Source of the DNA: Chiloscyllium plagiosum
Taxonomy: Eukaryota
DNA: 64,000 nucleotides
Assembly: GCF_004010195.1 (NCBI RefSeq)
Contig: NC_057753.1
Span: 2,067,243 to 2,131,242 of the forward strand
Reading direction: 5' to 3'
Part shown: in pieces, positions 1-64,000 of the stretch
How positions within the stretch are numbered: position 1 is the first letter of the stretch
Layout of the letters: every line of letters starts with the position of its first letter
The notes under the pieces: model-generated
Database searches by the model: none
Seen by the model: only the letters and a program-made list of their open reading frames with translations
What the model was told of the DNA's origin: nothing
Program-made: the position numbers and the translations under genes

Positions 1-407
1 AGGTATGTTGTTGATGATAAAAGAAGGTTCAAAAATAAAGTACAAGGGGATGTTTCTGAGACAGCTTAGAATGCAGGCTGTTGATATAATCATAGTTGCA
101 ACTTTCTCAGTGCAATATTTCATTTTCAGCTTCTGGCAACAAATGGCAATGTATCGATCCAATGTGAAAGCGACAGTTACCCAAACAGAAGCATCTCTGA
201 CTCCATAAATTAACATAAGACTGGCACTGCAGACTGAGGTGATAGCCAGGAACGTCATTGGGAAATAAATTCCCACAATTCGGTTTAATATCACAGCTGT
301 GATAATGACCAGGATATCCGTGACCGCCATGGATACCAGGTAATATGTGATACACTTGGAAAGACCGCACCTCTCTCGTGACAGGATGACAATCACTGAA
401 AGATTAG
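1..407 (-). CDS. GPR139/GPR142-like class A GPCR, copy 1, exon 2 (continues beyond left edge of window)
   Basis: Acceptor ttttcctag|CT at 408/407. Open frame ANLSVIVILSRERCGLSKCITYYLVSMAVTDILV...VWVTVAFTLDRYIAICC...EPSFIINNIP, with TM1 Asn, TM2 AxxD and DRY motif. About 82% aa identity (25 differences in 136 by hand count) to copy 2. Confidence 0.9.
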
Positions 408-1629
408 CTAGGAAAAAGGAGACATGATGAGTGAATACATGATGAGAGCAAATAAAGAAGTAACCAAAGAAAGACTGAAAGAGACGTCTGAGCATCCTCA
501 ACTTTCTGGAAGCAATTGCAAAGTGAGAAAAGAGTGTACATTTTGCACTAAATTATTTCTATTAAACAACATAAAAAAGGTCTCTAGTTGTCAGCATAAC
601 CAGACAATTATGTAATAGTGGATAAAGGGATAAATTCTGGTTTCCAAATTCTTTCTTTATGACTCAGTTGCAGGAAATTCATTCTGTGGTGCTTTGTGAC
701 AATTTCAAGCGAGGAACAAAAGCGAAAGTAGTCTGAAAGATTGATAAGTTGAAGAAGCAGCAAATTATATCGACCAAGCAAATGATCAAAAATAAGTGGA
801 TGATGTAGAGTATAAGAAATTTTGACGATTTTCACATTTAGGTAGATGTCCAGGAAGAGATAATTTAAAAACAAAATGCATTTGTCCTCTGAAAGAAATG
901 AAGCCTGGAATTGCATCTGATAATGATCTTAAACTAAAGCAACATTGTTTTGTGACAGAGAATAAAGTAACATAATAGCTGAAGTCCAAGTTAAGCTCTG
1001 TTGACAATGCTCTCAGTTTTGATTCCATCGATATTGGCTTCAAATCTTACTGCAAGACGTCAGTACTGACTTTGTATTGCATTGCCCAGGCTGTTGCATT
1101 CGTGCTAAAACAATAAACGGAAGATGTGAGGAATAAGACGCGAATGCAAAGACTGACTGAGCTATCAAGACGCTGCGGTTAATAGTCCATCACAAACAGC
1201 GAATAGTGTTCCATCCTCTGTCAATAGCTGTGCAGATAAAAAGTAAGTGATGCATTTGCAACGTGACAATTGTTTGACAATTGGAGGTCTCAAAACACAA
1301 TCAACGTGTAATTAAATATTCATTTTCGTGAGATGATGCACTTCCAATAATAGCGCTAAGAACACAACAGAACAGCATTTCTGACTTCTGATATCAATAA
1401 ACTAGTAGAAAAGAGGAAGAATATATTGCTCGAGGATGAACAGTGCACTAACAATATAAACAACTATTCAATTGAAAAGGAGAAATTACAGTGTTAAAGT
1501 GGAAAAAACTACATTAATTGAAAACACCTTGTTCGTAAAAATGGAACGTCATTGCCCTAAAACGGTAAGTGAAACATTCTAATCCAATGAAAGTAAAATT
1601 TTCACAATCTTGCTGAATCATAGCGTTGC

Positions 1630-1775
1630 ACTCTCGTTAGACATAGATGACTACTGGTGGTTACTGTGCCGCAGGCGAGATGAAATCTCGAAAAAGACAG
1701 TCCTTCGTGGTAACCTCAAACAGTGCGGGAATAGAAACTAAAACCTGCTATCCAGGCGACTGAGCTAACTGACTC
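1630..1775 (-). mobile_element. Decayed SINE-like element in GPCR intron
   Basis: Minus strand starts with tRNA A-box-like TAGCTCAGTCG. A homologous element sits at about 34150-34330 in the copy 2 intron. Family not identified. Confidence 0.4.
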
Positions 1776-1963
1776 CTTCAAAATTACAAAGCCCAAATAG
1801 ACAATCTCGTTGAATCTGGCCATGTTGACCGACAGATTACCAAAATGATTCTGAATACATCAGGACCGCATTATTGAAAACTGAGAGACAGGGTAAACTG
1901 AAATGCGAAAATTCAAGAAGTTATTGCAATCATGACTGTTTAATAAAAAACAGTATCCTTTAC

Positions 1964-2033
1964 CCGGAACCCCAATAGCTGCTAGGATTGGATAGTAAAT
2001 AGCAAACACGAGCCCTTTCGGCAATCCATGCAT
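1964..2033 (-). CDS. GPR139/GPR142-like GPCR, copy 1, exon 1
   Basis: ATG at 2033; MHGLPKGLVFAIYYPILAAIGVP+G, then GTAAAG donor. The phase-1 intron (1556 nt) joins in frame to exon 2. Near-identical to exon 1 of copy 2. Confidence 0.9.
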
Positions 2034-3544
2034 TTTTGTTTTAATTTTCAGTTGCATTTGGCACTTCAGTGGATGATAGTCAATTTTATACCTGATGCCA
2101 TGCTCCAGAGACACAATTAACTGCCTTGGTGTTTTGCAGTAATTGCCCACAGCGTAACAATCAGATTAGAGTTGCTTCTTTCTGGCTCATCTTCAAATTT
2201 GAGGGAGTAAAAGTTTTATTCAGAGGCACTGGCACTACCCTAAAGCGAAGTTCTTGATTTAAAAAAAAATGACAGAGGCATTTGTAAATATACACGAGTG
2301 TGCTTTACATAAAGAATCAGTATCTGTCAGTAAGATTTCTCTGAACTGCGACATTCTGTTTTACTGGAAAATGTCGCCTAATTATTATTCAGTCCAAGTG
2401 ATATCTGATTTGGTTCAAGTCTTCCTGAAACTGTAATAATTACTTTAAAGCAATCATTAGTGCACTGGTAGTGGGCTTGTCCGTTATATGTTCTGCTTCA
2501 TTCACATGTCCTGTTTCATGTTCTGTTCACAAAGTTGGTTTGCTTTGGCAATTACTTCGAGTGCACACTGGACTGCGTGCAAAATGTTACACTGTACTCC
2601 AATACGTCAAGCACATTTTGTACTATACTCATTTCCAATTCATTAGCAATATTAGAATTGACGTTTGCTGCTTTCTGCAATATATTTCGAATTGGTGAAG
2701 CCTGATCAGTCCGATTACCTTCAGTGTAAACTGATCCATTGCATTCTATTGCATTCTGTCCGTGGAGGACCATGTCACTGTCGTTGTCTTCCCTGTGGAG
2801 TCGCGTGGGGGAGGGTCGGGTTCAATCCATTCATTGAACAGACAGTGACTGGTCCATAATGGTTAAATTGAGCATCGACAGGACCATTTTGTACTCTCTG
2901 ATAACAAAATGACAGATCCACGTCCACCTCAGGGTGTATTTAGTCAGGGAAGAAATGTCGAATAAAGTTAATGTAGTTGTGAAGCAGTCCAAGTAAATTG
3001 GTTATTTGTATGGTGAAATCATCTAGTTTTTAATATTTATATCCAATTTTGAAAATTGCCACTCAGTTTTGAGCGAAGTTAGCTCCCGTGAAATCATGTT
3101 CGATTCAGCAGAGTTGCAGTCAGCATACACAGGTTCAGTTCAGCACAGTTATATTCAAAGTACTCACGCACAGTTCTGCCGAAGATCAATTGAGGACGCC
3201 GAGTTCATTGGGCTAGGTTCATGTCAGCAGTGGCCCTTCAGCTTTTGATCAAGACTGTAACACATTCGAAACCGGTGACTGCACTGAGTTGCGAAAGTTG
3301 AGGTGGAATGAGGTACAATGTCAAGGGTTGAATTTTCTGCGATTGTCCTTGTTTGCGAAATATACCTGGAAATGATCTGAGGAGACTGATTCGGAAGGAA
3401 AAGAAATCGAGGAATTGTTCCACTGCTCAAAATGATCATTATAGATCTGACAATGCTCAACTTTAATTTTTTGCGTTTTGCATAAAATCATTTTCTATCA
3501 CAGAGTTTTGAAAGTAAACTCTCACATCAACTTGAATATACTCC

Positions 3545-4970
3545 GTGACACAACCTCCATAGCTCTCTGTGGTGCACCACCCCCCACCTTTTCCTCCGCT
3601 ACATCGATGATTGTATCGGCGCTGCCTCGTGCTCCCACGAGGAGGTTGAACAATTCATCCACTTTTCCAACATCTTCCACCCCGATCTCAAATTTACCTG
3701 GACCCTCTCAGACTCCTCCCTCCCCTTCCTAGACCTCTCCATGTCTATTTCGGACGACCGAGTCAACACGGACATTTACTATAAACCGACCGAATCCCAC
3801 AGCTACCTAGACTACACCTCCTCCCACCCTGCCCCCTGTAAAAACGCCATCCCATATTCCCATATTCCCAATTCCTTCGTCTCCGCTGCATCTGCTCCCA
3901 GGAGGATCAGTTCCAATACCGAACAACCCAGATGGCCTCCTTCTTCAAAGACCGCAACTTCCTCCCGGACGTGATCGATGATGCTCTCCACCGCATCTCC
4001 TCCACTTCCCGCTCCTCCGCCCTTGAGCCCCGCCTCTCCAATCGCCACCAGGACAGAACCCCACTGGTCCTCACCTTCCACCTCACCAACCTCCATATAC
4101 ATCGTATCATCCGTCGTCATTTCCGCCACCTCCAAACGGACCCCACCACCAGGGATATATTTCCCTCCCCTCCTCTATCAGCGTTCCGAATAGACCACTC
4201 CCTTCGTGACTCCCTAGTCAGGTCCACACCCCCCACCAACCCAGCCTCTACGCCCGGCACCTTCCCCTGCAACTGCAAGAAATGCTAAACTTGCGCCCAT
4301 ACCTCCCCCCTTACTTCCCTCCAAGGCCCCAGGGGATCCTTCCATATCCGCCACAAATTCACCTGCACCTCCACACACATCATTTACTGCACCTGCTGCA
4401 CCCAATGTGGCGTCCTCTATATTGGAGAGACAGTCCGCCTACTTGCTGAATATTTCAGAGAACACCTCTGGGACACCCAGACCAACCAACCCAACCACCC
4501 CATGGCTCAACACTTCAACTCCCCCTCCCACTCCACCAAGGACATGCAGGTCTTTGGACTCCTCCATCGCCAGACCATAGCAACACGACGGCTGGAGGAA
4601 GAGCGCCTCAACCACAAGGGATGAACTCAGATTTCTCCAGTTTCCTCATTGCCCCTCCCCCACCTTGTCTCAGTCCAAACACTCGAACTCAGCACCTTCC
4701 TAACCTGCAATCTTCTTCCACCCCCACTCCGGCCTATCACCCTCACCTTAACCTCCTTCCACCTATCCCATTTCCAACGTCCCTCCCCCAAGTCCCTCCT
4801 CCCTACCTTTTATCTTAGCCTTCTTGGCACACTCTCCTCATTCCTGAAGAAGGGCTCAAGCCCGAAACGTCGATTCTTCTGCTCCTTGGATGTTGCCTGA
4901 CCTGCTGTGCTTTTCCAGCAACACATTTTCAGCTCTGCTCTCCAGCTTCTGCAGACCTCACTTTCTCCCC
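3545..4970 (+). mobile_element. Penelope-like retroelement (family 1), 5'-truncated: RT C-terminus, GIY-YIG endonuclease, pseudo-LTR
   Basis: YIDDCIG, DIYYKPTESHSYLDYTSSHP, TFPCNCKKC, IIYC..C..CG.LYIGET motifs; frameshifts and stops; 3' hammerhead motif. Confidence 0.85.
4840..4875 (+). ncRNA. Minimal type-I hammerhead ribozyme motif in Penelope pseudo-LTR
   Basis: CTGAAGA-A-GGGC-TCAA-GCCC-GAAAC-GTC: CUGANGA box, stem II, GAAA box, GUC cleavage triplet. Stem I is weak. Confidence 0.65.
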
Positions 4971-4974
4971 GTTA

Positions 4975-6780
4975 GTGAAAGCCAACACAGCATACACATA
5001 CTTCACAACCCTATTAAATTGGGTGGCAACTTTGAGGACAATGACCACAATTCCCTCGGTTCCTGTACAATGTCAGTAATTCTGCCTTTAATCCTATAAT
5101 CTTCGTTCAAAGCCGACCTTCCAAAATGAATCCGTTCACACTTTTCTAGTGGGAACTCCATCTACCACACTTCAGCCAAGTTCTGCATCCGATCAAAGTC
5201 CCATTGCAACCTACAACTATCCACCAAGCCACCAGCACGCTTACTTACCCACCCTTCCATTTCATCATCCAAACATTTATAATAATCACAAAGAGCAGAG
5301 AGCTCAGAATGGATATCTGCATGACACCACTAGTGATTGACCTCAGAGCTGAATACTGTCCAACTGCTGCCACCCTCTGTCTTCTATGCGCTAGCCGTTT
5401 CTGCAAACGGATGGACAAACGTTCCGTATCCCTTGCCTCCTTACTTTCTTAATGAGCCTACCATGGGGAACATTATCAACCGCATTCCTAATAATCATGT
5501 GCACCACATCAAAATCTATGACATCTACTACAAGCCCACCGACTCCCACAGCTACCGAGACTACACCTCCTCCCACCCATCTCCCGTAAGAGCGCCATTC
5601 CTTATTCCCAATTCCTCTGCCTCCATTGCATCTGTTCCCAGGATGACCAATTCCAACTTCGAAAATCCCAAATGGCCTCCTTCTTACAAGGTTACAATTT
5701 CTCTTTCCCGTGGTTCACAATGACTTCCAGCAACATGTCATCCACTTCCAGCACCACCGTCCAAGAAATCCACCCCTCTCAACACAACTACGTCAAAAAC
5801 ACCCCCACCCCCGGTTCGCGCATCCAAGACCGCCAACCTTCACACACATCGCATCATCCTCCATCACTTCTGCCACCTCCAAACGCACCCCACCACCAGC
5901 GATATATGTCCCTCCCCACCCCTATCAGCATTCCAGAGAGACCATTCTCTTCGCGACTCCCTCATCAGGTCGACGCCCTCCACCAGCCTATTCCCCGCTC
6001 CTAGCATATATCCCTGCCACCACCGGAAGTGAAAAACCTGCGCCTACACCACTCACCTCACCTCCGTCCACGGACGCAAAGGATACTTCTACATCCGACA
6101 GAAATTTATTTATACATTTACCAATGTTATCTACTGTATCCATTGCACGCGATGTGTTCTCCTCTACATCATGGAGACAGGATGCCTTATTGCAGATCAT
6201 TTCAGAGAACATCTCTGGGATACCCATATCAACCAACCCCCTCCGCCCTATGAGTGAACACTTCAACTCCCCCTCCCACTCCGTCAAGTACAACCAGGTC
6301 TTGGGCCTCTTCTACTGTTAAATCATTACCCCCCAAACGATTACCCAAATATTCTGGATTGTTACCTTGCAACCACACGGGATAAATATGGATTTCAACA
6401 GTCTCCTCAATTCCCCTCCCGCCACATTATCCCAGTCCCAAGCCTCCAACTCCCCAGACCTATCTCCTTCTCCCTCACCTTTATCTACTTGTCGTTTTCT
6501 CAGATACCTTCTCCCAACCCCACTCCTATTTGTCTTTCAGCCTCCCAGCCCAAAAGTCTCACTCCTGATGAAGGGCTTATGCCGGATACATCGAGTCTCC
6601 TTGTCCTTGGAAGCTGCCTGACCTGCTGTGCTTTTCCAGCATCACACTCTCGACACGACATCCAAAGCTTTCCCTTCATCAGTGTGTTTTTTCACTTCCT
6701 CAAAGAATGCAATAACGCATGACCTGCCCCTCACAAAGCCACGCTGACGATCTCTAATCAAGCTAAAGTTTTCCAGGTAA
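4975..6780 (-). mobile_element. Decayed CR1 LINE RT fragment, split by a Penelope insertion
   Basis: Minus-strand remnants such as VPHGRL and HFG; CR1 resumes after about 6660. Confidence 0.6.
5505..6655 (+). mobile_element. Penelope-like element (family 1), decayed
   Basis: DIYYKPTDSHSYRDYTSSHP and a GIY-YIG remnant; terminal CTGATGAAGGGCTTATGCCGGATACATC (mutated hammerhead). Confidence 0.8.
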
Positions 6781-6799
6781 TCATTAAAACATGATTGGG

Positions 6800-8080
6800 T
6801 GCTTAGAAGTAATCATCATCCGATCTTAATGGGTTGATAAGAGAAACAAGGATGGAAATAGCTGACATATTTATCATAATCTTTCAATGTTCCTTCAATA
6901 CTGATGTAGTGACAGATAAACGAAGGGTTAACTGTATTACATCTTTGGAAATAAATAAAAAAGAGAGAAACTAATTAACCACGGGCCAGTCACACAATTT
7001 TCACTCTTGCTGGGGAGATTATGGAATTCATGATTGAAATACGTTTCACCAGAAATCATGCTACATGGCTTTGTGAAAGGCAAACGACTGAGTTGATGAA
7101 ATTGGACGAATGATGAGGGTAGTTATGTTCATATTTTCATGTGATTTTAACAAGGTGTCTCATATGAATCTTAAAATAAAAGGCCATTGGATTAACACAC
7201 CCTGGCAGTCACAGTGTTGATACAAAACCAGCTATGGAATAGAAAACAGTAAATGGTGGTGAATGAATGTTTCACAGATTCAAGGGACGTAAATTATGTT
7301 ATCCTTCAGGGATTAAGACCATTGCTCTTTTAATGCATATTAGTACTCTGGGTATAATTTCAAAGTTCGCAGAAGACATACAAGTTGCAAACATAATATA
7401 CAATGTGAAAGGGAGCAGCAAACTTCAGGAAGACAGCGACCGCAGAAAATGGTAGTTACATAGCAGTTCTGAGAAGTGTGGAAATGCATGTTGGAAGGAA
7501 TAATGAAGATAGGCAAGTTAAACTAAGTTGCGCACTATGCTTACCTTTACTGCCGTTACCTGAACAGGTACAGTGCAACTTTCGAGGAAACTCCATCCTT
7601 TTAATGTATTATCGTGTAGGAACACATAGACGTAGGGGCTCAGGCACATAATTGTTTCAAATTTGCGACAAGGTAGGCTGGGTGTTTAGAAGGAATTTCA
7701 CACGCTTGCCTTCTTTGCTTAGAACCTTACCTTCTTTGCTTATGTGTATAAGAGTTGCGACATCATGTTGAGTTTGTACACGACGCTGGTGAGACTCTTT
7801 TGGAGTACTGTGTGCATGTCTGATCGCGCTGTTATAATAAAGACATTGTTAAACTGGATTGCATTCAGACATATATACCAGGACGTTATGGGGAATGAAG
7901 GGTTTGATTTACAAAAGTAGTCTGGGGACGTTTTCACTGGAGCTTTGGAAGTTGGGCGGTGACCTTTTAGAGCTTTATAAAATCATGAGAGGCATAGATA
8001 TCGTAAATATGAGAAGTGGGCGTGGTTAGATGGAAGGCTATATTTTTATGGCTGTATAACTCTGTGACTGTATAATAGAA
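6800..8080 (+). mobile_element. Old CR1 LINE RT fragment
   Basis: HGFVKGK, ISKFAED and LEYCV-like remnants, heavily degenerate. Confidence 0.6.
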
Positions 8081-9070
8081 CGGGGAAATGATCCAGTTGT
8101 GAAAGAATCTGGGCATGTTATTCACTTTCACGTGTCTTTTTCTTAACTTAAAGAGAAAGAACGTGTTTGCAAAAGAACTGCATGTGTCTGGTTTTCTTTG
8201 TCTCCCAATATCGATATTCCAGTGTCTTCACTTCAGAAAGAAAGTGATTTGATAGCCTATCTATCATTCCAGCAAAAATAGAAGTTGCTGGAAAAAGGAG
8301 TAGGTCTACCAGCATGTGTGTAGAGGAAAAATAAACTAACTTTTTGTGTCGAATGATCCTTCCTATTTCGACTTTTTTCTAATTCATAGCATCCGCCGTT
8401 CTTCAGGTTTATCTGTCATTTTGGAACAAATGTCAATGTCAGTGATTCTTTGTGAGCACCCGAGAAACTTGGTTCATCCGCGTTCATAAATGAGTTCAAT
8501 CCTGATGTTAACTGGCTGAGATGCTCATGGGTCTGACCGCTTTAAAACATGAACATATTACATTTCAAGGAAAGGAGTGAGCAACTAATTTTGAGAAAAG
8601 ATGTGCAGGTCATGTTTTTTTTTTAGTGAGAGTTAACCAAACATACTTTGGCAGAGACACATTAAATGTGTTGCTTGCCGTGTCTCAAAATGCATTCACC
8701 TCATAAGCCTTGTTTTGGCTTTTGAGATCTGGTGGAAATTTGATGTTGTATGTGGAAATACTCAATCACCGAATAAAAAGGTGATTGAGCATAAAATGGT
8801 GAAAATCCAAAAGATCTATTGCTGCGCCTTGCTATACTGCAGTACCATTCATGGTTTATTATCGTTGTTTTACTAATTTACAGATTGTGGGCATTGCTGT
8901 TTTTGCCCAGCTTTGTTGCCCATTTAAAACACATTGCTGTTTGCCTGATATGTAGTACATGCCAAGTAAAGAGTTGAACTTACTTCCTTAAGGCCATTTT
9001 TAGTACATTTGATCCCGAGCTTCAGAAATATCGATATTGAGAACAAAAAGAGGGATGCAATGTTGTACAT

Positions 9071-9739
9071 TTGCTACAACATGGGTAAATTCTCCTGCTT
9101 AATTTAAACCAGCAACACAGAAAAGATTTATCTCTTGGACTACTTAAAGTAAAAATTAATAACTTTATTTCTTAAAGTGTAACAGAGAATAATTAACAAA
9201 TAACTATTTACAACTCCTTACTCTAACCTATGTTTGATTTTCCCTTCTATAATGCTAGTCCATAAAACCCCGATTAAGAATTACTGAAAAATTCGAATTT
9301 CCTAACCAGCCCGCAGTCGCAGCTTCTCTTTATCTTCTTCTGTCGATTTGCTGTCCACGTCGGAATTGTTGTTTTTCTCTGGGCAAACTCCTCGTCTAGA
9401 CAGGTATCTCTCAGAGAATTCTGACTAGCAGCCTACATCTGTTGTTGTTTTGGCAGTTCTCCTCTAATGCTTCAAATTTTCCCAGTCTTATACCTGCAAA
9501 GCAACGGATTGTTTTATTGCCCTTTAACGATATCAATATACTAAATTCAGAATTGATTGGAGTTTGCTATTATTGGGGGTATAATTTAAAATGATTGACC
9601 TTATTAACATTTATTTTTGTCTCGAGGCAACGAGCTAGCCAAACTGCTGGGTCACGTGTTACATTGAATCCTATGCTGTCAGGTAGTTCTGCGAGATTTT
9701 AACTCTCGTAAAGGTACAGAAACCCATATCTTCAAAACA
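9071..9739 (-). mobile_element. Candidate 3' LTR of the Gypsy/Gmr1-like element
   Basis: About 670 bp non-coding segment with TG...CA ends, just downstream (minus strand) of the RNase H end. No second LTR found to confirm. Confidence 0.35.
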
Positions 9740-10149
9740 ACTCACACGTTTAGAAAAAAAGAAACATCATAATGAAAAGATGGTTTAATTTTTTAAATAT
9801 TCTTTAAACACATTGCACCAACATACTGATAACTTTAATTTAAGTTCACCTTAACATCTTCCCATCCAACTGTATGTGTATGTAGGAAAGATTAAACAAA
9901 TACAAATCTTGTCTTAACTTTATCAGTTAAATCCGCGATAACATTCTTATGAACTGCAACATGCACATTTTTAGATTAAAAGTCTGTAACATAAGACTGC
10001 AACGAAATAGTATCACATTCTCTTCTTTAAACCGTTCTAATAATGTAAATGAATTCTGATCCGTTTATACAACCATCTTCAAAACATTGTTCATGACATA
10101 AGCATTAAAGTGTTGTCGGTCCAGTACCAACATCAATAGTTCTGTTTCT

Positions 10150-13100
10150 ATCATAGAATCATTGGGTCATAGAGATGTACAGCATGGAAACAGACCCTTC
10201 GGTCCAATCCGTCCATGCCGACCAGATATCCCAACCCCAACGAGTCCAATCTGCCAGCACCCGGCCCATATCCCTCCAAAACCTTGCCATTCAAATACCC
10301 ACCCAAATGCCTCTTAAATGTTACAATTGTACCAGACTCCAACGCATCCTCTGGGAGTCCATTCCATACACGTACCACCCTCTGCGTGAAAAAGGTGCCC
10401 CTTTGGTCTCTTTTATATCTTTCCCCTCTCACCCTAAACTTATGCCCTCTAGTTCTGGACTCCCTGACCCCAGAGAAAATGCTTTGTCTATTTATCCTAT
10501 CCATTTCCCTCATAATTTTGTAAACCTTTATAAGGTCACCCCCAGCCTCCGACACTCCAGGGAAAACAGCCCCAGCCTTTCCAGTCTCTCCCTGTAGCTC
10601 AGATCCTCAACCATGGCAACATCCTTGTAAATCTTTTCTGAACCTTTTCATGTTTCACAACATTTTTCCGATAGGAAGGAGACCAGAATTGCATGCAATA
10701 TTCCAACATTGGCCTAACCAATGTCTTGTACAGCCTCAACGTGACCTCCCATCTCCTGTACTCAATACTGTGACCAACAAAGGAAAGCTTACCAGGCGCC
10801 TTCTTCACTATCCTATCTACCTGCGACTCCACTTTCAAGGAGCTATGAACCTGCACGCCAAGGTCTCTTTCTTCAGCAGCACTCCCTAGGAACTTACCAT
10901 TAAGTGTATAAGTCCTGCTAAGATTTGCTTTCCCAAAATGCAGCATCTCGCATTTATCTGAATTAAACTCCGTCTGCCACTTCTCAGTCCATTGGCCCAT
11001 CTGGTCCAGATCCTGTTGTAATCTGATGTAACCTTCTTCGCTGTCTACTACACCTCCAATTTTGGTGTCATCTGCACACTTACTAACTGCACCTCTTATG
11101 CTCGCATTCAAATCATTTATGTAAATGACAAAAAGTAGAGGGTCCAGCACCCATCCTTGTGGCACTCCACTGGTCAAAGGCCTCCAGTCAAACAACCCTT
11201 CACCACCACCCTCTGTCTTCTACTTTGAGCCAGTTCTGTAACCAAATGGCTAGGTCTCCTTGTATTCGATGAGAACTAACCTTGATAATCAGTATCCCAT
11301 GGGGAACCTTGTCGTACGCCTTACTGAAGTCCATGTAGATCACAACTACTGCTCTGCCCCATCAATCTTCTTTGTTACTTCATCAAATAAATCAGTCAAA
11401 TTAGTGAGACATGATTTCCCACGCAAAAAACCATGTTGACTATCCCTAATCAGTCCTTGCCTTTTCAAATACATGTACATCCTGTCCCTCAGGATTCCCT
11501 CCAACAGATTGCCCACCACCGACGTCAGGCTCACTGGTCTATAGTTCCCTGGCTTGTTTTTACCACCCTTCTTAAACAGTGGCACCACATTTGCCAACCT
11601 CCAGTCTTCTGGCACCTCACCTGTGACTATTGATGATACAAATGTCTCAGCAAGAGGCCCAGCAATCACTTCTCTAGCTTCCCACATAGTTGTAGGTTAC
11701 ACCTGATCAGATCCTGGGAATTTATCCACCTTTAACCATTTCAGGACATCCAGCACCTCCTCCTCTGTAATTTGGACATTTTTCAAGATGTCACCATCTA
11801 TTTCCCTACAATCTATATCTTCCATATCCTTTTCCACAGTAAATTCTGATGCAATATATTCATTTAATATCTCCCCCATTTTCTGTGGCTCCACACAAAG
11901 GTCGCCTTGCTGATCTTTGAGGGGCCCTATTCTCTTTCTAGTTACCCTTTTGTCCTTAATACATTTGTTAAAACGCTTTGGATTCTCCTTAATTCTAATT
12001 GCCAAAGCTATCTCATGTCCCCGTTTTGCCCTCCTGATTTCCCTCTGAAGTATACTCCTACTTTCTTTATACTCGTCTAAGGATTCACTCGATCTATCCC
12101 GTCTATACCCGACATATGCTTCCTTCTTTTTCTTAACCAAACTCTCAATTTCGTTAGTCATCCAGCATTCCCGATACCTACCCGACTTCCCTATCACCCT
12201 GACAAGAATATACTTTCTCTGGATTCTTGTTATCTCATTTCTGAAGACTTCCCATTTCCAGCCTGTCCTTTATCTGCGAACATCTGCCTCCAATCTGCTT
12301 TCAAACGTTCTTGCCTAATACCGTCAAAATTGGCCTTTCTCCAATTTAGAACTTCAACTTTTTGATCTGGTCTATCCTCTTCCATCACTATGTTAAAACG
12401 AATAGAATTATGGTCGCTGGCCCCAAAGTGCTCCCCCACTGACAACTCAGTCACCTGCCCTGCCTTATTTCCCAAGAGTAGGTCAACCTTTGCACCTTCT
12501 CTAGTAGGTACATTCACATACTGAATCAGAAAATCGTCTTGTACACACTTAAGAAATTCCTCTCCATCTAAACTTTTAACACTATGGCAGTCCCAGTCGA
12601 CGTTTGGAAAGTTAAAGTCCCCTACCATAACTACCCTATTCTTCTTACAGATAGCTGAGATCTCCTTCCAAGTTTGTTTCTCAATTTCCCTCTGACTATT
12701 AGGAGGTCTATAATACAATCCCAATAAGGTGATTATCCTTTCTTATTTGTCAGTTCCACCTAAATAACTTCCCTGGATGTATTTCCGGGAATATCCTCCC
12801 TCAGCACAGGTGTAATGCTATCCCTTATCAAAAATGTCACTCCCCTTCCTCTCTTGCCTCCCTTTCTATCCTTCATGTAGAATTTGTATCCTGGAACATT
12901 CACCTGCCAGTCCAGCCCATCCCTGAGCCATGTTTCCGTAATTGCTATGATATCCCAGTCCCATGTTCCTAACCATGCTCTGAGTTCATCTGCCTACCCT
13001 GTTAGGCCCCTTGCATTGAAATAAATGCAGTTTAGTTTATTTGTCCTACCTTGTCCCTGCCTGCTCTGACTGTTTGACTCACTTCTGTTCTCAGCTGTAC

Positions 13101-14444
13101 CCGTCTCAGATCGATCTCTTTCCTCACTATCTCCCTGTGTCCCACCCCCCACCTTACTAGTGTAAATCCTCCCAGGCAGTTCTAGCAAATTGTCCTGCCA
13201 GTATATTAGCCCCCATCCAATTTAGATGCAATCCGTCCTTCTTGTACAGTTCACTTCTACCCCAAAAGAGATTCCAATGATCCAAAAACGTGAATCCTTC
13301 TCCCATACACCAGCTCCTCAGCCATTCATTCATCTGCTCTATCCTTCTATTCCTGCCCTCACTAGCTCGTAGCACGGGGAGTAATCCAGATATTACTACC
13401 CTTGAGAACCTCCTTTTTAAATTTCTGCCTAACTCTCTGTAATCTCCCTTCAGAATCTCAACCTTTTCGCTTCCAATGTCGTGGGTTCCTATGTGGACAA
13501 TGACCTCCTGCTGGCCCCCTCTCCCCCGTGAGAACATTCTGCACCCTCTCTGCGACATCCTTGATCATGGCACCAGGGAAACAACACACCATTCTGCCTT
13601 TTCTCTGCTGCCATAGAAACGTCTTTCTGTACTCGGAGTAGAGAATCCCCTAACACAAGTGATCTCTTGGAAGCCGACATATCCCTCGTTGCACTAGAGC
13701 CAGTCTCAAAACCAGAAACGTGGCTGTTCGTGCTACGATCCCCCGAGAATCCATCACCCCCTACATTTTGCAAAACAGCATACCTGTTTGAAATGGGTAT
13801 GTCCACAAAAGACTCCTGCACTAGCTGCCTACCTCTCTTACCTTTCCTGGAGTTAACCCATCTATGTGACTGTATCTGAGAAAGACCCCCTTCCTATAAC
13901 TGCCATCCATCACATACTGTTGCTGTTGCAAATTCCTCATCTCTTCAATCTGTCTCTCCAACCGATCCACTCGATCTGATAAGATTCGCATCCAACAGCA
14001 TATATGGCAGATATAATCCGCAGTAACCATTAAACTCTCTTTAAACTCCCACATCTGACAAGAAGTTCATATCACTACAAAGGCCATTTTTGCTCCTTCA
14101 AATCTACAGACTCAGAAAATAACACCGTCTTATTCCTCTACAAACACTGCCCAGGTTGAATTAATAGCTATGGCATATATATTAAGTTTAATCAAGAGAC
14201 TTATCTCCAAAAACACATAATCAAGAAATAATCCACTGTACTCACTACTGCAGACTTTTTCTTGGATAGACTTAAAACAACAATTAACTTATCTGATTCT
14301 GTGATGTGAACTTCGCCCAAACGTTCCTCGAAGATTAGTTGTGAATTTCACTGTTTGTTAATTTTCCCAGATGCACTCCGATGTCCAGCAATACACGAAT
14401 TCAAACAGCAAAGGCGGTAACTGTGCAGGTTCTCTCTCTCTCTC

Positions 14445-14490
<46 letters not shown>
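10150..14490 (-). mobile_element. Near-full-length CR1 LINE (ORF1 and ORF2, frameshifted)
   Basis: ORF1 from ATG 14087 to about 13157 with CxxC/coiled coil and SGNH-esterase motifs (LGDS, VHIGTHD, DGLHLN). ORF2 with APE endonuclease (YFNARGL, YRPP, GDFN, SDHN) and RT (NYRPVSLTS, GVPQG, YINDL, ADDTK). CTATGA-type 3' repeats at about 10150-10172. Confidence 0.92.
14430..14490. repeat. (TC)n/(GA)n microsatellite at the CR1 5' end
   Basis: Directly visible TC run with two interruptions. Confidence 0.95.
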
Positions 14491-17400
14491 ATTCGAGGAA
14501 ATCACCTCCAACACCTAAAATACCTCAAAAAACGGAGCAGCTCTTACAGCCAGAATTTTTTCCCATTCTCCATCTTGGATTACCCAGAATCCTATCGTAG
14601 AATGTTTCCTCTGCGGATGTGAGCTTCTTAGAAATGTAACCAACTGGCAGTTCAATCCCATGCTCATCTTCCTGTCGGAGTACAGCTCCAACTTCAATGT
14701 CACTAGCTTCGAAGGTTTCTTTAAAAAGGTTTTGAAATGTCTGGTGGTTAATAGTGATTTCAGATGGTCTAATGCCTCCTGCCATTGTTCTATCCACCGA
14801 AACTTTGTGTTCTTCTTCAGCAAATCGGTTGATGGTTCCACTACACTGCTGAGGTTTGGAAATAAAACCTTCCAATAGAATTCGCTGATTCTGAAGAATC
14901 GAAGCACCTTTTCTTCATGGTTAGACGTGGAAATTCCTTGATGACTTTCATCTCTGTGTTCTATGAGGTCAACCTTCCATGTCCAATGTTACGTCCTAAG
15001 GACGTTATCTCTGCATTCACGAATTCAGATTTATTTACGTTTATCACCAGTTTGCTTCTCACAGTCATTCAAAGAGTGCTGCCAACTTTACCATGTGATA
15101 TTTCCAGGACTTACTGAAGATCACTACATCGTCCAAATAGACTGTGCAGTTTGTTAGCCCAGCCACAACTCTGTTCATGAGTCTTTGGAATGGGGCTGCT
15201 CGTTCGTCATTCCAGCGGACATCACAAACTAATGTAGCCCAGTTACGGTTACAAATATAAAAATTTCTTTCCCCAGCTCTGATAAAAGGCTCCTGCCAAT
15301 AACCACGCATTAAGTCCAACTTGGTGAGGTAACTGGTTTCTCCGATTTTCTCGATGCAGTCCTCCAATCTAGGAACTGGATACGGGTCCGATATTGTATC
15401 CGCATTGACTTTCCGACAATCCAATGCAGAATCACTGAGTCCCATCCAGTTTGGGAACTAAGACGATCAGTGAATTCCACTTGCTCTGGCTTGGTTCAAT
15501 TATATTATTGTCGAACGTGGCCTCCACCTCCTTCCGGACCTGTCTTTGAAAGGATCAAGTTGATAAGGTTGTTTTTTTATTGGTGCAGAATTCCCTACAT
15601 CTAGCACAATAGCATTAGTCCTCCTCATCTGATTCTTAAGTATGTCCTTATACTACAGTCACAAATCTTTTAATTCAGTTCTATGCTCCTGAGACTGATA
15701 ACTTATTAATTTATCCCACTCGTCAAGGACTTTTTAATTTTTAAAATATGTTTTGAGGCATTTCAAAATCCACATCATCTGGACTTGATTCCTCATTCTG
15801 CGGGGCAGAAACTAACATTTGTTTCTCCAAGTATTTCTCTCTCGTATAATACGGTTTCAACATGTTCACATGACATACCCAATACCGTTTACTTCTATCT
15901 GACATCTTCACTAGGTAGTTCAACTGATTCAACTTTTTCTCAATGTGATAAGCACCACTAAACATGGCTTTGAAGGGATCTACTATCACTGGTAACAGTA
16001 CTCAAACTTCATCCTCTCGGGAAAACGTCCGACTCTCAGAAGTTTTATTTGCCACTTGCTTCATCCTATATTGTGCCCTCTTAAGATGCTGTGCACCTAA
16101 TTCGCTTACTTAATTTAATCTCTCAATTACCTCAGATACACAATCAAAGTGTGAGTTATCCGACTTTGGTTCTGTCATTTTTTCCTTTAATTAATTTCAC
16201 AGGGCTTCTCACATCATGCCCTTATATTAACTCAAATGTTGGAACGGAGTTGATTCAATTCGGGCATCTCAAATGGTAAACCATACGAATGGGGTGCCTT
16301 TATCCTAATCAATCGGGTAATCCTGTCAGTGTGCTGTCAACATGGTCTTCAAGCTCTGATGTCACCTTTCTAAAGCTCCCTGGGCTTAAGGATAATACGC
16401 ATTGGATTTAACGTTTTCTATGCCCAAGCTATCCATAATCGCATTCAACAACGTAGCAATAAAATTTAACCGTTGCCTAGCCCATATCGTGTGAAGAAAG
16501 CTCCAAACTCTTCTACCATCCCTTTTGCCTTCATATTCTGTAATGTAATTGCTCCAGAAATCGGATAGACACATCCCTTATGGTTAACAAATACTGGTTC
16601 CCAATTTTAGTTCTCGGGAAGGCACTTGGGCAATCAATTATATTCCATGTGAAAGGTTCTTCAAATGCGGGAATTGGCAACAAAAATGTTGTTTTTTTTT
16701 AACTCCTGTGGTTTACCTACCATTTAGCATGCATGAAACGTACGGTAAATGGCAACCACATCCGTATGCATTCCAGGCCAACAAGAATGCTTTTATACCT
16801 TAGCCTGAGTCTTTCGTACTCCTAGGTGGCTCATGCAGGTAGTTCATGTGCAATCCGTTACACTTCCTGTCTTTATGCTACGGGCAATACAATCTGGTGC
16901 ACTTCGGCCCATTTCTCCTCTGCACTAATCTGCCGTAGTCTCCATTTCCGTCTAAGCGTTCTATCTTGCTGATAATAACCCTTCGGAACATTCTCTGCCT
17001 CCTTTTCGGATTATGCATCCACATATGTATCATTTATCGTCTTATCTTGCTTTTGCAAGTCCCTGAGCCTTTCAGGATGAAACACTCCTCTCTGACCATC
17101 TGCCTGTTCAGGTTTTTCCTGCACTATTAAATCAAACAGGGTTTCCACTAAATGAGCCTCAACTCCTTAAACTTTCTCTTCACTTTTTTCTTCGGTCTGT
17201 GACTTATGATATTAGAATTTGGTTACCATGCATTCTGGGAAAATACCAGGATATTTCTGTTTTGACTCCTCAGTTTCTTGGTCTTCCATGGGCTTCTCCA
17301 AAACAAGGGATGTCACCCCACCTTAGACGTGCCAAATATTTCCCAAGAACAAACTGAATTCCTGGAAATGACACTCTGTCAATCACTCCCACTGCAACTT

Positions 17401-17753
17401 CTTCAGTATTGAATTGGCACTCCAACCTGATCTTACAAAGGGGAATGCTAAATTTCGGTTGATTCAACCCACACCTTATCACACTCTCCCATAAAAGATC
17501 AGAAAATTTACATATTCGCTGATGTCTTGCTATCAGTGACTGGTTAGATCCTGTATGTCTCAACATTTCAACTTCGTGTCCTTCTCTCCCGTTCTTTCTG
17601 AGTAAACCTTACCCACAGAGGCAAATTCTTTGTAGAGATCAGGTGATAGCACAATTCAAAGCCCCTGCCTAGGTTGCACACTCTCTTGCAATTCCACGGG
17701 GTGCGATCGAAAATTGAAAGCAGCTCTACAAAGGTGTCATCTAACCACAGATT

Positions 17754-18740
17754 CAAAGTTAGTGAGAAGATTTGTAGCTCGGGTGCTCGTTGTTGTGGTT
17801 CTGTTCGCCGAGCTGGGAATTTGTGTTGCAGACGTTTCGTTCCCTGTCAAGGTGACAACCTCAGTACTTGGGAGCCTCCTGTGAAGCACTTCTGTGATCT
17901 TTCCTCCGGCATTTGTAGTGGTTTGAACCTGTCGCTTCCGATTGTCAGTTCCAGCTGTCCGTTGCAGTGGCCGGTATATTGGATCCAGATCTATGTGCTT
18001 ATTGATTGAATCTGTGGATGAGTGCCATGCCTCTAGGAATTCCCTGGCTGTTCTCTGTTTGGCTTGTCCTATAATAGTAGTGTTGTCCCAGTCGAATTCA
18101 TGTTGCTTGTCATCTGCGTGTGTGGCTACTAAGGATACTAAGGTCAAACATCAAGAGCATTTCCGAACTGACAGCCAGACTACTGTGACCACTAGGACTC
18201 ACAACAGCACACAAACCAACAGCCACTCTCAGACAACAACTCACCAGAACGAAGGTCCCGATACCCAGCATGAGCAAAACCAATGTAGTGTAAAAAATCC
18301 CATGCAAGGGATGCACAAAACACTACATAGGACAAACAGGAAGACAGCTAACGATCCGCATCCATGAACACCAACAAGCCACGAAACTACACGACCAGCT
18401 ATCCTTAGTAGCCACACACGCAGATGACAAGCAACATGAATTCGACTGGGACAACACTACTATTATAGGACAAGCCAAACAGAGAACAGCCAGGGAATTC
18501 CTAGAGGCATGGCACTCATCCACAGATTCAATCAATAAGCACATCGATCTGGACCCAATATACCGACCACTGCAACAGACAGCTGGAACTGACAACCGGA
18601 AGCGGCAGATTCAAACCACTATAAATGCCGGACGAAACATCACAGAAGCGCTTCACAGGAGGCTCCCAAGCACTGAGGATGTCACCTAGACAGGGGACGA
18701 AACGTCTGCAACACAAATTCCCAGCTCGGCGAACAGAACC
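17754..18740 (+). mobile_element. Penelope-like element (family 2, GIY-YIG end) with inverted duplication and 14-bp TSD
   Basis: KIPC.GC.KHYIGQTGR.L..RIHEH and REFLEAWHS motifs. 17797-18137 is the reverse complement of 18400-18740. TCTAACCACAGATT flanks both sides (17740-17753, 18741-18754). Confidence 0.88.
18670..18709 (+). ncRNA. Minimal hammerhead ribozyme motif (PLE family 2)
   Basis: GCA-CTGAGGA-T-GTCACCT-AGAC-AGGGGAC-GAAAC-GTC-TGC; stem I GCA/TGC. Confidence 0.65.
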
Positions 18741-20779
18741 TCTAACCACAGATTGTTTATCTGTGTCCATTTCCAACCTTGCTGACAGCAAAATCCTCTC
18801 CAGCGGAATCATTAGACGAATATTAATCCTTCCTCATTTAGATGCTTGTGTTATTCAGACCTGATTCGAGTACCTCAATTAGAACCTGAGTTATGTTTGG
18901 TTTGAGTTTCTTACCTGTCAGTCCACTGCCCGATAGGTTTATAAAATGCATCTCTGTCATTGGTGACAGAAATTTAGAAAAGGTAAATATGTCTCTTGTT
19001 TTGAGGTTGCTGATTGCAGAGCCTCCCATCTGACCTTTTGAGAAAGGAATGCCATGCACGCGCCCTGCATGTGTCCCGAGGAATGCTGCCTCCAATAACC
19101 TGCGGCAATAACCTGGCCCTTCTAAAGGTAAAAAAGCAGTACTTGTGGATCATTCATTGCATTCACTGGATCATTAGATTCAAATTCAGAGGCAACAGTT
19201 TCTCTCGGTCTTGAGAAGTATCCCCAAGGGGAAAAAAAGCGAATTTGTTTGAAAAGCAAAGCTGGTCTGGCAGCAGCTGTCGAGTGAGATCTGAGTTAAT
19301 GTTTCGGATCAAGCTTCTTCAGAGCTTATTTCTATGATTTGTGTCCACATATGCTACCAGACCTGTTGAGCTTCTGTAGCGAGTGTTGGCAGCTTAAGGC
19401 ATTTGGATCAGAGTTGATGACCTGCAGTTCCTAACAATGAAAAGCACCAGGAAACTGAAGAGTTACCTGGATGCGGATTATTAGAAGGTGATCATACCCC
19501 CCCCGATTAACCAGCTCGAATTCAGTCATGGACAAGAGGGTGTTAAAATGAGCGAGGCAGGTTGAGTGATCCGGTAGGTAAGGCTGAAGGAAAGAGAACC
19601 CATATGTTTCTAGCTTAGTCAGGGGTCTCCAGTTCTTCTTGTGATGATTTACTTATTTCAACACTCTTCAGTTAACAAAAGCAGTTGCTGACAATCTGAA
19701 AAAAAAAGAATGCTGGAATATTCATCCAACTTCTGTGTAGGGAAAAATATATTATATGTTATGCAGCATTTCTGTTTCTGTACACAGAGCTGTTTCTCAT
19801 TCCGACGGCATTAGTAGCTGCTGAAAATATGTTTGCACAGAGGCTAGAAATCTGAGACAACACTTAAACATAAGGGATCTCACATTTGAGATGACAATGA
19901 AAGAAATAAAGCGGTGGCAGGATTATTGCAATTTTCATGCGACAACTCGTTATGTCCCTGATTAACAACGAATCACCAATTGTTAGAGTAAGCATGAATG
20001 TGGAATTTATGTTCTGCACGCATCTGTCATGATCAGAGCATGATGTAGTTGCACAGCACAGAAACAGAGCCTTACATCCCACATGTCTATCGTGACCAGA
20101 TACTGTAATTTAATCTCGTTCCATTGCCCAGAAATTGGCCTACATCCTTTAAAATCCTTCATGTTCATGGACAAATTCGGATCCGTTCTTAAAAGGAACG
20201 TATGAGGCAATTTTATCATGCAACTGGATCAGGCTCCACCACTTCTTCTGGCAGCTCGTTCTACAAATGTCCGACCACTTGCATGATAAAATTGCCTCGT
20301 ACGTTCCTTTTATGTCATTCCCCCATTACCTTCAACCCATGCCTGCTAGAATTGGACTCCTCAGCCCAGAGAGAAAAAGAAGACCTTGGCCATTTACGTT
20401 ATTTTTGCTGTTCAAGATTTAAAAAAAAAGAACTTCAAGAATGTCACCCCTCAGACTCTGATGCTCCAGAGAAAATGCCTCCGGACTGTTGAGCCTCTCC
20501 CGATAGCTCAAACAATCCAGCCTTGGCAACCACCTTGCAATCTATTGCGAAACTTTTCAAGTTTGAGTGCATGTTTCCTAAAACATGGAGACCAAAATTG
20601 AATGCAGCAATGCCAAAATGGCCTAACCAACCGTACTGTATAACGAAGCGCACTCAAACAGCTGAATGGCATGTTCTAGAGTGTTATTTTTATGTTTACG
20701 GTCATTTTGAAGTTATCCAATCAACTGGAAAATTTAGACATTTAAATAAAGAGATAGACTTTATACTGAATTGATTAAC

Positions 20780-23285
20780 GACTTTGTCCTCTACGTGGAG
20801 ACCATGTTACTAATGGCTCTTTTCAAGGAGCCCAGTGACAGCAAGCGATACAAAACGTTCCCAGGGAACGTGATCGATATCAAATTAGTTCAGAGAGACA
20901 GGAAGATGAGGAAAGGAATCCTGGGAGGTCTGGAGATTTTATGGGCATAGTATAGAAACAATGGCTTAAATGGATAGCCCCAAATAAATCTTACCTGATA
21001 CTCTATTTGCAGCCTCAGAATTTTTTTCTTTCCAGAGATCTTTCCAGGTTCTCTTCTGCTGTCTTTCATCCACAGAGATCACAATACACGCTCAACTCTC
21101 TTGGTCACAGACGCATATTTTGCTCTCTTCATCATATATTCATGAAGAAGCTTCCAAGTTTCTGAAAATATTGAAAAGGTGCCTTGTTGATCAAAGCGTT
21201 GTCCGTTAATGTAAATCAGGAGCAATAGTAGTATATTTGTGGAACCCCAGGAGAAACTTCTCTCCAGTCCAAAAAGATAAGTGTTAATTACGATTATTTC
21301 ACGTCAATCAGACAATTTCATATCGATATTGCTACTGTCACTGTTATTTCGTTAGCTTCAGTAATTTGCTCACCAGCCCCTCTTGGATCAAATTATTAAA
21401 ATATTTTCTCCATCTTCATTACATCAAATACATTACTGTCGTCAACATTCTGTTATCTGAACAGAAAACGACTTGTAAAATCTTCGGAGAAGGTTTCCTT
21501 GGAATAAATCTGTGCAGACTTTCCAGAATTAGAACACGTGTCCTCGTTGTTGTTAAGTGCTCACCGAACCATTTTGAACCACTTCCGACCACCAAGGTTA
21601 AACTAACTACCCTCCGGTGCTGCTGTTAACCTTAAATTGATGGCTGGTGAGGATTTAGCATTGTTGCTAGAAAGTGTTATGAACATGAAATAAGTGATTA
21701 ATTTGCAACTTTTATTGAATGACAACCGATACTGAACCCGATAATTAAACACATTTCACAAAATGCAAACTACAAATCACAAGTCTGGATCTTGAAGTGA
21801 ATTAATCATAAATATCAGTGCGTCTATTGGTATTGACGCACCGAAAGACCACCGTGGATGTTCATAATTTTGAATACTAGCAGGAAATTCTGGAGACTTT
21901 CAATGGCGTCGACAGATTCATTAGAGACAGAAATGAGTTCAAGTTTCTAGCCTCTGAGCAACTGGGTGTGATTTAAGAGGGATATGGGGCAGAGGTGTGA
22001 ATATGAACTGAAGGGATAAACTGACAAATTTTGTAAAATTCATGGGAGCAGTCAAGACACAAATCGTGTATCTGCATAAGAGGTGAACAGGTTAAAAGAT
22101 ACATTGAACAGAAAGAAAATAATCAAAAAGCAGGACACAAAACAATTTCAGAGAGAAACAACAAATCAAATAAGTCAGAAATAAATCACATAATTCTTGA
22201 ACTTCCATCCCTCGAGGCTGTCCATTGCCTCTATTACTACCCAGTTCAGAAAAAACCTATTGACTTTACCTATTACTTTTCCAGGGAAAGGGCTGGATTA
22301 AAAAAGGCAGTCGCCAGCTGGTAGGTTACAAGTTCTACTGATCCAGTACTGGATGACAGACAAATCAGAGTGCGATCTGCCATGGAGGTCTGGCATCCAC
22401 ATGTGTTCCACACCGATGACAAGGATCACAAACGCGACTGAGGCAACATATCGATCATGTGAGAAGCTAAACCGAAGACAGCCTGAGAATTTCCCCAAGC
22501 ATAGCATTCATTCACGGACTCCATCAACAAACACATAGACCTAGTTCCAATATATATGCCACTACAATGAATAACCAGAACTGGCAAGTGGAAGCAGCAA
22601 GAACAGAGCCAAATAAATTCCAGAAGACACTGTAAAGAAGAGATTTACACGAGGCTGTAAAACATTAAAGCTGTTACCTAGATAGGCAACAGAAACGTTT
22701 GCAAATCAACTTCCCAAATCAGCGAACACACCCACATCTATGGAAACCAGTACACCGTTACAAACCTCGAGACAAAACTATATTGAAACCACATTCAAAG
22801 CATTAAATGTCACTGAGAATTTTGGGGATCATTTTAATCTTCTTTTTATAGAGTTCTCATTTTCCAGCTCCACATTCTTTTTTGACGTGAGATTATATGC
22901 GACATTGGGGCGATCAGACCATACATATCTTAGTTTTCACGAGGTTTACCTTCTTGGATAACTCCTTGCCCTTTTAATGCCATGTGTTTACACGAACATG
23001 TGTTGGCGTCTCTCCACGAACTACCAATTACGACATAGAAGATAAAGCAGAAGAATTCAAGAGTACAGCTCAATCAAGATGACATGAGTAAATCCAATTA
23101 CATAGAGAGTAACGAATAGACTGTCATGCTGAACCCAAATTTCGTTTTACTATAATTTATACGTCTTAATGTGATCACTGTTTAAATAATTTAAACGTGG
23201 ATATCACTGAAAATTTCACAATTTCTTGAGCAGCTTCCTTAACTTTCTATGGCTCCCTGCACAACTAAATGAGTTAGTGCACAAA
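20780..23285. repeat. Segmental duplication of the GPCR downstream flank; paralogous to about 25260-32170
   Basis: Colinear matches, e.g. TACTGATCCAGT.CTGGATGACAGACAAATC at about 22336 and about 29793, and GATAAAGCAGAAGAATTCAAGA at 23041 and about 31942. Confidence 0.8.
23166..23281 (-). pseudogene. GPR139-like GPCR pseudogene fragment (TM7 to C-terminus), third copy
   Basis: Reads CTNSFSCAGSHRKLRKLLKKL/VKFSVISTFKLFKQ*SH* against copy 2 CINPFIYAGIQNKFREQLKKLVEFPLTLTFKLFKWCSQ*. One frameshift, one premature stop, homologous 3' flank. Confidence 0.8.
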
Positions 23286-23502
23286 TAGGTTCAAGAGTAG
23301 ACTATTCAGCCCCTCGACCCTGTTCTTTCATCAGGTGATGCAGTGTTGGAGTAAAAGTAATTTTGCATTTGTGTTACCAAATGGTCAAATTCTACTGACA
23401 CAAAGCGTGGGTACAAAAATTAATGGAAGACCTTCATAATCATCTCTGCTCTATTGACATTAAATCTAAAATACAAAGGCACACATTAACTCAGTGCAGC
23501 AT

Positions 23503-24002
23503 NNNNNNNNNNNNNNNNNNNNNNNNNNNNNNNNNNNNNNNNNNNNNNNNNNNNNNNNNNNNNNNNNNNNNNNNNNNNNNNNNNNNNNNNNNNNNNNNNN
23601 NNNNNNNNNNNNNNNNNNNNNNNNNNNNNNNNNNNNNNNNNNNNNNNNNNNNNNNNNNNNNNNNNNNNNNNNNNNNNNNNNNNNNNNNNNNNNNNNNNNN
23701 NNNNNNNNNNNNNNNNNNNNNNNNNNNNNNNNNNNNNNNNNNNNNNNNNNNNNNNNNNNNNNNNNNNNNNNNNNNNNNNNNNNNNNNNNNNNNNNNNNNN
23801 NNNNNNNNNNNNNNNNNNNNNNNNNNNNNNNNNNNNNNNNNNNNNNNNNNNNNNNNNNNNNNNNNNNNNNNNNNNNNNNNNNNNNNNNNNNNNNNNNNNN
23901 NNNNNNNNNNNNNNNNNNNNNNNNNNNNNNNNNNNNNNNNNNNNNNNNNNNNNNNNNNNNNNNNNNNNNNNNNNNNNNNNNNNNNNNNNNNNNNNNNNNN
24001 NN
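23503..24002. other. Assembly gap (500 N)
   Basis: Run of N; the round length suggests a scaffolding placeholder. Confidence 1.
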
Positions 24003-26469
24003 AGACATAAATGACAGAAAATTGTAGGTATGAAACAAATTAGACAAGCATGGAAATGCATTTTAGAAGGAAGAATGAGAATGGGCAAATTGACCTAAAT
24101 GGCGCATTATGTTTGCCTTGAAGGCTATTACCTTAAAAAGGAGTACAACTTTTGAATGAATTAAATAATTTTGTTTTGTTAATAAGCTGGGTCCATAGTT
24201 GTGCTGTAGAACACAGGTTAAGGTGTGCAATTGTTTGAAATTTGCGTCATAGTTCGACTGGATGTTTATAAAGGCATTTACCAAGCTTGCCTTCAGTGTT
24301 CAGACCTTTGAATACAGGGGATGGAGTGTCGTTTTGCCCTTGTAAAGGACGTACGTGAGTCTTTTTTGGAATACTGTGTGCAGTCCTGGTTGACGTGACA
24401 TGGGAATGATATTATTTCACTGGAGATCGTTCAGAAGAGATTTATCAGGATGTTGCCTGGAATGGAGGGCTCGAGTATAATGAGAGGCTGGATATGCAGG
24501 GACCCTTCCAAATAAGCGAAGGTAGTTGAGGGGTGATATATTTTTTTACGAAACCATGAGGGGCACAGGTAAGGTAAATAAGAAATTTCTTTTCCCGAGA
24601 GGTCTATAGTCATGGAGAGGTAAGAAAAAATCAGCAAATGACTCTTTGGTTCAATTCATCTATGCGATCAGATATCCTAAATTCATTCAGCCGCATTTAC
24701 CAGCATTTGGCCCATAACCCTCTCGGCCTGTCCATCCAGATGCCTTTTTAAACATTGTAATTGTACCAGCATTTCCTCTGGCAGTAAATTACATACATGC
24801 ACTATCCCCTGCATTAAAAAAGTTGATCCTCTTGTTTCTTGTAAACCATTGCCCTGTCACCTAAGCCGCTGAGCTCTAATTTTATACTCCCGTGCCTTGG
24901 TTAAAAAAACGTTCCTTGGCAAGTTACCCTGTCAAAGCTCCTCATAATTTTATAAACTTCTATTCGGTCACCGTTAGGCCTTCAGCGTTGCAGGGAAAAT
25001 GCTCCCACACTAGTAGTCATCTCTATATAACTCAGACTTTTCAACACTTGCAACATCCTTGTAAACCTTTGCATTATTCTTTCAAGTTTAACGACATCTC
25101 TCCCAAAGCAGGGAGAGTTGAACGCAATATTCCAAAAGTAGCCTAAACAATCTGGTTGAATTGAGAAGCAGATTCAAAAACCTGAATGGAATATTCTCGA
25201 TCTTTCTTCAGATGTTTACATGCACGATCCTGTTGAAGCTCTCCACTCGTGACATTTATTCGACCTTGTTAGATCTGTAAATAAAGGGTTAGAGTTGGAC
25301 TGAAGGCTTATCACCTCAACCCGGATAAAAATGTTACTAAATCGCTCTTTGCACGGAGCAAAGCACTAGCAAGGCAACCAGAGGATATCCAAGAAAAGCG
25401 AATGAGTTCAAGTCAGTTCAGTGAGGGAGATAAATGAGGATTGAGGGCCGGTGAGATCTGGAGAAATTGGCGATGAGTGGGGATGATGTGGTAATATTGG
25501 TTTAATAAATATTCCCTGCTCCTGTATGTGCAGCTCGTGGACTTTTCTTACCCTGAGATCTGTCCACGGTGTTCTCTGCCATCTTTCCTGTACAGGGCTC
25601 ACAGAGCACGCCGAACTGTCTTGGTTACTGATATGTATCTTGTTCTCCTCATCATATTTCACAAACAATACATTTCCAATCTTTTGAAAATATTGTCCTT
25701 GGAATTAATGTCTAAGTCGTGAATGTATATCAGGGAAAACCTATGAACCCTGTCTCATAGATCGTTCCCACAAAACCGCCTATCTGTGCCACGAACTATC
25801 GAGTCCCCAATTACTACTGCTCATTCCTGACTTAAACCTCCTCCAGTGAAAAGATAACATTATTGAAGACTATTCAATGTCAATTTTGTTACTGTAACTT
25901 TAATTTAATTTACTCCAGTGATTTTCTACACAGATCTTGAATAAGCAAATTATTAAATCATTTTGTTCGTGCTTGTCACATCACTTTTACGACCATCATC
26001 AATATTTTGTGAGAGCAACAAAAACAAATGACATGGAGAATCTTGGGAATTAATTTTCCCTTAGTAAATTCATGGGATGCATTCTGAATGAACAAACAGT
26101 TATCCTAATAGCTATTGCTTATTTACTAAATTATCATTTCTAAAACGTTTCCTATTACCGAGGTTCAACTAACCAATCTTTGGTGCTGCTGTTAACCTTT
26201 GATTGGCGGTGAGTGAAGATTTTATATTATTTATCAGGAACTTTGATTTAAATGACTGAAGCGATTAAATTCCAATTTCAGTGAAATGACATTTGATAAA
26301 GAACTTGATAATTAATCAAATTTCACAAGATATAAATGCCAATCACAAATGTGATAAGTGAATTACGAATAAAGTTCAGTCAGGCTGTTAGCAGTGCCGA
26401 ATGGGAAAAAACAATATGCATGTGTAAAATTTGTAATACGCGCAGGAAGTTTTGGAGACGCTCAATGCC

Positions 26470-29255
26470 GACGATTTGCAAGTAACATTCATGCGGGTTT
26501 TCTAGAGCAGTATGTAAGTAGTGCAAGGGGAAGGAGACATTGCGGACCTGGCGTTAGGTAATGCGTCCGACCAGGTGGTTAACGTTTCAGTAGGGGATTA
26601 CTTTGGGAACAGAGATCATAATTCTATAAGTTTTAGAATACACATAGAAAAAGATGGCAGTCATCCTAAAAGAAGAGTACTAAATTTGGGAAAATCCCAT
26701 TGTGCCAAAATTCGGCAGGAGTTGGAGAAGTTGATTTGGGAGCAGCTGTTTGTTGGTAAATCCACATTTGATACCTGGGAGGCTTTTACAGAGAGTTTGA
26801 TCAGAGTGCATGACAGACATGTCCCTGTGAAAATGTGGAATATAAATGGCAAGATTAGGTAATAATGAATGACACGTGAAATTGTCAGACTAACACTTCC
26901 ATAAGGTCGTGGCGACTGAACACAGATGAAACTTTGGAAGAAAATCGGGAATGTGAGACCAATCTGAAATGAAGTATTAACAGGCTTAAAAGGAGTCATG
27001 AAATATCTTAAAGAAACATGGTTAAGAAACATGCCAAAGTCTTTAATTCATATATAAGGAGCAAAAGGGTAACTCGCGAAAAGGTTGGCCCGCTCAAGGA
27101 CAACTGAGGAATGTTATCATGAAGACAGAGAAAATGGATGCGATTCTTAATAAGTTATTTGCGCTGGTATTTACATGTCGAATGTTCAGGTTAGTAATAT
27201 GATGTTTGATTACTCTAGGTCAAGTGGGCATAAGGAGGGAGGAGGTGTAGTGTATTCTAAAAGGCATTAAGAGGTACAAGTTTCAAGTTCCGAAAGGTAT
27301 CTCTCCCAGGTTACTGAGGAAAGCGAGAGAGAAGATAGTTGGGGCCTTAAGAGCGATCTTTGCAGCTTTCTTAAACATAGGAGTTGGCCCGGAGGACTGG
27401 AGAATTGCTAACATTGTCCTCTTTGAAGAAATAACAACTGGACTAATGAGGGAATTGCTATATATGTCATATACATATATTTCAGTGAGGCATTTGATAA
27501 GGTTCCCAATTGTGGGCTGATGGAGGAAGTGAAAACGCATTTGGTCCAGCGTGTTCTAGCTAGATAGATAGAGAACTGGCTTGGCAACAGGAGACAGAGT
27601 ATTGGTGGAAAACAATGTCTGAAAATGGAGAACTGTGTCCAGTGGTGTTCCACAGAGATTGGTGCTGGGTACACTGTTGCTTGTGACATACATAAATGAT
27701 CTTAAGGAAGGTTTAGGCGGTCTGATCAGCAAGTTTGCAGATGACACTAAGATTTGTGGTGTAGCAGGTAGGAAGGGGACTGTCAGTGAATACAGAAGAA
27801 TATAGATAAATTGGAGAGTTGGGCAGATAAATAGCAGATGATTTTCAATTAAGGCAAAGGTGAGGTGATGTAATTTGGGAGATCCAATTCAAGTGAAAAG
27901 TACGGTAAATCGAAAAGCCCTGGGGAAACCTAACGTACAGAAGATCTGGATGTTCATAATCCAAAGTATGCTGAAGTTGGTAATGAACGTCGATAGAGTG
28001 GTTAAGAAGGCGTAAGGCATGCTCTCCTTCATCTCGGAGGTTTGGCAGATCATGTTACAGTTATATAAGACTTCGGTTCTGTCATATTTGGAATACTGCA
28101 TATAGGTCTTGTCGCCGCATTATGAAAAAGGCTGTGGATGCTTTGGAAAGGGTGCAGAGGATGTTTACCAGGATGTTGCGTGGGCTGGAGGGCACGGGTT
28201 ATGAAGATACGTTGAGCACATTCGGAGCATTTTCTCATTTGAAAAATGGATGTTCTTGCGGGACCGGTTTGATGTCAAAACAAACAGGGTGGATATCAGG
28301 AGAGTTTTCCCAGAGTGGGGGATTAGATTACTCGGGGTCACGAGTTCAATATGAGAGGGGAAACATTTAGAGGAGATCTGCATGGAAAAATCTTTATGCA
28401 CAGGATAGTGGGTGCCTGGAACACAATGCCAGCAGAGGTGATAGAGGCTGACATGATAGCGTAATTTAAGATATATAGAGACAGATGTATGAACGGATCT
28501 TTCCACATCCGTCAGAAATTTATCCGTGCCTCTACAGATGTCATCTACTGCATCCATTGCACCAGATGTGGTCTCCTCGACATCAGGGAGAAAGGATGCT
28601 TTCTTGCGCATCATTTCAGAGAACATCTCTGGGACACCCGCACATACCAATCCCATCGCCCCGTGGCTGAACACTTTAATTCCCCCACCCACTCCTTCAA
28701 GGGTAAGCAGGTCCTGGCCTCCTCCACGCCAAACTGCTACCACCTGACGCCTGGAGTGAGAACACCTCATATTCCGTCTTGGGTTCCTCCAACCCTACGA
28801 TATCAATGTGGATTTCAACAGCTTCCTCATTTCATCTCCCTTCACATTATCCCAGTTCCTGGTCTCCAACTTGTCACCGTCCTCCTGACCTGTCCATCAC
28901 CTTTCCCATCTATCCGCTTAATCCCCCGACCTATCACCCCCCGCCAACCCCAACCCCTCCCATTTATCTCTCAGCCCCCAGCCCACAACCCTCCTACGTG
29001 ATGAAGGGCTTATGACAGAACTGTCGATTATCCTGCTTCTAGAATGCTGCCTCAACTGCTGTGCTTATGCAGCAATACACTCACGACTCTGATCTCCGGC
29101 ATCTGCAGTCCTCACTTTCTCCCAGATACATAAATGAACAGGGATTAGAAGGATACAGATCCTTAGTAAATAGGTAACAGGTTCAGAAGAGGATCTGGAT
29201 GCGCACAGGCTTGGCGTGTCAAAGAGGCTGTAATTTTCCTTGGTCTTAGTTCTTT
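26470..29255 (+). mobile_element. 5'-truncated CR1 LINE (ORF2), inserted after the duplication
   Basis: DHNSISF, EDWRIAN, GVPQ, YINDL and SKFADDTK motifs. The paralogous site at about 21910 (caatggcgtc|gacagattc) is empty. Confidence 0.85.
28488..29125 (+). mobile_element. Penelope-like fragment (family 1) nested in the CR1 3' end
   Basis: VIYCIHCTRCGLL..., FREHL, PVAEHFN GIY-YIG motifs and a pseudo-LTR tail. Confidence 0.8.
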
Positions 29256-29824
29256 GACAGATTCGGTGGAGACAGAAATTGGCTCACGTTTCAGTCTGTG
29301 AGCAAATGAGAGGGATCCAGGGTGATACTGGATCGGAAGTGGGAAGATGACCAAAATGGAAAATCTGTGACAGGGTGGGATGCCAGAGAAATTAAGTGAA
29401 GAAAGAGTTCAAGTTGCAATATTGATGGGAGCATTCAATACAGAAAAAAATGTGACGACATGATGTGTGAGTAGAAACCTTCAATGCAGAGATAATGATA
29501 GAAAAACAAGGAAAGAAAGTCAAGGAGCAACAACAAATAAAATGGGACAGAACACAAATCACAGAATTCTTGATATTCATCTTCTGAAGGCTAAACTTTG
29601 CTTACAATTACTCCCACTTCAGTTGGGTGTTCACACACTTGCTAACTTTACTTATTCCCTCTCCAGTAGGCAGCTCAGATTATGAGGTTACTTTCCCGCT
29701 CAAACCTCTCTGGCTCCATATTGGACTGTCCAACATCTGGGCAGCACTGGGTAAACAGCCAGTAAGCTGCTAGCTTGTAGGTTCGACGTTTTTACTGATC
29801 CAGTGCTGGATGACAGACAAATCT

Positions 29825-31200
29825 GGATAGACAAGCAGGAGGCTGGAAGAATATAGCAAGCCAAGCAGCATCAGGAGGTGAAGTCAACATTTTGGGTGTA
29901 ACACTTCTTCAGAACCTAGGGTGTGTGTATGGGGAGCCACAGGTAAAGGGAATGAGGGGTGCAGGGTGGTGAATAGTGGATATGTGAACACATTTAGAGG
30001 GTATGGCCTCGCTGGTCGATGGGAGAAATGAATCCAGTTGGTGTCTACAACGAAGGGTCGATGAGAGGAATGCAAAGGGTTTGGGGCTGGGAAGGGAATC
30101 GTGTGATGGTAAGGGAAGTTATTTGCAATGTTGAGACCTCATGGCAGTCGGCCGCCCAGGCGGGAGCTAAAAAGTTGTTCCTCCAGTCTGCAGTCTGTTT
30201 CATTATGGCAATGGAGGAGGCCACGGATGGTCATGTCGGGGAAGTCGTGGTAAGGAGTGTTGAAATGCACAGTGACTGGGAGGTCAGGTCGGCCCCTGCG
30301 GGCCCGGTTAAGATGCTCAAAGAAACGTTCCCTTAGTTTGTGTTTGGTCTCCCCAATGCAGAGAAAATCACAATGGGAGCACCAGATAGAGTAAACTAGG
30401 TTGGAGGTGAGGGAGGTGAAACTGTGTCTGTCCTGGAAGAACTGTTTGGAGCCCTGGATGGAAGTGAGTGCGAGTGTGGTGTGCCAGCGAATTTTGCATC
30501 TTTTTCAGGTGCAGGGGACAATACCTGGGAATTTGGGGCGTTTCTTTTGGAAAGTGGCGCAGACCAAGGACAGGAGAAGGGAATGGTCCTTGCAGAAGGC
30601 AGAGATGGTTGGGGAGAGGTGGATGTTATTCGTGGTGTGGTACAGTTGATTTTGGCGGAGGGTTTTAAGGAAGATGCGTTAGATGCGGAGATTGGTGAGC
30701 TGGCAGTTGAGAACAAGGGTTTTCCTGTCTTTATTGCATTTATAGAGTAGATTATAGCAGTGGAACGGGGAATGGCGGGGGTGCGGTTGGGGTATTTCTC
30801 GATTGCAGGCGGTTAAAGCACATTGTTCACAATAGATGGACATTTGGGACACTTGAAAGTGCAATGTCTCCTCATCCAAGTAGATGTGGTGGAGGCACCT
30901 GAATTGGAAGAACGAGATAGAGTTCTCACATGATACTGTATGGGAGGAGGTGTAGTCCAGGTAGTTTTGAGAGCCTGTGGGTTTATCGTAAATAACCATT
31001 TGGAGACAGTCTCCGGAGATGGAATGGGAGCCGTCAAGAAAAGGGAAGGTGCAGTGAATTTGTGGATGGTGTGGAAGTTGTGGGTGAAGTCGATGAACTG
31101 CTCCAGATCGGCTTGGGTGGAGGACACTGCACAAATGCACTCATCGGTGTCACAGCTGAGGAGTTGGGGCACCGTGCCTGGGTATGGGTAACATAATTTT
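29825..31200 (-). mobile_element. Decayed Penelope-like element
   Basis: LEQFIDFTHNFH, FPFLD, YDKPTGSQNYLDYTSSH, YIGET-like remnants. Confidence 0.8.
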
Positions 31201-32053
31201 AAAGTTCTGGCATTCATTTATATCTGCATTGTTTGCCCTTCTACATATTGAGGATGAGCATGTAGGGATGTTATCCAACTCTCGTCCATTTAGATATATT
31301 AAACCTTTCATCCCTGCCTCTTTCACTTCTCCACCTACTTCAGTTGCTTGCAATTGCTGAACAGTTTCCTTCTGAAGAACGTCAGTTAAACCAGTTTGGT
31401 TTAGAATAACAATCCAGCACCTTTCATGGACAGTTTGTTTCTCTCACTATAGAACCAACGAGATTCACAAAAAGTCTGTGTTTAGGAAATTCTGTCAATG
31501 ACTTTTTTTGTTCTGTGATAAATCAGGTTAACGGGAAATTGGAAGAGTACATTTCAAGTCAGGAAAATCGATGTAAGTTTTGTGAAACAGCAGAATCACC
31601 TTCATTGTCCCTGCTTGTGGAATGAGTTTATGGGAGCAGCACAGAGCTAGGGTTGTGACGTAAGAGTTGTATTGAGGCCCAGTAGAATCCGCTTTCATGA
31701 CTTTGAGTGTCACTGAAAACTTTGGGAATTGAGATAATGTCCTATTTTATGCAAACCTCAAATTCCACAGCGTCATATTATTTTGAGGTGAAATTATATA
31801 CAAGGTTGATATGGCGGGAAAAGACATATCTTCGTTTTCACCAGGTTTTCATTCCCGATTCATTTCTTGCCTATTTATTTTCACGTGTTTGTATGATCTA
31901 ATAACAATATATGTCCAGTGACAGTTGATCACATTACAGAAGATAAAGCAGAAGAATTCAAGACCACCGCCCAATCATAATGGCATGCAAGAGTTAACAT
32001 GAAAAGCAATGGTTATTCCATAATTAGAAAGCAAACTGCATTTTACTGTGATT

Positions 32054-32973
32054 TTATTGTGAGCACCATTTAAATAATTTAAACGTTAGTGTCAGTGGAA
32101 ATTCCACCAATTTCTTCAGTTGCTCTCTGAATTTATTCTGGATCCCTGCGTAAATAAATGGGTTAATACAAGAACTCAAAAGCTGAAGCATGAATCCACC
32201 TTCTTCAAGAATAAAATTTGATTCATTGTAATTTGAACCTGCATAATAAATGACGTTCGTGAACTGAACATAGAGGAATGTCACGAAAACCAACAAGTAC
32301 GACAGTAGGAAACAGCCTGAGATGGCAAACAGTAAGACAATGGACTTCTTCCGCTTTTCCATCTCTGGGTCTCCCTGATTCTTTCCATTTCTCCACTTCT
32401 GGAGTCTCCTGCGGACTCTACTGGCCAATACAATGTGCCTGACAGTGAGAATATTGAGCACCAAAATAAGAGTGAATGGTAGACAAGGGTTTAAAATTAC
32501 TATCATCCAGTCAAATGCAATCCACCAGGGCGAGGTATAGTAAATTGATTTGCCACTGCAATACCAAGGTACATTGTTCCTGATAAAGGAAGGCTCGTAT
32601 GCAAAGTACAATGGGATGTGTCTGATACAGCTCAGAATACAGGCAGTTGTTATAACTACAGCTGCTACTTTCTCGTTGCAATATTGCATTTTCAGCTTCT
32701 GGCAACAGATTGCAATAAATCGATCAAAGGTGAAAGCGACAGTTACCCAGACAGCGGAGTCTCTGACTCCATAAAGTAACACAAGACTAGCACTACAGAC
32801 CGGGGTAATGGACAGGAATGTCATTGAGAAATAAATACCTACAATCCGGTTTAATATTACAGCTGTGATAATGACCAGGAGATCTGTCACTGCCATAGAA
32901 ACCAGATAATTTGCAATGCATTTGGAAAGGCCACACCTCTCTCGTGACAGGATAATAATCACTGATAGGTTAG
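32054..32973 (-). CDS. GPR139/GPR142-like class A GPCR, copy 2, exon 2
   Basis: Acceptor tttcatag|CT at 32974/32973; TM1 end to TM7 with DRF and NPFIY; stop at 32054-32056. Spliced protein is 329 aa. Confidence 0.93.
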
Positions 32974-34502
32974 CTATGAAATAAAGAGACACAATTAATG
33001 AATGCAAAACATTGCCAAATGTATACGTAGCCACAGAAAGACAGAAACAGACATTTTGAAATGCACAGATTTCTGGATGCCTTTCCAAAGGGAGAACATT
33101 GTTCATATTTTGCACTCAAAATATTTTTATTCAACTGCAGAAAATTATTTATAATCTTCTGCGAACTGTTAGTAGGATATAATAGTCGCAATAATGATAA
33201 ATTGTCCATTTTTACATTATTTCTTTACGATTCAGAGGCAGGAAAGAGATGCAAAAGTAGACTGAAACCTTAATAAATTGATGAATATTACATTGACTAA
33301 GGAAATGACCATAAATAAGCACATGAGATTGAATGTAAAGAAATCCTAAGAATTTCATATTGACACAGATATCCAAGAAGAAATCACGTATTGGCAAAAT
33401 AAAACTCACCTCAAAGTGGAAAGAAACCTAGCATTGCATTTCATAACGATCTTAAGCTAATATATCATTCTTTCAGGACAGACAAAAAGGACCAAATTAG
33501 ACGAACTCCACATAGAGTTTTGTTGGCAATGCTTTTTGCTTTGAGAGAAATGATTTTGACTTCGAATTCGACGGCAAGACTTCAAGACTCACTGCATATT
33601 GCACTGCCCAGGGGATTGCAATTGTGCCAAACCAAAAAAAAAAGTTATGACGTATGGTATTCGAATGGAAAATCGAACAGAACTATCAAGATACTCCTGC
33701 TAATATTGCATCACAAGCAACAAGCAGTGCACGATGGCAAAGCAATCAGTGCAAAGTGCTACAACTGAGCGACCTCAATGGCTGTGCAGATTTTAAAAAT
33801 TGAAAACTTTGCAGCGTGTTAATTGATTGGTAGTTGAAACACAATCGAAGTGCAATTAAATCATCATCACATTTGAATAATTCGTGCACAGTCACACAAT
33901 GATATAAAATTTCTGACTTCTGATGATCACAATAAACCATAAAATGAGGTGGGGAAATGATACTAGTCAAGGCAATATGGTGGACTGACACTGTGATGAA
34001 GCTGTGCAATTGAAAAGAAATGACAGTGTTAAAGTGGAGAAAATGGGATACAAATTCATTGAAAACATTTTGTTCGTAAAGTAGAAGTTGGATGTCCTTC
34101 AAAGGAAGGGTGAGACATTAAGGTACAGTTGTCACAGTCTTACTGGACCATAGGCCGTTGTCTCATTAGAGAGAGACTACTCGTATTGTTTAATCAAAGA
34201 GCTCTATGCCTCAGGCGACGTGAGAGATTGAGAAGGATAGTGCTTCATTGCCAGCTCAAACAGGATAGGAATTTAACCCAAACTGCCCCAAATGCCTGCT
34301 GTACAACCAACTGAACTAACTAACTCCGTCTAAATTGTGTGCCTCAATAGAGAATCCCACTGAATTTGCTGGACTGAATAGCAAAACGCCTGTAGGTTCA
34401 TTGCGATTTTGGTATTAATAATAAAAAGGAGTAAACTCATATGAGAAAATTAAAGCAGCTAATGAAATTGTTCCTACTTAATAACTAAAGAATATCCTTT
34501 AC

Positions 34503-34572
34503 CTGGAACGCCAATGGCTGCTAGGATTGGATAGTAAATAGAAAACACGAGCCCACTTGGTAATCCGTGCAT
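34503..34572 (-). CDS. GPR139/GPR142-like GPCR, copy 2, exon 1
   Basis: ATG at 34572; MHGLPSGLVFSIYYPILAAIGVP+G|GTAAAG. Phase-1 intron of 1529 nt, in frame with exon 2. Confidence 0.9.
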
Positions 34573-35675
34573 TTCTGTCTGAAGCTGCGGTTGTATTTGG
34601 CACTACAGTGAAAGTACGCCTCATTTTTACCTGATGCAAGGCTCCTGGGACACAATTAAATGCATTTTTTTTTGTTGTTGCAATTATTGCTCTAATTGAA
34701 ACAAGCAGATTGGAGTTTCCTTTTCCTGGCTCATCTTCAATTTTGATTGAACAAGAATGTTTTCATGGGCACTGCTTCTCTTCCAAAGTAAAATACTCCA
34801 GGGTATGGACTCCCTGATTTTTTTTTTTAAAGAGGAAATGCGAAACAGGCTAGTGCATATGCATAAGATGTTTTGCATGAAATGCCCTTGGCTGTGAAAA
34901 GGATATCTTTGACCTGACATTTTCTAATTTTACAGAAATGTGTCGTCATGTTCCTCTGCCAATCATTATTCATATCTGTGTAATCAGTGATTAGCACCAA
35001 GGTGGTCGCATGTCCCTCTGAAACTGTAAAACCAATTTAAAGCAACGGTATAGTCATGGAATGTGGGCAGGCCCATTATATTTCATATCGCACTGTGAGG
35101 GATGATTTTTTCTTTTCCGATTACTGACAGTGCAGGTTCACCACATGAGAAGCAATGTAAGAAATCCGGAGATATCATGCGCATGTTGATGGCATTCAAT
35201 TCAATATGCGAAGGTCCAATTCAGCAGTTAATCAGAATTGCCATTTCCAGCTTTCTGTATTTGCCTTTGTTGTGAAGAAAGCTTTTCAGAGTCCGTGAAT
35301 TCAGGATAGACTGGTCCCATGCGTACTACTGCATTGTGTTCACACAGAAAAATGCCAGTGTCCTTGTCTTCATGAGGCGAAGTCGGAGGGGCAAATTAGG
35401 TTAAATCTATTGATTTAATAGACAGGGACTAGTCCAGATTCATAAAGTTAAATTAAATGTAGGCAGGCTCATTAATTACTCTTCGTTTCCAAAACCCTGA
35501 TCTATGTCTTCCTCAAGGTGCATTTAGTTGGGACATAAATGTTAATGTCATTGTTTCAAATTAATTTGGTTGACAGTACTGTGAAAGCAACTAGTTGCGA
35601 ATATTTGCATTCAGTGTTTAAAATCGTCATTTAGTTCTGAGCACAGTTGCAAGCAGCGTACACACATTCAGTTCA

Positions 35676-35780
35676 AGTAGGCAAAATTCCTTATTAAGGG
35701 CTTTTGCCTGAAATCTCGATTTTCCTGGTCCTCAGATGCTGCCTGACATTCTGTGCTTTTCCAGCACTAATTTAATCTAG
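35676..35780 (+). mobile_element. Solo Penelope pseudo-LTR fragment with 14-bp TSD
   Basis: ACACATTCAGTTCA at 35662-35675 and 35781-35794; the paralogous site near 3126-3150 lacks the insert. Confidence 0.75.
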
Positions 35781-36521
35781 ACACATTCAGTTCAGCACAG
35801 TTGCATAAAGTGAAACCATGGTGTGAAAGTTCCGATGTTGAACTGGGATGCACACATGTTGAAGAGACATGACAGCAGGTTTTACTCCAACAGGTTCAGT
35901 TGAAATCAGAAACTTTCGAAGTGCTGCTCATTTGACAGACTAAAATCTGTTGTCACTTAAATTCTAACATTCAGTGTGCAAGTATTCAGCTGAGGATACT
36001 TGCCTTCATTGTGCCAGGTCCAAGACAACACATTGAGGATCAGGTGAAGACATTGAATTTCGAATGATGAGACAGAATGTTGTAAAATAGCTAGATTGCA
36101 GTTCCTGCGTTTGGAAGATGTTGCCGTAAAGGATGCTGATTTTTTTTTTTAAATGAGTTCCTGAAATGAACATGGAAAGGTTGCGAGGAGAGAGCTTGGG
36201 AATTCAGTTAGCACTCCTCTATTGAATGAGATCATGGCTGGGTTAACACCCCTCGATTCAATTGTCCTGAATTTTGCTGAGAACTCTTGAAACTGTTACT
36301 GATTTTTTTAAAAGTCCATCTTTCTTAGGATTGAACATATTTTGTGACGTAGCTTCTACAGCTCTCTCTGGGAATAGACTCCACGAAGTCATTACCTGCT
36401 GACAGAAGAAATTTGTACTTGTTTCTATCTTAAATATACAAACTCTTACTCTGAGATAATACCCGTTCATCCCCGAAATGCCAGCAAAGAGAAATAACCC
36501 CTCAGCATCAACACCATCAAG

Positions 36522-36605
36522 ATTAGAGTGGTGCTGGCTAAGCACAGTAGGACAGGCCGCATCCAAGGAGTAGAAAAAAACGACGTTTCGGGCAAAAGCC
36601 CTTCT
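36522..36605 (-). mobile_element. Solo Penelope pseudo-LTR fragment with about 15-bp TSD, inside an old CR1
   Basis: ATCAACACC(A/G)TCAAG on both sides; GGGCTTTTGCCCGAAACGTC on the minus strand. Confidence 0.7.
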
Positions 36606-39600
36606 ATCAACACCGTCAAGCCCACAATCAAGTCGATATTTTTCAGTAAGTTCGTTTCTCACTCACCTAAACTCCAATGTTTACAACCCGACTTGACATC
36701 TGCTCAAGAGAAATTCCTTCCAAGCTTGGGATCGAATGTTATTAATTCTTACCTTAACGGAGAGGACCAATGTTGTTTACGTTATTCTTAGCGTGGCCTA
36801 AGTAATACCTTGTGTCATTTTCACAAGACTCCCCTACTTCCATATACCATTCCCTGAGACAAAAATAATATTGCAGTTACCACCTTTGTTATCTACTGAA
36901 GCTGTCTGCTCGTTTCTTATGATTTATGCACGATGAGCCTCAAATGCGTTTGTGCTTCAGTCTTTGTAGAAAACAGTGGCTTACGCTTCAGCAAAAACCT
37001 ATCTTCCATTTTATATTCCATTATACATGTAACACTTATTGGTGCTCCTTTATCTTCCTGCTTGTATTCTCATCGAAGAATTAAAATAAAATTGTCCGGC
37101 ATGGTCCCCATTCTAATGAATCCACGTTGAATAAAATTGATTTGATTATGTGTTTCTAAGTTTTCTCCAATTTCGTAATTCATAACAGAATCTAACATTT
37201 TTCTAATGACAGGTTTTAAGCTAACTAGCCTGCTGTTTTCGCCACTTTCTGTTTTCCAGTGCTTTGGGACTTTTCCATTGAGTTAATGATTCTTAAACTG
37301 TTCTGCCATTGTCTCTATAGTTACTTCTTTTGATATCCTAGGACACAACCTATCAGTTTGAGGGGGCTTTTTGACTTCTGGACACAGCACTTTTCTCCCG
37401 TCTTTTTTGTAGTGATTATCATTGCATTTACTTGCTCACCTACTATTTTTGCTGATTATTTAGCATTTAGGAATGCTATTATTTATTTATTTACATGCGA
37501 TAGGCCATGAGGTTATGTATGGGATAAACCTTATGTACTAGAAATCCCTGTCTACATCTTGCCATAATCTCATTTCAGAGTGTTCTTGAAATCGAAACCT
37601 TTGTTGTCAGAACTGTAAAGAGGATTAGACCAACAGCAATGACAAATAAATCGTCAGATTAGAAAGAAATAAATTCGAAGAAGGGAAGCTGGGAAAAGTC
37701 CATAAGAAGTGAATGATTTGAGAGAAGAAGAATAATTTTCTGGGACTAATTTACTGTAAAAGCTATTGCTTGTAATTGAGTTGAAAGATCATTTTGCAGA
37801 TTATACCAATATCCTTATTAACTATCAAATATAAACTTTATATTAGTGTCTTTTGTCTCTCGAAGTTTCTACAATTTGAGTAGTTTCTTTCCAGCAATTC
37901 AATACCAACTAATCCTGACATTGTAGATTTCTATCTAATCTCTCAAAAAAAATTCTTTCCTCAGGAAGACATACTCAGAGTCTCTCAGATCTCTTCTTAA
38001 TCTGCATGTCAGTTATCACTAGAATAATTCTGGTAAACCATTTCTGCACACAGTCTGATGTTTTCTCATCCATCTGAAATAGCATTATCGGATGGTTAAG
38101 CTTCCCCAAAATCTTACGTTGTGTTTATCGTCCAAACAAACTCCTATATATAAAGTTCTGGATCCTGTAAATCTGTCCTGCCACCTTGTGAAAAATAATG
38201 ATTTTAATTTGATGAGGACAATTTATACGGATAGATGAGTGCGATGTCCTGAAAAAATTGTCATACGCATCCTGCACTCGTTAAATTTTGAAAAAAAGAC
38301 ATTTTAGCTCGTTTCACATTTCAATTTCCTGCAAAACTGCAAAGGACCTTAACACATCTAAATATCGGAAATTCAACATACGTAAAAAGATTTATGAACA
38401 GAGCACGTAAAAAGATCGGAATGCTTGCAAGATTTGGACCACGAATTGTTACTTTATTTTCGATATAGATTGGTGTGAACTGATCTATTTTCTGTTGAAG
38501 CTGGTAAGAGATTGCAAGTCCTTTGATAAGTAGGACAAAGGTCAAAGGGATCTCACAGCCTGGATAGACAGAAAGTAGCAACACATCTATCACAAGAAGC
38601 AAATGAAGCATTGTCGTTAATTCTAGCTAGACTGAACTGAAAAGTTGCACTCTTATGCTGCTCTTATACTGGACAGTATTAGAATGTATTGCTGCTTCTT
38701 GACTGTCTGAGTTGCCAGTTTGATACCCATGTTTGACTTTCACATTTATATCATTCAGAAATAATGAGTCAGATCTGAGGCCTTTCTCTTGAGAAGGAAA
38801 GAGTTAGTATTTGCCTGAAGAAATCCTCTCGAGGCCGACACAGATTTACAAAACCAATATTTGGCTGGATAATAACTGAAAGAAGTGCAGATGCTATAAC
38901 TCAGGACCAAAAACAGAAATTACTAGAAAAGCTCGTCAGGGCAGGCATCATTTGTGAATAAAGATTCGTTTCGAGTCGACTTTGAGTTCTGAGCAAGAGT
39001 AACTCTTGCTCAGAACTCTGACATCTCTCCACAGATGCTGCTACGATTGCAGAACTGCTCCAGCAATTTTTGTTTTTGTTTCAATATCTGGGAAATTCTT
39101 CGAAATGGTAGTATCGCTATCAGGTAACTGAACATGTGTGAAAGCCGATCCCTCTTATCATAAACAGTTCCACGAGCCTTTGTTGGAGCAGTAGCCTGGT
39201 TCTGCTCTTACATAAGAAATTATTCCAGAAAATGCGCCAAATGACTCCAAATCCAAAACACTTTTGGATAGAAAATGTTGCCAATTGTAAGATGCGTTTC
39301 TAAACTTCTTTCTGAAATGCTCCTACTGCACATATTTAATTGTTTTGTCCACATTATTGTTTTGGTGATTTGGGTGTAAGCTCTCTGAAGCAAAGAGGAT
39401 TGTTGGCGCTCCGTCCAATGAACTCAATGACGTACTGCAGATAGTGCTGACACGGAACTTCATGTACCTGCATTTTCACGTTCATCACTCGGTAGCTGTG
39501 AATTAGAACTTTAAAATTGTTCGTTTATCGCTGGTTGCAGATTCAAAGCAAATATCTGCATATTTGCCAAGAGTTTCACTTGATGTACCTCATTTTTCAT

Positions 39601-41499
39601 CTATCGTAATGGGCGAGAATTTTTTTCTTTCTTCTATGCTTACTGTCTTTCCTTTTACCTTCTGCTCAAATTAATTCAATCAAATGCTCCGAATTGGATA
39701 TGCGTTTCGTGGTTCCATATTTCAAGTAATTGATAGATTTCAGAACAAGAAACGTTTACTCAATGAGGAGAGCACAATATAAGGGAAATATAGCGTGTTT
39801 GTCGCTGGCTATTAATACAGTGATATAGTCACAGTCATAAAGCCATCAAGTTGAACAACACGGAAACTGACTCTTTGGTGCAACCAGTCCATTCCTTATT
39901 CACGTAGTTAGCTAAACGTCTTTTAAACGTTGTATCCACCATTTCCTCTGGAGGTTCATTCCACTCACAAACCATTATCTGTGTGAACGGAAATTGCCCT
40001 CATGTCTTTTTTACAAAATCTTGCTCCTCTCACTTTAAAATAGACCGTTAGTCTTCAATTCCCCCAGCCGAGGGAAAAGATAGATATCATTCACCTTATT
40101 TCATAAACCCCTTAGCCTGCTACCCTTCAGTGAGAAAAAAAGTCCCAACTATTCCAGCTTCTCCTTATAACTCAAACCCTCATTTCCAGCTACATTCTGG
40201 AAAATCTGTTCTTATCAATATCCTGGATATTAATGCACGTTGTATAACGTGGAAAGCAGAGCTGAAGACACTACTTCAGAAGGGACATCACCAACGTCCT
40301 GTACACTCAAGATAAAATCTCAACTCCTATAGTCAGAGCCCTGAGCAATAAAGGCAAGCGTGCTAAACACCTTTTGACCCCCAATCTACGTATGATGCAA
40401 AGAATTATGTATCTGAATCCATGGTTTTCTCTGTTCCACGGCAATACTCAAATCCCTCCTTCTAATTGTGTAAGTCTTGCCTTTGCTTGAAATATCAGAA
40501 TGCGATATCTTATATTTACCCACGTAAAACTTCATCTGTCAGTCATCCGACCATCTCACAAATTTTGCGGGAATTGAAAAAAAATACATCTGATATATCA
40601 TTCCATTGTGTATTTTGCGGCATTTTATAAAACATAGTGAAGTATTATGCGAGGATTACTGAATAAGATATCTGGGAAATCGGCACAGCAGACAGCTGCG
40701 TCCATATTGATTGGAATAATGAAAATATACAACTCAGTTCCGATCAAGCATAAACATCTTATCGCCACGTGCGTCAATTTCATCAGTAAGGGAAATGGGG
40801 AACACATCCATGGTCAAAAAACAATGAGAGGTTCGAGTCTATTGGTAGGGGTTTAACAATCGAAGCTTAACTAGCTTTAATGAATAGTCAATATCTGGAA
40901 AGTAGTAGTCATCTAATATCTCTATTAACATCAACGATTGTTAAGAATGAATTGAGTGTTTGAATGACAATTATCACTGACCGAGAAATACAGAAGTTGC
41001 AGACGCAATAACGCAGGATTTTCTTTTCCTTAATGAGATTAGGTTAAAAGAAGTTTCCAATCATTATACAGAAAGCATTATCGAATCGATATGGGAATAA
41101 TAATTTTCCACATATTAAGAAAAATAAAGATCTTGCATGTATGGATGGTACAGATCATACAAGTTTTATGAAGATTCCATATCTATCACGCAACGTGGTA
41201 GATATGGAATCTTTACTACATTTTAATGGACAGTGTAGGATTGGATTCTCTCATTGCTAGTTGACGTTACCATTGCCAAGAGTTGCTCTGACTTCCAATC
41301 TGTGAGGAATGATCTTTCACACCTAATGAAATGCCAGCAATGTCTTTTAAGCATTGACATAAGGTCATATAATTGCTTGTTTAGGAAAACCAGACAAAAT
41401 TGTGCTTTACTTAAAGACATATATTATCTCTTTACTGTTCTTTTTAAACTAATAAAAATATTTTCTTATGTACGATCAGCGGATAGAAAATCTAGATAG

Positions 41500-43430
41500 A
41501 GTTATACAATCATAGAGTCCTACAGCACGGAGACATGCTCTTTGGACTGATATAGTCCTTGCCGACCAAAATATCCACATCCGCTAACCCCATTTCCCTG
41601 TGCTTGGTCCATATCCTTCGGAACATTTCTGATCCATATACTTGCCCAAATGCCTTTAAATGTTGATCATGTACCCGCCCCAACAAGTTCTGCTGATGGT
41701 TCATTCCATATGTGTAACACCCTCTGTGTAAAAAAGTTGCCCCTCAGTTCCCCTTTCAATCTTTCGCCTCTAACCTTAAACTAGTGCCCCTAGCCAGTGA
41801 TTTCCCAACCATGAGAAAAAATGTTGAGTACATTCAGTTTGCCCATGCCTGTCATGATCTTATACATTTCTAAAAATACCTTTCAATCTCCTACGCTTGA
41901 AAGAAAACAGAGGTCGTAAATGGTCCAACTTCTCCCTACAACTCAAACCGTTGTATCCTGGCAACATCCTTATAAATTGTCACTGCCCTCTTTCCAGTTT
42001 AATAAAATTCTTCCTCCAGTACGGTGACAAAACTGAATACAATACTGTAAGTGCAGCCTCAGGATATGCTGTACAATTGTAACGTGACTGCCCTATTTCG
42101 ATATTCAATGCCCTAACTGATGAAAGCCAGTGTGGCAAAAGCCTTCTTGACTGCCCTGTCGACCTGTGAGTCCACGTTCAGGGAACTCTGCGCCTGAACG
42201 CCAAAGTCCCTATGTGGCACGACACTTCTCATGGGTCCACAATTCACCATGAAACTTCTACCTTGATTTGACTTTCCTGGAGGCAGGATCTCACACTTGT
42301 ATTCATTAAAATCCACTTGCCATTTCTCGGTCCATCTCTCCATGCAATTTCTGATTAACTTTCTCATTATCCACAATACTGCCTATTTTATTGTGATATT
42401 CAAACTTAATAATAATACCTTGTGCATACTCATACAACTCATTGACATCGATAAAACGCAGTAAAATGGGTCCAGCAACCACTCCCTGTGGCAGACCATA
42501 AGTCACAGACCTTCAGCCTGACAAGTATCCTTCAACTATGGCATTCTGTTTCCCACCATGAAGCCAATTGTGCATTCAATGTGCCAGGTCCACTTGGATT
42601 CCATGGGATCTAACCTTTCAGAGCAGCCTATCATGTGTAACATTAGCAAATGTTTTACTGAAAGCCATATAGACTTCTTCTACCTCCCTGCCCTCGTCAA
42701 CCTTCTTGGTCATGTGTCAACGATCTCTAACAAATTTGTGAGGCATGAACTCACACTCACAAAGCCATGCTGACTTCTCTTAATGAAACCCTAGCTTTCC
42801 AAATGCATGTATATCCTTCCCTCAGAATCTTCTGAAGTACCATACAAACCACAGACATTCGGCTTACTGGTCTATAGTTCCCAGAGTTTTTTGCAGCACT
42901 TCTTTAATAAGGGCACAACATTCACTACCCTTCGGTCTTCTGCAACCTCATCCATCGCTAAGGATGATGCAAATGTATCAGCCAGGGCCACTGCAATTTC
43001 TTCTCAATACTCATGCAGTGTTCTCATTGTCAGGACGAGAGGATTTTTTTCACCTTCATACCTCCTCTAATTTGAAATAGGATGTCCCCAAGATGTGATC
43101 ACTAAATTCCCTAAATTCCCAAGTCTTCATGGCCTTCTCCACCGTAAAAAATAGAGGAGAAATATTCAATGAAGACTTCGTCCATCTCCTGCGTTTCGGC
43201 ACATAGATATTTACTTTGGTCATTGAGGAGGTCCTATTTTCTCTCCAGTTACTATTTTCCCTTTATACTTATTTTTTTTTTAAAAGGAAATACCTCTTGG
43301 ATTCACCCTAATCTTCTCAGTCCATGGTGTATCTTTCCCCTTTCGTCTGCCTGATTTTCTTTAGTAAATTCTTGTATCCCCTATAAACTTCCAACGGTAT
43401 CCTTGATCCCAGCTGTCTGTAACTGAGTCA
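41500..43430 (-). mobile_element. CR1 LINE ORF2 fragment
   Basis: GLPQG and WTEKWQVDFNEYKC motifs; CTATGA tail at about 41505. Confidence 0.75.
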
Positions 43431-43599
43431 CGACCCCTTGTGAAGCAAAGTTTATTTTCCTATTCCTTTTTTTCAGGTTTTTTTTGGAAATGTCTGTCAC
43501 GTTACCAAATTGATTCACACAATACTGAAGAGAGACAGGATCATTCATGATCTATCAATGTATTTCAGAAAGATAATTTTGTTTTACAAATGTGTACGT

Positions 43600-43900
43600 G
43601 TGGCACTGAACGCACCAGCAACATAGGCTTGATGTCCACTTTCTAAGTAGAGGATGCACGTGATACCTGCGTGTGTGGGGGTTTTCTCCAGGTCCTCCGG
43701 TTTCATCCCATCTTGTGAAGATATGTTAGGTAGGTGGATCAGCTATATCAAGTTGTCGCATAGTATCTGGGGATGTGCAGCCTAGTTGAATTAGCGATGG
43801 TAAAAATGCAGGGCTGCAGGTTCAGGGTAGGGAACATGGTAGATTGGATATTCTTCAGAGAGTCTTGGTGAGATGAATGGCCTCTTTCCTTTTTTTAATG
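43600..43900 (+). mobile_element. V-SINE/HE1-like SINE (decayed)
   Basis: V-domain-like GGTTTTCTCCAGGTCCTCCGGTTTCATCCCA...AAGATATGTTAGGTAGGTGGAT; paralogue at about 52370-52610. Confidence 0.65.
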
Positions 43901-44544
43901 CTACTATATGGCTTTGCTGGAGAAATGTTTGAGAAGTGATTGCAGGAATACATACAATATTTAACATTTTATTACAAATATTAATTATTTCTGTAAAAAA
44001 AATCCTCGAAGTTTATTGATTAACCTTTATGCCAAGTGAGAACTGGAAACATTGTTCGTGTTATGATATTTGTACAGGACGAATGTACTTCCAACTTCTT
44101 CATGTGCTGCTCAGGGTTTATAAACTAGGGAAAATAATTTTTTGTGGGACACGTGAGACACTGGGACCTTCTCGCAATGCACGTAGGACCGAATATCAAC
44201 GGGGTTGCAGGCCATGATATGCAAACATGTCGACATTTAAAAATATGCCAACGATTTAGACCATACTAGACTTCAGAAATAGACTTCAATGTGATGCTGA
44301 TTTCAGTAGACAATTGGCTGAAAACATTGCTCTTGAATTGTTTGAAAATTACCTTTTCATAGTGATATGAATAAAGTGTGCAATTCTAAAATGTGTTCAG
44401 AACAACTGAGGTCAATATTAACATATATATTCGAAGATAGCATCATACTTTGAGAAGGCGGCTCAAAACCGCGTCGGATAATTGCAATGGAGATTGAGAG
44501 TTAGTGTACAATATTGCAGGGGAATAAGGTAAATAACATTAAAC

Positions 44545-45870
44545 ATAACGAACGGGACAGAACAGTACAGGTCCTTCTGCCCTCGATGTTGCGCCGATTT
44601 TTTTTCCAACTTTAAGATCAAACTAACCTACATAACCTTCATTTTACTATCATTCATGTGCATATACAATAGTCGCTTAAAGGTCACTAATGTAATTGAT
44701 TTTTCTACACCGTTGGCAGTGCATTTCACACACTTACCACTCTCTGTGCAGAGGAGAGAGCTCTGACATCTGCCCTATGACTTCCTCTGATTAGTTTAAA
44801 ATTATGTCACTTATGAAAGCTATTTTCGCCCTGAGAAAAATGTCTCTGACTTTTCACTCTCTGTATGCCTACCATCATCCTGTACACCTCCAACAAGTCA
44901 CTTTGTATTCTTCTTCGCTCTAATGACAAAAGCCCTTGCTCGATCCACCATTCTTTCTAAGACATACCCTGCGAGCCAGGCAGTACTCTGGCAAATCTCC
45001 TCTGCACCTTTGCTTCCACATGTTTCCTATAATGAGGGGTCCAAGACTGAACACAATATTCCAACAGTGGTCTAACCAGGCCTCTGAAGAGCTTCAACAT
45101 AAACTCGTAGCTCTGAACTCAATCCCCTGTTAATGAAAGCCAACACAGCATACGCCTTCTTAACTATCCTATCATTTTGGGAGGCAACTTCAAGGGTTCT
45201 TTGCACATGGATCCCAAGATCCCTCGACTCGTTCAAACTGCCCAAATCCTGCCTTTACCGCTGTAATCTGCATTCAAATTTGATCTTGCAAAATGAGTCA
45301 ATCAGACTTTTCCAGATTGAAGTTCATCTGCCACGTTTTAGCACAGTTCAAACCTGTTAATGTCTCATTACCACTGCCATCCGCATTAAACACAACTCCA
45401 TCAACTTTCGTGTCATTGTAAAACTTACTAACCCACACTTCCACATCCACGCCAAAGTCATTTATATTAAAAAAAAATCACACAGCAGTGGTCCCAGAAC
45501 AAATCCATTCAGAACAGCATTGTTCACCGAGATCCATGCTGAATACTTTCCATCCACTAACACACTCTGACTTCTATGAGCCAGGCAATTATTTGTCTGG
45601 ACAGCCAGATTTTCCTATATCCCATGCCTTTTCACTTTCTGAATGAGCCCATGATGAGGAAACCTATCAGAAAATCTATTCTAATCTTGCAAAACTATAT
45701 GCACAGTACATCCATTACTCTACCTACATCGATGTTTTTTTGTTACATTCTCAAAGAATTCAGTCAGGCTTGTGATGTTGACTACCTCTAATCAAATTAC
45801 CTTTTGCTCCAAATAATTGCAAATCCTTTGTCTCAGAACTCTCTCCAATAGTTTGCACACCACAGGCGGT
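44545..45870 (-). mobile_element. CR1 LINE RT fragment
   Basis: DDTKV-like, RDLG and LEYCVQ-like remnants; 3' tail at about 44545. Confidence 0.7.
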
Positions 45871-46013
45871 CATGCACACTAAACCCAAAATGTGTTTGAA
45901 CTACAGGTTTTGTCGATAATAGTAACTCAGTTCATCTAAAAAACTTTATGTTCCACGTTATATTCTACCTACCATATCTCTGCCAGTCACTTTACCTGTC
46001 TGTATATCTCTGC

Positions 46014-46784
46014 GGGGAGAAAGTGAGGACTGCAGATGCTCGAGATCAGAATTTCTGATTCCTGATGAAGGGCTTATGCGCGAAACATTGATTCTCCTGC
46101 TCTTCGTATGCTGCCTGGCCGGCTGTACGCTTCCAAACCAGACTCTTTACCTGTGGACTAGCCACAGGACGAGCCACACTACCATACATCAAGAGCATTT
46201 CCGAACTGACAGCCAGACTACTGCGACCACTAGGACTCATAACAACACGCAAACCAACAGCCACACTCAGACAACAAGTCACCAGGACAAAGGACCCGAT
46301 ACACAGCATTAGTAAAACCAATGTGGTGTACAAAATCCCATGCAAGGACTGCAAAAACACTACATAGGACAAACAGGAAGACAGCTAACGATCCGCATCC
46401 ATGAACACCAACTAGCCACGAAACGACACGTCCAGCTATCCTTAGTATCCATAAACGCAGAGGACAAGCAACATGAGTTCGACTGGGACAACACTACTAT
46501 TATAGGCCAAGACAAACAGAGAGCAACCAGGGAATTCCTAGAGGCTTGCCACTCATCGTCAGATTCAATCAATAAGCACATTGACCTGGACCCTATATAC
46601 CGACCACTGCAGCGGACAGTTGGAACTGACAACCGGAAGCGGCAGATTCAAACCATTACAACTGCCGGAGGAAAGATCACAGAAGCGTTTCACAGGAGGC
46701 TCCCAAGCACTGAAGATGTCACCTAGACAGGGGACGAAACGTCTGCACCAGAAATTCCCAGCTCGGCGAACAGAACCACAACAT
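46014..46784 (+). mobile_element. Composite Penelope insertion (family-1 pseudo-LTR joined to family-2 GIY-YIG end)
   Basis: Inverted family-1 tail at 46015-46050, family-1 hammerhead box at 46062, then HYIGQTGRQLTIRIHEH...REFLEA and a family-2 hammerhead. Imperfect flanking repeat CTTTACCTGT...TGC on both sides. Confidence 0.8.
46707..46746 (+). ncRNA. Minimal hammerhead ribozyme motif (PLE family 2)
   Basis: GCA-CTGAAGA-T-GTCACCT-AGAC-AGGGGAC-GAAAC-GTC-TGC; intact core boxes. Confidence 0.7.
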
Positions 46785-49700
46785 CTTTACCTGTGTATTT
46801 CCCTGCAGGTGTTTGTCTCTTCCTCACCATTTGTCTTCTTCCCAGTCTTTCTTATACCACAACTCCCTTGTCTCATTGATATCATAAATAGATATTGGCA
46901 ATAATTATAATCCCATTAAGAATGCCTGTAGTATTCCACTGACTATGGGTTGCTGTCTGGAAAATATCTCTCTTAACCCAATTCTGTTTTCTATTAACTA
47001 GCCAGTTCTCTATACATGCATATATAGACTTACTCACCTTGGGTCATATTAAGCAATCTCATGTGTAGCATCTTATCGAATACCTTTTGTAAATTCAGAT
47101 ATATTACATCCTTTGGCTCCCCTTTATCGTCCTGCGTGTTACCTCGAGGAATTATAATATGTTTGTCTGCTACTGTTTCCTTCTTAATAAATCCATGTTA
47201 AAACCACTTGATTCGTTTATGTATTTCTAAATGTTCTCCAATTACATCATTTATGATATATTCTAACATATCTCTAGTGGCCGATTTTATGCTAACTAAC
47301 TTTTTTTGTCCTTCTTTTAGTTTTCCAGTTCTTTTGGACTTTTCCAGCAGGTAGGCATCTCGGAATGTTTCTCGGAATGAATCTCAGAATGGCGGCCATG
47401 CCTCCATTGCCTCTTGAGCTACTTCCTTTGATATCCAAGTGCAAAACTCATCAAATTAAGGGCACTTATCGGCTTCGAGACCCAGCAATTGCCCTCGTAA
47501 TTTTTTGCTCGTTATAATCATTCCATTTTCTTCCACCCGTGCTATTTTCTATTGACGTTTTAGTAGGATTGGAGTGCTGTTGCTGGTTATTTCCATGCAT
47601 GGGCGAATTCCGATATCCATCCCACTCCCTAGCACAGCCCACATCTCTTCTTGAAAATTTCCAGAGGGCTACTTCATTCAATAAACTAATTTTGATCCAT
47701 TAAGAAATCCTGTTCTTTGTGACCATTCTTAGAACAGCAACAGAAACTCATTCACTAGCTAGAAATTGCACTGGAGGCATCATTCTGAAAGTGTCCAACT
47801 CTAAACTTGAAAACATCAAATAAATTGGTTTGTACAGGGATCGTTTGCTGACTGTCGCTACTTCTAAACTGTTGACAAATTTGGCCTATGCTGCATGGTT
47901 TCACTCACCATCATCTTTGTTCTCTTTACTGCATTTTTCCTGACTTTAAAAACAGAAAACGTGGGGAATACTCAGCAGAAATACATGGCCTGATAAATAG
48001 GGTCAATGGTTTAGCGTGATGACATGTGTTACCCGCCAGAGATAGAACTAGTGATTGAAGAATTCGTTTAGGCAGACAAATAAGAAGTTATAATAATTTA
48101 AATTGTTTTTGACCTAGATTGACACTGTAATTTGGGAGAGTTTTGGAGTAAGTGTTCCTGAAGAAACGAACATTGGAAGCGAAAATTATCACATGTAAAG
48201 CTTTCTGAATGTCGGCTGTGGATAGAAATGAGCACATTAAAGATTGACAGTTTTTTTTACAGATGAGGATCTGCAATGAAGTGAGGATACAGATCTAATT
48301 TTTGTTCATAACATTTAATAAAAGAAACGTGATGAGTACTTCAGGACCATGAGGTTATGTTTGGGATAGACCTAATGTACTGGAACTCCCTGTCTATAAC
48401 TTGCGATCATCTTACTTCAGATTCTTCTTCGAATCGAGAACTTTGTTGTCAGAACTACAAAAAGGACAATCAGGAAAATAGAATGTACGACATCGAACAG
48501 AGAACAGAACAGCACAGTACAGGCCCGTCAACCCTCACTGTTGAGCCAGCCTTTTATCCAACTCCAAGATCAGACACACTTGCAATTCCTTCAATGCACT
48601 AACTTCTATGTGTCTATCCAAATATGTGAAAGAAAAGCCAGCAGACAAGAAGTGAAAGATTTGAGACAAGAATAATAATTTACTGGGATTGAGAATCTGG
48701 AAAGGCTGCGTTTGGAAATAAATTGAACAGTTGTTTGGCAGGTTATATTAGTATCCTTTTTAACTATCATGTATAAACTTTATATTTGTGCCTTTTGTCT
48801 CTCGACCAACTTGAGTATTTTCTTTCCAGCAAATCAACCTCAACTACTCCTAATGCTGAACACTTCTATTTAATCTTTCAAAAGTTTCTTCCCTTAGTCA
48901 AACAACCTCAAATTCTCCAAAACCTCTTCTGAATCATATCAGTCATCACCGGAATAACCTTGGTAAACCATTTCTGCATACATCTGAAATGGTATTAGCA
49001 GGTTTTTAAACGTCCAGTCAATCTTAAGTTGCGTTTATTGTTCAAACAAACACCTATATGTAGAGTTCTGGATCCCGGAAATCTATCCTGCCACCTTCAA
49101 GTATTTTTAGACATATGCCTCTTGGTATCACTGTCCCCTCAGCAATATGAGATGTTCAGCTCCTCTTTACGCCACTCTGCTGCATTCAAAACGTTGCTTC
49201 TGCATATTAGCGTTTTTCATTCTTGTAATATAGCTGTGGAACTCTAGAGAAGCAAGGACGGAACAGGTAGAGGCACGTGAACAAGCAAGCTACAGGATTC
49301 CACCAGAATAGATAAATAAATTTGCGCAGCAATCCAACAAGACGCTGAGATGGCGGGGTTCATCAGTTATGGGTCTGTTGGTCAAAACGTGTTCCTAATG
49401 AATACGTAATGCTCACATCTCAGCCCTGGCTTGCGTTCCATGAGCAGCAAGATAGAATGGGCATCTGCAGTATTTTTGTCTCTAAAGACGGATAAAAGAA
49501 TGGTTGTTTGAAACAATTTATTTCACTTAACCACGTTTACGGCAAGCCTTTAATTACTGAAACTTGCTCAGTCCATAAGTCAGCTTCATATGAATGGCGA
49601 ATTATATGTCGTGTATGGAGGGTGTGAATTCAATTTTGAATAAGAACAGCATTTACTGATATGGATCAGGGAGTATTTGAACGTCAGCTGTATTACAAGA

Positions 49701-52369
49701 TTACCAACAATCTTGAAAAATAGCGATCTTAATTTGATGAGACCAATTTATGTGGATAGATGAGTGATATGTCCCAAGGAAATGATGCAGGGATTCTGCA
49801 CAAGATCAATTCTGAAAAAAAAGACTATTTAGCTCTTTTCTCATTTTCAGTTTCCTGCAAGACGAGAAAGGACATTAAGACATCTAAATATCCGAAATTT
49901 AAATGACATAAAAATGCTATGAACGCAAATTGTAAGAACAGAAATCTTACAAGAAGCGCCAGCAATTGTTACAAATTTTCAATCATGTGTGAAAGGATTT
50001 GTGTTAACTGATTTATTTCCTGATGAAAATCGAAGGAGATATGCCCCTTGATGTGTAGGATGGACGACAAAGTAATCTCACAGTGCGGGTGCACAGCAAG
50101 AAGAAACACGGCTATCACAATAAAGAAAATGAAACACCGAGTTAATTCTAATTGGATTGAACTGAAAAGTTGTGATATTACATTACTCTTATATTGGAAG
50201 TTAATAGGATATATTGCTGCTTGTTGACTGTCTGAATTACCATTTTGAGGCCCATGAATTGCTTGTACTAACAGAACTGCAAGTCGACATCTTTCAGACA
50301 TAATGAGCCAGAGCCTAAGCTCTTCTTTTCCCTGATGAAATGTTTCGTCCGACACAGTTTTACAAAACCAACATGTCAGAGGATGACAACCGAAAGAACT
50401 ACAGGTGCTGCAAATTAGGAACAAAAACTGAAATAGCTGGAAAGGCTCAGTCGGTCTAGCAGCATTCGTACAGAGAAATTACAGTTAACATTTCTGAGGA
50501 AGGGTCAATCGAACGAAGATGTTAATTTTGATTTATCTCTACAAATTCTGCTGCTCCGGCAACGTCGAAATAGTATTATCAATAATGGTTGGTGAAGAGG
50601 TATGAGAGCACATTCCCCCTTATCATAATCAGCCCCACGTGTCATTTGGGGCGAAATACCATGATTCTGCCATTAAATCCGGTATTATTTCAGAATTGTT
50701 GGTGCACAGTTTAATGAGCTCAATGAAGTACTGCAGGTATTGCTGACTCAGAACTTTGTACTGTTGCATTTTAACTTTCACCAACTGGTATCTCTAAATT
50801 CGGACTTCAGAACTTCGGACTGTAAATTCGGAAATCGTTTATCACTGGTTACAGATTCAACGCGAGTACCTGCATATTTACCAAAAAATCCACTTAATCT
50901 GCCTAACTTTAAATCCATCAATTTTAACTATAAATGTTTGCCTTCCTGCGGTTCTTACGGTCTTTCCTCTTACGTTCTGTTTATCCTAAAGCAATGAAAT
51001 GCGCTGAATTGGATATACACTTCTTGGCTCCTTACTCCAAGTCATTGATAGATTTCATAACAAGATATGTTTACTCAATGAGAAACTTAACGGGTATGTG
51101 CCAATCTAATAACACATTTTAAACAGTTGCATAATCATAGTCACAGAGTCTTAGAGTCACACAACATGGAAACAGACCTTTTGGCCCAATCAGTCCATGC
51201 CGACCATAACCCAAACCAATTCCCTTTCACCTGCCCACCTTTGACCCTTTTCCTTCCAAACATTGCTTATTCATGTAAATGCCTTTTAGAAGTTGAACTA
51301 TTTACCACCTCCTGTGGAAGCTCATTACCACACCAAACAAATGCCTATGTAAATACAAAAACACTGCTCCCTTTTTTTTTAATCTTCCTCCTCTCACCTT
51401 GAAATATGAGCCCCAGTCTTGAATTCCTTCGCCCTAGGGAAAAGTCACTTGTCATTCACTTTATTTCATCCACCCGTCAGCTTGGCAATCTCCAGGGAAA
51501 AAAAAATGTTCCAGTGTATCCAACCTCTCATTATAACTGAAATCCTTCATTCCTGGCAACATCCTGGCAAATAATTTCTGAACTCTTGCGAACATATTAA
51601 TATGTTTTCTATGACATGGAGACTAGAACTGGACAGAGTACCATAGATGAGATATCAAAAACATCCCGCACATAATCAACATGATGTCCCAACTCCTATA
51701 CCTAAAAGTATGAACAATGAAGGCAAGTGTACTAAACGTGTTCTGAACCACTATAACCACCTACCTAAATGTAATACAAACATAAAAGAATTATGTCTCT
51801 GAATCCCTAGGTCTCTCTGTTTTACAACGCTACTCGAAGCCCTCCTTCCAATTGCATAGGCTTATTTTAGCAAAAAGCAACTCATCACATTTATCCAAAT
51901 TAAACTCTATCGGCCATTCCAGCCCTTCTCACAAAGTTGACGGGAACGGTAAAAAAAAAACTAACATGCATCTGAAATGTAATTCCATCTTGTGATTTGC
52001 TGCCCTTTACAAGACAAACTTTAATTTTACGACAGGGATACTGAACAAGATATCTGGGAAATCGGCACAACAGAGAACTGCTTCCCAATTCACTTATATA
52101 AGGAAGTCTACACCATAGGTCTGATCAGGTAGAATCATCTCACCGTCACGTGCGTCAATTTCATCACTAAAGAAAAGGGGGAAAACATCAACTTTGATAA
52201 AATATAAGAAGTTCAGAGGTTACTGATCGCACTTTGACAGTCAAAGCTTAACTCGTTTTCAGGTATACGTAACACGTGGAAATTAGCACTTGTTGAATAT
52301 CTCTGTTAAAATTAATAATTACGAACATTGGATTAGGTGTTTTGATGAAAACATGCTCACTGATCTCGA

Positions 52370-52610
52370 AACATTGCAGTAGCAATGACTCGGTATTTTT
52401 GTTCGATTGCTCTGGTTTCCTCCCATTGTGCAAAGATGTGCAGGTTAGGTGAAATGGCCACATTAAATGTCCAGAGATGCATAACCTAAGTGGATTACTT
52501 ATGGTAACGGAGAGGTTGTGGGGATAAGTTGGGGGCTGGGTAGCTGGGATGCGCTTCAGAGGGTCTTAATGGGCCGAATAACCTCCTAACTTTCTGTAAG
52601 GTTTCTGTGG
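52370..52610 (+). mobile_element. V-SINE/HE1-like SINE
   Basis: TGCTCTGGTTTCCTCCCA..CAAAGATGTGCAGGTTAGGTGAA.TGGCCA V-domain-like core. Confidence 0.7.
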
Positions 52611-52796
52611 CTCTAATTGGCTTTGTCCGATAAATGTTTGCTAAGTTATTGCAAGAAAACTATCTAATACTTAACATTTTATTCGATCATATTCATTATT
52701 TGTGTCAATAAAATTCGAGATTAATTGATTCACTTTTGTGCAAAATGAGAATAGGAACCACTCCGTGTGTTATTACGCCTGAACAGAAGGAACGCA

Positions 52797-53017
52797 CATG
52801 TATCCTTCACTATTTTTGAATGTTCGCTTTACATGAATTCGCTTTTAACAAGATATAAGTTAGTACCTGTTCTCAGTTACCAAAAGAAATCCAAAGAGGA
52901 TTTTTTTTGACAAAAAGAGGTGAAAATTTCCCATGTATATGCTTCTTCACTTTATGCCATTTTGGTTTTTGAAAGGTTTCACAGGAATGCTCTACTTCGG
53001 ATAGTGGGGGATACCTG
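52797..53017. mobile_element. Non-autonomous Tc1/mariner (Tigger-like) MITE
   Basis: Imperfect TIRs CATGTATCCTTCACTAT / ATAGTGGGGGATACCTG, followed by TA. The paralogous site at about 44085 lacks it. Confidence 0.65.
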
Positions 53018-53751
53018 TATTTCCAACAGGGTTTATAAACTTGTATGGGGGGAACGGGTGGATTTTCTGTGCGATGTATGTAACTATGCGAACTTCTCGC
53101 AGCCCATGCATGACAGAATATCAATGAGGTTGCAGGCCAAAATATGGAAGTATGCCGAGTTTCTAAAATGTGGTAATAATTTAGACCACAACAGGCTTCA
53201 CAAATTAATTGCCAAAGTATGTTGATTTCGGTAGACAAACGGCTGGAAGGATTTCTCTGGAAGTGTTTGAAAGTTGCATTTTGCTGAGCAGTATGAATAA
53301 AGTTTGCAATTTTAAAATGTGATAAGAACAATTGTGCCAATGTTAACATAAATACTTGAAAGTGGCATCATACATTCAGAAGGCTGCTCAGAACACTGCG
53401 GAGTAACGACATTCGACATAGATGGATAATGTACAGGATTGAAGGGAATATGGTAAACATTGAAAAATTATCTGCTGGCTTCTAATTGACATTATTGTTG
53501 AAAGCATACAGAATGATTGACTGCCCATTTAGGGCAAAAATAAACATAAATGGTTACAGTCTGGAGAATTATTAATATTTGAAATTATGGACATCATGTG
53601 AACTGTTGGTTCAATTAAAATAGAAATAGAGAGTTCATTAATTTGCCATGAAATCAAAAATTGGCAACATAATGCAAGTAAGCATAGTTTCAGTTTCGAG
53701 TCAACTTTAATGTTATTGAATGACTCAGCAGTTTTCAGGGACCGAATGACT

Positions 53752-54338
53752 TTAGAACATAGAACATAGAACAATACAGCACAGAACAGGCCCTTCGGCC
53801 CACGATGTTGTGCCGAACATTTGTCCTACCTTAAGCACCCATCCATGTACCTATCCAATTGCCGCTTAAAGGTCACCAAAGATTCTGACTCTACCACTCC
53901 CACAGGCAGCGCATTCCATGCCCACACCACTCTCTGGGTAAAGAACCCACCCCTGACATCTCCCCTATACCTTCCACCCTTCACCATAATGTTATGTCCC
54001 CTTGTAACACTCTGTTGTACCCGGGGAAAAAGTTTCTGACTGTCTACTCTATCTATTCCTCTGATCATCTTATAAACCTCTGTCAAGTTACCCCTCATCC
54101 TTCGACGTTCCAACGAGAAAAGGCCTAGCATTCTCAACCTATCCTCGTACGACCTATTCTCCATTCCAGGCAACATCCTGGTAAATCTTCCCTGCACCCT
54201 CTCCAAAGCTTCCACATCTTTCCTAAAGTGAGGCGACCAGAACTGCATACAGTACTCCAAATGTGGCCTAACCAAAGTCCTGTACAGTTGCAACATCACT
54301 TCACGACACTTGAATTCAATCCCTCTGCTAATGAACGC
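53752..54338 (-). mobile_element. Young 5'-truncated CR1 3' fragment
   Basis: Uninterrupted ORF MMLQLYRTLVRPHLEYCMQFWSP...FFTQRVV..WNALP; (CTATGTT)n tail. Confidence 0.88.
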
Positions 54339-55142
54339 TCTATCTTGCTCGTGTTTTTTTTTTAATTCTCATGCCTTTATGGTCGGACATAAACGACATC
54401 ATACTTTTGTTTTCATCATTTAAATTAGAATCGTATTCCACATTTTTGTGTGAAACATTTTGTAAAACGTGTGATTGATGTGACATATCGATGTGAGTGC
54501 AAAGTCTTTTTATTGATAATTTTTGAAATTGTGGCACAAATGCATGGAACACAAACCATTTTATTCATACTCACAGATGCTTGTCATATATAGAAAAAAA
54601 TGATTATTATAATTGGAAGCAAACCTTTTTAAATTCACAAAGTCATTAGTCACGTTTAATGTATGATAGTCTCCGATGCAGAACGGTAGATACTGAAAAG
54701 TTTTAAGTTCTTTTCACAGCATTGAGAACTCTTTCCTTTCAGAAACCACGCTCATGTATGGCACTATTCAAAAGTTTCACTGCCAGTAACAAATCACACG
54801 GACTGCAAACATAGAAGTGCAGAAAGACGAAGCAATTCATTCAAATAAGGATATGTTTTTATGATATCTTCATTCTTTTAGAAAGAACGTGGTTCAATCA
54901 GAAAATAACTGTGAACTTATCATGATTACCACCACTTCTTTAAATTACACATGCTGTTACGTTCAAAAAGGTTCCCTGTACTGTCTTGTGTTTCATAGTG
55001 GGTCTATGTATTGAGCAGAAATTGATAAATTACAGGATGCATTTTGTGTGTAGAAAACTTTTATTTTATGGTATAAGTTCCAGTTGAGTATTAAGGATTT
55101 TTTGACAATATGCATTATTTAAAAATAAACAACAGCGAATCA

Positions 55143-55580
55143 TTGTAAAGGTTCCAATAAGGATATTTACCGACCTGCTCCAGCGAGCATATCTTTTGCT
55201 TTTCTCTGTTGAACGACCATGAAATATTATTCGCATAATGCTTAAAACTGACTAAGTTGTCACATTTAGCAGAAAACAGATGCCTTGAGAATAAAATAAA
55301 AATGTAGTTCCTACTGTTTTAACTGTGAATGATGACTTGATGTGAACAGTGTACTGTTCTGTTGTAAAGGTTCCAATGAGGATATTTACCGACCTGCTCC
55401 AGCGAGCATATCTTTTGCTTTTCTCTGTTGAACCACCATGAAATATTATTCGCATAATGATTAAAATTGACTAAGTTGTCACATTTAGCAGAAAACAGAT
55501 GCCTTGAGAATAAAATAAAAATGTAGTTCCTACTGTTTTAACTGTGAATGATGACTTGATGTGAACAGTGTACTGTTCTG
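55143..55580. repeat. Tandem duplication, 2 x 219 bp
   Basis: 55143-55361 and 55362-55580 differ at 4 positions by hand count. Confidence 0.92.
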
Positions 55581-58013
55581 TAACTTGTCAGTGACAGTTG
55601 TGGTGCAAAAGTGTCAGCAGGAGACAGGTGCACTTGCGATACTAACGGTAGTTTTTCTTCTCAAACTGATTCCGAACTTGAAAGACAAAGGACACTGATA
55701 AAGAGATTTCGTGGAAGATATTTCAGCACCTGCGCACACTGCTGACAAAGTATATTCACTCCCACGTTACATTTCATGCTGAAATCATTAAAATGATAAC
55801 TTAAGTAAGATCGAAATTGACACGGAATTAGTTTAATGTGATACATGAAATGCTAAGGTGGTTACTTGTGCGTCCATGTAACTTACGCTGACATACAACT
55901 ACGAAGCAAACATTTAGGGAAAGCCTTTATGAGGTTTAAATCTTTACAAAATGCTTTGTTAATGTAGCCATTGTATAGAATTTCGAACCTGCAAAAACCA
56001 TTTTTAACCGGTTCACGGCGGGAAGACCTTTTCAGCAAAACCTTTCTTTCGTCACTACTGAAACGCAAAAGGAAATATTAACACAGTAAGCTGTGAAAAG
56101 AACAAAATGAGTGAGAACTGATATTCTCTTAGTCGTGGGGCCAGTATTGGTTAGGACACAGGGTTCTCGTACTCTGCAAATGGCATTTTGGAATATTCAA
56201 TCTCCTCCTACGGAATATGCTTGGCCCTCCTTTTGATATCTCATTCAACACAGAACACCGAACATTTCATCCACCATCTATTGATCCTTTAGCTTTATTT
56301 CCAAGTGTAAGCCTGGGAATGGGAGTTCATTCAGTGTGCAGTTGTCGCATTGTGCCACTCTCTGACAAGTCAACAATTGGTGGAATACCATATAATGCAG
56401 GTGGCAACATTCTTCTTCGAATGGGTGCGTTTAGAAGAAGTGTCTAAAAAGGGATAGACAAATGCGAAGACCGCAGGATTTATGGGGTGAATCCAAAGGT
56501 TATGAGCGCAATAGCTGAAAAAATTACTGGAACTGATATAATGATTTAATTCATGAAGAGCAGGGATCTTGGAATATTTTTGAAGCGGGATAAAATGCAG
56601 ACTTAGAGGCGAGCTCATGGAGTGATTTGATTGAAATAAATAAATGAATGAATTTTCTGAAATAATGGCGCTTCTTAATTTGAATAAACCAGGACTGCGA
56701 GAACGGAGGTCAAAGTGAACTTACGATGTTGCAAACTGACAAAAGATCTCTGGTGTGCTCCAGTTGTTGGATTTCAGTAAATGGAACGGAGATCAGGTCT
56801 AGGCCTGGTGAACATAATGGCAATGGTTTTAGAAGTGCAAGATTATTGAGAACACTGTTACACTGGTGAAGCATATATAGAAAGTAAAGAAAAAAGATTA
56901 TAGCATTCCCATAATTCGAATAATGTCTCCTTGTTTCCATTCAGTTTCACCGTCACCTTATACCATTAGATGAAATGTATTCAATTTGAATTTTTTTTTA
57001 AAACCGGGATACTGGACGGAACAGATTTTCACTCAGAAACTGAGTGTGATGACAAGGCGCAGATATGTGGCACGGGTTGAAACAGTCGAATACTATCGGG
57101 CGGACAAGAAGGCGGGGAAGTGTGGTGATCGTCTCTTAGCCTCGGCTATGATATTCTGCAATTTACATCAAAATTGGAAGTAAACTGAAATTGCCAGATG
57201 AACATGACTTTTCCATTCATTCTTTTTCTTCTGTCTTCCATCCTCCCTATAGCACCATTTTTCATTCCATGCCTTCTGTCCAACAGTCTTACTTCCGTCA
57301 TTGCTATCTCATTATCGTCCTGCACTCTTTACCCGATTGTTCTGCATTTCTTAAATACACATCGTGGACTTTCTGTGTGATTATTCCCGTGCACATGCAC
57401 ATGCTGCGGGGTCCCCGAAATGTACTCTACTGTTTGTCAGTTGACATTTCCATTTCACACTGTATATGGGATATTGGATCTTCTTACTAGTGTCAAATGC
57501 TGAGGTCAGCCAAATTGAGTTTCCTTGCTTCTTGGATAAGCAACTGCATGCATTTTTTTCCTGATTTCGTTATTGATTGACTCCATATTTATAGACTGTA
57601 TAAATAAAAGAGATGAAGACCTGTGCTTACATAGCAACTTGCGTGATTTCGGGATTTCACAGAGCCGAGATGACATTTCACCATTAAAGCTGTTTTTGGA
57701 TGGAATACGTTACTAAAAGTTGTTCCAGGGCGTTGGAAGAACAGTGCCCCATTTCTAAAAGACAACACGAGTCTTGAATATGCACCAGAGGAAACAAATG
57801 ATACCCATTTCTACACTTCATTCAAATAATCTCTCAGTACTTCATTGAAACACCATCAGACGTTTCTAGTGCAGATCTCAGTATATGAATTCTATTTTTT
57901 TATTATTCAATGGAAAAATTGATCTCTCTGATCTACAGTACTAAGGGACTGACAGGATTACGACGAATAGATGAAGCAGAGAATTCAGAAAGTGCACCTC
58001 ACTTGCAACTGAT

Positions 58014-58052
58014 CGTTTTTGTATCAGTACCAAGGATACATGTACCATGGTG
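58014..58052 (-). promoter_or_regulatory. 23-bp-spacer recombination signal sequence (RSS)
   Basis: Heptamer CACCATG (58052-58046), 23-nt spacer, nonamer ACAAAAACG (58022-58014), immediately after YYCAAVK. Confidence 0.9.
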
Positions 58053-58360
58053 CTTCACAGCCGCACAATAATACATGGCTGAGTCAGAAAGTTGGGTGCC
58101 TCTGATTGTTAAAGGAATATTTGTATTTAATCTGTCCTGTTCAGCAGAAAATCGTTTGGCAAAAGTCGGCGCATTGCGTTGATTACCAGAAGTGTGTGTG
58201 ACCAGTATATATTGAAGGCTTTTTCCCGAGAACTGCACATACCAGAACAGATCAGCGGCTGTGTATGTCATAGGGTACTTACAGGACAACACCACAGTCT
58301 CCCCTTCACTCACTGATATTACTGGTGGTATTTGGGAAAGTTCATCCTGTCGGCAAAGTT
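58053..58360 (-). CDS. T-cell receptor alpha/delta-type variable gene segment, V exon
   Basis: Acceptor ttttttccag at 58361; V-set motifs V.LSC.Y, LFWYVQ...SLQYIL, RFS, LTI...QLSDSAMYYCA; followed by a 23-RSS. Alpha versus delta cannot be resolved by eye. Confidence 0.9.
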
Positions 58361-58750
58361 CTGGAAAAAAAAGGTTATCCATGTACTTTTTATGGGTAAC
58401 TTTTTTCTGTTACTTTGGATGAAATTCCTGATGGAATACGTGCACATACAAGTCATATCCATTCTAGTATTCAGCTACACGCCTTTCATTTAGGTCATTC
58501 GAAACTATCTACTATGCAGTTCGACTCTGAATATGTTCTTTAGTCCAGACAGCAGGTCCCGACAGAGCATACCTTACTCCAAGTCTCTCATTGTGACAGG
58601 AACAGGTCTGCTACTTTCAATACCAGGCGACACTGGCTGTGATAAAAGTCGCAGTAACCAAGTGTCAAGGACGGATAGAAATATAAATGAAACATAATGA
58701 ACAATGAAAATAACAAACACGCTAATATTACAATCTCACAAAATACTTAC

Positions 58751-58838
58751 TTGGCTGAAACATTATCAGGAAAAATAACACTTTCCCAGAGACTGTTTGA
58801 GTCCAGAAGACACATTGGGAATGGTAAAAAACGTTCAT
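58751..58838 (-). CDS. Leader exon of the TCR V segment
   Basis: MNVFYHSQCVFWTQTVSGKVLFFLIMFQP+A|GTAAGT. Consensus donor, phase 1, splices in frame to the V exon across a 390-nt intron. The start codon is less certain than the donor. Confidence 0.7.
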
Positions 58839-59601
58839 GCTGTTTCCTTAGTTAATACTCTATCTTCGATGGAAGTATGTGCTGTACGCTGCCTTAGCTT
58901 TTACAAGCTCATGAATCTGCAACTTAGAGATGCTATGAAAAACACATAATCTATTTAGCAACCCAGCCGTTGATAATTACCAAGAACGAAGGGGTGGGAA
59001 AAGCAAACAACGTGAACAAATCAGAAGAAACTTCATCATTCCAACTGCATGTGATCCTCTGCGGTGACTTTCACGAAAGATTGCCATTGTAACAAATTGA
59101 AGTAAAGACAGTTTTGCATATACTTTCTAATTGTTAGTCATTTAGTAGAAGTCGGTGACCATCTCTATGGAAGCATTTATTGATGATTCCTGATTGTCCT
59201 TCAAAGGTAGATGTAAGCTGATTTCTTAATGTTATACTGTCTTTGACACACAGTTAAGATTGGAATTCCATTAGGCTAACATAGGGAGAAGAAGAGACAG
59301 AATCTGCGACCTTTTTCTGTCCAAGTGGTAGACGTCATGGTTCTGTAAGGAGCTCGGAGTTCTACTTGAGTTGTTACAAATACTTTATCGTTGGTTTCTA
59401 TGGGAATAAGGAATGATGACGTTAATGGATCTTATGCTGATCAAGCAGTTTGCTTTGCCTTAGGTTGCGTCGATCCTTATGAGTGTTGATGGAAACACGT
59501 TCTTCCAAGCAAGTGGAGAGTATTTCATCACATTTTTCACTGACACTTTGATGATTTTAAAGAGGCTGTCAGGAGTCTAAAGTGATCGGCTCTCGTTGTC
59601 A

Positions 59602-60028
59602 GGTAGGTAAAAACAAGAACTGCAGATGCTGGAAACCAGAGTTTAGATTAGAGCGGTGCTGAAAAAGCACAACAAGTCAGGCAGTATCCGAGGAGCAGGA
59701 AAATCGACGTTTCGGGCAAAAGCCCTTCATCAGGAATAGAGGCAGGGTGCCTGCAGAGTGGAGAGATAAATGAGAGGGTGTGGGGGTGGGGAGAAAGCAG
59801 TATAGAGTACAATAGGTGAATGGGGATGGGAATCGAGGTGATAGGTCAGAGAGGAGGGTGGGGAAAGGTCGCAAAGAATACATCCCCACCCCCATCTCAT
59901 TTATCTCTCCACTCTGCAGGCACCTTGCCTCTATTCCTGATAAAGGGCTTTTGCCCGAAACATCGATTTTCCTGCTCCTCTGATGCTGCCTGACCTGCTG
60001 TGCTTTTCCAGCACCACTCTAATCTAGA
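59602..60028. mobile_element. Inverted pair of Penelope pseudo-LTRs with about 12-bp TSD
   Basis: About 59642-59791 is the reverse complement of about 59884-60028; CTCTCGTT(G/A)TCA at 59590-59601 and 60029-60040. Confidence 0.85.
59702..59737 (-). ncRNA. Minimal hammerhead ribozyme motif (PLE family 1)
   Basis: Minus strand ATTC-CTGATGA-A-GGGC-TTTT-GCCC-GAAAC-GTC-GATT; intact core boxes. Confidence 0.7.
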
Positions 60029-60399
60029 CTCTCGTTATCACTCGTGGCTGCTGACACAATCCACTTGTTACAATATGAAAATGCATAACCCACTTCAGGC
60101 TCTGGTTATTGTCATCCACAGGACGTTGATAGTGGGAGATGGAGTGATGACAATGCCACTCATTATCAAGAAAATAGAGAAAGGTTCTGTCATTTTGGAG
60201 ATGACCATTGACAGATCTTTTTGTGGTATGAAAATTGCTGCCATTTTATCAGGCCAACATTGGCATTTTCCAATTCTTTCGGTCTTTACTTATCAGAAGC
60301 CTCATTCCATGAAGAGTCACAAGAGAAAGTTATGATAGCTGCCGATTTTAGTGGGGATGGCGTGGTTCTACAACATGTTCCAATTAATGATGTGGAGGA

Positions 60400-61320
60400 A
60401 TTATATTTATTGTAGGGGGTATAAACTTCACAAATCCACAAGATCTGATGCTACGTACTCCAGGCTGCTTTGGGAAGCAAAGGGGGCAGATTACTGGGCT
60501 CTGGTAGAGGTATTTGATAATTCTTTTGCTCAAGATGAGCAGCAGGGATAGGCTAGGTAATTACAGGTTGGTTATTCTGAGGTCAATGGTCGGGAATGCA
60601 TTGGAAGAAGTTATGAGGGTCAGGATTAATCAACACAGGGAAAACCATGTGTTGATCAGGGATAGTCAGCACGGATTTATTACAGGGAGATCTTGTCTGA
60701 CTAATTTCATTGAGTTTTAATTTGAAAATGTGGCAAAATACACTGAACAGTGTCGTGCAGTTATTGTGTTTACATGAATAATGTCCTACAGAGAAGGTAA
60801 GGACCCATTTATTTAAGGCCAGTTGACAAATTGGTTCCAAAATTGCCTTGCAAGCAGGATACGAAGTTTGATGCTGAACAGTTGCTTTTTTGATTGGACA
60901 AGTAGTATGCGACAGAAATCAGTGTTGAGGCCCCTGTTATTATTTTACGCATTAACAATATGGATGTCAGTGTAGTTTGTATAATAAATAAACTTGCAGA
61001 TTACACGAAAATTGGTGTTGTTGATGAAAGTGAGGAGGATGATCTCAGGCTACAATCTCATATTGAGCTGCTGATCAACTGAACATGACACAGAAACAAA
61101 ATCGCCTGCAAAGATTATTTGGAATTGAGAATGCAGAACTTAATAGCATGGCCGAAGCAAGTTCAATGATTTAGAAGAGAAATTGGATCGACAGCGGAAG
61201 GACTCCAAATTGTAAGAACGTCTTGAAAGATCAGAACCATACTGTTCTCCAGAAGAATTAGTGTAAATACATCACGTTGAATAACTCATGTGTTGTGCGA
61301 CTCCGTGAATCTATAACAGG
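60400..61320 (+). mobile_element. Decayed CR1 RT fragment
   Basis: GNYRLV, SQHGFITGRSCLTNFIEF motifs. Confidence 0.7.
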
Positions 61321-63559
61321 AGTAATGTTAACTTGAAATGATTTGATTGCGTTGTGGGTACACAAGCATCTCAATCGGCAATCATTGAAGACTCTTTTCA
61401 TCAGTACGATATTAAACCATGATAAACGTTTTTACCATGTCAGCAATACCAATTAACTATCGGAATTTAGATCATGGAAAATGGGGCTCCCACATTGCAT
61501 CCCACACTATTATAACATTATTGTGTTGAACAAGACATTAACATAATGTGACAAATGAATTATGTTCTGATGTTTTCTTTTCAGAAGAAAAGTCAGTATA
61601 CTGCAGGAATTATCTAAAATTTGTACAGTTTTTTTTTAGATGTGCAGTTCAAGCTGTCCATTCTGGTCATTGTTATCTTCAAATAAAATTGCAAAGCATG
61701 TAATAGTCATACTCTCCATTTTCAATCTATCATACTCATGTGTTTTTATTTTCCATCACAGAACGACTCAAAACATTTTGTTAGAAACGTTATTTGCCTT
61801 AAATCCATATCTAAACAATTCCAAGAACTTTGCTTATCTGGCGTCACTTCCTTTATGTTGTCCTTCTATGATTGTTTTTCACAACTCTTCTATAGCTACG
61901 AAAACCACCTCTGTTTTATTTTTTTAGCCATCCGAGCTTTGTAGATTTCCAAAATGATTTCTCAGATTGAAATACCAGTTTGCCACTACCAATGATTGCT
62001 TATAATGCACCTCAAACTCCACCTAGACAAATTCAATAAAATAAATTGGTGTGTTTTCATATTGGTGCAGTCACTCTGATCATGATACTTCAATTAAAAA
62101 CAAAACAGATTACGTGCAGCTGAATCAATCGACGACAAATTATTCAATATGTTCAACTTTCAACACGATGTTAATAATATGCTCACTTGGTAAATGGCCC
62201 ATACTTAACTATGCTTGCAGACTTTTTTCTCTGACCTTCGAGGTGTTCCATGCAAGCATGCACTATTACATTCTATTTCAGTTTGTTTATTCTTGCCAGA
62301 AAATGCCTTCATTTATTGGTCCATGTTTCAAGAATGCATCAGCCATTACGCTTTCTCGTCCTGCTCCACGTATAATTTTCAAAATTAATGGGTGTAAAGC
62401 TCCATCTGAACAGTATGGAATTGTTGTCCTTAACTTTCTCCAAAAAAAAACTTTAATGGATTATGATCAGTATATATGATTGTCACAGGTACATTACAGG
62501 CAACATAAATGTTGAAATGTTTTAACGCCAACACCAGGCTCAAAGTCTCCTTCTCAATTATTGAATATTTCTATTGATGAATGTTCAGTTTCCTAGAGAA
62601 ATGACCGTTAGGTCTTTCTATCTTCTCGTCGTCCTCTTGTAAGAGTAGAATACCAAACCCACATCACTCGCATCTATAAAAATCTTGATTGGTTTTGCAT
62701 ATTAGACGTGGCTAATACGAGGGCAGTGGTTAACATAACTTTCTGTCTGTTAAATGCTTTCTTGCAGTCCACCATCCACTGAAATTGCTTGCATTTATTT
62801 AGTAATTCAGTGAGTGGAGCAGCCGCCTTAATAATTCGGTACGAATTTCTGATGAAATCCAGTCAATCTCAACAGCTGTGGTACTGCTCCCTCTGTCGAA
62901 GATGTGGGGAACTCGCCATAAACGTTTGTTTTCACATTTCATGGGCCATCTGTCCATATCTGATAACATGACCCGGAATGTGACTTTGGCTTTGGCGAAT
63001 TCAGTTTTAGCCAAGTGTATCATCAGATTGCCTCAGGAAGTCGATTAAATAGTTATGATAAATGCAGCAAATATTCCTTCCATGTGTGACTAAAAATCAT
63101 CAGGTCATGGACGCACACCATACAACCGGGTAATCCAGAAATGACTTTATTGGTTAGTCTCTGAAATGTGGTTGGCGCATTTTTCGTACCAAATGGCATG
63201 ACTTTAAACTAATACAGTCCATTAAAGTCCGTTACAAAAGCCGAAACTATCTTTGCGGTTTTGCATGAAGATAGCTACAAATATCCTCTGAGTAAGTCCA
63301 ACATAGAAATATACGTTGCTTGTCCCACCTTCACCCCACGTCTTCGAAACGTGGAATTGGATACGAATCAGACATTAAAACTGCATTATTTTTATGATAA
63401 ATAACATTAACATTGAGTACCGTCTGGTTTCGGCACCATTACTGTGGATAAACTCCAGTCACTGCTACTCACTTTTGTTGTGTGATCTTGCAGAACGCCT
63501 TCAATCTCTTGTCGAACCTGTGCTAACTTCAGAGGTTTAAGTCTATAAAGATTTGCTTA

Positions 63560-64000
63560 CAAATGGAGAATGTGAAGATAAAACCCAATTCCACGGTGCT
63601 GTGCTTGAACAAGGGGGACTACAACAGAATGAGGGAGCCCTTGGCTAGAGTAGACTGGAAACAAAGATTTTATGGTGAGACTATTGACGAGCCGTGGAGG
63701 ACTTACAAATATGTTTTTCAAATGGCTCAGCAAACGTATATTCCAGTGAAAAGGAAGGACTGCAAGAAAAGAGGTAATCTGTCATCAGTACCGAAAGAAA
63801 TAAGGGAGGCTAACAAATTGAAAGAGAAGGCATACAAAATTGCCAAAAACAACTTAAAACTAGAAGATTGGGAAAACTTTAAAGGTTAACAGAAAGCCAC
63901 AACAAGAGCTATAAAGAAAAGTAAGATAGAGCATAAAACAAAACTAACACAGAATAAAGAGGCACATAGCAAACGTTTCTATATGTACATAAAACGAAAA
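63560..64000 (+). mobile_element. CR1 ORF2 linker fragment, running off the right edge
   Basis: LNKGDYNRMR..LARVDW..., W..FK, K.FY.YIK motifs. Confidence 0.7.

Follow-up and report, generated by a model that had tools for sequence, protein, structure and literature searches.

Two shark genes from an expanded GPR139-related receptor lineage and their possible role in chemical sensing

Two genes for seven-helix receptors are present in the shark DNA analysed here (the window, a stretch of 64,000 nucleotides), and they raise the question of whether they are copies of the orphan receptors GPR139 and GPR142 or belong to a repertoire of another kind, and what such a repertoire would be used for. 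Sharks are well known for chemical sensing. In the relevant parts of the shark genome papers, cartilaginous fishes are said to have few GPCRs and few olfactory receptors (PMC8455134, PMC11979771), with only 2 OR and 6 OR-like genes in the catshark (PMC11979771).

Structure of the two receptor genes

Both genes, A and B, are located on the minus strand. Gene B is complete. Its coding exon 1 (34503..34572) is joined across a phase-1 GT-AG intron within TM1 (32974..34502), with splice sites read from the sequence, to exon 2 (32054..32973), which runs from TM1 to helix 8 and ends at a TAA stop, giving a stop-free spliced frame of 329 aa. AATAAA signals are present at 32058 and 31879. Exon 2 matches Pfam 7tm_1 with an E-value of 1.2e-19, and the score of 71 bits against a cut-off of 30.5 identifies gene B as a class A (rhodopsin-like) GPCR, with the class A motifs DRF and NPFIY. 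Gene A is organized in the same way, with a coding exon 1 of 23 codons and 1 base (1964..2033), a phase-1 GT-AG intron within TM1 (408..1963, splice sites again read from the sequence) and an open exon 2 extending from TM1 to ECL2 (1..407; Pfam 7tm_1 E 3.4e-11), so that 159 codons are visible before the window ends at base 1. Because gene A crosses the window edge, its intactness holds only for the visible part. The two intact paralogues of the preliminary description are therefore two real genes, of which B is complete and A is intact as far as it can be seen.

Coding exon 1 is 70 nt long in both genes, and about 10 residues precede TM1. This short N-terminus, the phase-1 intron at GVP|AN in TM1 and the shared orientation agree with what had been described. 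GPR139 probably has an intron at the equivalent GLP|AN position. The amino acid identity of A and B, earlier put at about 82% over 136 residues, is 111/136 (81.6%) by count in exon 2 and 132/159 (83%) over exons 1 and 2. The introns are indeed more diverged than the exons, with an identity of 72.5% as against 87% in exon 1 and 83% in exon 2. A predicted model of P0002, a close whale-shark homologue, has seven long helices and helix 8 (pLDDT 87). Genes A and B are real and probably working members of an expanded receptor family.

The pseudogene reported earlier is represented by a degraded third copy on the minus strand (22784..23285; nhmmer E 5.5e-45), but this is a 3' stub of about 500 bp rather than a full pseudogene. 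It comprises about 40 degraded C-terminal codons and the 3' flank, aligned at 72% over 501 columns, with stops in all three frames and a 1-base deletion. A search for an exon 1 or promoter relic of this copy found none. Part of the third copy may be hidden, since a gap of 500 Ns (23503-24002) lies just upstream of the stub. The window is rich in LINE, Penelope-like and LTR fragments and in old block duplications. Pfam analysis of the 104 other ORFs gave, above curated cut-offs, only a V segment and transposon domains.

Family size and phylogeny

Homologue searches reveal that 119 of the 120 matches listed come from named sharks or rays, and 9 of 10 divergent members that were looked up are also elasmobranch. 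Among the best 120 matches there are 77 horn shark clusters at <90% identity, so that this one species has at least 77 distinct members rather than a few copies, and the lineage-expanded repertoire suggested earlier is strongly supported. Horn shark members have two exons and a short N-terminus and are clustered on at least 7 scaffolds; together with the decayed stub, this is the picture of a large clustered family with decayed copies. Catshark members are found on several records (226, 134 and 98 Mb). Amphibian and sturgeon relatives are present as one cluster per species (20 amphibian matches and sturgeon, among 25 matches). Database names are mostly 'probable G-protein coupled receptor 139', while some shark members are called 'sex peptide receptor-like'.

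In a tree built by a quick method, with SH-aLRT support only and with a sampling that excludes GPR139 and GPR142 orthologues, a clade of 79 shark rows (SH-aLRT 96) has the amphibian/sturgeon genes as its sister group (SH-aLRT 100). Rows from coelacanth and teleosts branch outside the clade formed by these two groups, and invertebrate rows fall outside the chordate clade. That A and B belong to a GPR139-related lineage hugely expanded in elasmobranchs is therefore something of which we are highly confident. No description of the expansion was found in the literature searched, which included 12 of 24 whale-shark supplements.

Relation to GPR139 and GPR142

The nearest solved receptor to exon 2 of gene B is GPR139 (28.9 bits, E 5e-6). 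The family profile also matches GPR139 best (98.9 bits, next 77.4), and GPR139 is the top match for newt (53 bits) and coelacanth (70 bits) proteins. The solved relatives that follow are the peptide receptors NTSR1, PrRP, CCK, TRH and ghrelin; in a fold search GPR139 comes second among peptide receptors and is hence not separated from them. On sequence comparison and in the tree, where it is nested among chordate 139-like proteins, the family falls in the wide-sense GPR139-related orphan clade, with GPR210/139-like.

The GPR139/GPR142-like identity given in the preliminary description holds in this wide sense, but by sequence identity, pocket residues and disulfide A and B are not orthologues of either receptor. 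P0002 is 21% identical to human GPR139, whereas human GPR139 and its zebrafish orthologue share 70% according to the relevant part of PMC7318219, where GPR139 is also given as a two-exon gene. The Trp/Phe pocket of GPR139 is formed by F3x33, H5x43, W6x48, R6x51 and N7x38 (PMC5430874), and the hand-mapped equivalents in gene B are Y91, I181, Y249, V252 and F284. None of the five is identical; the sensing of aromatic amino acids therefore does not extend to these genes. Gene B has the TM3-ECL2 disulfide cysteines C83 and C162, kept in 98-100% of 120 close members, and GPR139 is without this disulfide (PMC5430874). Judged by this identity and these residues, the A/B lineage is a separate sub-lineage and not a set of GPR139/GPR142 orthologues or copies.

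Binding pocket, intracellular face and selection

Comparison of A with B gives a dN/dS of 0.16 at a dS of 0.56, indicating purifying selection, and the two differ at only 1 of 10 visible pocket sites. With pocket sites mapped by hand from GPR139 and generic numbering, pocket entropy in the amphibian orthologues is 0.04 bits, against 0.41 at other outer-TM sites. Among 63 divergent shark members it is 2.70 against 2.04 (0/5000 permutations), and among 120 close members 1.33 against 1.09, a difference that is not significant (p 0.07). The G-protein face has an entropy of 0.81 in the divergent and 0.36 in the close set, and intracellular motifs are near-invariant. A basic 6x51 residue present in the amphibian and coelacanth genes has been lost in sharks.

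Ten cross-species mutual-nearest pairs, which span shark orders, have pocket changes at 12/230 sites (5%) as against 74/590 outer-TM sites (13%), and 18 same-species pairs have 52/414 and 129/1062, respectively; the contrast in pocket conservation between the two kinds of pair has a Fisher p of 0.009, for pairs that are few and not independent. A pocket that is kept in orthologues and varied in paralogues argues for a repertoire specialised by ligand and against drift, and on these substitution patterns the shark family is likely to be a ligand-diversified one. In chemoreceptor repertoires, too, orthologues keep the pocket and paralogues differ in it.

Upstream blocks and expression

A conserved block of 41 bases precedes each gene on the minus strand, identified by pattern match and A/B conservation. 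In gene A (2084..2124) it contains TAATTG, an O/E(EBF)-like site with one mismatch and a TATAAAA box located 57 bp ahead of the ATG. In gene B (34623..34663) it contains TAATTG, an exact YYYCARRRR and a weakened TATA-like box. We take TAATTG to be a homeodomain-like site and YYYCARRRR to be O/E(EBF)-like, in which case a putative homeodomain and O/E-like motif precedes the TATA region of both genes. EBF is active in B cells too. The blocks are identical at 34/41 bases, as compared with an intron mean of 25/41. The pattern was picked after viewing the sequence and loosened to fit gene A, its conservation was compared in A and B only, and at least 3 matches occurred in 5 of 100 shuffles. A 26-bp satellite ahead of the genes is absent, as none of 11 TRF rows shows an array of period 26 and the best period-26 self-match upstream of A and B is about 0.3.

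Reads from a paralogue are present in 3 of 4 runs of unstated tissue, and this paralogue is thus transcribed; gene B had no reads at ≥90% identity in any of the 4 runs, tissue again unstated. Run X6, with 0 reads, is no test. A search across runs listed no RNA data containing gene B, a result that counts neither for nor against its expression. What looks like one and the same paralogue was found under two species labels; a common tissue would account for this as well as the nose would. Short motifs of the transcribed paralogue had no full match among the proteins compared. Metagenome scans for paralogue DNA gave 0 matches to the exon-1 pattern, and none of 110 pattern matches was confirmed. 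The catshark olfactory top-50 list, in the part of PMC11979771 that reports it, holds no GPCR at all and is not discriminating.

A neighbouring V segment

A T-cell-receptor-type V segment, missed in the earlier description, is located on the minus strand at 58014..58838, with a leader (58838-58751), a V exon (58360-58053) and, as read from the sequence, a recombination signal with a 23-bp spacer (heptamer-23-nonamer, 58052-58014). The V exon matches Pfam V-set (E 5.5e-16), the leader splices to it in frame and the segment is intact. TCR alpha/delta and TCR gamma tie at 0.95 among its Atlas clusters; the segment is probably of the alpha/delta type, going by framework motifs that we take to be characteristic. 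A PDB search returned mostly antibody fragments, a homologue search gave no candidates, and no D, J or C segments were seen within the 64-kb window. Since this intact V segment and gene B are 23.5 kb apart, the A/B locus may be part of a shark antigen-receptor region.

Possible functions of the family

We propose that the family arose by an elasmobranch expansion from a GPR139-related orphan class A lineage that is single-copy in amphibians and sturgeon, and that tandem duplication and loss would have built the repertoire. The intracellular face common to every copy would probably serve one G-protein pathway, putatively Gq/11 as reported for GPR139, whereas the pocket of each copy would be specialised for a ligand of its own. 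Of the uses considered, the likeliest would be the sensing of external chemicals by the sensory epithelia of nose, taste buds, gill or skin, where the family may substitute for the odorant receptors nearly absent in sharks. A chemosensory repertoire, with a putative G protein, ligands and tissue, is the best reading, although we put its probability slightly below even. More doubtful is the wider proposal that sharks and rays have here a further vertebrate chemoreceptor family, so far unrecognised, which makes up their main class A odour/taste repertoire. This family would derive from a single-copy GPR139-related receptor of the peptide type, would carry an OR-like homeodomain and O/E promoter and would lie partly on the antigen-receptor chromosome like mammalian OR clusters.

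The main rival, though unlikely, is that the receptors are immune or barrier sensors on leukocytes, mast-like cells or nociceptors, with an MRGPR/formyl-peptide-receptor role in detecting microbial or damage-derived peptides. The closeness of the V segment to gene B favours such sensors, the pocket pattern fits them equally well, and the paralogue reads in 3/4 runs of unstated tissue are compatible with them. Two catshark members are on a 133,841,611-bp record, and the antigen-receptor complex on chromosome 17 reaches 133.54 Mb (PMC12227049 table S1); by length only, these members probably share a chromosome with the complex. MAS1 and its relatives are also missing from cartilaginous fish, according to part of PMC8455134. 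However, linkage is not function, and members occur on many other chromosomes too (the catshark 226, 134 and 98 Mb records). In mammals, OR clusters lie on either side of the TCR alpha/delta locus and are nonetheless not immune genes. The receptor genes go unmentioned in the antigen-receptor paper and its supplements (PMC12227049).

It is improbable that the family is a diversified set of receptors for endogenous neuropeptides or hormones, with a role little changed from the ancestral one of the single-copy amphibian gene. In favour of this, the solved receptors next in line to GPR139 have peptide ligands, the family retains the TM3-ECL2 disulfide, and the frozen amphibian pocket is what one endogenous ligand would produce. 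However, dozens to hundreds of differing pockets would require a matching ligand family, of which none is known, and the basic 6x51 is gone in sharks. Slightly less probable still is that copy number has drifted, for the most part passively, in regions rich in repeats and prone to duplication, the redundant copies being under relaxed constraint. The repeats and block duplications throughout the window, the decayed stub and the loss of the TM6 proline in most members would suit drift, but it is already weakened by cross-order orthologue pairs in which the pocket is better kept than neighbouring sites, and the low dN/dS and near-invariant intracellular motifs also speak against it. Straight GPR139/GPR142 duplicates still sensing L-Trp and L-Phe are highly improbable, as the best solved match and the prevailing database name are set against the 21% identity, the replacement of all five pocket residues in gene B and a family disulfide missing in GPR139.

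Whatever the tissue, a family that has 77 or more distinct members in a single shark and bears the specialised-pocket signature contradicts the view of a paucity of such receptors. The family looks like a set of chemical sensors that has been overlooked in animals credited with few. A sensory role would explain the sense of smell of sharks despite their small number of ORs and would represent a further independent origin of vertebrate chemoreceptors, whereas with an immune role the family may be the counterpart of MRGPR-type sensors that has been missing. The ancestral ligand can be approached in the laboratory through the single-copy Xenopus orthologue, whose pocket is frozen.

Comparison with known receptor systems

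GPR139 and GPR142, human orphans activated by L-Trp and L-Phe, resemble the shark family in giving the best sequence and profile match and in having two exons. The GPR139 alignment has no proline at 7.50, and the same is true of most divergent shark members. Unlike GPR139 and GPR142, the family has the disulfide, is massively multi-copy and has lost the TM6 proline in most members. GPR210A/B (PMC6504862) and 'Orphan 139-like'/NMOGPR (in part of PMC5207463) are non-mammalian orphans placed beside GPR139/142 in coelacanth, gar and fishes; the coelacanth/teleost proteins P0234, P0241 and P0267 are probably of this GPR210/139-like kind and, unlike the shark family, such rows lie outside the shark and amphibian/sturgeon clade. 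Rinne et al. 2019 (PMC6504862) contains the word 'shark' 0 times and reports no amphibian set and no expansion.

With OR, TAAR, V1R/ORA, V2R, T2R and MRGPR/FPR the family shares a large, clustered birth-and-death organization, a short N-terminus, a conserved intracellular face and the orthologue-conserved, paralogue-variable pocket. However, it belongs to another class A branch and has a coding intron in TM1. At E 0.01, gene B matches only 7tm_1 in Pfam and none of these families, and no OR, TAAR, V1R/ORA or T2R is among the top solved matches listed. Among invertebrates, FMRFamide/sex-peptide-receptor-like and Srw receptors have expanded, and the Srw Pfam domain, for which gene B has no match, is found in 17-74% of the members of neighbouring Atlas clusters. 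A chemosensory use of the shark family, if any, would be a recruitment parallel to these invertebrate Srw/FMRFamide-type expansions.

Organisation of the receptor genes

Genes A and B, two GPR139-related receptor paralogues, lie on the minus strand. Coding exon 1 of gene B (34572–34503, 70 nt) is followed by a phase-1, GT-AG intron of 1,529 nt and by exon 2 (32973–32054), giving a spliced frame of 329 residues with no stop. Gene A has the same layout, with coding exon 1 at 2033–1964, an intron of 1,556 nt and exon 2 running from 407 to the window edge. The phase-1 intron proposed in the preliminary description is therefore confirmed. In the visible part of gene A, 111 of 136 exon 2 residues (132 of 159 overall) are identical to gene B, in agreement with the earlier figure of about 82%; of the two paralogues described as intact, gene B is complete while gene A is cut off by the window edge at 159 codons. 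At the nucleotide level the two genes are 87% identical over exon 1 and 83% over exon 2, against 72.5% over the intron, so the introns are indeed more diverged than the exons. The dN and dS values are 0.09 and 0.56 (ratio 0.16). Since A and B are as far apart (82% identity) as either is from the two best whale shark matches (82–86%), the duplication is old.

The supposed pseudogene is a degraded third copy, but a mere 3′ stub (23285–22784, minus strand) of about 40 C-terminal codons and 3′ flank rather than a full gene. No upstream part of it was detected in the window; 220 bp upstream of the stub the assembly is interrupted by a gap. Profile search built on 121 family proteins detected no further coding copy, and thus the array in the window consists of two genes and a relic. 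A direct duplication of about 0.9 kb (20983–21912 and 25504–26474, 70% identity) flanks the stub and the gap.

Apart from the receptor array, its upstream blocks and the V segment described below, the window consists of transposon remnants and non-coding duplications. CR1/LINE, LTR-type RT/RNase H and Penelope-like fragments are present at 10150–13560, 14430–15460, 17800–18770, 46180–46800, 3500–6650 and 28050–31200. Two directly repeated segments of about 8 kb (37000–45200 and 47100–54400, 67–83% identity), the product of an old duplication, have no recognised coding content. An inverted, near-identical pair (96%) is located at 17797–18740 and a 219-bp tandem duplicate at 55143–55581.

A 41-bp block upstream of both genes is identical at 34 positions, a level reached by 0.8% of intron windows, and contains TAATTG, an O/E-like (EBF-type) site and a TATA-like box. 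Odorant receptor promoters combine homeodomain and O/E-type sites, and the block resembles them. The promoter pattern, chosen post hoc, has 3 matches against 0.93 expected, and 5 of 100 shuffles score as high. The TATA box of gene B (34623–34630) reads TAAAAA against TATAAAA in gene A, a difference that might weaken expression of gene B.

A large elasmobranch family related to GPR139

With gene B exon 2 as query, 1,942 of 3,216 candidate proteins score E 1e-5 or better; the top matches are from whale and zebra shark (81–82% identity), which makes a carpet shark the probable source of the window. Species make-up is known for the best 120, where all but one unnamed protein come from named sharks or rays (119 in total): 77 from horn shark, 11 from whale shark, 10 from sharpnose sevengill, 8 from sawshark and 13 from others. 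Because these are clusters at 90% identity, close copies are merged, while mis-annotated isoforms might inflate the count slightly. The two best whale shark matches are neighbours by accession number on a single 11.7-Mb record. Clustering at 50% leaves 105 representatives at E 1e-30 or better; nine of ten divergent representatives looked up are elasmobranch and one has no name. No chimaera occurs among the named matches listed.

The best solved match to gene B is GPR139, at a weak 28.9 bits; a 66-sequence profile gives 98.9 bits for GPR139 against 77.4 for the next solved structure. Closer than human GPR139 are proteins auto-named 'GPR139' from coelacanth, salamanders, teleosts and one frog, and three further close relatives appear to be lancelet proteins, one of which (P0257) is named by UniParc number alone. 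The auto-named relatives are not true GPR139 orthologues: compared with human GPR139 they reach 70 and 53 bits, whereas the zebrafish orthologue is 70% identical to it (PMC7318219). Related orphans of bony fish received the names GPR210A/B in Rinne et al. 2019.

Of the 25 matches to a newt protein, 20 are amphibian clusters, each named species contributing one, four are elasmobranch and one is from sturgeon; none is from an amniote or teleost. This amphibian/sturgeon orphan (P0239, P0285–P0304), auto-named GPR139, is single-copy and its pocket hardly varies; the amphibian gene is a good target for ligand finding in Xenopus. In a quick tree of 97 rows (fragments below 290 aa left out, about 37 rows without species name), 79 rows form a shark clade (SH-aLRT 96) whose sister is the amphibian/sturgeon genes (SH-aLRT 100), with coelacanth and teleost rows outside; genes A and B cluster with whale and zebra shark genes (SH-aLRT 99). 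The phylogeny called for in the preliminary description was thus obtained in part, as a shark clade beside the amphibian/sturgeon genes in a tree without true GPR139/GPR142, and the lineage-expanded repertoire suggested there is borne out.

A separate GPR139-related lineage has therefore become a large elasmobranch repertoire. The genes are already on database record by auto-annotation; no description of the expansion was found in the literature searched, which covered openly accessible papers and part of the supplements, including GPR139 and shark or chemoreceptor topics (PMC5207463 among them). The accessible parts of shark genome papers and their searchable supplements do not mention it, the paper found on shark orphan GPCR expansion concerns TAARs, and those listed on GPR210/139-like receptors hold nothing on it. 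Cartilaginous fishes are described as relatively poor in GPCRs in the accessible part of PMC8455134.

Transcription and chromosomal setting

No RNA run for gene B is present among the matches listed in the run search. Four runs compared with positions 31300–35150 at 82% likeness gave 24, 0, 25 and 16 records, mostly on conserved coding stretches and some on an intron repeat; all are less than 90% alike, so none comes from gene B. Two loose read ends run on in frame as family-like sequence by hand translation, one at ICL3, seen in six reads from a poly(A) single-cell run as well as in a contig labelled as a second species, and one at TM4, seen in the two contig runs, tentatively taken to be RNA; a third has no family-like reading. 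The family-like ends indicate that at least one paralogue is transcribed. In sequencing run X5, seven paralogue reads pass after TM3 into unrelated sequence at 32695, possibly an alternative splice, fusion or chimera.

Immune or barrier sensing, an unlikely though not negligible role, draws on the setting. An intact, in-frame V segment at 58838–58014 (minus strand), probably of TCR alpha/delta type, carries a recombination signal with a 23-bp spacer; its leader is unusually long (29 codons), its heptamer is non-consensus, and homologue search gave no close protein relative. It points towards the receptor genes, which would thus separate the V segment from any D/J segments further left. Flajnik et al. 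2025 (PMC12227049) describe V exons of this kind dispersed in both orientations through an antigen-receptor complex that extends, on catshark chromosome 17, to 133.54 Mb. Two near-clade catshark members are on a 133.84-Mb record, which suggests that they share a chromosome with the complex; other family members are on other chromosomes.

Binding pocket, intracellular face and possible function

Pocket sites were hand-chosen from GPR139 positions (available text of PMC8807744 and PMC5430874) and transferred to gene B by alignment. Over 23 such sites, entropy in 20 amphibian orthologues is 0.04 bits, compared with 0.41 for the remaining outer-TM sites. The corresponding values are 2.70 and 2.04 in 63 divergent shark members, after removal of 6 of 69 for low coverage, a difference matched by 0 of 5000 permutations, and 1.33 and 1.09 in the 120 close members (p 0.07). 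At 28 G-protein-facing sites entropy is 0.81 in divergent and 0.36 in close members. The genes are intact, selected, two-exon class A receptors; across their very large family the inner face is conserved whereas the pocket has diversified. Such pockets might also receive endogenous peptide ligands, which we consider improbable.

Drift is slightly less probable still. Mutual-nearest pairs were compared to tell specialisation from relaxation. In 10 cross-species pairs 5.2% of pocket sites changed against 12.5% of outer-TM sites, while 18 same-species pairs changed at 12.6% and 12.1% (Fisher p 0.009 against cross-species pairs); more distant paralogues have pocket/outer-TM ratios of 1.2–1.4. The pair and entropy samples are small and related to one another. 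Retained Trp/Phe sensing is very improbable: GPR139 is the nearest solved receptor, and to that extent the GPR139/GPR142-like label stands, but the lineage is separate, and gene B matches GPR139 at none of the five Trp/Phe-binding positions, where it has Y, I, Y, V and F.

We tentatively favour a role in sensory epithelium; demonstrated sensory expression would make the finding a major one. Coupling would be common to family members, probably through Gq/11 as in GPR139, and each subfamily would have its own ligand set.

The near clade mostly has Tyr at 6x48, lacks Pro 6.50 and keeps the canonical NPxxY proline in 88%, whereas divergent members have Trp in 94% and NT in 81% at the corresponding TM6/TM7 motifs. 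Activation motifs have thus been rewired within the family (gene B TM6/TM7 in 32057–32973). Unlike GPR139, the family keeps the TM3–ECL2 cysteines, and it has mostly lost a TM6 proline that the amphibian gene retains. Odorant receptor pockets are conserved among orthologues and variable among paralogues, and the present family has the same pattern.
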